DNA of 64,000 nt. Source: Ophelia neglecta. Taxonomy: Eukaryota. Below, piece after piece: positions 1 to 64,000 of this stretch. Position numbers and translations under genes: made by a program. Each line of letters begins with the position of its first letter. Position 1 is the stretch's first letter. Below the pieces are notes generated by a model. The model was not told the origin of the DNA. It saw nothing but the letters and a program-made list of their open reading frames with translations, and made no database searches. Location of the stretch: assembly GCA_965285935.1 (NCBI GenBank), contig OZ260664.1, positions 4,774,001 through 4,838,000 on the forward strand, read 5' to 3'.

Positions 1-2299
1 TTCTGTTTAAATTCTGTTAATGATAAAAGCTAGGCCATACTCTCGCCGCTCGCTGCTACCCAGAATGACAGCAAACCGAATTAGGCGACATTTACCCTCT
101 TTGGTCTATACGATATGGCAAGAAAGAAGAAGTATGGAAAATGAAATAAGAGTCCTCAGTCTGCTTTGTGACCCATCACCCTCTTTTTCAGTGTTGATGA
201 ATTGATCATATGCTAAGTTGATGGCAGCTATTGCTTGCCCTGGAAATTAGTTTGATTCTGTCACTGTTATGCCGTATACTATAGCCTAGCTGTAATCAAA
301 CCGCTTTGATGTTGACCTCACCTGACATGTACAACAATACTTGTCGAACTGTGGTCGACAGTCACACCACTATCAATGCTTATGTACATTTGATAGCCAC
401 TTAACTGATAATGACCCATGATGGGTACTTCAGACGGTCCTATAGGGACCTGTGATGAACTGTCACGGCAGTTAAATATGGTTGATATCAGGTGTGTCAT
501 TGGTGAGATAGCTAGTCCATTGGAGAGAGGTGGTGGTTTATCATTGGCGTGATACCGACTTAAAGGGTAGATTCAAATAGAATCAAAAGACCATAACATG
601 TACACCAATGCATACGAACCGAAAAGGCCGAACATTTTAAAGAACGTTGACAGCAGTTGAACAATCTGCCACTTAGTTGTAGCTACCATCATATATGCGA
701 AACATGCTCCGAATCATCTCGATAGGTAAAGGTGTACACTTTATCTATGGTTTTCATTATTATTTCTTGTTCGTCCTTATTTTGATGAACAGCTATCCAT
801 GTATTACTCTCTAACAGAGTTTAGAACATGTGAATATAATATTGGCGCGTTTTAATTTCACCACCGAGTGATTTTTCACGTAATTTGAGAAGTTAAACCC
901 GCTGGAACATTATAACAGTAACAGTAGCTGAGAGGAGTGTAGAACTCGATTATATGATGTTATTTTTGTTACAGCCTTGTGAAGAACTTTGACTGAGAGA
1001 TGCAGGTGACATTACATGGCTTAGATATTAGTGTAATCTATGAGACACTTTGGAATTACCTTACTGTCCTAAGCAATGAGATGTCTTGTGACTAGTAATT
1101 GCAGTAAAGTCTTTCGGCGGCCTTTCGTGGTAAGTTTGCTTTCATATCGTGAATCCCGGTTTGTATCAGATAAATTTTATATCAGTGCAATAATTTTTGT
1201 TGACTTTTGTTTATTATTTGGTATATTTGGCATAAATCTCATTTTCATTTTTATTGACGATAATGTATTTGATTTCCTGTTAATTTCCCATTCCAACGAC
1301 TTCATTCATTGCAAACATGACCACTCTATATCAAGTATCGCATATCAAGGCCCATGTTTTACTCATTTTGCATTAGAAAATCCTTGCACCAAATCACTCA
1401 ACTATCTGCCTTAGTCTTCTCTGCGCGCAGGTTTCGGGTTTCAGGCCATCGCCTGGGATCCGACTGATAACGCCATAAACTTTGTTTTTATCACTCACGT
1501 CTCATTATATTTTAATATGGGGTATGAATAATTCACCCCATTCTTAGATTGAAGCTCTTTGGTTTCAGATTTAGAGCTAAATGTCACCTACCGCTTGCTC
1601 AACATGGGGCCTTAGAGGCGAAGAAATGAACATTACATAAAACCCTTATGTATTTAATAAATTGCATTAAATGCAGGTTTAGCCGCGGGACATCTGACCA
1701 TATTTGGCAGAATAATGTTTTTCATGATTTTTTACCAGTTTCGACATAATCCATTTAGTTTATTGGTGGAGCTTTAAACACACCCTTATCCAGCGAATTA
1801 CCGTGGCAACACGTCATTTTCCTAGCCCTCCTGATGAGCCTACAATGCTTACAGCAACCTGCTGCCGGTAAAACGCAGACGTACTATGCCGGATTGTTCA
1901 AAGGTAGTCTGATGGAAAAGAATTGACATGTGGATAAGTTTCTTGAGTGAATTTAGTTATGAGTGGTGTGAATAAGTGCGACCCCCAGCTGGAGGTCTCC
2001 AATCACCCCCCCCCCCTAACCCCTTCCCCGCTGTATACCATCACCACACCCCGCTCATCTCAACAATATTCAATGTAATACTATATATCTGTTATCAGTT
2101 GCGGCAGCCATGAATAATTGATTAGGATAAGTATATTTTCTGCAAATATCTGATTTCGACATGCAAAGGTTGACCAATAGGTATCGCCCAATGGATCTTA
2201 TTAAAGTGGATGTATCAGAGTGTGTATTACAAGATAGTGCCTATCTGAGGGTGACAGGATGAGACGGGTTATGGTGTATATCATAACCGATACATTAAT

Positions 2300-3400
2300 A
2301 TCACTTGATAAAAGTTACTGCTCACTGCATATATGTGTTTCCACGGATATAAATTCTTTACATAAACGTAATACAGGCTCCTCTGACTCCAAAGGAGGGT
2401 CGAAATATATTAAAATAGTTACCAATAATCACATTAAACGCAAGAACCTAGTCCCGCAAATCACCGAAATATGTTGGTCTGCTTTGTTCTACCTTCTTAG
2501 TTAGAGCACCCTTATAGTAAGCTGAGAAAACTGGAGTACGGTATGTGAGGCTGAAATAGCTTCATCAAAGCATTATGATAGTATTAAAGCTGTAGGAGAT
2601 ATCTAATCTGAATTCTTTACTTGGTTCGTGAACAAGGGACACCATGTTCAAAGATCGACAACTGCTATTAGGCAGGAAATCATTTGCTTTTGAATCGCTA
2701 TGTACACTTCTTTCCAGCATTTTAAAGATAAAACCATCGATAAAGACATTCAGTCTTCTGTCTTCCTCTTGTGCCATAATCCGTAATTGCATTTATTTCA
2801 ATAATTAATTAATTAATTATAAGTGATTTAGCTCATGCAGTCCTCACATCTGAGTCGGACTTGTACAATCAGCCGGAGCAGATTTACGGCCGTACTGTGA
2901 AGGGTTAAAGTAGTATTTCGTTTAGTTTTACGCCTTTTAGAAACTATTGAACTTTATTGATGCAGAGTAAGATTATAAAACGGGCCAGAAAATATGTCGC
3001 AATGCAGCCTACCACCCAACAGCAATCATTCCAAGTCCTGTGGCACTAAAATTATGTTTTATTCCACCAGAATTATAAAGACATCGTCTGCAATGTCAAC
3101 TTTGTCAGACTCCTTGAAATCCTTTTAAGAAAAGTAATAAGACCCCGACAAGCTTAAGAAGTCCTGGGAAAAATTTTATCGACAAAACTTGCTCACGAGG
3201 GCTTTGCCTGCTAACGAACCCATTATTCCTGATGCGTAAGCCCCATCTTATCTCCTTACAGATGGCGAATATGGGAAAAGAATTGGCCATGGGATCCAAT
3301 CCCGCCGAATAGAAGTATCATAGTTTAAGTCTAATTTCGATATTGCTGCCGGCAATCCATGTTGGCCAAGAAGTGGCTTGTTTTTTGCTTAAATCACATT
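2300..3400 (-). pseudogene. Heavily decayed non-LTR retrotransposon (L1/Tx1-like) reverse-transcriptase fossil, tentative
   Basis: Minus-strand reading across frameshifts and stops gives RT-like motifs in the expected order: ISRSLTK..LQ (~3120-3085, cf. KILSK.LA.RL), F*KA*N (~2945-2925, cf. DF.KAFD), EH(G)CPL (~2650-2630, cf. RQGCPLS), FGD/FAGL (~2470-2450, cf. F...SGL). No ORF survives. Confidence 0.35.
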
Positions 3401-3707
3401 TTCCTTTTCATGCAATAGATCTCCATTCTCAATTGTATTCGCAGATGACAATTTAATATGGTTGTCTGGCGCCACAATACCTTACTCCAACAGAACAGTC
3501 TTTTTTCGTCTTCTTCCAACATTGTTCAAAGCAACTATAAAAAGGCGGCCTGTCAATTTGTTTTGTATCTACTTGTGGTTCGTTTTTATCCACTTCATTG
3601 TATTGAATTAAGCCAATCGAAATTCACTGTCCATTTCTATTTTCTTCAAAGCCTGTCCTACTTCTGTCTATGGAAACGATCCTGAAGGTTGTCTACGTAA
3701 CGCTCTT

Positions 3708-3810
3708 TCAAATCAAATCAAAGATATTTATTTAACCAATAAGCACATTTCAGCAAACATACATTTTTATTGAATGAAAATAATAATGGTAAATATAACA
3801 AACTGATGTC
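3708..3810 (-). mobile_element. Probable LINE 3' tail fragment
   Basis: Minus strand reads AAATAAATATC followed by (TTTGA)n, a poly(A) signal plus short tandem tail typical of CR1/L2-group 3' ends. Confidence 0.35.
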
Positions 3811-4872
3811 AAGTAACTACTCTTTGGTTGTATTGTGCTGCTTTAGTGGGTCTGTCACTACCAATTACCTCTCTAAGTGTCGGATATAATATACATGTAC
3901 GCCTTTAACAATATGAAATATATACTGTAAGAAATAAATGGGCTATGTGCGAATTAGGGCAGGTGGAGGACAAACCAGTGAGGATGAACGCCGTACTCGG
4001 TGGATTTAATATCCGTGTTTTATAGGTTTTCAGGTAATCCTCGCTATGTACGTTGGCTGTAAACCTTACATGTAATCAGATGCCTTTGGTGTTCAACGCA
4101 CCTGACTGGTAACACAAACCACATCACCCCAATGTCAAAGGCCAGACCTTTGCCATTACTGTTAGACATTTAATAGCCACTTTAACAGATAATGTGACGT
4201 TATCACACATGATGGGTCCCACAAATGTCACTTTAGTGACCTGTAATGTAATTCTATCAGTTAGAACACATTGAAGATGGTTAATTGTGTTCTTTGCGTT
4301 AAAACTGCCTGTGGGTACGTTCCAAAGTAATTGATGACATGTTGAAAGGAACTATTAGGTGTAGGTCCTTAGGCTGAGAACAAAATGCACGCACGCACAC
4401 TCTCAAACACATAGAAGTAATAATAAACCAACTCGTTCACAATGGTATCAGTATGTTATGTATTTGATTTCTTATCGTTTAATAAATATTAATTTCTTGT
4501 TATTCCAACACCTTTTTATTGGACCTGATTACTATTTTCCGGACGTTTAAGCACGTACCAAGGCTCCAGTCGGGATAAGTTTGCCTACATCAATTCCAGT
4601 CCACTTGCTCTCAATCCCGTATGACATCCTCAATGTTTACTTGATGTCTACTGTAATGGCGTCTTGTCACATGTGAAAACTTACTATTGTAAACTCATAT
4701 AATAAAGCAAAGGTGGATGATTTTCGTAAGTTTATTAAGATATAGTGATTTATATTTTGTAATAAATTATAAAAGCGATTTAAATATATGTTATATATGA
4801 ATTTCTTTGAGAAGCCACTGATATTTTCTTATAATGTTAAAGCTACTGACATATTGTACTTATTTATAAATT

Positions 4873-5075
4873 GCCGATGCGTTGGTACAGTGCTTACACT
4901 TCTGGTTACCCATTCTGGTGACTCGGGTTCAGTCCCAGATCCAGGCCGGGTCGTCCTTTAGAAAGGCGGTAGCTGCCCCGCCACCAGGTTTCGCCTCCCC
5001 GATGTGCAAGATGTGGCTACGGGGCTGGAAAAGGCCCCTGGACCTAGGATTGCGTGTGGTTAAGAGCATTGAGCG
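4873..5075 (+). mobile_element. tRNA-derived SINE, second family (5' part, diverged)
   Basis: GC-rich island with A-box-like TGGTACAGTGC (~4884) and B-box-like GGGTTCAGTCCC (~4925) at tRNA spacing. It is followed by a non-tRNA body with a GGGGC..GCCCC hairpin. No cloverleaf or terminator is evident. Confidence 0.5.
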
Positions 5076-5470
5076 GTTGTTTTCATATAGTTTTGATATG
5101 AAAAGCCTGTTAAACTCAATTCACCATAATTGTCTGCTCTAGAAATAAATGTTCAGAGTTCTTCAAGCCGTGAAAACATAATCAGTCTACGTATTACTGG
5201 TGTTCTAAATAGAATAATTCAAGTTATTGTTAACCAGTTGCTTTAAAGGTATTAAATTATATGGATGCCAGACTGTGTGATTTCTATCCTTTTGGGTAAT
5301 CTATTTTCATTTAGCAAACAGTCTAAAGAGAAAATTGATCTAAAAGCAACCAATACCAGTTTGGTATATACCTCAGATACCAATTTGTTTCTAAATTTAG
5401 CCATGTCCAAATAGTTTATTAATCATTTTATAGTAATTGATGACAAGTTATTTGCTCAATGTCCATAATA

Positions 5471-5805
5471 CTGGCCTCATAAGATAACTAATTATAAGGT
5501 AGGGGGGGGGTATTACTGGGGGAGAATCTAGAAGAAATTTTTTGGTACCTATTTTAGAGAGAAAATCTTGTTCCCCAACTTCTGAAGGGCAAAATTGATT
5601 TTCTGGGCCCAAGTTAGTATAACAAAATTTTAAAAGGTTTGTCGAAACAAGCTCCAAAAATGATAGCAAGTTTATAAAAACATTTGATAAAACATTGTTC
5701 GAACGTCATCTTCGAGCAACCAAATCCCGGATAATATTAAGGAAAACAATGTTTGGGAAAGTAATATTTCTGGACCCCCCTCATGTTATCTTATGCTGGT
5801 CACTG
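5471..5805. mobile_element. MITE (~330 bp, PIF/Harbinger-like architecture)
   Basis: Inverted repeat CATAAGATAAC (5478-5488) / GTTATCTTATG (5785-5795), each with an adjacent internal G or C run, around an AT-rich non-coding interior. Confidence 0.55.
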
Positions 5806-6839
5806 ACTAATGGGGAGTAAGTCACATTTCCTAGCTTTCAATAAATTCTTGAATTAGTCAAATCTCGTTGTAGACGAATTGTACATTCATGACAAAAATA
5901 GAGTAGGACAATTGTCTTTCCTCTTAACCCCTATCGAAGAACGTTTGTTCATCCCCACGAGTACAATTAGGACGTGGTGTAAGGGAATGTGATTGCACTG
6001 AGAGATAGTTTCTATCGCGGGGACACAGGAGGGAAGTTATTACCGCAGTAATGTCCCAGTAGGGGATAAATGACCACAGCGGGAGTAAATCGCTGATATC
6101 ATGGTGTATTTACCATTCCAAGTTGTGATTGTACTCCTCGCGTACGCCTGAAATGGCCATGGGGAGGAATAAAACGGGTTTGTTCTACATACCATTAGGC
6201 CTAAACCATGTCAATAGAGTCAATAAAAGCCAAGCGTAGTGACAGGAATGGAAGCCTGTGCGTTAACGGCGCCTACCAAAGCTTCGATGACACGCAGAAA
6301 AAGCTTTTTATTATCAGTGGAGATGAACATAAACTTAACCCTACAATCCCATTTATATCACCTTTCGATAAATGGGTTTGAGTTGGGTTATAAAATGACC
6401 ACAAATGTAGATTATTCTGCTATCAATGCTGCTATTGTAACATATTTCGCCATTATCACAAAGCCCATTGAGACTCAAAGCGACTCAATTCCGTCCTGGC
6501 CTCATGTCAATAGTGATCCCTGTTACTCCAAATTAGCTGTGGCCAAATATACAGACATATTTTAGCATCTACTTACAGGACATTTCAGTTTGCCTGGTTT
6601 TTCTCCCAGAAGTCCCTAGGCGACGGGAAGATAACTTCTTACAGTAGCGATTATGGGTTATATTTTAATGTCGGAAAAGAAGTCTAGTGAAGTTGAAATA
6701 AAATGATCATACCTTTGGATGAGATTGTCTTATTTTCTGTTCCAGACATGCTATTGAGGTCATTGTGATGTCATTTTCTACTTTCTAAGATTACCAGAGA
6801 GCAGCGAATGCCAAGTGGCAGATCAATGCTCTACTGGGT

Positions 6840-6923
6840 TGTTTGGGGGGTTTTTACGTGGCTTTCAACACTTATCGGTCATATCGCCACAGTGCCTACT
6901 TGTGACAGTGGGCTCAATGCCCT
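6840..6923 (-). mobile_element. 5'-truncated copy of the Meta-type SINE (3' end only), with TSD
   Basis: Near-identical to 56065-56148. Flanked by the direct repeat CTCTACTGGGT at 6829-6839 and 6924-6934. Confidence 0.9.
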
Positions 6924-7032
6924 CTCTACTGGGTGCGGGCACAGTCAATGACAACACACAAACTGTTAGTAATCTTTAGTTGACTCCAGTTGTGCCAAGC
7001 TAAATCAATTAAATCGGTGCTATACCCTCAAC

Positions 7033-7270
7033 AGCCGTCACCAAGCCGTCAAGAAAGGTCACGAAATTGTCAAGAAACGTCATGAAACTCTCAAAGAAAG
7101 GTCATGAAACTCTCAAAGAAAGGTCACGACACCGTCAAGAAAGGTCACGAAACCATCAAGAGAGGTCACGAAATTGTCAAGAAAGGTCACGAAATTGTCA
7201 AGAAAGGTCAAGAAACCGTCAATAGAGGTCCGATACCATCAAGAACTGTCACGAAACCATCAAGAAAAGA
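7033..7270 (+). repeat. 21-bp minisatellite (CCGTCAAGAAAGGTCACGAAA), ~11 units
   Basis: Direct inspection; explains the KKGHE repeats of ORF 7104-7379. Confidence 0.95.
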
Positions 7271-9249
7271 AATGTCCTTGCATTTTTCATTGCAGGCAAA
7301 TGTAAACTGTGTTAGTGGGATAAAGAATCTCATGGCATTCACCTGGCCACATTCAGTTGGAATGCACTTTTCCAGTTGATAATTGACTTCATTTGTATTC
7401 GATTCGAAGTGTGAGCGTCGTATAAACAAACTCACCAAGAGTTTCGAATGTAAGGCTACTACAGACGGCATTGAATTGATTATTTCCATCTTGACTGATG
7501 ATACTGTAGTCTAACCATAATCAGTTTCTTTCGCAAGTAAGTGGTTTTTCCAAGTTGCCCCTGATTGTTGAGTTTAGCATGTTGATTTAATGCCGACCGT
7601 CCCTCATGTCTGTTTACATAGGAGAGCCAGAGCTTTAGGGCATCTTTTTATGATTGGTCAATGGAATCTTGAACAACTGTTTAAATAAATCGGGCTTGAA
7701 AGATACATGTACTGTTCTGTACAGACGTGGCATGGCTTTCTCTGGATTTATATAATGAACTAGGAGGAAGTGAAGAGAGTCATTGAACCGAATGTCAGCG
7801 ATGAGCTAATGGATCGGATCTTGTTGTGTGCCTCAATGATTGGTACAGTTCAGGAGTTTCCAGGGCAATTTATTTGAGAATGTAGTGGCAATTTCCCTTT
7901 TTATCTCCTTTCATTATGCGTTAAATTGGTGCCTGAGTGAATATATTTGAATAATAGTTGTCAATTGTGTACCACTGTCATGGCTCACCTTAGTGTGGAC
8001 ATTCCTGTTAAACCTTGTGTTGCATAGAGCATGCATTGTTTATGCCCCAAACCGACATCTATACAATCTGGGCAATCATCTCTGGTGTGGGACTGCGCTG
8101 AGAACACAGCTACTTGGTTCCATCGATTATATCATTGGTGCTCAGTACGTTCCGATTCAACATTTCCTTCTATTATGAAAGGTGGAAATCACTGACACCT
8201 TCATCAAAACGAGTCAAACCAATTACCGTCTGACTGCCACCTAATAGCAGTGTATAATGACTACTAAAGCCTCTTTGATCTTTTGTTAATCACAAGCATG
8301 TTTGTTATTTTATTGATCACACATTATTTTGATTTGTACCTCAAAATATCGACTGATACAAGCATTGTCTGATCTCCAGGGCACTTAGGCCCCGTTTCCT
8401 CTCTCCTGTTAGTGGGATAAGTTTCTCTTGTGCTGTGACCCCATCATTGAACGCTGTTGTCTAGTTTTTGTAGTACGATTTAAATTATTAGTTGTTTATT
8501 ATTTATGTCGTGATAAGCTTCTTCACAGGCCGGGACTGGACGAAGGTCGAACTAACTCTATCCGCATTGTCACAAGAACCATGAATCCTACATAATCACT
8601 CCTCAGTAGGGTGCTAAAAATATGCATATGACTTATGTGTTTAGGTAGTAGCAGGTGTAACCTCAGACCTTACCATATTTTACTGTCATAATTCTCCTAT
8701 ACCTTCCGACCTACTGGTATGCATACTACCTCCGGTATGGATTATATAGTGTTGCCAGCGCATTTAGTAGGAACATCGCACCTTTCACCTCGTTGAAATT
8801 GAGCAAAACTGGACCCTGAATTCCATTATATCAATACCGGAAGTCAATAGAAATGCCAAATCCCTGGATACAGCCATTAGTCGCTTATTTGGCCTTTGAT
8901 GTTGGGAATATATTTCAGAACAGACATCCCCTTTGATGACTCAGGGAGGAAGCAACACTCATTTAATGGTTTACCCACTTTGATAATAAAGACTGAAACT
9001 GGACTGACAAATTTCTGAAATAAACCTAGTCAGAATTCATAGAACTCAGCAGTGAGAGTGCTATTGTAGCTAAGATTACTGAGGGTGGTACTTAAACAAT
9101 CTTCTTCCCGTACAGTGTTAGAATACCGAAGGCCTACGGCATAAAATATGGCATAAAATATTAGTGTCCGCCCTTAAATCTCCTACATTAAATAGGGGCC
9201 CAGTAAGCCACACTTGTTATTGTGCTTAGTTGGAAATAGAACTACAAGT

Positions 9250-9900
9250 CCTTGCCATTTTACACAAGAAAGCTGTCCAAAACAAACAATGAATAAGGGA
9301 TTATGCCGATTTTCAACATTTGCTCTCTATTAAAAAAATGTTTCCAATGCCTTAACTTTTGCTGTCCTCACTGAACAATTGCACATTGTTATTCACTTTT
9401 TATCCTCGCTTTTTGCAAGCTTCTGTAATTCATGCGTGTAAAGTAAGCCTAGAAAATCCCAATGAAAGACCACATAATCCAGATATTTTGCCTAGGTTTT
9501 TGTACAGTGTTTATTGTCCTCGCAAATAATCTGTAGTCCACCAGGGTTACAAAGTCTGAATAAGGACAGAGCCATGAAAATCTTATTCAAAATCTTTGAA
9601 AGCCAACGAAATATCATCTTTAGACTTTGCGAACCCTTTCAGAAATTTAACGTCATGTTTCAATTTCGAAAAACCGGCTGCTGCCCGGCAAACTCAGGAT
9701 GGATACCGGGCGATCAAAGCAAAGCCATTAATCAATCAACATGCTTATATACACATTTGTTCCAAACTCCTGCCAAACCTGAAAACCCCAGTTTCTTCCT
9801 GTGTGCAATACACTTCCACTCAATTATGTATGCAGTAGACAAGATAATCTGTTTGCCTGGGATTACAATAGCTTGCCCCGACAGCACAAGGCTCTTTCCT
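9250..9900 (-). pseudogene. Decayed DDE transposase-like fossil (Kolobok / 'Mutator-like' PF20700-type signatures), tentative
   Basis: Minus-strand fragments in the expected order: DYLVYC..GLAG..KC, DDISLAF..HGSVLI..PG, DY...NKHCTK (cf. TGKVLDY...NK.C..C), ALETFF..R..VENRH (cf. AME..GA..IF.RS.EKH). Many stops and frameshifts. Paralogous at DNA level to 23900-24600. Confidence 0.35.
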
Positions 9901-11079
9901 CCAAAGATTCCTTTTTCTTTCCAATATGTTATAAAACCAAAAGGTACCAGGGATTCTTCCATCCAACGTTGTTTAGTTGGTACCCATTAAGGTTGTTTCG
10001 AAATTAAAGCATTGGTGGTTTACTTGGTTTTCCTTCCAGGCCGAATTCCATACTTCTTGTTCTGCAGATATCTATCATTGACGTTCATTTGTACATTCTG
10101 CTTAAGACGGACATACAACTTCAATGGATCACTCCAAACCTTATTTGTTTGACAAAGTCACATGTATGGTTTTCAAAATTATTGCCATGAGGACCATGAA
10201 AACGACCAACCAAGTGTTTGTAATTGGCAGGATAAAAGCAATGGTAAATATTGTTTGTTCCGATTTATGGATTGTCAAGCATGTATAATGTACGTCTTAC
10301 TACAATTTGTTTGTATGTTGGTCACTCGCGCTCGTCTGTAATGGGAACTATTACTCTGACCTAAGCTCGGTAAATAACATTCTCGGTCTCCATCACGCAA
10401 TTCCTATTTAACATGCATCCGAATGACACTATAAGGTTTGTATTAATTGCCGTAATCAGCCCATTTGTCCGATGATATTGCTAATGAATGGGCAGCTTTT
10501 GTGTGTTGATAGTAGTAATAGTGGCGAAATGGACGAAATTAAGCATAGTTATGGCCCAACTAATTAATGTATTAGCTACATTTGACTTTGTGTTATAACC
10601 AGGACTGCCCATAGCTAAATTTACGAGTAAAGGCAATAAAACAGTGTCCATTTCAACTATCTACCCATTCTAACTACCTGAAAGCAATTCTTGTTCCTCG
10701 AAAACATTCTTAAATCTTACCTTAAACTATCTCGCAGCCAACCTGTGGTATTTTGCCCTCTTTGTTGTTGATGTGGTCGTCAGTGTAATATACCCCTAAA
10801 ATCCATATATCACTCCATCCGCGCTGACCTCCTCGGACTAAGTCAGGCTTTCATCGCCTCAGCTTAATTAATTCTCATTAATTCCCGTTATCCATGCAGC
10901 AGATCGTCTGCGGACTAATGTCCCCGATAATGGCCATTAGACCACCTTATAAATGACAGCCATGACTCAAGCTTGGTTGTGAATCCGGGTTATCTCTGTT
11001 AGCTGCAGTAGCTTCCTGCCCAAGATTGTATTGGAAGGATATGAGCTGTCCAGCTATGGATGCCATTGGATGGAGGGGA

Positions 11080-11770
11080 AGGTGAACATGTACCCTGGGT
11101 ACCTGCTGGTCTCCAGGTATGAAGGTAGGACAAGATGTACCTATACCCTGGGCTCCAGGTGGTCTCAAGGAGGAGGGATGGCATGGTGTACATATATTCT
11201 GGGTACCTGTTGGTCTGGTATACAGGGAGGACAAGTTGTACATGTACCCCGGGTATCCGTTTGTCTCCGGGTATGGAGGACGAGGTGTACCTATACCCTG
11301 GGTCCCCGGTGGTCCCCTGGGTCCCCGGTGGAAGCGGGTTGGTATGGTATACATTTATTCTGGACACCTGTTGGTCTCCTGGTATACCGGAAGGACAAGT
11401 TGTACATGTACATGTACCCCGGGCTCCAGCTTGTCTCCTGGTATGGAGGGGGAACGAGGTGTACATGTACCCTTGCGTATCTGCCAGTCTCCAGGTATGA
11501 AGGTAGTGCAATATGTACATATACCATGGGTTCTAGTTTATCTCCAGTTATGGATGGATGGCATGGTGTATTTATACTCTAGGTACTCCTGGTATAGAGG
11601 GAGGGCAAGGTGTACATGTACCCTTGCCTACCTGCGGGTCTCCAGGTATGAAGGTAGGGCAAGGTGTACATATATTCTGGGTACCATCGAGAAAAGGGGA
11701 TTAACCCCGAAGGTAACGGCTGGCGTCCAGTAATGGAGGGTTGGCAAGGTGTAGATGTGCCCTGGGCTTC
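11080..11770 (+). repeat. ~53-bp diverged minisatellite (GGTGTACATGTACCCTGGGTACCTGCTGGTCTCCAGGTATGAAGGTAGGGCAA), ~13 units
   Basis: Recurring TGTACA/TACC..GGGT..TCTCC.GGTAT motifs at ~53-bp spacing; source of six overlapping spurious ORFs. Confidence 0.95.
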
Positions 11771-12087
11771 AAGGACAGTTAAGACTTATCCTATTTTAAA
11801 CAGGCTTACCTGAGGTTATCTGGGTTTCCACTCTCTTTTATTGCTATTAAGACTATTAAAGTATAAGAGGAAGTGTAAGACAGTGGAGTTCAAATTAATT
11901 AGCTTAGTGTGGATATTGAATTAACAAAATATGTGGCTGCAACCTGGTTGAAAGATTAACGGTTATTCAGTTATGTTGATTAATACCCATCAAATCTGAT
12001 ACACATATGCTTAAAACCACGTAGTAACTTACTAACTCTTAATAGAGCATTTTAAAGTTTTCCCAATTCCTGATAACTCAAAATGCA

Positions 12088-12280
12088 TTAGGCCAACCCT
12101 TTAACCCCTGTTGTCCATACTATCGTTAAAGCAAGCCACCAATGTTTGTTTAGGCCAGCCCTTCAGTTCCCTGATGTCCAAACTCCAAACTTCCGTTAAA
12201 GCCAGCCACCATTTTAGTTTAGGCCAGCCCTTCAGTACCATGTTGTCAAGACTATCGTTAAAGCCAGCCACTAATATTTG
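12088..12280 (+). repeat. 62-69-bp tandem repeat, 3 units
   Basis: TTAGGCCARCCCT at 12088, 12150 and 12219, each followed by CGTTAAAGC.AGCCAC. Confidence 0.9.
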
Positions 12281-12572
12281 TTCTGTCCTGATGTGCTTTG
12301 GTTCGTTATTGTTCAGTTTCCATAGCAAGGAATGCTCTGTTTTTGTTAGGCTATCCCTTAATGTGTGCATATTTCTGGGAATATTGGGATGGTAACTGGA
12401 TGTTGGATGTTTAACATTGGATTACACTTGACCTCGATGTCCATGGCCAATGTCCAGTCGGAGTAATGGGAGCCCATCATCCATTTTACATCATTAATCA
12501 TTGTGGTAAATTAATTATGTTCGATTCATGACCATAATAATCATTTGTCAAATTGTCAGTTTAGTAGTTGTA

Positions 12573-12705
12573 TAGCTCCAAATCTACATGGCCTATATAC
12601 GTTCCTTAAACTAGATAATCCTATAGTTCCAAATCTATATGGACTATATACATTTCTGAAGCTGGATAATTTTAAAGCTCCAGATCTATACGGACTATGT
12701 ACATT
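12573..12705 (+). repeat. 51-bp tandem repeat, ~2.5 units
   Basis: TCCARATCTA..GG.CTAT.TAC recurs at ~51-bp spacing. Confidence 0.8.
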
Positions 12706-14551
12706 ACGTTTGTATCGGGTTTAATGAACATTTTCTGGTTCGTTTCCGGTGCTGTGTTATATAGCCCTGAAAATAATAACTTTTATTTTCCCAGCGCCGA
12801 CACACCTCCAGACTCACAACATTTCATGAGACCCCCCACCCCCCGGACACTGGCAAATAGGCGCCATCCTACGGAAAAAAAATGACTTCTACGTCCCCCC
12901 TACCCCCCCCCCCCCCAGGAATGCTTCTGGAAAAGCACCTACCCATTTACTTTCGTTCTCACCCGTGGTGAATGTAATTTCTATTAAAACATCTTCTGCA
13001 GGTCTGCCGGTCAATTACGGTGGGCGTAGAAATTCACTTCGATTTTCATTCGCCATGAAAATCATTGACACGCCTAACGCTATTTGCCACCTACTGTGCT
13101 CGGGTTCTTTGATCTGCCGCCCTTTCAAATGCGCTCTGATGGTCAGTTTATTGACCGCTGATCATTGATCACTCATTCCTTGTCCCAAGGTGCTACTGCA
13201 GTGTGCATTAGGCCATTCATTTCCCGTCTCTAACCTCAGGGAAGGAAGTTTGTTAGGTGGTGGGTTCTTCATGTTTAGTTCAGTTGGTAAAGGTAGATTA
13301 TACTAGGTCTGACAGAGGTATGGTTGTAGAGGTATAGAGCTAAAATAAATTGATAATGGGAACCCACGCTTATGATCACATGGCTGATCAGTTTCGGCTA
13401 ATGCCAGAATTTGAATTAAGATAATATATACCTAAAATATATTGCTCGAAAGGAAAATAAAAATCAAATTCAGCGTTTCTTGCACCCTTATTCCATGAGT
13501 AGTCCAAGCCCAAAAATGTTCTTGTAGTATTTTTTGAAATTAGTTCGGTAAATAGGTCAGCGCTCTGAAGTCATAATAGATTCCGGGCACCTCATCACAT
13601 ACACGTGACGCTACACGTCTGTATGCTGCTCGTCAGTTAGATGTCTGTGGCAGTCTTTAGACAGACTGCCGGCTTACATACCTCGGCATTATGCTGTTTA
13701 AATAGGTGAGGCAGTCAGTAAGGAACATTCTGTGTAGTCCATTTTTACCAGGGGACATTTAAGGTTGTATATTGTCTAGCGTTCGATAAAACAACCGGAG
13801 GGATTCCTTGGCACATTCGATCTTTTTTATTGACACCTCTGTGCTTACGATATACCTGACCTGGACATTAGGGCAGGCTAGGAGACAATTCCGATATTTT
13901 AACCTGGGAAATTAGCTGAGATTGATTGATAATATCATGAAAGGTAAGCAGAAGCTAACTCATTTTACTTAGATTTTGCTAGATTACCAATGATCTATGG
14001 GCAGTGTGTTGGGACAAGTTTACTTTACTGAAGACTAGATGGCATCAGCCTAACGATTACATAGGTCACGTGACCGGTGTTCGTTAGAACATATTTCTTT
14101 GTATGTTCCCGCAAGAGAAGAATTATTTTTGAACAAGTCATAAACATATTTTTCCGGGATTTACCGCTATTTGTCAATGGAGACATTGAAAATAACGACG
14201 AATGTTGAAATGCTTTGTTGCAGGACAATACTAACATATTGACTGTGTGCCTTAGAAGTGGAGTATAAGTACCGGTTTGTGGCCACGGGGGGGGGGGGGG
14301 ACAATGCCCATATAACCATTTCTTAAATGTATCTGTGATTTTGAGTTCATTTATAGTGACTAAACGACAAAGAATAAGTTTATACATAAATCAATAGGAT
14401 TTACTCATTTGTCCAATTACTTTATCATGATTTATAAACATTTATACGGATACACCATGCAAACTTCTACACTAAGTTTATCCCATGAAAAAACATCTGA
14501 TAGCCTAAGGATTACATTTTATTACAAAGCAATAAAAGTTTACATCATCTC

Positions 14552-15672
14552 GGCGGCACTTTGCCCTGAGGTAAGCATAAAGGACATGTTCTGATATGTA
14601 TTAACAACAACAGTGTCCATAACTTTCTGCATTATTTAAGGAGAGCGTATGATTTACTTCAGGCGCAAAAGAAAATTGACAAATAATCTAGCTATACGAA
14701 TTGGCCTTGAGGTATTACACTGCATGTATGTCATATAATAACACGTACTAGCTGTATGGAAATCTGCCCTGACTTTTTTTTATACTAGGGCACGCTTTAC
14801 AGGAGACCGCCTGAAGCTGGCTAGGAATAATTACTGGTGTACTGGTGACATTTGATATCTTCCTCATAGTACAAGGCACGCTGTGGTCTTCATTGTAGAA
14901 GGCCCCATAAATAATACACTCAAATGTCCAGCATTTGTAATATGACCTATTTTTGTCGGAGCCAGGCAAGTTATTATAGCAATAAAATCATGAGTAATAG
15001 GCCCACCATAACATTATAGGCACAGCACTAATACTAGTCTTGACTGATGTGATGCGTAAATGATCCCTCTATTCAGAATATCGATATTTTCTTCTTTATT
15101 CGATCACACTTGACCATAAATAGGATATAATTGATAATGTATGGGCATATTTGACAGGATTTATAGAGAGATAAATGATATCTTGGTGATGGACAATCAG
15201 CAAGCAAACGCTTAATGTCCTGGTATAGGCGCTCACTTTTTATAATCAATAATAAGACAACTTTCATAGCTTCATACCTTATTTGTATATAACTTTTGTA
15301 TTCTGAGAAGTACACCAGACGCATTAAGGACAAACTTCCGTATACCGTTTACGCCTAACAGTTGACCATAAACACCATTTCATGTTCTGTTAAGGATCGG
15401 TATTGGGTCAATTTCAAACAATGTCATATTATTTAGTTCAAATAATTTATCATCGGATTGATTAATGGAGAACTTAATACATCATTATCGCATAATGGAC
15501 ACCCTTTCTTTTGCCAAAATACAAGGTGTCATTTCATCATAGCAGTGGCCTTCAGTTGAATGCTACATCAAAGACAGCCCAGAGAGAAATTTGTACACTA
15601 GAGAACTTGGGAGGCGTTGTTAATACATATCAGAACATGTCTTTTATGCTTACCTCAGGGCAAAGTGCCGCC
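14552..15672. repeat. 57-bp near-perfect inverted repeat pair (transposon-end-like) ~1.06 kb apart
   Basis: GGCGGCACTTTGCCCTGAGGTAAGCATAAAGGACATGTTCTGATATGTATTAACAAC at 14552-14608 and its reverse complement (1 mismatch) at 15616-15672. Confidence 0.9.
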
Positions 15673-15790
15673 TAGAGAGAAATATTTTTTTACTAATTTC
15701 TTTTAAACACCAGAGAACTTGGGAACTGTATGATGAGTCAGAGGTAATGCGAAAAAATGTCAGTCGCTAGAGAGAGAATGTGAGAAGCAG

Positions 15791-16019
15791 GGCCCGTTTA
15801 CTGAAAACTATCTTAATTCGGATTAAATCAGAATTAAAATGCTTACCCGGCCTTAACTTGCCTATCGGGGTTTCTGGAAGCTGGATTTTATTTTAATCCT
15901 AGCTATTTTGGTCTTATACTGAACTTTGGTCAATTGAAACACTGATTAATGCGGCCTCAGCTAGCCGGTCATAGGCTAATCTAATCCGTGAACTTAAGAC
16001 AGCTACCAGATACCAGGCC
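15791..16019 (+). mobile_element. MITE family H1 (PIF/Harbinger-like), full length
   Basis: GGCCCG...CAGGCC termini with CAG on both sides (3-bp TSD). Shares the TTCTGGAAGCTGGATTT and ATAGGCTAATCTAATCC core with the copy at 23378. Confidence 0.85.
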
Positions 16020-17227
16020 CAGAAGCCCCAAGTATCATTAAAGAGACGGTCATCTAAATGTATTATCAGGAGTACAAACATTCTTAGGCATGATCTAAAA
16101 TCTTCATTACTCGGTATGGTATACAGTACATGCCGATTACCGAAAAGGCAAGATGAGACTTGCAGTGTGGGTTGGTAATAAGAGGCAGAGGTTACTGGGC
16201 CAGGGGAGGACTGTATAAATAGGAAATATATTTTACTGTTACAAGTCTCGAAACGTAATATGATTGTTGCAAAGACCCAGCAGGAATTTAAACAAACAAT
16301 GGTGTTATCATGTTACACAGACACAGACGGCATATTACAGTAGAAAATATCGCCCAGAATACAATGTGTCCAGCTCGTTCAAGAAACTCCCAGGGGACCT
16401 CGTGTGGTCATTGTGTGGTCACGGAATTTAATGAAAACACCAAATCCAATTTAAATCGATCACATGGGCGTTTCTTTTCAGGTGTCAAGGGGTATCTGTT
16501 TAAAGGCCACATGGTTGTGTTCGTATTGGCGCCACATGTTATGGATAGCGGACAGAGATCTGAGCCAAGCTGGAAGTATTAAACAGTATTTATTTGCGGT
16601 TGCAGTCCCAAATAGCTAGACCATGCCCATTGCATTCTGTTATTAAATGATACTTTACTTTAGAATACTCTGTGTCTTGTATGTCCCAGAATTTCAGCAG
16701 TCTACAATTCCTTTGGCTCATATCTTATTTATAGTACAACGTTGTCTCACGATGTAGCTGGCGAGGTCTGCTCTAAAGACAATTTATGTTTGTTGTAGAT
16801 TGGTAATCCAAGCCGGGCAAATTATACTACTAATGTGAGAGCTGTGAAATTAACATTTAAAGCTTTATAGAGAAAAAGCAGTGTCTCTTGCTATTATAAC
16901 AAGTCAAGCTTCGACTAGTATACTAACTCAAATTATTGAACTAAAAACACCAAAACAATCTGGCAGTATTATATAATTTGATAACTATTTCAGTATTATT
17001 ATTTTTACCAAAATTACTCAATTGTAGCAATTCACGCTACTTGGACAATTGAGGGTTCCGCCACCTGCCCACTTATTACCTGGACAGGATGTACCATCCT
17101 TAATAACCAAGCTGCTTCCTTCCTGTCTTGTCCGAGCCGGTATATGTCACTACCCTCTTCTCCGGATAAGAAAGCCATTCCCAAGCTTAAATGTGTACAC
17201 TGGCACCTGCCCTCCGCTGGTAATGAG

Positions 17228-17377
17228 GTGGTCCCTGCGATGTAGGGGCAGTAGGGCGGCCCCTAAATCTAAGGAAAAGTGGCCCTACATTGCAGGTGGC
17301 CCTTCATCAGAGGTACTTTAACATGGAAAAGATAGGACATGGGAATTCAAAACCTGCCCTACATCGCAGGGGCCACT
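17228..17377. mobile_element. Palindromic MITE fragment (pogo/Tc1-mariner-like subrepeats)
   Basis: Perfect 15-bp inverted repeat CCCTGCGATGTAGGG (17233-17247) / CCCTACATCGCAGGG (17357-17371), with a third internal copy at ~17282. Termini lost. Confidence 0.6.
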
Positions 17378-19245
17378 ATACTATCCCTGCACTGTTATAT
17401 TGATTGGCGACCAATTTCCGCTTCTATTCAAATTGGTGCTTCATTAAATCCATCGTGCTTTAACACCCTGGAGGGAATCTTCTATCACTAATTGTCCACT
17501 GCAGTAGTGGCTCGTGCCATTTTTGTTGTTTGTCGAGCTAGGATTCTTTATTAATACATAGTACTGACCAACGTCAGCCACCGCCTTTCTGTCTGGGAGG
17601 CTTGCACACAGTTGTTCCATTCAAGACGGCAGCGACGGTTATTTCCCTTTGCATATCTCATAATATGGCAGTATACATCGTTTTCTTTGAAATTACTTCA
17701 GCAAAATCTTTGATGTCCAGGAGAAGGACTTTTTAACTGTGGCATTACCTGAAAACACACCTACTCCAAAACCTTGACGTCTTCGGTACAAGTAGGCCTT
17801 GTGGACTGAGCAATTTACATGAAACACACCACCGTCAGACCCGTGATGTCCTTAGTTCGAGGAGGCCTTGTCGGTTTGATTTGTTTCCTCAGCAATGAAT
17901 TCATAAACTCTATAGTTAAGACTATTTTGTAAATGCCAGTGTCTCGTTTAGAGAAGAAAAATTCCAAAGTGGAATTAATTGTTTCTAATTATAAACTGCC
18001 GTAGTGGCAATAATAAGTTGGAATTTGATAAAATGCTTTTGATGCACTTCTAAAGTTGCCCATTAGTTACTGTCCAATGATTACATGACTAGCAGAGGGG
18101 GTAGGTTATTGTAGGGACATCTATAGTCAGTTTTGAGATGGCTTCCCTTAGACGACGCCTCCTGTGTTACTGTTCTCTGTGTGACGCTGCGTGCTTTACA
18201 CAGATAGTGCATGTCGTGAGAATGAATCTTGCCACACAGCATGCGCCTCGTAGGCCTGTTGAAATGGTGTCCCATAGTGGCAGCCCGGTATATAATGTAA
18301 TGTATAGGCAATGTCGATCTGAATCGCATTTTCAAAACACATTCAAATGATTCATTGAGAAGCTATTGTGGTTCATGTTTTGTCTGTTCGATACTGAAAT
18401 CAATATGAGCACACGTGACCACACTAGAGTTAATAAAATTGTAAGTTACAACTAACAAAATACAACTTGTTCCATAAACTCATAGTACCCATTGCTACTG
18501 TGTTGCAATAAAGTATTGTGAGTCTTCTGGTACAGCCATATATTTTGTCCCAATGAGAGGGCTGCCATATGTTCATGATTAGGGCCGTATCGGGACGCCT
18601 CTTCAAGATACTAAATATCAATACATATTAAGGTTTTTGTAAGACACTGTTATTCTTAGCCGTAACTATCAGCCTGTAGGGTGGCTTTCCGATAGTGCTA
18701 AAGCAGAATGACTGGTCTCAAAGGTTTTATAAAATTTCTTGCGCGGGAGTGGCGTTTGCGGGCCTGCTTGTATCCCTCAGAAAAATACTGGACCGTCATT
18801 ATAGCATAATACATAATGCGATTTTGCTTTCTCAGTAATTCGTACAAGTAAATTGCTAGTTGATGCAGGTAATGATATTGATCCGATGCCTGTATTGACT
18901 GTCAGGGGAACTGGAGTATTTAAACCAAAGTAAATAAACAAGTTGAATCGCTGCAAACCTGGAATTTTGAAGATCAAATGTGAAGATATATTTTTCCCCT
19001 TTAGCACCCCCCCCACCCCATTCTCCCCTTCCATACTTGTAAAAATACTAGCTACCCCTCAATAAACCACAAAATGATTCTATAGTATTGTCAATCCTCT
19101 GATTTCATTCGTCCAGCATTGACATAGTGATGTAAAGGCGTGGCCGACTTCTACTGAAAAGGCACACTCAATACATATGTGGTTTATTGTCTAATTAAGT
19201 GTAGCGCAAGCTTAAGCTTCGGATGGAAGTTACTGAGCCTCAAAG

Positions 19246-20911
19246 CCAAAGGGATTAGGGCAGAGCCATTAACTGTACCTGACTGCTACCTACGGTACAA
19301 GTAGTAATAGAAAAGGATTACTAGATATGGGACTTGATTTGAGCTTGTTATCCAATGATTTCAGTAGCAGATATGCTATGGTTAAGTGTCAACAGTATAT
19401 GTTTATACCATAAAAATGACTGAGGTGAGGGGCTTGAGAGCCACTCTGTGATTCCTCTATAGTGAAATTAATCATTAGATTAATCAGAAACATGGATGAT
19501 TGAATGTTCACTATTATAGCAAAGGGAGCGTAGGATAGATTCCGTATGGCTGCAATACAACTAATAATCAAAAATAAACATTTTGATTGTTTCGGCACTC
19601 CTTGTCTGGCCCCTTCAACAATGGCAGTTCAAACAGAATATTACATGAATGCGTTCACCAAGGAACGCGCTGCCAAAGTAGCAGTTTCAAGTGAATTCTT
19701 TTCGGCAGATGGCCACGTGTAAAACTTTGTCATTGAACATATGTCTGATGTGTGAGATGTATCCATATTTTGATGAAGGACAATGAGTGCATTACCCCAA
19801 AGAAGGAAATCCCGATTCAAGCTGTAATTTTTTTCCCGAAGTTAGTAAATCTGGGTAGACACACCATTAATTACAGATTTAGAACATGATCTACCTGCGT
19901 GTGTCAAATATCTACTGGACAGTACGAAGCTTATTACAAGGAAGCTATCAGGGTAATTTCCAGCCATCTGTTATTTGATCTCGTATTTTCAGCTATTGGC
20001 GAACTTTCATTTAGAAACAATCCTTGAATTATCTGGAACAACTATAGTCCAGATTTATTTGGAACAACCCATTACCAAAGGGATTAGGGCAGAGCCATTA
20101 ACTGTACCTGATTGCTACCTACGGTACAAGTAGTAATAGAAAAGGATTACTAGATATGGGACTTGGTTTGAGCTTGTTATCCTATGATGTCAGTAGCAGA
20201 TATGCTATGGTTAAGTGTAAACAGAATATGTTTATACCATAGAAAATGTCTGAGGTGATGGCTTGAGAGGCACTTTGTGATTCCTCTATACTGAAATTAA
20301 GGTGCAATCATTAGATTAATCAGAAACATGGATGATTGAATGTTTACTATTATAGCAAAGGGAGCGTAGGATAGATGGCGTTTGGCTGGAATACAACCAA
20401 TAACCAAACATAAACATTTTGATGGTTGCGGCACTCCTTGTCTGGCCCCTTCAACAATGGCAGTTCAAAACGAATATTACGTGAACGCGTACACCGAGGA
20501 ACGCGGTGCCAAAGTAGCAGTTTCAAATGTATTCCCTTTGGCAGATGGCCATGCGTAAAACTTTTCATTGAACATATGGCTGGGGTGTGAGATGTATCCA
20601 TAATTTGATGAAAGACAATGAGTGCATTACCCCAAAGAAGGAAATCCCGATTCAAGCTGTAATTTTTTCACGAAGTTAGTAAATCTGGGTAGACAGACCT
20701 TGAATTACAGATTTAGAACCTGATCTACCTACGTGTGTCAAATGTCTACTGGACAGTACGAAGCTTATTACAAGGTAGCTATCAGGGTAATTTCCAGCCA
20801 TCTGTTATTTGATTTCGCATTTTCAGTTGGTGTCGAACTTTCATTAAGAAACTATCCCTGAATTATCTGGAACAACTATAGACCTGATTTACTTGGAACA
20901 ACCAATTACCA
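19246..20911 (+). repeat. Young head-to-tail duplication, two ~830-bp copies (19246-20074, 20075-20911)
   Basis: CCAAAGGGATTAGGGCAGAGCCATTAACTGTACCTGA starts both copies. They align over their full length with scattered substitutions (roughly 90% identity by eye). Confidence 0.98.
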
Positions 20912-22142
20912 TTCTTTATTGGAGTCTGGTACTTTGATTTGATTGTTTTCATGTCTTGTTCATTTCATAAAATTTTGACATGTTTTGGTGCCACGGCAGA
21001 GATAATAAAAAAGGGGAACTGGTCCACCCTCTGTTTTGGTGTATCCATTTTTAGAAAGTATTAGAAATGTGTCCTCTCTGAAAATTTGATACATTTTTCT
21101 TTCTCTTGAAGGATGATGTATAGCTGAATGGTTTGTTGTCTCGTTATATTGAGCGTGCTGGCGACTTAATATGGGATTGACATATGTACCTGCAGAAGAT
21201 CCCTATCGAATTCGGACCATATCAATTGATTGTTTCTGATTAATGATTTCGTCTGCCGGGTGTCTTCTCCTTTTTGTTTTATATATATTGAAAATGTTAA
21301 ATTGTCTTATTAACATTTAACCTTGCCTTGCTCGCTTGCTTTCACTGTTTTAAAATGAAAAGAAAAGCCAGGCCTTAACGATTTTTCCTAAATAACTACT
21401 CAGTAATATGCAATGTCATGTCATGCAACATGTAGATAGACATATCAGTATTTCTTAATGAACGTCTGTCTCCTTATAAATAAATATCAACAATATTTTC
21501 CACATATACAGTGCGGGATGAGTATAAAACCGACACTCTCGGGGATCTCGGTCCTGTTTGATTATGTAATGGACAATAATAATCATGTCATCAGTGTAGC
21601 AAAACCTCATCTCTTAGAATTGTTTTTAACGCATAAATGATTCATATAAAGATTTCAGGCATTTGCGGCGCATCACTGGGGGATCATTTGAATTACATGT
21701 ATAATCGTGTTATTCACACATAGTTGCTTCAAAAGATTCGTGTTCAGCCTCCTAGGTCTAACACGGTCGTGTGTGTACGTGCAGTCGTACATGCAGGGTT
21801 ATTTATAACGATTATGTTATTGTCAAGTATTGCAGGTGTCGTTCGGCATAAAGTCGCTAATAAACATGAACATCTTTTTGTCGCATCAAGTTGCTGACAT
21901 GCGCAAGAGCGCTTTTGACTCCATATGAATGATTTTTCTCATTTTTTGTCGAATTTCTTTCTTCTCATTACTTCTACTGGGCTCATATGTTAAGCATTAG
22001 CAGATCCATTATCCGATGTGTCTGTTCTTTGCTTTCCATCATTGATTTCATCTGCCAAGAATGTATGATTTCATAGAAGAACATTAAATTTCTCTGCATA
22101 TCTACTCGGTTATCTGTTACTCTCTTCTGCACAACCACAACA

Positions 22143-22410
22143 CAACACTTGGTCATGTCTCAACGGCTCCTTACGGCACACACATTGTTATATCTTTCCC
22201 ATTCCTTACGGGTCACACTTGGTCATGTCTTAATCTCGCCTTACGGCTCACACTTGGTCAAGCTACACCACTCCTAACGGGTCACACTTGGTCATGTCTC
22301 CATCTCGCCTTACGGCTCACACTTGGTCAAGCTACACCACTCCTTACGGGTCACACTTGGTCAAGCTACACCACTCCTTAAGGGTCACACTTGGTCAGGC
22401 CTCCACCTTT
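22143..22410 (+). repeat. 34/35-bp minisatellite (CACACTTGGTCA...CCTTACGG), ~7 units with a 69-bp dimer
   Basis: CACACTTGG at 22214, 22249, 22283, 22318, 22352 and 22386. Confidence 0.95.
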
Positions 22411-23377
22411 CCTTGAGGCTTATCTTCACTTATGGCTATATCTTCACTTTACTTGGCTCAAGGCCAGTGGTAAAACATTGCCTAGCTTTAAATGGTCAGC
22501 AGTTCTGACACACTGGAGTAAGATAACCTGTTATTATTCAGTAAATCTCTTCAGTGAGGGAGGGGATTGTATTGTCCATGTGTGTTAACCCATGATGTGG
22601 GCGACATTAAAATGACCCTTCGCCCTATAAATTGTGGTTAATGTATTGTCCAGCGGAATTAGACACGATTCTCTCCTGACCTTTGTGACCTTAAGCTCAA
22701 TGAACCAGAACTGGATTGTCCGGAATTGTTATTTGCAATCTATTTAATATCTGGTTCCCTCCTTTTCCACGTCAGATTGCGCGGGCCCATTGTTCACTTT
22801 ATCATAAAAACAGGTCTGCTCGTTTTTACATTTAAAAGCTATTTAGCTCCGTCTGTTTGCACTTGTGCATTGTTATAATAAATTGAATGTAATGCTCCGT
22901 TTAATATAAGGCTTTCTTGTTACATTATGGTGTCCAACTAACAGATCACGTGGTATAATATTATATGAACACAAACGCTGCAGTTCCTTGTTTAGATTCT
23001 GAAGACTAGGGTATTTCATGAACAGCCTAGCTCGCTTTTCTTCCTATATCAGACTTTGCTATCGTTTTATTTGTAAATCACAAAGTATGATTTATCCAGG
23101 AAAAGGCTCTCAGAGTGCGCAAGCAAATCATATTTCGCACATTTAGGCCCAAACACTACAATATCCATGTTTAATGGTCTAATGAACCATTTTCAAACAG
23201 AATCTCACCGACCATATGGAGGGCTTACTCCCTTTTTAACTAAAAGCGGTCCTCTCTAAACATGAACACTATAGGTGTTGATATCAGAGGTAAACCGCTG
23301 AAGCCGCATTTCTTTGCATCTGAACATCGAAAATCTAGGATGTATGATCTTCCCCGTAATTTTCTACTTTAGATCAG

Positions 23378-23610
23378 GGCCCGGATTCTAGAAGTGGTCT
23401 TAAGCCTTAACTCGGAATAACATCAGGATTATATTGCTTAACCAGACTCTTGCTAATCGGGATTCTGGAAGCTGGATTTGGTCCTTAACCAAGCCAGTTT
23501 GGTCTTAAACTTAATCCAGGTCAGTGGATATACCGATTAACCCGGTCTAAGATAATCGGTAATAGGCTAATCTAATCCCTAAACTTAAGACCGCTCAGAA
23601 CTACCGGGCC
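23378..23610 (+). mobile_element. MITE family H1 (PIF/Harbinger-like), best-preserved copy
   Basis: TIR GGCCCGG.TTCT..AG.GGTCTTAAG / CTTAAGACCGCT...CCGGGCC. CAG TSD at 23375-23377 and 23611-23613. Confidence 0.9.
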
Positions 23611-23879
23611 CAGGACATGTACGCGAGATGGAAATAATCTCTAAATTATCTCGAAAATTGCAAGCTTCCAAGGACTTCCTGCATGCAGTTCCTTTTCGTA
23701 GTTTTCTGGCATTACCCAGTTTACTACAGTATACTCAGATGTTGAAACTAATGTCAATACATTGTTTGTTATATGATCCCGCGAAAATGCCACGGAAGTG
23801 TTCCACTAGCGAGTATTTGCTCGCAATTGCAATAAGAAAAAATCCTCTGGGAAACTAATGAACATGGGTATAAGCAAGG

Positions 23880-24600
23880 CCAAAGTCCATATTGCTATTC
23901 CAGCTTTTTTTTTCAGGCTGTGGCCTTCAAACACACCAGCTCCAGGTTGCAAAAAAAGGCAATCCTGCTGTCAACCAAAAGCTGTTAAATCTTTCCAGAC
24001 ATAAAAAATCAACTACTGGAAATGCCTTTCTCAACTCAGACCACGGCTTCTCATCCCCTATGGTCTCCCCTGACAGTGTTTTGCCAAAAGAAATAACCGC
24101 AAAATAATCCAGTGGTAGCTCATGCTTCACATTGCAACACGGCCCATTTCGCCTCTCTTCAGAATCACCCATATCTAAGGTGACATTACAAACACAGACG
24201 TACCACTTCAAGATGGTGAATAGACATCTGTTTAAAATCAAAAGGTCACTTTTTTCTTGTATATTTCTTCTGGAAAACTGTACACTCGAGCTCATTGTGA
24301 GGATTCATTATTTTTCTTTCGAAGACCAAAAGTGCCTTGTCTGTTATAACCATTGAAAGGATTTCGAGGTAAAGTTTCAAAAACTCTCTTGATTTATGAT
24401 TGATCAGCAGTTGATCCATTTTCTATGTTAGTAAACCTTATCTACATTCACTGTCAATTTCTCCTGCAATCCGATTGTTCTTTCAACATAAACCAACTCT
24501 CGCGAATTACATTCACTGCAGACAAGATAATCCAGTTTCTGAGATACAATTGACTCTACTCTAACACAATGTTTCCGATGTAGACTGTATGTTTTTGTTG
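23880..24600 (-). pseudogene. Decayed DDE transposase-like fossil, paralog of 9250-9900, tentative
   Basis: Minus strand: LDYLVCSECNSRELVYVERTIGLQEKLTV (cf. LvC..C.....GL...l...C), IMNP..FQK, VTLD..KRG..NG..VA (cf. V.FDG.WQKRG.SS.NG.V.A), LDY..AKHCQG, GAGVF..HSLKKK. Disrupted by frameshifts. Confidence 0.4.
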
Positions 24601-25900
24601 TCTGATACTGCAATGAAGTCAGTAGGCGTTTACTCCATTTACAATCAGAGCTTGCGAGCACTCATGCAATCCTTTTACCCTATCAGAACGCATATATCAT
24701 CCTCACTTGGCGTGTGCTTATCATGCTACACTTTTTATCGCCCACTTCAATGATACAACTTTTTCAAATCCTTCAGTCTCTTTTTTTTTAACCAAAACGT
24801 ACAAGGGAAATATTTAAGGCACTTGAGACTGGACATTCAATTTGTGCTCCTCTCTCAAACTTTACAATGGTAAGATATTTATTATTTGTTTGCTTGCAAT
24901 GGTAGGACCAGCCAATCACATACTATTCAAATTCAGACAGTGTTTTCAAACAATGGTAGAATATGATACGACACTTGAGGTTGTTCACTGCGTTTTGCCA
25001 CTCTGTAAACATGTCATATATCAGCTAGTATTACTGCCAAATGAAAGTTAAAAATCCTCGTATCACAAATGGATCAAGTTATCAGTGTTAATCGACCATA
25101 ATTGCGTTAATTGCCTGTAATATAATATTCTACTCGTTTCTTTCCACGAACTGAATAAATGAACTATCTACTTATCATGGAAATTGACCATTAACTGATG
25201 GAACTTGTAAGCGGCCAACTGGCCAGCAGTGTGTTAAATGATGCTCTCACTCTCTAGGAATGGAACACAGTTGTCACAGAAAATCACAGAAAATCAATCA
25301 CTTGAGCACACATGCCTAACAAAAAATTATCTGGCAAAGCCAATAAAACTTTGGATAAGCTCCATGTATTATATGTGTTGGTGCCTACCAATCATGGAAG
25401 ACGCCTTTCAAAATTAGTTTTAATTTATTCTGATGCCAATGTAATTCCATTTCCAATTGTAATTTCATTTCTGCATTTTAATGGGAATCCATTATAACCA
25501 CCTGACTCAGATTTCCCCTCGTTCCGTGGACACCATATGGCGAAATAGGTGGTGAAAACTGGATTTGGTCAACATTTCATTGGTGCACAAATCCTTTCCA
25601 TTTATTAAAAAAAACTAGCGAGTTTGACCTCAAAGAATCGGCAGAATTTGTTTTACATAGGCCCAGACTATCTTTTAACCGTTAATAAGATAGTAATTAA
25701 AAGCAAAAATACTAACGAGGTGTTTCAGTTGATAATGTACAATGTTATGCTAGAAGCTATAGATGTTAACATACCAATACGGTTCTTAATAACATCCTAT
25801 CGATGTGCTTGGTTGATTATTTAGTTTTGTCTACCACGTATCCACTCGCTTTTTCTTTAATCGGAGGTGTTAGTAAACCATAGACGATTGAAAGGTCCAG

Positions 25901-26116
25901 GGTCTGGTTTCCGTAAGAGGTCTTAACTCTAAACCCAGAATATAGTCCGGATTAAAGTGCGCAATCGCACTAAACCTGTTAATCAGTCTTTCAGGAAGCT
26001 GATTTGGTGTTAAATCTGGACACTCGTCAATGGAAACACTGATTAGCACGGTCTCAGCTTATAAGCAATAGGAAAATCGCTTGCATAAACTTCAGATTGC
26101 TTCAAGAAACCGGGCC
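25901..26116 (+). mobile_element. MITE family H1, diverged full-length copy
   Basis: GGTCTGGTTTC...GAAACCGGGCC termini, CAG/CTG flanks, and the shared GGAAGCT and GAAACACTGATTA core. Confidence 0.8.
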
Positions 26117-26345
26117 CTGGGTTTTTCAGCACCGTAATGTACACCAATCACAATTTAAGAGCAGGACCATTTTCGTTTCTTTGTTTATTTTTGGCAGGAG
26201 TTGATGTTAGTAAGTAAGGGTAGAAATTGATTGCTTGTGGAGAGAAGGGCTGCGAAGCTCCCAAAGGAAAGCCTGCATGGACATTCTAGGTAAACGAGAA
26301 GTACTAAATACTAGCTTCATGACTAGCGCATATCTCTAGCCACAT

Positions 26346-26880
26346 TGCGAGTAGTAACCGCTAGCTACATGACGAGTACATTCCGCTCACTGTATGACGA
26401 GTACGTACCGCTAGCTACTTGACGAGTACGTACCGCTAGCTACATGACGAGTACGTACCGCTAGCTGCATGACGAGTACGTACCGCTCACTGTATGACGA
26501 GTACGTACCGCTAGCTACATGACGAGTACGTACCGCTAGCTGCATGACGAGTACTTTCCGCTCACTGTATGACGAGTACGTACCGCTAGCTGCATGACGA
26601 GTAGGTGCCGCTAGCTACATGACGAGTACGTACCGCTAGCTGCATGACGAGTACGTACTGCTCACTGTATGACGAGTGCGTACCGCTAGCTGCATGACGA
26701 GTACGTACCGCTCACTGTATGACGAGTACGTACCGCTAGCTGCATGACGAGTACGTACCGCTAGCTGCATGACGAGTACGTATTGCTAGCTGCATGACGA
26801 GTACGTACCGCTAGCTGTATGACGAGTACATTCTGCTCACTGTATGACGAGTACCCTCCGCTAGCTGCATGACGAGTACT
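26346..26880 (+). repeat. 25-bp CpG-rich minisatellite (GACGAGTACGTACCGCTAGCTGCAT), ~21 units
   Basis: Direct inspection; three interspersed variants (GCTAGCTGCAT, GCTAGCTACAT, GCTCACTGTAT). Confidence 0.98.
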
Positions 26881-27412
26881 CGCCGCTTTGAGATTAACCT
26901 TGCCATACCTCAAACATTTTATACAGGTTAGATAACCATACATCAGGGAGAAGTCAGATCTTCTCTGAGTATTACGCCCAGATCGTTTGAAACAGTGATT
27001 GGTTAATTTATTTTTAACTATGTTGCATGTGATATTGCAATAAGAGTGAGACTTGGCTGTGTAAAAGGTCATAAATAACCGTTTTACTACTCTCACCTTC
27101 CTTTTCGGTCGACACCTAATTTATCATAGTTGGATCAAAGCCATCGTTCTGGCTGCTGATTGGCTGTTTAGAGGATTGATGTGTGTGGGCCTGTGGCTGC
27201 TGATTCCCGATGATTTTCAACCAATTTAATGTTCTATTGTTGATTAATGACTTTGCTGTGTCTGCAGAATACCAACTCTCGATTTTTCCACTAGACGACC
27301 AGTGACTTGGTGAACGGTGAATATGCGAGTGTCGGAAACTAATCAATCTTCAAAATAAGTTGTATTGAGTGGAAGTGACGATCTCATTGTGGCAGGAGGA
27401 GACACTACTTCA

Positions 27413-27490
27413 ACAGGAATGCCCGTGTTACAGGTATACCCGTGTTACAGGAAAATCCGTGTTACATGTATACACGTGTTACAGGAATAC
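27413..27490 (+). repeat. 17-bp minisatellite (ACAGGAATRCCCGTGTT), ~5 units
   Basis: CGTGTTACA recurs at 17-18-bp spacing. Confidence 0.85.
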
Positions 27491-27669
27491 CAATGTTAGC
27501 AGAGCTACATGATATACAAGCGGAGAAAATGGCAGTAAAACATGCTGCGGCTCCCATCCCGACGAACTGCCTCAATGTTTGTTACAATGAATGGCAGAAA
27601 GGGGAGAAATCAAATGTCCCTCCTGCCTTCTGAGACAGCGGTAAACCATATCAATAAAAACGTTGGTTT

Positions 27670-28400
27670 GGGTTAGGAGCCCAGAGCCCAGTCCTGTCCC
27701 TGGGTAAGGCGCCCAGAACCCAGCCCTCTCCCGGGGTTAGGAGCCCAGAGCCCAGTCCTGTCCCTGGGTAAGGCGCCCACAGCCCAGCCCTCTCCCTGGG
27801 TTAGGAGCCCAGAGCCCAGTCCTGTCCCTGGGTAAGGCGCCCACAGCCCAGCCCTCTCCCTGGGTTAGGAGCCCAGAGCCCAGTCCTGTCCCTGGGTAAG
27901 GCGCCCAGAACCCAGCCATGTACTCAGATTAGGCGCCCGAGGCCAGTCCAGTCCCTGGGTTAGGCACCCCAGCCCTGTCCATAGGTTAGGTGCCCACAGC
28001 CCAGCCCTCTCCCTGGGTTAGGAGGCCAGAGCTTAGTCCTGTCCCTGGGTTAGGTGCCCAGAGCCCAGCCCTGTCCCTGGGTTAAGCCCCAGAAACAAGT
28101 CCTGCCCCACGGTTAGGCGCCCAGAGCCAAGTCCTGTCCCTGGGTTAGGCGCCCACAGCCCAGCCCAGGTTAGGATTAACCCGGGTTAGGAGCCCAGAGC
28201 CCATCCCAGTCCCTGGTTAGGCGACCTGAGCCCAGCCCTGTCCCAAGGTAAGGCGCCCACAGCCCGGCCCTGCCTTGGGTTAGGAGCCCAGCCCTGTCCC
28301 TGGGTTAAGCCCAAGAACCAAGTCCTGTCCCACGGTTAGGCGCCCAGTGCCCATCCCTGTCCCTGTGTTAGGTGCCAGGAGTCAAGCCCTGTCTCTGGGC
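27670..28400 (+). repeat. GC-rich 32-bp minisatellite with a 64-bp dimer (GGGTTAGGAGCCCAGAGCCCAGTCCTGTCCCT / GGGTAAGGCGCCCACAGCCCAGCCCTCTCCCT)
   Basis: GGGTTAGGAG at 27670, 27734, 27798 and 27862 (64-bp period); the array degenerates toward the 3' end. Confidence 0.98.
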
Positions 28401-30269
28401 TAATTCATGAGCGCCTGTCCAATTCCAATCGTGCAGTGGACTCGCCACATACTGCTATCGGAGATTCTTTGCTTCATTTCTTTAATATACAGTTCGCATG
28501 TTCCACTTCCCTGAGTACCCTTGGGGGACGCCTTACACGACAGTCCGTCCAAGAGGATAGAGTCAAGGGCAATATTTTGTTAGTGAGGATATTTGTCATT
28601 TAAACCAAGTTAGCTTTAAAATAAAATTAGGAGATCACATTTAGGCTGCGTTCGGTTGACATTGACTTGTCAATCTCTCGTTCTTGCTCAGACATTGACT
28701 GGGCGTCACTAGCCTTGGCTTGCGCCTTGCTTGTCACAATATATAGAACGCTCAGAAGCAAATTAGCAAAATGGAGTGTGCAAAGTCACATCAGTTGAAA
28801 TCCGACATGTACCAGTTCCTGCTGTACGGTTTGATGCAGATTGTATTATTGCTAATCCTTGTGCATTGTCCTATATGAATAATGGGAACGAGCAACAGCG
28901 CACCCCTTCTTGCGTCTGTTTGTTTGTCTGTCGTTTGTTGTCTGAAGAAATTAATGTCTATGGTAACCTAATTCCCAACTCAGTCGTGGCAGATACATTG
29001 TGTCTCAAGTCTTGCTAATCAGGGGGTTCACCCAGCAGAACAAAGAGACAAAGACATGGTTTTGATGCACCCATGTGTTCATCAAGTTCGGCGAGGCTTA
29101 CTGAAAGCCGACACAAACGAACCAATAGTTTCTCTTTCGGTACATAAGCGTGTAACAAACTTAGTGATGATCATTAAGATTGATATCACATGGAATTACA
29201 TCTAGTCAATAGGTTTCATGATGCAAGGCAATGTACAAAAAACTAAGATTGTTGGTCTACGTGAATATAGATTAAATATACTAGGAATATACTTGAAAAC
29301 ATCCGTATCTCAATCCTGCGCCGCGTTATGCATAAATAGCCCAAACTTGACCGCGCATATCGGCTCTCAGTGCATGGTCAGACCTTGCCTCGCACCAGCA
29401 AAGCTTTGTTAGCACAGCACCTTTAGCAGAGGGTCCATTTCTCCTGCTTGTCTGGGTTGTGATTGACTAACATCCTGTAATGAGAGGTCAAGACTCAGAC
29501 CCTCAACGCATCCAGCCCCACCTATCCCTAGTCCTTGATCTATAATGCTTGAATCCCTCTATGATCTTCTGAAATACGTTATTTATCCTGTTTCTCATGA
29601 ATTGTCTTTCTACCTTTAAGTAATAATACCCATTTCACACATTATTTTATGACGTCAATGACCCTGTGGTGTAGGTAATTTATCTTGGTTAATGTTAATA
29701 TAGTTATCCTGTCAATGTCCGTTGCTTCCTGTACAGGTTTTCACGGAAAAAAATAATTGCCCTGGATATCTGTGGGGTGATAGCTACGGTTTCAAAGAAA
29801 TGGTCCATTCCTAGTAACTCTATAGTATAACGGTTGTCCAGATTTATATTTGGTGTCATCTAGGAAAAATAGAGACTATAAGGCCAGTTGTCGAGTCATC
29901 AATGTAAAGAGCAATACCTGAGAGTCTGAACACTAAGAGAACTACAACTAGCGGAAGGCATATTGTCATAACTTGTCTGCGCACGAAACTTTCCATTACT
30001 TGGCACAAAAGCAAAGGTAATATACTACTTTCATCGTATGCCATTTCAGGTGGTCGTTTTAACGACAATATTAACAATTCATGAAGACAACAACTTATTA
30101 TGACCGATGTTTTATTCTTTCGGATTCGGTATTAATTTTAATGGTATTTAGAAAGAAAGAAAATTCCTAGATCCATCAATGAAACTGCTGATAATTTCAA
30201 CTCTCGAGAAAACAGAACATGTGATTTTATTATATATCAAATCTTGTCCTGGCCAATTACTCTTTAGGA

Positions 30270-30545
30270 ATTACTCTCTATACTCAAGCCACCCTCTAAA
30301 CTTACTCAAAACACTCTCAATACTTACTCAAACGACTCTCTATACTTGTTCAAAACACTCTCTATATTCACTCAAACGACTCTCTACACTTACTCAAACT
30401 ATTTTCTATACGCACTCAAACCTATTTATAAATACTCAAACCATTCTCTATACTTACTCAAATCTCTGTAAACGCTCTCAAACCACTCTCTACACTTGCT
30501 CAAACAACAATCTAAACTTACAGAAACCATTATCCATACTCTCTT
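30270..30545 (+). repeat. 22-bp diverged minisatellite (TATACTTACTCAAACRACTCTC), ~12 units
   Basis: ACTCAAA recurs at ~22-bp spacing. Confidence 0.9.
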
Positions 30546-30714
30546 TTTTCAAATTCCTCTCTTGAATTACTCTGCGAGGAAACTTCATGCTGAAAATAAA
30601 ATGGTGTTAACAGAATTCACGACACTGTCATCTCGCGAAACTTTTGCTACTATTACCGAAATTGGATTCTATTTGATTGCGATACATAATGTTAATGAGC
30701 TGGGACCTCAGACA

Positions 30715-30938
30715 TTATTTCTGGACGCATGTTCAACGCGGATTAAACCCAGGGTTAGAGCTCAGTCGGCCGTTACTGGTTAATCGGGGTTACTGGAAGC
30801 TTGCTATGGTCTTAATCATAGACATAGTGGCCCTAAACATAATCCTGGTAAAAGAAAACACAGATTAACGCGGTCTAAACTAATCGGCTATACGCTAATC
30901 TAATCTCTAAACTTACGGCCGCTTCTAGAAAATGGGAC
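30715..30938 (+). mobile_element. MITE family H1, left end eroded
   Basis: TAATCGGGGTTACTGGAAGCT and GCTAATCTAATCTCTAAACTTA...GCTTCTAGAAAATGGGAC|CAG match the H1 core and right TIR. Confidence 0.75.
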
Positions 30939-31409
30939 CAGGGTGTTTGATTTGATTTGGCGAGGGACCAAACAGGCTCAATTGTGAACAACGTAACTCC
31001 GTGGCAGGAATGGGTGGCTAGTTGGCAATGTTGTGAAGCAGAAGGAATCTGTTGGCTAATTTAATTGGTTCTGGTGTACAGGTTTGTAATAAATTGAATA
31101 AAAATTAAATCTTCATATATAACGGAAATAATGATATATAAAATTGGGACTTTCAAGCTACGCTGCTAATTGCATTGAAGCTACTCGATAAAAATGCTGA
31201 TATAAAAGTGCTGCAATGGGCATGTGTGTGGAGAAAAGTCTCCTTTGATGTTGAACTCGATCTGTGCTTTAGAATCTTAGTAGGCCCCTACATCTCCTGA
31301 AGGTGTCCCCTCCACCTGATGACACGCTGCTACCACATCAAAAAGAGCTTAAATGGCAAAAAGGACTGCAATGTGAAGTCAAATGCAGGCTAGACTTGCG
31401 ATTCACAGT

Positions 31410-32035
31410 TCAGGATGTACGAAGTGTAGTCATGTGTGGATATCCATGGGGTGTCAGGATGTATATAGTGTATATATGTGTGGATAACCATGGTTTGTCA
31501 GGATCTATGTAGTGTATATATCTGTGGATATCCATGGTTTGTCAGGATGTATATATGTGTGGATATCCATGGTTGGTTAGGATGTATGAAGTGTAGTTAT
31601 GTGTGGATATCCATGATTTGTCAGGATGTATATTGTGTATATGTGTGTGGATATCTATGGTTTGTGAGGCTGTATGTAGGGTATAAATGTGTGGAAATCC
31701 ATGGTTGGTTAGGATGTATGAAGTGTAGTTATGTGTGGATAACCATGGTTTGTCAGGATGTATATAGTGTATATGTGTGTGGATATCTATGGTTTGTCAG
31801 GATGTATATAGTGTATATGTGTGTGGATATCTATGGTTTATCGGGATGTATGTAGTGTATATATCTCTGGATATCCATTATTTGCTAGGATGTATGTAGT
31901 ATATATATACGGATTATCATGGTTTGTTTATGGGTATGTGCGGTCAAATGCAGACCTTCTACACACAATGGAATTGCGATTCACAGCTCAGGATGTGTTT
32001 AGTGTGATAATATGTAGATATCCAGGCTTTGTCCG
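31410..32035 (+). repeat. 44-bp minisatellite (GTCAGGATGTATATAGTGTATATGTGTGTGGATATCCATGGTTT), ~12 units plus one detached unit
   Basis: GTCAGGAT at 31453, 31497, 31541 and onward. The leader TTGCGATTCACAG(T/C)TCAGGATG occurs at ~31396 and again at ~31974. Confidence 0.95.
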
Positions 32036-33579
32036 TGACGCCTGTAGATTCGTAGGAACTTATATAAACCGGAATAGACCTGAATCCCAGCCTGTGAGGA
32101 GTTTGATGTCATACCATGAAAACCTTGAAACAGTTATTTGTCTGATACATGCAACATAGTTTGATATTCTAGCGGGAACGGGGTTAAATGGCCAGATTGC
32201 CTTTCCTTTGAAGGTTTATTGTTGGTGGAGTTATCTTTATATTATAACATTCATAAATCAAAACAATTGTGCAGGCCTAACCAGCGCCGCACTATGATTG
32301 TAATGAATGTATGTGTTTTTAAAAGTAGTCATACCTGTTATATCAGAATTATTTGCGCTTGACTTAGAAAACAAAAAGACGTGTGACATAAAAGTACGCA
32401 TACAAAAGCATTTGTGTTGTTTCACTCTGTGTAAGTTGATGACTATTGATGGTGAATATGGACACATTTAACAGAATTTTGACTGTCAAGGACGCACAAT
32501 TTGGAATTGGATGACGGGGGGGGGGGGGGGGAGTGCATAGAAATAATAGCAGCCGATTTTGTTCTTCTCGGGCTGCCTTAAACTTGACTTTATTTTTTAC
32601 TTATTTGTCAAAATTACATAGGAGAGAGTGTTTAAACCCGAGCGACGAACCTTTTTCTAATCCAACTGTGAAAATAACTTTTTTCTGGAATCTTTTATCC
32701 TCTTCTATCTTTGCTACCCAATTAATGACTTCCATCTTTGCTTCACCGGTAATACAATTACATAAAGAAACAAGCATCTATACTCTCATAACAAAGAGTT
32801 CAGACATTCAGGAAGGCACCTTCGTGTGCGTTTCCGTGTAATCTTTGGCTAGAAGAAGGACCATTTACCAGCCTTTTTTAAATATACAAAGCACACCAAC
32901 AACTATATATCTATTCGGAGCCTCCATAATGACAGTGTGTGTCTGTTTACAAAACAGCTTGAATGACTGATAATTTGAGCCGAATTGTTTACGACCCAAT
33001 GAATACTGATAATGAGTCCCAAGAGGACAGTGCCAGAGTCAAATTAATTCATGCCGTTTTGTTCTTTGTTCCACAATCTGCATGCAGCATCACTTTCGTC
33101 CTATGTTGATTATGGCGTATAAATGTCTTTCGATTGAATTCGTTTTAACGTCGGAGATTTTTCGGGCCGTCATAATGTCTATATAACATGCAAAAGCAAG
33201 CCGCGAGTCTAGAGGAAATCGTATTAAATGTGCTTTAAGGCGTTTATTAACTGTTGTGTTATTTTGTTCTATGCAGTCTAAAATGGGTAATCCGTTTGAC
33301 CATTATACGAGGTGTATGAAGGGAGGGAGTAAAAATAGTTTGTCCGGGTCATAGTGTAAAAAATATGGACCGCAGTGTTCAGTAGTCAACAAAAACCATT
33401 ATAGTTGGCTCTGTGAGATAAACCTTTTTTTTCATAGTTTCTTTTTTTTAAATTGTATTTACATAATGTATTTGGTTTGAAGGTACACTACTTCTCCTGG
33501 TCACGAACTTTTCTTGTTGTATAGTACAATTATTGAATTGCTATTACATTGAAATCAATCAAATCCTAGAATTTTGCAT

Positions 33580-33925
33580 AAGGGTGTGCAGCTGGCGGTT
33601 CCGAAACCATACCCTTTGGCTAGGGCCAAAAACATACTCTTGGATAGGGAAATCTGACAAAAAGCACACCCTTGGTTAAGGAAATCAGACCAAAAAAAAA
33701 CCTTAGTAGGATAGGTCTTTGAAAATAAACCCATTTGCAGGAATGCCTTGCCCCCATAACGCTATATATGTACAAAAGAGAACGCATGGTGCTTTTTCAG
33801 GCATCATTATATTGAAAATGACTTTAAAGCTACTAGCCAGAAAACCTGATCTTTGGTTAGGGACATTTGCTTGAAAAACGACCCTTCCTAGGGGTAGAAT
33901 GGCCTAGATACTCCCCCCCCCCCCC
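33580..33925 (+). mobile_element. Non-autonomous DNA-transposon fragment with internal ACCCTTGG.TAGGG subrepeats and terminal poly-C
   Basis: Five or six dispersed ACC(C)TT(T)GG.TAGGG(A) motifs ending in a C-run, an architecture common in invertebrate MITEs. Left end missing. Confidence 0.5.
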
Positions 33926-36900
33926 TCGCGCCAAGGAATCCAATGCCGGGTTATGGGTTGTACATAAAACAGGCTAGCCAAAGACCGCACTTGGGTGAAC
34001 TGACACCGTGTTGGTTTAATACACGACTTAACTGCATGGCATTTCTCCAGATTCTGAAAGAAAGTGTGCCAACTAGTCTACGTGCCGTTTATTGCACCCA
34101 GTCGTATTGCTCATAAATATGTTATCAGTTCACCATGATACCGAGTACCATAGTACATGGAAAGCCGGCTTTTCAGTAGCCATCCTAAATACACTTTAAT
34201 GGAAATTTCAGATGTAAGCCCTAGTGTAGTGTTATATCCCAAAAACAGTGAGCCACACAAAGAATTTTTAGGTGTCCGATGAATTAGTGATATTCTTATT
34301 TATGCTTGCCAATAATCTCCTGGATGTAAAGAGCAATGTTTTGCGGAAGTGTTTGCAAATAAATCATTGAACCTAGCAGATGTTCTTTTGTAAGCAGCCC
34401 TCTGTTGGTAGAAGGTTAACTACGGACAAGTGCTTGGCACAGCAGGTTAATTCCTTTCTGTGCCTGCAAGGTTCGAATATTATTTAAATGCTTTGAATTG
34501 TATTTTCCTTTAAAACCAACCCCGAGTACCTGCACTCCTTTTCCGAAACGTCCAATTGCAGTCCGGTTAATCCCTTCATCCCCACTTCACGGCATTAGTA
34601 AGCTGCTTTGTGTCTGCTCCGTCCCAACTGCCAAAGGCTTAATACCTAACAGCAGTTATACTTGCCGCAATATGCTTCCCCCTGATTTGCCACAGGCAGC
34701 CCCGCTCACGCCTTCCTTTGTTTCCAAAAGTTAATTTGACTAATCTTGATTTCCTCGGAATGGGGATACTCTTCCGGTCTTGTTCCACTCATTTTTGCTC
34801 CTGAAGAAGCACATGCATCAGTTGATGTTTCTAGTAAGTATCCGTCGTATGTCCCAAAGCTCCTCTAGCGGCTGTACGTTTACATTACAACCATAATGCC
34901 ATGTCGACAATGAATTGACACTGTATCTTTAGGGTATCATTTTTTGTCGATTTTTCCCAACGTGAACAATGCGAAGTAGATGCCCGGAGGCTGACTGTGC
35001 TGCAGAACAATTGTCTTCGTCTGCGCATCTTACTACAACAAGCCCCGAGAGGCAAGAAGTTGTATCTTAGACACTAAACTAGTCTATTTTTATTAATATA
35101 GTTTCAAGTATCCTGATAATGTTATTAAGCGACTTAATTATGAGCTCAGCTATGTAATATTTCAATTGATACCATCATTGAAATGTACCTGGGTACATCA
35201 AGGCACAAACCAATATGAGACATTGTCCAAGGCTTTCAAATATCCTAACTTAACACAACAATGTAAGAGAATTAACAAAAGCTGCCACCCTCCGGCTATA
35301 AAGGGACAATTTATAGCACGCGCTATATTTGTTCTGAGATTGGAGGCGCAGAAAAGAAGCTTTCATTTGGGAGCTATTGGAGTGCATTCAATTTGTCACT
35401 CCCCCTCTCAGGTTTGCTGTATTAATATAAGTAGATGACCTCCGACCTTCCTCACACGTTTACCCGGTAATAGAAGAACACTTTATCGATATATCCCTAA
35501 GGCCAATAGGCAGAGCGTGGAAAGGCCTGTATAGATTCCAGCTTTCACCAGTGTCATGCATTGATTTTTCGAAACAATTAAAACAAATGTGTAAAATTAA
35601 ATGTCGCACATTTTTGTAATAAAAAGTTGAACCACTCAACCCTGTCATCACTTTTCGCCAGGATTTCAATGGTCCTGAATACACAATTAGACTTCATTGA
35701 TCGCCCGTTTCCTTTTGTTCACTATTGTCTATTCGCCGTCATTGAAAATAGCTTCTCTGGTTCATGGACAATCATGCCTATTGGTAACCAATTTGACAAT
35801 ACAACACCCCCAGCCAGCCCCTATTCAGTATGTGTTGACATTGCCACTTTATCGAATGCTCACGTCCCTACCCACTGAGCCAGTGTATCTGACCACTTAT
35901 TTTCAACCTTAATGCCGCCTCATGCTATAGACATGGACATTGTGTTTACCAAGCAAGCCACAATTAATTAGGACATAACACTGACCAGCGTCGGCCACCA
36001 CCCATCTGTTTGTGTGCCTCTCGCTGACAGTTGTTCCCTTTCAGGACGACATTGACGGTAATTTCCCCTCAGACCTCCAATAATTCATTGGTAAACACAG
36101 ATTTCGGAACAGTGTCCATTCATCTCTGGTTTTCATTCAATTGAAGCGACTGATTAATCTGTGGTAGTATTAGGGTGGTGGGGGTCACAATGTGTTGACA
36201 TGCACCAATGAAAAGCTGTGCTTATCATCCAAATTCCCAATTCATGTCTTTACTTCTAACTGCATGAGGGAATTGGTGGATTGCTTGATCTCAAATACAG
36301 TCATGTATTGTGTAAAACTAATATTAATTAGTGACTATCGATAAACTCGTTGTACATATATGAATATTCTGGTTCATTAAGTCCGCCAATCTCTTTGTAC
36401 AGACTAGTTTCTGGGACTAATATGTTTACTATATATTTATACTGTTAGCTGACATTACGTATCTTGTTACAAGTATTGTACATCTCCCATCTCATCACCT
36501 AATTTTATGTCTCGCATATTTGTAAAATTGCTCTAATGCTTTGTTTGGAAGGTAACTTTTATAAGCCCCAGGCTACTGTAATATCCAAAATATGAAAATA
36601 AGTATGTTTAAAGCAAATTCACATCAGGTGTGGCTAATGTGGAACTAAAATTGATAGTTCAATTTCGTTCTAGAATAAGGGGCTTACACATTTTGTGTGT
36701 TATTTTAAGCAGTTTGAAGATTTGGTTTCAGCATTCTTTAACCTACACGGCTCCCAAGTACCGCTTAGCTCTTTCCTCCCAATCCCAGTCTATGTAACTT
36801 GTTTATCCTTTCTTCACGCGATTGCCGATAATATAAGGTTGTGATATGGTCCCTGCCACCTGGCCTTCCCACAAATTAGTAGATTTAACACCTAACAAAT

Positions 36901-37235
36901 GCTTTGTTGGTCCCCGACTCGACCCGATGTGCTCCCTCCTAGGAACTTCTGCCAAGGCGGCCTCATTAACTCCATTTGTCCTTTATTTATAGCTCCAGGT
37001 GTCGCCTCTTTCCTTCCTTCCTGGCAGGATTTACGTCTTAGACGTTTTTTCATCATTTATCTTCGGGTTTAAATTAGAATATGTTTTTCAACCATCATGG
37101 TTCGCCTTTCCACCTGTACCTATTTCTGGTACAGGACTTCCTTATTAGAGCAGGTGTTACGGGTTTTGTCTCATGTAACCATTGCACTATTTTGTCACAT
37201 GTTTCCTTCCTAACATCTCGTGTAACTATGGCAAG

Positions 37236-37459
37236 GGCCCGGTTTCTAGAAGAGGTTTTAACTTTGGCATGAGATTTACCTATTACCGCTTAGCTGAGAC
37301 GGAGTAAATCTGTGTTTCCAGATTAACCTTAAGACTAAAAAAGCTAGGGTCAAGACTAGATTTAGCTTCGAGAAACATCGAGAAGAAAGTTTAGACCGAT
37401 TAAGCACCACTTTAATCCTGGTGTTAATCCGGGTTAAGACTTACGACAGCTTTCAGACC
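37236..37459 (-). mobile_element. MITE family H1, opposite orientation
   Basis: GGCCCGGTTTCTAGAAG start; the interior (CCTATTACCG, TGTGTTTCCA, AGCTTC.AGAAAC, TTTAATCCTG) is the reverse complement of the H1 core. Confidence 0.8.
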
Positions 37460-40064
37460 CAGGTTATGTTGAGCAGGAAGAAACAATATATTTGTTGACA
37501 GTGCATTAACTTTAGGTTAGTTAATTTCCCTTATCAGCAAAAGTCTCCCTTACGAAAATGTCAAGGTGCTTGACAGTTGTCATATGACATTTAAAAACAA
37601 CAGACAGAAATGTTTGGTACTGGAGACGGTTGGCAGGCTTATGGCCTGCCCTGTGACTGGTATCTAAGTCTGCTAAACAAAAGCTCGCAATTTGTTAGCT
37701 AAAAAGAATTTTTAAACACTGATTAGGTTTCTTGGGTTTCATCGTAAAAATATGTGTCCTGAGGAAAGAAGTGCGGATAAGAAGAGTGTAATGTGTGAGA
37801 ACTGAAAGTGGGTTTGAGGTGGCAATAACAGAGAGGGTAGGAGATGAAATCCGCTCTGGCGTCCTCCCACAAAAACACAGTGAAATAAATGCATCATCAC
37901 ACCTGGAGACAGATTAAGAAGTATCTTCATTGAGTGTTCAATTCGGCGGAGTGTGATTCATTGCTGTTCCCAATATTTAAAGGTGTGAAATAAAAACCGT
38001 TGGAGTGTCAGACGTATTGGAGGTTAATGTTTGTTTAAAAAGCCGCTCTGTGACCATTTATTTTCCAATCTCACTCTCATTCCTGTAGGTCCACTCTCAT
38101 TGTTCATTCCTTCTATTCATACCGATGGCCAATTTGTCTGTACTATTCAAATGGCAATAATTTCTGACACACAAATACGCACATAATCTAATATACATTG
38201 CTTCCCAGTTCAATTGCTTCATAAACATGAAGAGTGTGCTCGACATCTTCCTGAAAACCGGGTTCATGGATCGGCATTAAATCATTCCGTCAGCCGCAGG
38301 CACAAAACTACCAGTCACAAACTGTAATGATTATTTCTAAAAGGCGTGAATAGATAAATAAGTGCGCTATCATCTACAATGGCGAGCCAGAAGCTTGGGT
38401 TAAACCCTCTTATTCAGCCACCACTGGCAGCCTTTCTGATATCAAATATATTTTTAATCACAATATTCTTTCCCATCAAATTCTCAATGGGTAAAATTGG
38501 CAATGGCAAATGAGGCACGTCTTTGAACACTGTATAATAAGAGATGAGCAAATCCAAGTTCAAAATCCAAATTGCTTTTTCATATATCTTCTACATTCTG
38601 TGGTCTTTGTATTCCCGTAAGCTCTAGAATGCAATGAATACCTTTTAAACAAAAGCTGTTTGAAATATCCAAATACTGTCCTATCCAGTCGCGCAATTTC
38701 CTTTCTGTACGCACGGAATCCAGGAATAGGTTTTGATCAAGATTTCAACTTTGTCAACACCCTTACACTGCGAAGCACTAACCATCACAGACATACATCT
38801 TTAACATTGTAAATGGAATTTATTTTAAACCGTTGCCAAATTCCAAAACTTTATTTTAACCCTCAAAAGTTAAAAAAGTCTGAGGTCAACCATAAAAACA
38901 TTCTCATTGTAACTGTTACCAGAACACACTATTTGGGAAGAGTCATGAGAAAACACAATTAATAAATAAAAGGGTTATTGTTACACATTTCTACAACCGC
39001 ACAAAGCCCTATTATCGCTGAGGATATAATTGAATCAAATCTTTGTTGAGCATATCTACTGCTAATCCTCTTTCACTGCCTTCCTCCTTGTAATCTATCT
39101 GTCCTTTCCACAAAAACCTGGCCGCCCGATTGTATTCACAGCAGTCAGGAGAATGGAGCTAATGTGATTCTATCTCTTATCACTTCATCACTTTTCTTTT
39201 GTCCCTCTTTTCTCTTTTCTAAACTACAATGACTTACGAAGTCACTTGGGATTCTACAGTCAATGCCGCTACTCTCATTCTCAGAAAAAAAGCAATGTCG
39301 GAAATTGAATTGTTTTTACACATGTTTGTGGATCGGCCTCAGTGTTAACATGGTCTCGGACTGTAGATAAATGTACACGACTTCAGGCGAGTATATATTT
39401 CTAGAGTCATAACAGCGCTCATTCTCGTTGTAAAGTCTTTAGTCCAATCCATACAAAACACTGATTTGTCACTTGATAATATTTAGTATTAGTATACCAT
39501 GTAGAAGAAGGAAATAAGCAATGTGAAATGGATACACACACACACACACACAATATATATATATGAAGTCAACCGCATTTAGCAAAGAGGTCTGGTTAGG
39601 GTTCCAGCATTAATCCCTCCACATACTTGCCACTATAGGCTTAAATCAATGTCTGTTTGTGCGTCTGCAGTACACTGGAAATAAAATTCCTCTTTTTAAC
39701 AATTTGTAAATAGGACAGTATTTAATCACTTGAGACTATATTCAACCGGTTATTTCACAATAGTGGAAAATGCGTAGCTTCATGCTAAGATAGACCATAA
39801 AGCAATGGATGTTAATTCTCAAGCGGTGAGAACTGCCCCGATAATTGAAACTTACTTTCCCCACACCAAGTGTTCTCTGTGGGAAGCCTTGCTGATTAAT
39901 ATATATATAGCGTATATCAATTTACTATTGCGTAGCCATGTGCTTCGTTCAGAAGCGTTTTTCCGACGAGTTACACACAACAAGCACGTGGTGGCGACAA
40001 TTCATGTAGAAAGAATGCCTTTGCATTTTAACACCAGTGTTTCCTGCATTTTCATTGTGATTTT

Positions 40065-40540
40065 CTAACAATTGCTTTCGCCTGAAATTAATGAATCACT
40101 GGACGGAAGTAAAAGTCCTTTTGAAAAACACTGTTATTGATACAGACAATTTGTCATTTGTATTTCATTCCCATGATCAGCCTCGGTCTCTTGTTGCCTT
40201 GTGTTTGCATTGCCTGTCGTGTATATCCTCCTGTTTTTTCTACTATTGCATAATTCATCTTCATTCTATGTTGACCAATACCTCCATTGTTTTCGGTCTG
40301 TGCAACCATGTATGAATGTATGTATTTCTTGTTTATGATGTCTTCTATTGTGGTCAGTGAGCACATGCTTATGCATGAAAAAATTTTCGCATTGTATTAT
40401 ACCTGCTCATATTTATGATTCATTATTAATGATCATGTGTTGTATCATATGTATCATATATTGGATTTACCGGCTGGTTTAGAGGTTATATTTCTGTAAA
40501 TATGTATTATTGAAGCCAAATAAATTACTTACTTACTTAC
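40065..40540 (+). mobile_element. LINE (L2/CR1-group) 3' end, degraded
   Basis: Frameshifted LSPEINES..KVLLKNTVID resembles the ORF2 C-terminus. Followed by an AT-rich UTR, AAATAAA and a (TTAC)4 tail ending at 40540. Confidence 0.6.
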
Positions 40541-41520
40541 ATTGTTTTGGGTCTGAATCCCATGAAGGAAACCCCCTGGCTAGGTCTCATTCCAAGAGAT
40601 GGAGGATTGTATATATTAATTTATTCGTCTTCATCTTACTAGCGTATGTACAGTTATGGCATTTTACTAAATGGACAACCCTGAGTTGCACCTTTTCTTT
40701 GTCCCTTCACTAGCTTGCTTCAATTAAGAAATAGCAAGAGCTATGTATATTGTCCGTCTTCTTATACATTTAAGGTAGTATTGGTCACTGATTGTGCATT
40801 ATTGTGTTTTATTTCATTCATTTAGATAATCCAATTTCAACTGTTCAAACTTTCGGTGTTACTGTGAGTTTATGTATAAAATATTTCTGATTCAAGACCA
40901 TTTAATGGCATGGCTCGTATTATGGATATTTTCAGGAGAGGATCAGATTTTCATGTTTAATTGACCACGAATCGCTTGATTGGCTGCTAATTGTCCACTC
41001 AGTGCTATGCATGCAATGAATACATGATCTTTCTATTTACACTGGGCGTTCAACATGAACTGAAGTAACTTGTCACTGACAAACTGGCCAGACGGCTATT
41101 GAATTATGTCGGGCAGGCTTTGGGGAAGGGATATTCAATTAATGGAGGAAATTACTCGGCTGTTAGCAAACGTGCCAAACAAGAAATAATATGATAACCG
41201 TAATACGATTTAAAATAATTAATTAATATGCACCAGTTTCAATGCCTGCTCATGCCATAATATCCTATAGGAACTCCTCGAATCTGGTTATAAATATTCC
41301 GATGGAACTGTAATATGATTTTGTATTTAATTTCCTCACATTATAGTTGCTTCTCATTTAACCACATGAGTCAGGTCCGTTACTATTATTGGGGTACTTA
41401 TCATTCGGAACCCATATGGCGGAAGTTTTCTAGACTGCATTTGGTTTGGTACATAACAGCGGTAAATGTGAATTATTTGTTAAAAGAAGGTTGATATTCG
41501 AACTCGAGACTGAACCACAG

Positions 41521-41770
41521 GGGCCGGTTGTTAAGGCTTGGACTTGAACCTTTTTCCATAGTTTCGGACTTAGACTTGAACTTCTGACTTTAAATTAAAT
41601 GACTTACCCTTAAGTGGGTTGGTAAAAGATCTTAGGCTGAAGTCAAGTCTGATTTGAGACTATGACTGACACTGGGGCTTTTCTCCAGACAGCTAAATGG
41701 CTGAAAAAAAGACGTCATTAAAAGACAAGCCCAAGTCAAATGTTTCAAGAATCTCTTAAACAATCTCTCC
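41521..41770 (+). mobile_element. MITE family H2 (PIF/Harbinger-like), diverged
   Basis: CAG|GGGCCGGTTGTTAA start. TTTCCATAGTTTC.GACT.AGA.TTGAACTTCTGACTT.AAATTAAATGACT is shared with the copy at 55364. Confidence 0.8.
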
Positions 41771-42011
41771 TGTAATATCTGATAAGAAATTTATGGCCTG
41801 AATTCTTACCTCGGGGTTAAAGCTATAGGTATAGCAAGCAAATTTCAACTCAGGGACACGGATAGAGACTCTGATTATATTAAATAAGGTGGTATTAAAA
41901 ACACATGCAAAACATAGATTCCACGAACAGGATATATTGGAATACTACTCAGGATAATCAAAAGGTGACAATAATCTGTTTCATGTATGGTATTTTCCAA
42001 TAATCCGCATC

Positions 42012-42506
42012 TATCAAGGTGCTTTAACTTGGAATGCTCTTCCCGGGTATGTCAAGTCCAGCAGTAGTATCGAGACATTTAAGTCAAATTGTAAATCCTT
42101 TCTGCTAAACAGTTTTCACTGACTTGGTATCTGCCTGTAGGGAATGTGACATGTTGTTTATTCGTTTCAAACATGATTGGTAGCTTCATCCTGCAAATCG
42201 AGTGCTTCTTTTGCTGTGATAGTGGTATGTGATTTTTTGTGGACCACCATGGAAATAAGTTTTGTATTAAACTTTCTGGTGCTATCCCTTTCACTGGGTT
42301 ACATATCTGTGTCATATCCGTGGTTTGTGCTCATCGGTGCAGTCTAAAATCGATGGTGCTATTTGTGATCTCATTATAGTCAGGCATGCTGGTCATTGTA
42401 TGGGTTGTATTGACTTATTTTTATTTTGAGGATGTATGTTCGATCTGTGATATATTGTATATTATGATTTTACAGTGAATAAACTCAACTAAACTAAACT
42501 AAACTA
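42012..42506 (+). mobile_element. 5'-truncated LINE (L2/Crack/Daphne group): ORF2 C-terminus, 3' UTR and tail
   Basis: 42012-42122 encodes YQGALTWNALPGYVKSSSSIETFKSNCKSFLLNSFH*, the W-N-x-L-P...F-K C-terminal signature. The UTR contains GGACCACCATGGAAATAAG and ends in AATAAA + (AACTA)n. Confidence 0.9.
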
Positions 42507-43261
42507 TACGTCACTGATGCTTCTGTATTTCACTTCAGTTAAAGGCTTCCTGAGCTTCCTGTTTAGGGCCAGGTCAACTTACTCATAATCAGCTATGTGC
42601 TTTTCAAAAGTAGAATTGTTCAATTTTTAGGATACCTTAAATATGGTGCTTTTTGTTGACCACGGGACTTGACTCCCCAGTATTAGAGGTTAAAATGGCT
42701 TTGCTCCAAGTGTGATGAGTTATGTGCCACCATCATCGTACTGTGAGTACTAAAACACTTATTTATGGCTATTAAAAAGGACAGGGCCCACCCGTATGGC
42801 CATTTCACATGCAATGCAGGTCAGATATGAAGAGCAACGAAACGAAACATGTAATCAAAATACCCAATTCAGCCTAAAACATTGCAAAAACCTAGAGGGT
42901 GGGCAGTGGTTGAACTTGATAAAGCGTAGCATCCCATTAATAGGCAGTGCCTATTAATGTTACGATACTGAAAAATCTGTATAATATTCTACTAATATCC
43001 TCGGTGTTGGCATTGCCTGCTATTCCTTCAGGACATGTTTACATAGAGTTACAGCCTACTACCCCTTTTCGTGTCACTTTTTGGATGGCCGAGGACTTCG
43101 TTACCTGCTTGGGTTGCTTTGTTCTGGACCTTTTTTCAATACATTTAAACATTGAACAACATATGTATATGGTCCAGTGGCGTGGATTATCTCCCGAACT
43201 GCCTAAAAAACCCGGCCGATGATATTTCTAGAGACCACTCTGAATTTTAACTCAATAACCA

Positions 43262-43360
43262 TATAGGAATCAAAAGGGAGAGCATCAGCATTGCCACATA
43301 GAAATCAAAAGGGAGAATATCAGCATTACCACAAGTAATCAAAAGGGATCATGTCAGCGA
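43262..43360 (+). repeat. 35-bp tandem repeat, 3 units
   Basis: AATCAAAAGGGA..(A/G)TCAGC occurs three times. Confidence 0.9.
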
Positions 43361-45779
43361 ATCACATCTAACATTCATGGTCGATTCAACATTAACACAT
43401 ATCTGGGTCAAGGAAGGACACGTGATATCAAGGTTAAACCTTTAGGGCCAGATGGTGTACTACATTGTATAATACCTTGCAAATGCCAATTCAATGCACA
43501 AGTTGCTTCCAAAAAGGTCCTTTGACTTCTTTGACGTCACATGTTCAAGCTGTATTCTATTAACTAATGTTACTTTACAAAAATACCAGAAATCGAAATA
43601 TGATTCGAGGCATTCTTAACTCTTAATTTCTAGTTTAACAGTAGCACAGAAAGTAGGTGACTGACATCAAGAAGGAAACTATTCATTTCCAGGGATCATG
43701 AGCGGTATCAGTTGAACAATAAAATAGTGGTTTTCCTTATTCACCAAGTCTCTATTAGTTTTCAGAAAAGGTTATTGCTCTATAGACTTTAGGGCACCCC
43801 ATCTCTATCCCACGATCTCTTGTGATCACAGTGGAAAGTTTCTGAGAAGATTACATTGTGGCTTCAGTCCTGGACACTAACAGTAGTAACTAATGACGTC
43901 ATACAAAACGTCAGGGATATGCTGTGTGTTGAGTTATTTTTCACCGAGCAGTGATAATTGGATGCCGGTCTCATCGTTGTAATCACAAATAGCAGCCAGG
44001 CTAATTAATGAAAGGGCCTACACTGATCCCCATGTGATATACACTTATTGACAAACAGTTCTCATACCGAGTGAGTACAATTAGAGTGTGGTATGAGGGG
44101 ATGTGATTGCACTGGAAGATAGGCGCTATCTGGGGGACACAGCATGAACGCTTCAGTTCCCAATAGGGAGTGAACGGGGTGAAAACTGGTTGAATGTGTC
44201 AACACAAGTAAAGAATGGTGAATTGGTTTAGCTATACATCATCTGGCTAAATCCCAGGAATAATTGTCTGATTAAGAGCACCTGGTGCTCATTCCGCTCA
44301 CGATCTAATTCTGGCCTTAATTTTTCCCTTTGACCTAGTTCTTCATCCTGACCTTGCTCATACTAACCTCGCTGTGACCAATGTCAGTCACAACCCGTCT
44401 TCACATATTGATTACCTTACTCCTGGAACGTCCAGTTAGCATGTTCTCACTTGCTCGAGAAATGGTCGAGTACCCAGTGATTTTAATGGCAAGGAGCTTT
44501 CCAAACAAATATGATAAGAGCACCAGTTTTGAAAGAGACCGAGGGCTAACGTCGCACTCGGTATTGGTTTGTTGTAAACAAAAAAGTCAGATAAATATTG
44601 AGGTAAAATCCAGATATTAGTAGTATAAGACTAGGTCAAAACCTCTACATAGGGTGAGTAAGTGATGTCATAAAAAAGTGGTACATTTGTAATACATTGA
44701 AACAAGTCCAGAATGGGTTCAAGATGGATCCAGGTAAGCAATTCAACCTTAGGCCCAAGAAAAATCTGTCACTGGATCTTTAATATGTACCAGAAACGTA
44801 TACTACTCACACAGGTGAGTTGGAATAGATAAAGGCATCCAATTATATCATTAAATAGCATAGCCCAACATTTCCTTTTCAAAATTGTATTTTCAAGCCA
44901 GAATGGGCATTTGCTTGAACCCAGACGGCACGTTTTAAAATATATTTCAACTTGTGTTGCAACTAACTTACACATCCTATTACGTACTGCAAACTAGGCA
45001 ATCTACACGAGCTGGCAAGCATCGTGAAATGCCGAAAATGTCCTAGTGCAATATCCGATTGTTTCTAGCATTGCCTAGCTACGAAATGTCAACACTAAAG
45101 TATATGGTATAATATATTTCACCAAATCTTCTGCTCCTTGGTATACAACATTCTAATCACAGGTTCTCTCTTTACTGTTTTGGAGCTTGAACTGTTGGAT
45201 GTTACTGTTCTAAATAAAACTTCTCAAGTTACTGGCAAATAGTATGTCATGACACAACCCATTTGAAGTAGCAGCGTGACTTGACCATTACTGTTACCCT
45301 GTACCTACTGGTTTCTTGGACCGCTTTTATGGACTAATAATAAGTAATGAATTTGCTTTGTCTGCCGTGCATCCACTCCCGTATATATTGACTGGACATG
45401 AAATTGATAGTTGCAGCACAGACTCGATACCTAGGCTGGCCATTTGGTCCAATACAAACAGACGGTGACAGGTGGTTCCCGACGTGAACCTGAACTTTCA
45501 TCGCTAGTTGTCCTATTAATTTCAATTATCTTTCCCTCAGCATTGTGGACGTCTTTGGGCATAAATTACAATGGCTTGACATGTCTGCCTGGAAAAACTG
45601 CCTTCAAGTCTTTTATGTTCTTTCACATGACAGAGAGAAACGAGATAACAGTGAGAGTTTGTAAAGTGAAAAAATGCTCAAACCACAATAGAAACATCTT
45701 TAATTAATAATTTGAATTAATAAGTAGACCTCAGACAAAACGAGTATTCTTATAATGAGACATAAAATAGATTTGATAC

Positions 45780-45970
45780 ATCTTCTTGGAGGCACATGTT
45801 AATTTTTCTTCCTCGAAAGAAGATAATTACTGCATTTACTGCCAAACAATCTTCATATATATTTAATCGTGTGTTTCATCTCGAATTACACCCTGTCTGT
45901 CTCGTTTTTTATGCTGTTAATATCATTGAAAACTGTTGACTACCTCTCAGTGCAAGTGATATCAATTTTA
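45780..45970 (+). mobile_element. Dispersed repeat fragment; inverted second copy at ~57597-57710
   Basis: ATCATTGAAAACTGTTGACTAC...TGCAA.TGATATCAAT at ~45922-45966 is reverse-complemented at 57597-57642. Confidence 0.7.
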
Positions 45971-46011
45971 AGACTGTTGTTGTGGATTCGGTTAAAATTT
46001 ATTTGTTGTTA

Positions 46012-46192
46012 AGGTTGCTTGTTCGGGGTTCTACGTGGCTTTTAACACTTATATGGTTAAATCACCACGGTGCCTACTTGTGACAGTGGGCTTAATGCCC
46101 TCTTTATATAGTGCTGCCTCACTGGAGTACCTGCTGTAGACAGCAGGCAGGGAACCCCTTCCAGTCCCATTATACTGACGCCGGGCTGACCT
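46012..46192 (-). mobile_element. 5'-truncated, diverged copy of the Meta-type SINE
   Basis: Aligns with 56060-56237, including CCAGTC.CATTATACTGAC.CCGGG; tRNA head absent. Confidence 0.9.
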
Positions 46193-48104
46193 AATACTAT
46201 ACTGATGCTTTAAGGGAACCGGGAAGATATGTTTGCGGAGTTGCTGCTGCTGGTTTCTGAACCAGTTAAATAGGCAGTTCGCTATTAATGGTTTGGTTTG
46301 TCTGCCCGGTATCCCTTCCAGCTTTCCCATGCGAAGCTTGTACAGCTGGTATGTCCATTCTTCTGGGACCTTCATGTACGTGATGTAGTCATTTGTTTTT
46401 CTTTTAATGACCGTGATAGGTCTATGCCCAGAGTTTCACACAAGTAGTCGTTAATGCATTTAAAAACATGACTTATTTCTTTCGTATATCTTCGACAGTG
46501 TTTGGTCATCTAGTGTTTCAAATGTGTAGCACCCATTACAATTGCCAATGACAGGCCAATTCAAAGGTCACCTCCGTGACGTTTAGGTCAGATGTGTCAT
46601 TGCCGGGACGTTTAGGTCACCTGTGACATCTATCCTAAACCTTAGTCGCTGCACTGGCTACGTCGTTTACAACCCGCTGACCAGTATTGTATATTAACAT
46701 CCCCTTCCTGCGTTAGTGCTTTTTATCTACTCACTAGGGATATAATAGCCAATGAGTACACTGAAGGTATGTTAGGAACTTGTTCTGCCCATACACCAAC
46801 CCACTGTAATTTTCGTTATATAGACGAGAAGGCGCGTATTATCAAATAGTATACTTGTGATTGGATGACATTTTAGTTAAAATTGCTTCAGAGAGTAATG
46901 TGAGAATAGGATACGGTAATCGACATATTTTAACACAACATCGAAAATATGCCTTCATAGATCGGAGTATGGACATAAATATAGTTCGTTGCTTGTTTTG
47001 TCATTGAATGTCTTTTAATAGGTCTGTGGTACAGGAACATTAGGAACTTAATATTGTATGGACCACCTGCGGGAAAAACTGAAATAAATGTGCTTCCGCC
47101 CCTCTTTATTTTACGATTGCATGTCACAGTATTCACCACGTGACCTGTCCGTCCTCCTTCCATCTGGTCATCTCAAGTTATTGATATCTTTGTGCGGCCA
47201 GATACTTTATAGCGTACTCATCTATGACGAAATAATAACTAATTAGTAAATCCAATTAAAGAGTTGGCGCAGGTGTCCGGCAGAGCTATCAGGAGTCCAA
47301 CAGCGCAGATAATCAACTGAGCATTGATTGGACATAATCTAATAGACTCCGGCGCTTTGACTAGCTGATATTGGTGCATTATTGTGCAAAATGAACGGCA
47401 CTTTACACCACAACTTAAATAATAATCTAACAAAAAAATACTTCTGTGTCATTGAAGGGTGTTTACAATGGAAGTCCAAAAGGCGGTGTTAAACGTTTGT
47501 CAGTAAAAGACACAAGCGACCTTAGATCAAGGGTTTACCCAGCTTCAGCCACAATACATCATGGCATGGTATACAAGCTGTCCTGAATCCATACTATGCT
47601 GTTCACGAAACACAACATTTGATTCAGGACCCCTGGTGCGCTTGAATGCGGCACTACAAGCGCCGTTCCCGCTGTGTTAGACGGCAAGCCGTCACATGCA
47701 GGCTTGCTGCAGACACATTGATACCGGCGCTGTTGTAACTGGATGGTTGTAAAGTAATGAATTACGGATAACCAAAAGGAGCCTTTAATACATCTAGATC
47801 ATCACAGGATATAGCAACATTACTCATGCATTGTTACAACGGATAAAGTACATAGATATCTTGGTCACTTACACATATACGATGTCAGATCACATGTATT
47901 GAATTGCCTTCCTAGGAGATGAATGAAGGGAAATAATCTCGAGGAGTCAGCTTTGACCCCGCTGATGCATAAAAAGGTAACATAAGTTAACTCCTTTATT
48001 GTATAATTTGCCGGACGAATTTTTATCATATTTGATAAACATTTCTGTCGTAGGTTGAAGAATATTCCGAAGCCAATACAAGGTATTACTGGCGACGTAA
48101 GAGT

Positions 48105-48327
48105 ATTCTAGAAGCAGTCTTAACTCAAAATCTGAGTTAAATTCATTTGAACATACTAAACGGAGTTTCTGAAGACTGGCTTTGCTCTTAAACCCAGCAA
48201 TTTTGGCCTCTATTAAACTTACTCCGGATCAATAGATGGGTTCAACAAACACTGATTTAAGCCGGTCTCGGCTAAGGGTAGTAGACTTTTCTAATCAAAC
48301 AGCTTAAAATCTCTACAAGAAACTGGC
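48105..48327 (+). mobile_element. MITE family H1, eroded termini
   Basis: TTCTAGAAGCAGTCTTAAC start, AAACACTGATT..CGGTCTC.GCTA core, CAAGAAACTGG end. Confidence 0.7.
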
Positions 48328-49821
48328 AAAAAATAATGTACAAATACTATATTGCGTGATCAGTTAAAACTACACATGATCTTCCCGGTGTTGCTAGCAA
48401 TGTCCATTTCATCTAGCAGTAATATTTCCCATTAGTCATTAAGGTACGTGTGAATACTTAAGTGTCACACAAGAAGGGCCCGGGAGCAGTTGTACTGTGA
48501 TATGGTGATGCCTCTATCATCTTTCTTTGGAATGTCTCTTTGATAGTACTAATAATGTAAGACAAATCATTATAATCACCCGATAGACCGTCATAGCATA
48601 GCCTAAGGATTGCGTGTGTTTATGATGTTTTGCAATGTTATCTATTTTGATAGAGGAACTCATGTGACAGGTCTAATTCCGAATGCCTTTTTGCACCATC
48701 AGTATGCCCAGAGAGTTAATTACCTTAGATACACATGTGATTGTCTTTAGCCACATTAAATGCAAGTATAGCCTAGCCAAATGAAGGAGCTTGGGGTGGT
48801 GCTGGATGTATGATATTAAACGATTCATGCTTACAACCAAGAACTGCACTGACTGAGAACAAACAAGGTAAACAGCCAAAAAAAACCTGAATAATTAATG
48901 AGTAGGTGTCATTTGATAAAATCTTCATTTAATAATTTCATCGTTAAACATCTACCATGTAAAAGTAAAAATGCACTGGCTGAATATAAATGTACCAAGA
49001 GACGCCGTGAAAATTGATATGACAAATGAATGTTCGGGTGTCAGCTGATAACATTTACATTTATAAAAATCTACATAGCAGTGCAACTAAACCATTTAAA
49101 TGTGCACTTCCTGGAGAGAGAACCTATAATTTGTAAAAGTAGACTTCGGCAGGCCAATTTTATTGTTGTTTAGCCATTGGAAAATGTGGTAATATATTGT
49201 AGCCTAAGCAGACAGCTTCGGTCACGTGAACATGGTCCATTTCATTATAGTTTAGCAATGTCCACTCATGTGCCAAGTGGAAACAGCGTGATTGAAGCCG
49301 GGTCCATAACTCAGCCACTAGCTTAATGTCTGAAAATGGCTCCTCACTTCTTTCTTATCATTTGTTGATTGATCTAAGTTATACGGTATGTAAAGTGTAT
49401 GTAGTATTTAGCAAATAAAATAGAGAACAGCTTTCATATGACCATACTTCTCACACTAGTGGTTGTTTCTAGTCTGCAGTCTGGCTAAGTTCCACTTGTC
49501 ACCCAGTACAGACAGCAACTGAGCCCAGTAATGGGGTCAGTTATGTGAGGAAACAGAGGAAAATATGTGAAACTGCTGTTTTCAAATTAACAAGGCAGCC
49601 AATAAGTATAAAATTCTACATACCATTTGGAGAATGCCTTCACTTCATAATGCATGAATATCTGTAGTAAATGAAATGGCTTGATCTATATGTCTTGATT
49701 TTTATGGAGAATATTAACATTACATACTTTTTTCAGCATATTTTCCTTGAATTTCGAGGTAATTCCGAAACTCGAGAAAAAAATCTTGTTCGCGAAAAGT
49801 TCTTGTATGCGATTTCCTAAA

Positions 49822-50420
49822 CTGGCCCTTCTTGTCCTTACTAGCCCTACTTGCCCTGACTAGCCCTACTTGGCTTTAATATACCTACTTGTCCTTACTA
49901 GCCCTACTAGGCCTTTATAGCCCTACTTGGTCTTACTAACCCTACTTGGCCTTAATAGACCTACTTGTCCTTACTAGCCCGACTAGGCCTTACTAACCCT
50001 ACTTGTCCTTACTAGCCCTACTTGGGCTTAATAGACCTACTTGTCCTTACTAGCCCTACTAGGCCTTTATAGCCCTACTTGGTCTTACTAACCCTACTTG
50101 GCCTTAATAGACCTACTTGTCCTTACTAGCCCGACTAGGCCTTACTAACCCTACTTGTCCTTACTAGCCCTACTTGGGCTTAATAGACATACTTGTCCTT
50201 ACTAGCCCTACTAGGCCTTTATAGCCCTACTTGGTCTTACTAACCCTACTTAGCCTTTCTAGCCCTACTTGACCTTACTAGCCCTACTTGGCCTTACTAG
50301 CCCTACTTGGCCTTACTCGCCCTACTTGGTCTTACTAGCCATACTTGTCCTTACTCGCCCTACTTGGTCTTACTAACCCTACTTGGCCTTACTATCCCTA
50401 TTCGACCTTACTAGCCCTAT
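49822..50420 (+). repeat. 19-bp minisatellite (CCCTACTTGGCCTTACTAG), ~31 units with 76- and 152-bp higher-order repeats
   Basis: Variant AATAGACC at 49878, 49954, 50030, 50106 and 50182; variant GCCTTTATAG at 49911, 50063 and 50215. Confidence 0.98.
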
Positions 50421-51198
50421 TTCCAATGGCAAATCACTCGCAATCTTTACAGAAAAATAATAATATGGAACGCCATTCGAGAAACTGTGTATCACAAGTA
50501 AAGTGTAAGATGTATGGTTATGTATTTTTAACGATACGCAAGCTACATGTTAAATCAGTTATATTCTGTTTTATTTGTTGAAGGGAAATCTCTGAATTAA
50601 TTGATATTTGATATCTGAAGACATTAGCTATAAACACACAATGACGTGTAACTCCAGACTAATGATTGTGGTGCACGGAAGGCGCCTGACCTCGTTCTTC
50701 ACCTCGACGGAACATGTGTTTCTACGATCATAGTCAAAAGAGCAAATCAGATTTTTAACAAAGGCTCGGCAGGTTTTCTAACAAACAATTATGGTGTTAT
50801 GTTACCCCTCAACGGGAAACATAATGAACACGGGTAATTATCTCACAGATAACAAAGAGGCCAGACTGGTGGGGAACTCCCTTGAGACTCTGTGTGGTCA
50901 TTGTGTTGAAGGGGTTTAAATACAACCCACAAGCCCTTATTAAACATATCAAACACAGATCACTTGTTGGAGGACTGGGAAATGACACTCGTGTAAGACG
51001 CCATATGCTCGAGTTTGTAACGGCTCCACACGTCAGTCAATTCAAGCCATTCTTCAGTCTGTCTCATATTCAGCTTTTTTTATGGGGTAAAGGTTTATTA
51101 TCTCAATTACTTCCAATTTGTACACAACAAAGAAAGACTTATTTTGTAAGCTACAGATAGAGCATGTTAGATGTATAGTTACATTGAATTGATTTATA

Positions 51199-51378
51199 CA
51201 GTGAAACCTGTGAATTAAGACCACCCAAGGGACTGAAAAATACTGGTCTGAATAAAGAACTGGTCTGTTTACACAGGTTCTTTTTATGTTGAAAGTGTGG
51301 CCTTATGGTCTTCATATTAGTGGTCTGAATCGGCAGGTGGTCGGAATATAAAGGTGGTCGTTAAGGCAGATTTCACTG
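51199..51378. mobile_element. Tc1/mariner (pogo/Tigger-like) MITE, 180 bp, full length
   Basis: TA|CAGTGAAACCTG...TTAAGACCACC and GGTGGTCGTTAAGGCAGATTTCACTG|TA: TIRs with a TA TSD, plus internal TGGTC subrepeats. Confidence 0.92.
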
Positions 51379-51409
51379 TACTGTCCCCTCTGTCCCTCTA
51401 TTGCCTTGT

Positions 51410-52790
51410 GCCAGTACCCGACAGTTACTCCTAGTCTTTCCGAGAGCTTGCTTACAGGTCCCAGATAATTCCACGACAGCTCCCGGACGGATGTCAGGCA
51501 GCTTCCAAATACTTTTCAAAATTTCCCCGCCGCTGACAGCTTTCAGACCCTTCCCATAGAGTTTCGCCGACGCTCCCGACTGCTTCGCGTTAGCGTATAG
51601 TACTAAGACTGTCCCCCGACGCCCCCCGACGCCTTCTCGATACCTTTCACACTAGACCCAGATAGCACTAAGACTGTCCCCCGACGCTCCCCGACTACTT
51701 CTCGATAGCTTTCACACTAGACCCAGATAGCACTAAGACTGTTCACGGACGCCCCCCGACGGCTTCTCGATAGCTTTCACACTAGACCCAGATAGCACTA
51801 AGACTGTCCCCGACGCTCCCTGATATGTTCTCGATACCTTTCATACTAGACCCAGCTAGTACTAAGACTGCCCCCCCCCCTATACGCCCCCCCCCCCCCC
51901 CGACCCTTTCTCGAGACTGTTCCCGGACGCTCCCTGGACCCAGATAGTACTAAGACTGTTCCCGGACGTTCCCTGGACCCATATAGTACTAAGACTGTTC
52001 CCGGACGCTCCCTGGACCTATATAGCACTAAGACTGTTCCCGGACGCTCCCTGGACCCATATAGTACTAAGACTGTTCCCGGACGCTCCCTGGACCCATA
52101 TAGCACTAAGACTGTTCCCGGACGCTCCCTGGACCCATATAGTACTAAGACTGTTCCCGGACGCTCCCTGGACCCATATAGTACTAAGACTGTTCCCGGA
52201 CGCTCCCTGGACCCATATAGCACTAAGACTGTTCCCGGACGCTCCCTGGACCCATATAGTACTAAGACTGTTCCCGGACGCTCCCTGGACCCATATAGTA
52301 CTAAGACTGTTCCCGGACGCTCCCTGGACCCATATAGTACTAAGACTGTTCCCGGACGCTCCCTGGACCCATATAGTACTAAGACTGTTCCCGGACGCTC
52401 CCTGGACCCAGATAGTACTAAGACTGTTCCCTGACCCTCCCTGATATGTTCTCGACAGCTTTCACACTAGACCCAGATAACACTAAGACTGTTCCCGGAC
52501 GCTCCCTGGACCCATATAGCACTAAGACTGTTCCCGGACGCTCCGTGGACCCATATAGCACTAAGACTGTTCCCGGACGCTCCCTGGACCCATATAGCAC
52601 TAAGACTGTTCCCGGACGCTCCCTGATATGTTCTCGATACCTTTCACTATATTCCCACACAGTTCTGCGGACGCTCCGCGATAGCTTTCCGAGAACTCGC
52701 CTACAGCGATCGGACAGCGCAACGCTGTCACCCCAGCAGGTCTCTCATAGACCGCTGCCAGCGTGCCTCAGCTGAGAGCTCCCGGCATAT
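51410..52790 (+). repeat. Composite satellite: degenerate ~11-bp flanks, 65-bp units, and a homogeneous 39-bp core (GACTGTTCCCGGACGCTCCCTGGACCCATATAGTACTAA)
   Basis: 65-bp period at 51661/51726/51791; about 13 near-identical 39-bp units at 51915-52430 and 3-4 more at 52487-52625. Confidence 0.98.
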
Positions 52791-53092
52791 TATTCCTCTC
52801 AGTTTAATAGTTTTTTATTGCGGTACGTTGCTTCCTTATTCCTTCTTTCCTTCCTTCTTCTCTTCCTAAGAGCAAATTATTCTTGCGCGTCTTGTAAACC
52901 ATCCACCTTTCCCTTTTTAGTTAGTTATTTTTCCCATTATTGCCCATGTGCCCGGGTTAAACAAAGCATGCCATGATTTTGTCTAATGGCTGCTGCCTCT
53001 CTGAATAGAGCGGGCACTGAAAGACACAAAAGGGCTGTAATGAGGAGAGTCGGTAGGCGGTTTGTTGATGTACTTCCTTGTATCATACTCTA

Positions 53093-53171
53093 AGAAGATA
53101 TATCACCCTTCACTAGGAAGATATATCCCTACTCTGGGAAGATTTATCACCCTACTCTGGGAAGATATATC
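53093..53171 (+). repeat. 21-23-bp minisatellite (GAAGATATATCACCCTACTCTGG), ~3.5 units
   Basis: Direct inspection. Confidence 0.85.
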
Positions 53172-54246
53172 TGTTCTTCAAATTTATTTCTCAGAAACAT
53201 GCAGGAGACACTGCTGTTGATGATAACCTGCAGGAAAGATTTCTACACAGCATAGAATACTTTGTTACATATTTTGTGATTAGACACCACACCCGATAGG
53301 AGCAGAAATGCCATTTCTGAGCCTCAAGCTAGCCAGCTGATTGTAGAAGGCGCTAGTAATAAAATCAAGATGGCGCACAAAGGAAAACTGGGCGCGCCGG
53401 AGCAATTTAAGTGGAATTGATTTGTCCTTTACACACTCAGGTGTGTTGTAATATTACGAGCCAATAATCTCTAACCTTTCTCACACGTTAACACAATGAA
53501 ATATGACTCATTCATCAATTCATCATCACACCTAGAGGTGTAGTTCAGCCATTATTCAAATGGCTTCTTCCGTTTCCTGTATTAACCGTTGTGATTGATT
53601 GATCTCTCATTATTAAGCAACAATGCGTAAAATAAATTCTCAGACATTCTTACAAATATTTTTTGCTAATTCACCTTTTAAAACATTATAACCATTCCAT
53701 AGAATATTAATATCACAGAATTGTCTCTGTGTAATCATTATGATCGGCAAACAATATGGCGTTCTATTCTCCATTATTATAATGTTTACATGCTCTAGCC
53801 ATTACCTCCCATCGAGCCTACGCACAAAGGGAGGGGTATCTGATATCCCGTATTGTCCTCCACAATGATGTCTCCGGCCTAGTGTATTATGTCAAGCCAG
53901 GCCCGATTGATTTGTACGTAAATACTGACCGGCGACAATCGCCGCCTCTCTGTGCATGTATTTATCACATACCACTCCTTTACAGAACGACCCCACCAGT
54001 AATATAACAGACATTTAATGATACACTGGCAAACACAGATTTTACAACGGTGACCATTCATCTCATGATACCATTTACACATAGTAAATACTGGGGGTGA
54101 ATTGGCCAATTAAATAACAAGCGCATTTAACATTGGGCAGCGTCCAGCGTCCACTCTCGGTGTGTCTGTTTGATTTACTATACAGTTGATTACCTTCAGG
54201 ACGATACCGATAGTATGTCCCTTCATTATCTTCAATAATACACCTG

Positions 54247-54444
54247 GGCCCGCACTCTGCAAGCAGTCTTATATCTAAATCGAGGATTAAAATCAGGATT
54301 TAAGTGCTTAATCCGTCTAAGGTTTCTAAGCGGGGTTTCTAGAAGCTTGATTTGGTGGTAAACATTGCCATTTTGTTCTGAAAGATAATCATGGAGAATT
54401 AATACGGCTCACCTAATAGGTTATAGGCTAATCTGATCATAAAC
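54247..54444 (+). mobile_element. MITE family H1, right end truncated
   Basis: CTG|GGCCCG start; ATCAGGATT, CGGGGTTTCTAGAAGCT and ATAGGCTAATCT core. Confidence 0.75.
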
Positions 54445-55363
54445 GTATCTAAATGTGTACGATGATCGGGAAATTCCCCATAATTTAAAGATCCGGAAAA
54501 AGTTTCCTTGACGTAGCTCTACATTGCCTAGGACATCACTACACCAACCCAATGTCGAGATGTCTCGTTGATCTTATACAGTGAAAAACTGACTCGTCCA
54601 GTATCCGATTGGTAGATATTACTTGGGCTAATAGTACTCGAGGTTGTGCCTTTACAACTTCTTATGCCATTGTTGTTTAAGACCTATATGCTTGGAGTCT
54701 CTTGTCCCCTGGAGACCACGGTAATCATTGTGTGTCCTAACATATACAGAGAAGAGGGTTAAATAATTACAGTGTTAATAGCTTGTTAGAGCGTCCGAAT
54801 TGCCACCAAAGGAAAGCTTGATCTCTGTTTTCTCTGTTATAATGATCGGGTTTGCCCAAAGACTTGTTCGAAATTATTGCTGTACAGCAATGTTACTGCA
54901 TTTGTTTGACCGATATTCAGACCAAACATTCGCCACATTACATAGTTCCACGCGTTCAGGTCTTCACAGGAATGTTGATGACTGCTGATAAGTGTCAACC
55001 CATTTATAGGAGAGACTCTCAAACCTAAAGGAATTTTAACCTCTTCAGGTACTACCGATGATAAATTGAATTGTAATGAAGTGCAGTTGGTGTACTTGGA
55101 GCGTGTCCACTCAATTGATAATGGTCTACTGATCATAGGGCTAACAAAGCACGGAGATTTCAGTGGAGACCGCCGCAGTCAGCTTGTGAGATGACCTCAG
55201 ACAGCTAATGCATACCATGTTAATACCTCATCTATCGTGTTTGACTACAGGCTTCTAGCTGCCTTTAGTCTTGTAGTATGTTAGTAAAGTCAAGGAGCAA
55301 ACGCTTCAGCTTGATATGTCTTCATTATGCCGCCATGGGAGAGTTTATTCATTTGTACCTATA

Positions 55364-55642
55364 GGGCCGGGTGTTAACAGATACTTAGACTTAAAACTTG
55401 TTTCCATAGTTTCAGACTAAGAATTGAACTTCTGACTTCAAATTAAATGACTAAGACCAAAGTGTTTTTTTAAAGTGTCTAAGGCTTAAGTCAAGTGTGA
55501 TTTTAGACTTCGACTTTTCTTAAGACTACTAAGTATATCTGTTAGACTCGCTACTTGACTTAAGATTGAAAAAGACTGAAGTCAAAAAGAAGTCGAAGTC
55601 GAAAATTTTACTTCGAGTCAAGAATCTTTTAACAATCGGCCC
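55364..55642 (+). mobile_element. MITE family H2 (PIF/Harbinger-like), full length
   Basis: GGGCCGGGTGTTAA / TTAACAATCGGCCC|CAG TIRs, with internal GACTT/AAGTC subrepeats in palindromic arrangement. Confidence 0.85.
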
Positions 55643-55933
55643 CAGGTCATGGTAAGGCGCTGTTATGAGCTGTTATAAGATGTTTATAATAACCATTATC
55701 ACAAATAGTTTGATGTTCATTAGAAGATATTTTGGTTAACTTCAATGAATAATTTAGTTTACATCATAGGAATGATTTGCATTTCTAAGACTAGGTGATA
55801 GTGTAAGCACACTGGAGCAAAACAGTAGAATTTGAAGTGACCAATAAAAGCCATTTTGTGAATTGTAAAGCCCTAATATCAATTTCAATTTACATAAAAC
55901 AAGCTTCCAGGAATGTATGCCAACTTAAGGGTA

Positions 55934-55984
55934 AAAACGTGTACGTACTTAAGTATGAAAACGTGTACGTACTCAAGTATGAAA
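55934..55984 (+). repeat. 24-bp tandem duplication (AAAACGTGTACGTACTYAAGTATG x2)
   Basis: Direct inspection. Confidence 0.9.
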
Positions 55985-56050
55985 TCTTAGGGAAAACCAA
56001 CTATCAACTCAGTTTTTTACTAAAGGGTAAAATTCTAGATTAATGTTTAG

Positions 56051-56384
56051 GTTGGTTGGTTTGGTTGTTTGGGGTTTTAACGTGGCTTTCAACACTTATC
56101 GGTCATATCGCCACGGTGCCTACTTGTGACAGTGGGCTCAATGCCCTCTTTAGAGTGCTGCCTCACTGGAGTACCTGCCGTAGACACCAGACAGGGAACC
56201 CCACCCAGTCACATTATACTGACACCGGGTTGACCAGTCCTGATACTACCCCCGAAATACCGGGCGCCTGGCAGGGGCTATCAGTACCAATTTTTACGTC
56301 TTGGGTTTGACGCGATCGAGCTTCGAACACCGATCTCCAACTTGCGAGGCGGACACCCTAACCACTCGGCCACTATTTGGCGGT
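56051..56384 (-). mobile_element. Full-length tRNA-derived SINE with a Meta-type central domain
   Basis: Minus strand: A box TGGCCGAGTGG, B box GTTCGAAGC, central GGACTGGTCAACCCGGTGTCAGTATAATGTGACTGGGTGG (Meta-domain-like, recognised from memory), and an (AACC)n tail. TSD GATTAATGTTYAG at 56038-56050 and 56385-56397. Confidence 0.93.
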
Positions 56385-59300
56385 GATTAATGTTCAGCAA
56401 GGCTCGTTTGGTGAATCTTCTCCATTGCTAAAAGGTTAGAGGCGATACATAGCAATGTAATTAAATTTGGTTTATTCTTTTCCAGAACTATATTTCAAAC
56501 GTCATTTGATGTTTCAACTGCTGATACTTATAACGTTTGTAGTGAACTGTGAGTTTTCTATAAAATGGATTGTGGTAAGGCATGAATGTACCTCATCAAC
56601 GTGTCATGTACCTTGATTAATGGAGACCAATATTTATTTCCTGAAAGAAACTCCATTTGTACCTTTCAATGATAAACATGGATCGTCTTGTAGAGAGTCA
56701 AAGGTTACTGTGAAGTCCTTAATTTTTTATTTGAACCTTTTCCACCACATTAAACCCCAAACATCACACAGTAATGTCCGTTCATCCGTCTTCCCACCTA
56801 CAGTAGCTCCATAAGGATGCAATATCGTCATTTTCCACCACACAGACAAACTAAATAGCCTTTGTATCTCAACTCAGACAGATATAACATACAGTGAGAG
56901 TCGTGGACATTTCAAGGGCATCTATACAAAATGAAGTGGAGTGCAATGTAAACGAGTTCCGTGCTCCCGTTAACAGTACAGGGATCTTGTTACCGGTGAT
57001 CTTACAGTCCATCTCAGGTCAATAGTAAGAATATAAACTGAACCTGTGGGCCACATATGATGAACAGATGACAGAAAATAATAAGATATTGCGCAATTAT
57101 ATTTATAGTAGTCAATCTGTTCTAGGATTCACATGAACAGAGTTAATGAATTGCGTAGGTTTTCTGTGAATTGTGTGGACCTAGATTAAAGTGCATGTAG
57201 CTAGAATAGGACCCGCCATTTTAGCGGTTTATATCACTTTTACAACTATAATGTTTGAACATAAAACAAATTTTTTAGATTATACTAATTAAAACACTAA
57301 AATGAACATTAGTTTGTTAATTCCTTGTTTTTAACATAAAGGTTTACAACATCGCTTAATTTCAGAATTGTTGGACCGTATAATGATGTGACATTTCCTT
57401 ATGGAACCAGTTATCAATTAAAACAATAACCTCATCCTCAACACTCCCTCTCCAATATCATTAGTTAAGAAAAGTCCTTCAAATTGGTCCGAAATCATCA
57501 GGAAACAGCAATAACAACCCCACACTTGTCAATTCATCAATCTCCAAGTCCCAAACAGTAAACAAACATGTAAAAATATAATTCTGAAACAAAAATATTG
57601 ATATCATTTGCAAAAAGAAGTAGTCAACAGTTTTCAATGATGCGGGTCAGATAAAAAAAACAAGCAAGCTGTCAACATTCGACAGATATGCAATATGTCC
57701 CAAGAGAGGCTATGACGGTGTAAACCCTCTCATAATATGCAGATACTATAGATGAAAGTGTCCCCGTGAACACTAGACCAAAGAGAGGTGTTAAAGCTCC
57801 CTGGTCACAGATACATTTGTTCGTTCATGTCAATTATACATTTTAACATTCGTCGGTTGTAACACGGCTTTTTGGCAACATATAAATATACAACAGCTTT
57901 GGGATACAATGCAAATTACATTCTGGGGTGCAAAACACAGTACTTGCCTTGTGCTTACAGTCAATGGTTATTCTGGAATGCTATAATCAAATACCATGCT
58001 TTTCCGCCAAATTAACTTTAAAAGCATAACGCAGTGAACTTCGACCATGCGCATTTAAGCAATACCAAAATAGTGTCTCGAGGATATCAGATTTTAGTTC
58101 CTACAGAACAGACATAATTAAAACCCATTTGTGCCACAACCAGAACAAATCAAACCAGATATTGGATTGCTAGGAAAACGCCACTAAATATTTCCACACA
58201 AGCATAAGGCATGGTTATAGGAAAGGAAGTTCTTGCCCCTTACCCCCCCCCCCCCCCACACACACACACATACCCTCCACTGCACTCCACGGACCTCCAA
58301 GTACAGGGATGTTAAGGGTACATTACGTAGATAAGGATGTTGGTTAAAATCGTAATTACTGTTGAAAATTGTTAGTTAATGAAGATAATTATTTAAGTAT
58401 GTTTCTGCTGTGTTTGTTATGGCAGTAGATATGTCATCAGATGTCAGGGAGTCTGAGTTTGTATTGCAGGACGCCCGAGGGTATGGGTGGAAGGGGGTTA
58501 TATCTGGTACGTTGGTATCTGTGAAGGGTACATTAGGTACAGGAAACGGGTTGACTGATCGCTTAGTGGGTGGTGTCTTCACTGATTGTTGTCAGGCGGC
58601 AAAGTGAAATATAGCGCCATTAGCAATGCAAGACATTGATAAAAGTTGTTGTTAAAAAGATCATGAAATACCTTGACTGTGCTATTTTTGGCAAGGAGAA
58701 TGTATATGTATTTTAGGTAATGATGGTGAAGGGTTTTAGTCGAACAATCCTATGTACATTTAGTATATTATTGTGGCAGTCGTGAGTTCTAGTACTATTC
58801 ACCTGCTGCATGTCTTACTGCCAACATCACGTTTCTTAAACATCAAAAAAGTGAAATCTACCTTGCAACTGCACTTTTTAGAGGCTTCAGTTGACAACCT
58901 TCCGCCTGCTCACTTATTTGTGCTGGCGTTCACATGCTGTTTTTGTATTACTTGTATTATCATACCAAATAATGTTCCATTGCCCATATATTTACACCGT
59001 CAGTCTTCTCATTGATGAACCCACACAGCGCACAGGATTTACAGACGTGTTCGGACGATAATAATCAGTCTCAAACCATCAGAATAAAAACCTAATCAGA
59101 CCATAGATAGGTCGCGAGCTTATAAAGCTAGCTCAAGATTATATGCTTTATCTGGAGAAACTCTGCTTCTACATATATACTGTGGCCGGTTCATCCCATT
59201 AAGTGACAAAAATGCGCTCCAACTCTGAAATCTACCAAAGAAGCTCCACAAGGAATGCCCCTTAAAGCGATGATGTTAAATCAGGAGTTAGCTCCTTTAA

Positions 59301-61677
59301 AGCTGTGTACGTGTGGTGGTAGTCATTCAAGCCTCTTTCACTTAAAACCGTTGACATGCGCAAGAGCAAACAATTCTTATCATGAACACTATATCCTCAT
59401 TCCAAGTCGCATGGTTTTTTCTTAATTGCTCGTTCCATTTAGGTCTAATTACATGCAATATCAGATTCATTAACCTATGCCCTTTTCTTAAATTATATCA
59501 TTACTGCTGCGACAGGGAGCGTCATGTTCTGCACAAGGACGTTTAACTGGCTCCTACAATTATCGAGTTTTCTTTAAACTGTGTTCCGTGACAGTCTGCC
59601 CACTTAGAGTCACACTTGGATTATTTCGACACCTTAGCTATTTGCTGTCTAATTAAGTCCCAGTCCTTTCATTAGCCATGGTGCATCGGCTTTAAGGCAA
59701 CCCTTTCAATAGAGAGACATTCGGCTGAGCTGACTCACTTGGAGATCAATGCATTACCAATGTTTCACGTAAGTTCGTACGAAGCTTGGACTGGTCGCTT
59801 AGAATTACCAATACAAAGAAACTCGGATCTGGATTTTTTAACTGTTCAGTGAAATGTGAACTTATTATTTCGGAGTTTCATAGTCCCCCAAGTCTGTATT
59901 ATTAAGTTGGGATGACACTTAACCCCCGGCTTTGGCGGAAATTTGAGGTTCATTCTAGTTGGTTTGAGTTAGTCATGTTCCCAGGCACCCGTGGCTTAAT
60001 ACACCAGAGACCGGAATGATATTTTATATTGTATCTACGTTCTTGTTCCCCATCTTATCATATCAGTTTCACAAAGCCATTGCGGGCTTTATTAAAATGA
60101 TCAGTTATGTCAATTTGACAAAGTGCATTTACAGTCCTAGTGAAATCGGGGTCTCTTTGCGTGGTGTCAATATTTGCAACCTGATAAAAACTACAATGTA
60201 TTGTTCTCTTAGAGCAGACGTCGCCGGCTGTGCCTTCTTCATGGTTCATTATAATAGTCAAATATCAGATCGTTTAGAACGAGCTTGGCTTAAAATGACT
60301 ACGGCGTTGTCTACTAGAATTGCGAGTCGGAGTGTGATTCATTAATACCGCCTGGCTTTCCTTCTTTTACGGCAGATTCCAATATCAGGGTGCTGCATGC
60401 TTTTTGTAAATCATAGCATTTGATTTATACCAAAAGGGCACTCAAATCGTCTGGCGCTTATTTCTTTTACATGCGAAGCTCCCTGCAGCGCAAAGGCCAA
60501 ATATGATTTTGCTAATACAACATTCCTATATCCAATAAAACCACAAAGACCATATAAAGAGTTAACTTGGGCTGTAAAAATGGCTGGTCCCTTGGAAACA
60601 GGATAATAACGTATTTAAAACTAAGGTACCAAGGCTCAAAAGGCCATTTTTTCGGTTTGAATGGATTCCTTGACTGAACGCTGACGATATGTGCAAATAT
60701 GGAGTTATAATCATTGTACCTATGTTCTTGGCATCGAGGATGGTACCTTTTAACGTATATTTTTCAGTTTTCTATTATTATCAAATCGTCCTTTCCGTTA
60801 TTACTGTGTAGGTCTCTATCTGAATGAAAAGTTATACCTTTTATATCGTTAAAGGTTGTAAAGTTGTCATATGCACATTTTCTTGGACTGCGCATCACAA
60901 TTACATGTCCTTTGATCCATTATTCATTCGGTGTAACTGAGATTGACACTGTACAGTATGCCTAATGTCAAATTCCCACTCCTGCGTTTTACTGGAAAGC
61001 CCCTGCGTGCGCGACCTAATTTTACCCGTTCTACTTAGGAATTCCTACAGAAGTACCAATGAAATATTGCATTTATAGGATTTGAATTTCGCACCAAGTT
61101 CTACCAGTAGCCATATTTCCCACCTTAAAGCCTTATTGCAATTATAGATACAGCGGTCTACAAGAGGTTGGTAGGGCCACTTTCAGCTGTGTGTGGGGAT
61201 AAAACATTGGGAACTATTTAACTGGCATTTTATTCCTACGGGTTAAAGTGACTGAAACAGAGCAAGTGACTGAATATTCAGATGACTTATATACAGAAAG
61301 AGCTTTCCCAATGTGTGATTTCTATAATGGTCTGATGCCTTCATGGATTATAAATTGCTCAGATATCTGTTTGTTGCTGCCAGGTATCCCTAATTCATCA
61401 TAGGCAGCCCAACCGTCATTACATACCCCCTGCCCTGGCCGCCAGTTGGCTGGCATCTGTAACCGCGACATTTATTTCCATTAATCCTTGATCCAATTTA
61501 GTTTCTTTCTGCTTACAAATGCCATGGAATACTGGCCATGAGGAGCCTTAATAGATGATCCCCTCGACCCAGTTTGTGTGATGCATCCTATTTATTGCTA
61601 ACCTAATGTATCTTAAAGTGCCAGGTGCCGCCTGTTCAGTTGGTTATGGTGATTGGCCTGGGAGCCGGTCAGTTAAA

Positions 61678-62130
61678 AGAAGAGAGACGGGGCGAGAGAC
61701 GGGGCTAGGTGGGGTAAAAGAAGGGAAGAGAGGGGTGGAGAGGGAGCTAGGAGGGGGAGGGAGGGGAGGAGAAGGATCCAGGTTGGGGAGAGATGGGAAG
61801 AGAGGGAGCTAGGAGGGGGGAGAGGGGGGAGAGGGGGGAGAGGGAGATAGGAGGGGGAGAGATGGGAGGAGAGGGCCCTATGTGTCGGGGAGGGGGAGGA
61901 GATGCAGCTAGGCGAGGGTGAGAGGAGAGGAAAGGGAGCTAGGGGAGGGAGAAGGGGAGGGAAAAGGGGAGGGGGAGCTAAGAGGGGGAGAAGGGAGGAG
62001 AGGAAGCTAGGTGCGGTAGAGAGGGGTAGAGAGGGAGCTAGGAGGGGGAGAGAGGGGAGGAAAGGGTTCTCGGTGAGGGAGAGAGAGGAGGAGGAGAGGT
62101 ACTAGGTGGGGGAGAGATAGGGAGAAGGGA
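61678..62130 (+). repeat. G/A-rich polypurine low-complexity tract with recurring GAGGGAGCTAGGAGGGGGAG
   Basis: About 450 bp of almost only G and A; the RGG-like ORFs are a consequence of this composition. Confidence 0.95.
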
Positions 62131-62698
62131 GTGTTGTAATAGAACGGGAGTCGATGTTTGTCCCTTGAACCTACAAAGTGTAAATAGTTCGGCTTCAACA
62201 AGTATTAATGTATAAGTTCACAATTGAATTTCAATACAATTTATTGTTTTGCAACCTATTATGTAGCGTGTTAAACATGAATTGAGCAAATGAAAGCTCT
62301 CTATGGAAATAAAAACCAGGTTTTCCTGGATCAAACATGTCTCTTCGGTGATGTAGAAAACTTCATGTTTAAATAGACTCTATCAGTGGGGCGGATTATA
62401 ATTTTCAATAATTGAACCATTTAATAGAAGTGAATACTTAAGTTTCCCTGTCCATTTGTGAATATTGAGCTGCTACCAATAGTAAAAGTGCTGTTATTAT
62501 AGGTGAAAACTTCCCTTTAGTGTTCACACCTGTGCGGAAATCATTGATCCCCAGTACAATACGCCTGCCTGCTAACGGTATTGATGGTGTATTGATGGTC
62601 TGTCCTTTACAAACCCTGCCTGTTGTTAATGACACCAGTACATTGATCAGCCGTTACACCTCCCCAGGTGATACTACCAATTGTCCATTAGATCTTGT

Positions 62699-62845
62699 CA
62701 CGTGTCTTATGTCCGGTGTACAAGTCGAGTTGTATGTCCAGGAGTAGGGAGCCAGATACACGTCTCTTATGTCCGGTCTACAAACCGAGGTGTATGTTCA
62801 GGAGTAGGGAGCCAGGTACACGTCTCTTATGTCCCGTCTACAAGC
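62699..62845 (+). repeat. 60-bp tandem repeat, ~2.5 units, followed by a C/T-rich tract to ~62940
   Basis: CACGT.TCTTATGTCC at 62699, 62759 and 62819. Confidence 0.92.
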
Positions 62846-64000
62846 CCTCACCTCTCCACTCGCCCTCTCACACCCTCACCTCTCCACTCACCCTCTCCGA
62901 CCTCTCACCTTCCCTTCCACTTTTCCTCCTCCCACCCACCTTGAAAATGCACGGGAAGGTCGCAGAAATACCAGTTCATAAAATGGCCGGAAAAACTGTC
63001 AAAGGCAAGACAACAACAATGTAGCAAATTTGATGTATTCTCCGTAACTAGTGTTTTGTGATTTACTCTCAGTTTTAGCCTTAGAACTTAGTTAAAGCCG
63101 ACATCCACATTTGACTAATAACCAGACTTAATCGTCACTCCAAAGAAAACCCATTCCGTTCATCGCATCGTCTGCAGCTGCCTGTTCCTGTTGTATTTTA
63201 GCGGATTTCATGGACAGATTCTTGAATATGGATTTCGCTTTGTTTGCGTGGTTTTTACTCCCGTTTTTATCAATATTTCCTGTAACATCCATGTATTGGT
63301 TTAGGCGTGTGCTGCCCAGAATAGCTACAAATTAACGGGTAAAAAACACCTTAAAAGTTCAGAGTACTCTGCATTGGCATTAAATACTGGGCACACGACT
63401 GTACTACACGCGCGGCACAACACGCGCCGTGCCCGCCGCCCTGGCTGCTAGTTGTCACTTACAGCAGACACAGCAGTCATTTTGCTGCAGACACAATAAG
63501 ACTGCGGCCTCTGTATCGCTGATCGCCTGCGAGGTGTTACCACAGCTCGGTGTTGTTATGTAGAGGGAGCCTTTAATAATTGTGAATTCTCTGTCATAGG
63601 ATACAGCTATTGAAGGTGTTTATTGCTACAATCCATCTTTTCATTGACGCCTATCATGTGCTGGATGTGGATTGCAGGTACGCCTTTATAGACCAGACAG
63701 ATTAACTTTGACCTTTGACCTGAGGAGTTAGCTGTGATTTGCTTTTCCCTCACAAAAGGTAAGCAGTAGCTAGCATCTTTACAGTTAGCTTTGATCTGAT
63801 ATAAGTGACATATTGGCTGCAGGGTTGGCCAAGTTGGCTAATGATATCTGGGAATGGAAGGGAGTAAAGTCTCCCACCATACACAGTGTAGATCAGGCTG
63901 GGCTTTCATCATGATCCGATGATTCTCCAGGATATTTCTGGCCATCTTTTGCAAGAAAATTATGAATATGTTGACTGATCAAAGTAAATCACAAGTACAG

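Follow-up and report, generated by a model that had tools for sequence, protein, structure and literature searches.

A patchy head-to-tail array of highly diverged 14-18 kb units in the genome of Ophelia neglecta, likely a relic of local duplication of non-coding DNA

The window analysed here is a 64,000-nt stretch of the Ophelia neglecta genome (assembly GCA_965285935.1, contig OZ260664.1, positions 4,774,001-4,838,000, forward strand). Four successive units of 14-18 kb carry collinear blocks, all on the same strand and arranged head-to-tail. No block common to all four units was found. Instead, the units hold complementary subsets of blocks, and each copy pair aligns over a different 0.6-1.9 kb. 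The unit borders given below cannot be fixed to the base because identity is only 63%. The features of the array are as follows (positions within the window).

1-10700, plus strand: nested three-fold partial repeat with a period of about 3.3-3.8 kb, seen in chain scores and profile matches; members x (about 1-3300), y (3301-7000) and z (7300-10700)
280-457, minus strand: block A0, paired with 4060-4248, each of the two having a strong donor-like site in register (321 and 4101)
10771-14024, plus strand: tail of unit 1, aligning to 61365-63839 at an offset of 49.5-50.6 kb; blocks L (10771-10997), M (13028-13214) and O (about 13560-14024; CpG window in the top 1.8%, then a donor-like site at 13944, score 11.2, together at 13541-13950)
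14051-30500, plus strand: unit 2, in which block O was not found; blocks B (16270-16541), D (17416-17685), E (18001-18169), F (19055-19173), G (21877-23265), H (23862-24550), I (25063-25569), K (28444-28515) and L (29581-29783)
30501-48300, plus strand: unit 3, in which E, F and G were not found; blocks B (32788-32895), C-D (35345-36139), H (38542-39283), I (40932-41445), J (44041-44176), K (44387-44459), N (45298-45391) and O (47648-48002; CpG window in the top 0.9%, then a donor-like site at 47977, score 6.8, together at 47631-47983)
48301-64000, plus strand: unit 4, in which H-K were not found; blocks B (50759-51035), C-D (53372-54077), E (55049-55222), F (56743-56857), G (59334-60603), L (61365-61679), M (62506-62694), N (63181-63273) and O (63363-63839; CpG window in the top 0.1%, then a donor-like site at 63759, score 11.2, together at 63401-63765)

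Aligned blocks account for 10,327 of the 51,041 unmasked bases (~20%), masking of dispersed and tandem repeats having removed 12,959 bp in all. The first-pass annotation, in which all of the window's 'unique' DNA appeared to be a four-copy array, therefore overstated its extent and was wrong in detail: the blocks are patchy, and what was called copy 1 consists of a nested triple followed by the tail of a unit. The repeated sub-segment of this triple is H-I-J, present also at 23.9-25.6 kb and 38.5-44.2 kb. Its members chain with each other and with unit 3 (x-y 70, y-z 45, y-c3 94, x-c3 35, z-c3 23; null maxima 4-17), and profile matches tie 3391/9783 to 24437/39062. The chain scores of x (12.5) and z (8.3) against unit 2 are not above null.

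The remaining features are these.

15776-16024, no strand assigned: copy of the MITE-like family R1, about 240 bp with terminal inverted repeats, used as a neutral yardstick
56030-56385, minus strand: tRNA-type SINE-like element R2, with an A/B-box-like head (56372-56323) and a simple-repeat tail; copies 86% identical
19239-20911, plus strand: young direct tandem duplication of 830 bp within unit 2, its copies 92% identical
14548-15676, no strand assigned: non-autonomous DNA transposon-like element of ~1.1 kb, with 61-bp, 97%-identical inverted arms
41958-42122, plus strand: probable 3' end of a LINE ORF2, presumably of CR1/L2 type, labelled by its motif

R1 is present in seven copies, at 15776, 23352, 25886, 30718, 37214 (inverted), 48103 and 54221, and its insertions look copy-specific because similarity stops at the element ends. 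Partial copies of R2 lie at 6820-6943 and 45996-46191; three short motifs of this element had no match in the portions of two supplements that were searched (PMC4824008, PMC4758252). For the LINE-like ORF (41958-42119), neither Pfam nor a word-index homologue search confined to longer sequences returned anything, a weak negative. Short satellite-like arrays are also abundant in the window; its minisatellites are not the same from one unit to the next and, being unit-specific, are not part of the unit.

Homology between the units is of a kind that default-sensitivity blastn hardly reveals: self-alignment then gives few diagonals, and it takes a word size of 4, ungapped scanning and Smith-Waterman alignment to bring them out. 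With tandem repeats alone masked, Smith-Waterman alignment above 28 bits yields 65 same-strand versus 21 opposite-strand matches, the reversed and complemented controls giving 16 and 4. After masking of dispersed repeats the figures are 31 and 3, a ratio that is partly circular because masks and copy borders were hand-picked after the matches had been seen. Collinearity holds for 23 of the 27 inter-copy matches above 27 bits (permutation mean 14.5, maximum 22, 0 of 50,000 permutations reaching 23). Of the six copy pairs, five have chain scores much higher than the controls (c2-c4 220, c2-c3 219, c3-c4 196, c1-c4 81, c1-c3 81; controls 4-20); copies 1 and 2 have no direct alignment above controls (chain 8.0 versus 5.4-10.3). 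These pair statistics were obtained with a jump cost of 22, since a cost of 15 lets in noise, and some block ends were taken from the latter chaining. The identity, coding and splice statistics given below come from 29 realigned blocks, that is, the 31 matches minus three that fell below the realignment threshold (19055/56743, 25814/45345 and 61399/63407), plus one from a match split in two.

Same-strand collinear homology at these scales had been proposed from the first reading of the sequence, and the Smith-Waterman, permutation and chain scores bear it out. The anchors on which that proposal was built were of mixed quality. Seven of the 14 quoted extend (5959/44073, 16402/50892, 21895/59352, 23071/60404, 35345/53372, 36093/54031 and 47704/63482), with scores of 56-118 against a null p99 of 40.5. 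The other seven score like random 600-bp pairs (21-28 versus a null p95 of 33, n=276); these are 3941/41094, 10645/48401, 14047/49201, 27207/63917 and all three copy 2-3 anchors (12961/29661, 23620/45004 and 24001/45214). The copy 2-3 offset, claimed to be ~17-21 kb, measures 14.6-19.5 kb. Offsets are 15.6-18.1 kb for c3-c4, 31.9-37.5 kb for c2-c4 and 49.5-50.6 kb for c1-c4, while the spread of c1-c3 (31-42 kb) is due to the nested repeat in copy 1.

That the array holds no detectable gene, as first suggested, is borne out as far as the sensitivity of these searches goes. A Pfam scan of 300 ORFs, out of 303 that have at least 52 unmasked amino acids, gave no match above a curated cut-off; at E<=0.01 five of these 300 gave matches, all below the curated cut-offs and from unrelated families, and none came from the 143 shorter ORFs on blocks, all of which were scanned. 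The 75 plus-strand and 59 minus-strand exon candidates include no in-register pair, and no conserved coding exon recurs in register per unit as in a tandem coding-gene array. A coding signature appears in one of the 29 blocks, as 16 codons and then an 8-nt gap, with stops nearby; the single outlier of the coding test, 18001/55049, has p=0.005, the lowest value that 200 shuffles allow, and could not be extended when inspected. Rfam gave no match at gathering score in the window (best E=0.44) and ARAGORN no tRNA, so that the units match no known family of structured RNA (snoRNA, miRNA, ribozyme or tRNA).

Several individual candidates were likewise discarded. Block J (5927/44041), read as a Cys-rich peptide, has neither cysteines nor frame common to its copies (coding p 0.985), and the copies of block A0 do not keep a reading frame. 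Family N/R4 (27179, 45292, 46229, 63170, 21170) was considered as an exon but has no common frame; its out-of-register copies and one inverted copy show it to be, at least in part, a dispersed repeat. A PKD-like reading of the minus-strand ORF 321-572 is without Pfam support. One frame of block G2 gave four phmmer matches (E 6e-7 to 1e-4); BLASTP of two of these showed repetitive proteins with a best single match of 25-29 bits, and the other two were scanned with Pfam only. Word-index homologue searches with a 164-aa ORF (9496-9987; near lengths only) and a 125-aa ORF (59968-60342; longer sequences only) found nothing, both weak negatives.

On balance, it seems likely that the array consists of ancient local tandem duplications of non-coding DNA, probably intronic or intergenic, which have been decaying without selection. 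Neutral decay of a tandem segmental duplication, one of three options raised at the outset, fits the divergence, indel and conservation statistics. The blocks (62.8% identity, K2P 0.52, over 5,660 columns) are more diverged than the MITE relics inserted afterwards (69.4%, K2P 0.40, 20 of 21 pairs aligned), a yardstick that sets only a lower bound on the age of the duplication; were the duplication far older than the MITEs, the aligned 20% could be a constrained remainder. Gap density is similar (2.2 versus 2.0 per 100 columns), and gaps in multiples of three (20/127 versus 14/81) reveal no triplet bias. There are no conserved islands (7 high-identity 30-column windows versus 10.2 after shuffling), mismatch is 0.55 at CpG sites against 0.41 at other C/G sites across the blocks, and identity is similar across copy pairs (59-68%). 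Mild signals run contrary to neutrality: perfect runs of at least 10 nt are slightly in excess (28 versus 20, P=0.043), and splice-like sites are kept in 24 of 132 cases (18%) versus 11% in neutral simulation, 3 of 60 simulations reaching that count. In addition, four of the five donor-like sites scoring at least 9.5 inside blocks form two in-register pairs, and the neutral partner of a strong donor would score at least 9 about 5% of the time.

The units would have arisen through several rounds of unequal crossing-over or of replication-slippage-type duplication, at differing breakpoints. Each would then have lost different pieces, leaving every pair with different alignable sequence, and the overlapping duplications, into which MITE, SINE and minisatellite DNA later inserted, would have been eroded by deletion and transposon insertion. 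The T>A and C>G skew suggests that this DNA may be part of a long plus-strand intron, although such use of skew comes from work on another taxon and the bias could be replication-related. The array itself presumably serves no function of its own at present.

The second option, an array of regulatory, non-coding RNA or first-exon units, retains one modest lead, block O. Block O closes three units, and in each copy a CpG window within the top 0.1-1.8% is followed by a donor-like site in register across all three. It is conceivable, if unlikely, that the array is one of duplicated promoters serving a plus-strand gene with its coding exons downstream of the window, each unit comprising a promoter, block O as untranslated first exon, and a long intron. 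On this reading the window would be the 5' variable region of a large invertebrate gene. Each 14-18 kb unit would end in a CpG-rich promoter and an O exon spliced to common downstream constant exons, and these would have been kept long after the remainder of the unit had decayed. The O pair supplies two of the five highest-scoring donors on the plus strand of the 64 kb, and the neutral retention probability of the O donors is 0.024 (score at least 11) or 0.175 (at least 5.5). However, the feature is post-hoc and was scored with approximate splice matrices, and an equally strong donor pair (321/4101) lies on the opposite strand. Moreover, conservation in block O (about 62-66% for most of its extent) does not exceed that in other blocks, similarity continues past the donor, unit 2 appears to lack it and the copies have no common start codon or frame.

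The third option, tandem copies of a very large ancient mobile element, finds no positive evidence in the window. We think it improbable that the array is a head-to-tail concatemer of a large, now ORF-less element (a Helitron/Helentron rolling-circle array or a Penelope-type tandem), even though all units share one orientation, nested partial copies occur, and the satellite-like arrays recall those that Helentrons carry in oyster (PMC7492417). No transposase, helicase, RT or endonuclease match was obtained, at a sensitivity limited by this decay, and a lack of coding remnants would be expected of non-autonomous elements too. A fuzzy motif scan gave noise only. The likeness of block H2 to a GIY-YIG motif, seen by eye, is without Pfam support even at E<=5; no element ends could be made out, and the minisatellites vary from unit to unit.

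A former tandem gene cluster, with small, fast-evolving exons pseudogenised or too short to detect, is more improbable still: multi-kb tandem arrays are common around genes, exons under about 28 codons escape the Pfam scan and a few short stretches look protein-like by eye (36028-36141 versus 54008-54097, blastp E=6e-5), but the identity of the DNA accounts for these stretches (coding test p=0.25), neither frames nor stops recur between copies, and protein searches were negative or gave repeat-inflated weak matches only. A duplicated haplotype in the assembly would be near-identical, and copy pairs are 59-68% identical.

A limited literature search found no precedent for such an array. Macrosatellites and megasatellites are multi-kb tandem units homogenised to high identity. 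The array shares with them only the multi-kb tandem unit; in place of full-length, near-identical copies it has mosaic units about 37% diverged, of which 20% is alignable. Among variable-first-exon systems, which reportedly include the 5' cassettes of chelicerate sDscam, are the vertebrate Pcdh, Ugt1 and Gcnt2 clusters, with PLEC1, NOS1 and GR also listed (PMC1885805). Like such clusters, the array is tandem, shows birth-and-death of units and could supply a promoter and a 5' donor per unit; unlike the variable exons of Pcdh, Ugt1 and Gcnt2, which are long, conserved and coding, it has no ORF, conservation peak or constant exon in view. Should block O be a duplicated promoter and first exon, the array would offer a directly testable invertebrate example of promoters multiplied through tandem duplication, a non-coding counterpart of protocadherin/UGT1-type promoter choice. 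Cg_HINE of the Pacific oyster, non-autonomous Helentrons with internal satellite-like arrays (PMC7492417), are likewise ORF-less and rich in short tandem arrays; their repeats form a common central module and their copies are dispersed, whereas here the 14-18 kb units are local and the minisatellites unit-specific.

The array resembles a relic of tandem segmental duplication in its same-strand, collinear multi-kb units, copy-specific deletions and insertions, and nesting. Such duplication arises in non-coding DNA by unequal crossing-over, and catalogues usually count about 90% identity or more. At about 63% the array is far more diverged than these, which is why it is cryptic, and no gene was found in its unit. 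If it is neutral, it shows that old self-duplicated DNA which default BLAST and repeat masking fail to reveal can pass for unique intronic or intergenic DNA in an animal genome, and this would bear on the accounting of genome size and intron growth rather than on a new mechanism.

The tandem array is real, though patchy and mosaic. Tile-by-tile local alignment gave 117 same-strand and 35 opposite-strand tile pairs above 35 bits, and none in the reversed control. After masking of tandem and dispersed repeats, which took out 12,959 bp, 31 same-strand matches above 28 bits stand against 3 on the opposite strand (65 to 21 before dispersed-repeat masking), a ratio that is partly circular because masks and copy borders were placed by hand with the data already seen. 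Collinearity holds for 23 of the 27 inter-copy matches (permutation mean 14.5, maximum 22 in 50,000). Chained alignments score 81-220 in five copy pairs versus 4-20 in controls made by reversal, by complementation or by both; copies 1 and 2 score 8, inside their own control range. Seven of the 14 anchors on which the first-pass annotation based its array extend past the 99th percentile set by 276 randomly drawn pairs. The other seven do not, including all three that joined copies 2 and 3; the offset between these two copies near 24 kb, given as 21 kb, measures 14.6 kb.

The homologous segments follow one order, lettered B C D E F G H I J K L M N O, and are distributed as follows.

First 14 kb: three partial H-I-J copies with a period of 3.3-3.8 kb, then L M O
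14.05-30.5 kb, unit 2: B D E F G H I K L
30.5-48.3 kb, unit 3: B C D H I J K N O
48.3-64 kb, unit 4: B C D E F G L M N O

No block common to all four units was found, profile searches included. Since the blocks are so unevenly spread, since only 10,327 of 51,041 unmasked bases align, and since smaller local duplicates occur (34521/36753, 37843 and 54128), the history is one of overlapping duplications and complementary losses. The tandem homology originally proposed stands, but not the four intact units. There is also a young tandem pair of 830 bp (92% identity).

The blocks behave as neutral relics do. Twenty-nine of them, realigned over 5,660 columns, show 62.8% identity (K2P 0.52), and seven copies of a MITE-like family, used as a neutral yardstick, show 69.4% (K2P 0.40). 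Gap density per 100 columns is 2.2 versus 2.0 in the MITE copies, with a like fraction of triplet-multiple gaps (20/127 and 14/81). High-identity windows are not commoner than after shuffling (7 versus 10.2); perfect runs of at least 10 are slightly in excess (28 versus 20, P=0.043), those of at least 13 are not. The MITE copies appear younger than the duplication, because similarity ends at the element ends; as they give a lower age bound only, weak constraint is possible if the array is far older.

We consider it probable that non-coding DNA was repeatedly duplicated in local tandem by unequal exchange and then decayed neutrally. The copies would have accumulated neutral substitutions and unit-specific deletions, and later received MITEs, SINEs and minisatellites. 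The array may lie in an intron and is probably functionless.

A less likely explanation, though the best placed of the others, is a promoter array in which the first exons are untranslated. Its candidate site is block O, which closes units 1, 3 and 4, opening with a CpG-dense window (ranked among 4,583 overlapping windows) followed some 350-400 bp later by an in-register donor-like site.

~13560-14024, unit 1: CpG window in the top 1.8%; donor-like site 13944, score 11.2
47648-48002, unit 3: top 0.9%; donor-like site 47977, score 6.8
63363-63839, unit 4: top 0.1%; donor-like site 63759, score 11.2

A neutral partner of this donor would reach 11 with P=0.024 and 5.5 with P=0.175; allowing for donor number and post-hoc choice, we estimate the chance level of the pattern at ~0.005-0.05. 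Splice-like sites in the blocks are also kept above neutral simulation (18%, 24/132, versus 11%; 3 of 60 simulations reach the observed value). However, the donor-like sites were scored with approximate splice matrices; block O is conserved no better than its neighbours, its similarity runs on beyond the donor-like site, it was not found in unit 2, its copies have no common reading frame, and the opposite strand has a strong donor-like pair too (321/4101).

Further sites were observed.

280-457 and 4060-4248 (-): two copies of a segment that resembles an exon, both with strong donor-like and acceptor-like sites in register; frame open in one only (84-aa ORF, 321-572)
63708-63720: direct repeat just upstream of the unit-4 donor, missing from the other two block O copies; similar to the DR1 consensus of nuclear-receptor sites
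44654, 44734, 44815 (+): within 160 bp and ~80 bp apart, three donor-like sites that rank among the ten strongest on the plus strand, with 21-22-nt stretches between AG and GT nearby; single-copy in the window; perhaps the decayed remains of an 80-bp repeat, or else alternative donors or micro-exons

The window (GC 40%, CpG o/e 0.64-0.66) is probably animal, likely invertebrate, non-coding DNA, with many unrelated minisatellites and MITE-like and SINE-like repeats. T exceeds A throughout (z=-7.3 after masking, with 3.4-5.0% per unit), also outside aligned blocks. Its repeats include the following.

7030-7270, 11067-11690, 22140-22425, 26295-26890, 27665-28405, 30270-30575, 31405-31930, 49820-50425, 51595-52650, 61700-62125 and others: minisatellites, more than a dozen, mutually unrelated, periods 21-65 bp, none common to two units; similar segments bordering the 51.6-52.65 kb array (51436-51507/52685-52760) may mark a carrier element
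8436-8556 (-), 27158-27296, 29138-29243, 45888-45969 (-), 57453-57672, 45292, 46229, 63170, 21170: R3/N, old dispersed family or families in both orientations, one copy pair by chance in array register across units 3 and 4
41511-41770 and 55354-55642 (75% identity); 27018-27144 and 42695-42819 (-) (~70%): two-copy MITE-like or dispersed repeats, out of array register
12828-12925, 14250-14330, 18975-19035, 32488-32545, 33858-33960, 58200-58290: short poly-C/poly-G-containing repeats, both orientations, masked, probably small transposon ends

That the array is a concatemer of copies of a decayed mobile element seems improbable; Helentron-type elements are reported to carry tandem repeats (PMC7492417), and the window array offers no positive evidence of such a carrier. 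Least credible is a gene cluster whose small exons were lost or became undetectable. One block of 29 passes the coding test and fails on inspection; of 303 long ORFs, the 300 scanned gave no Pfam match above cut-off, and the 143 short ORFs on blocks gave none; no in-register exon pair emerged from the candidate-exon comparison, and protein homolog searches were negative or returned repeat-inflated noise. The longest non-repeat ORF in the window has 164 aa, and neither a tRNA nor an Rfam match was found there.

Among known systems, variable-first-exon clusters serve for comparison (PMC1885805; PMC4835542). Here an in-register donor-like site occurs in three of four units, and the CpG enrichment may mark a promoter. 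The array belongs neither with coding gene arrays, macrosatellites or known ncRNA arrays nor with assembly duplicates. No direct precedent came up among the papers that literature searches listed, which is weak evidence of novelty. Both features examined, collinear same-strand homology and neutral decay, are those of a segmental-duplication relic, and the array is a further case of this already known kind.
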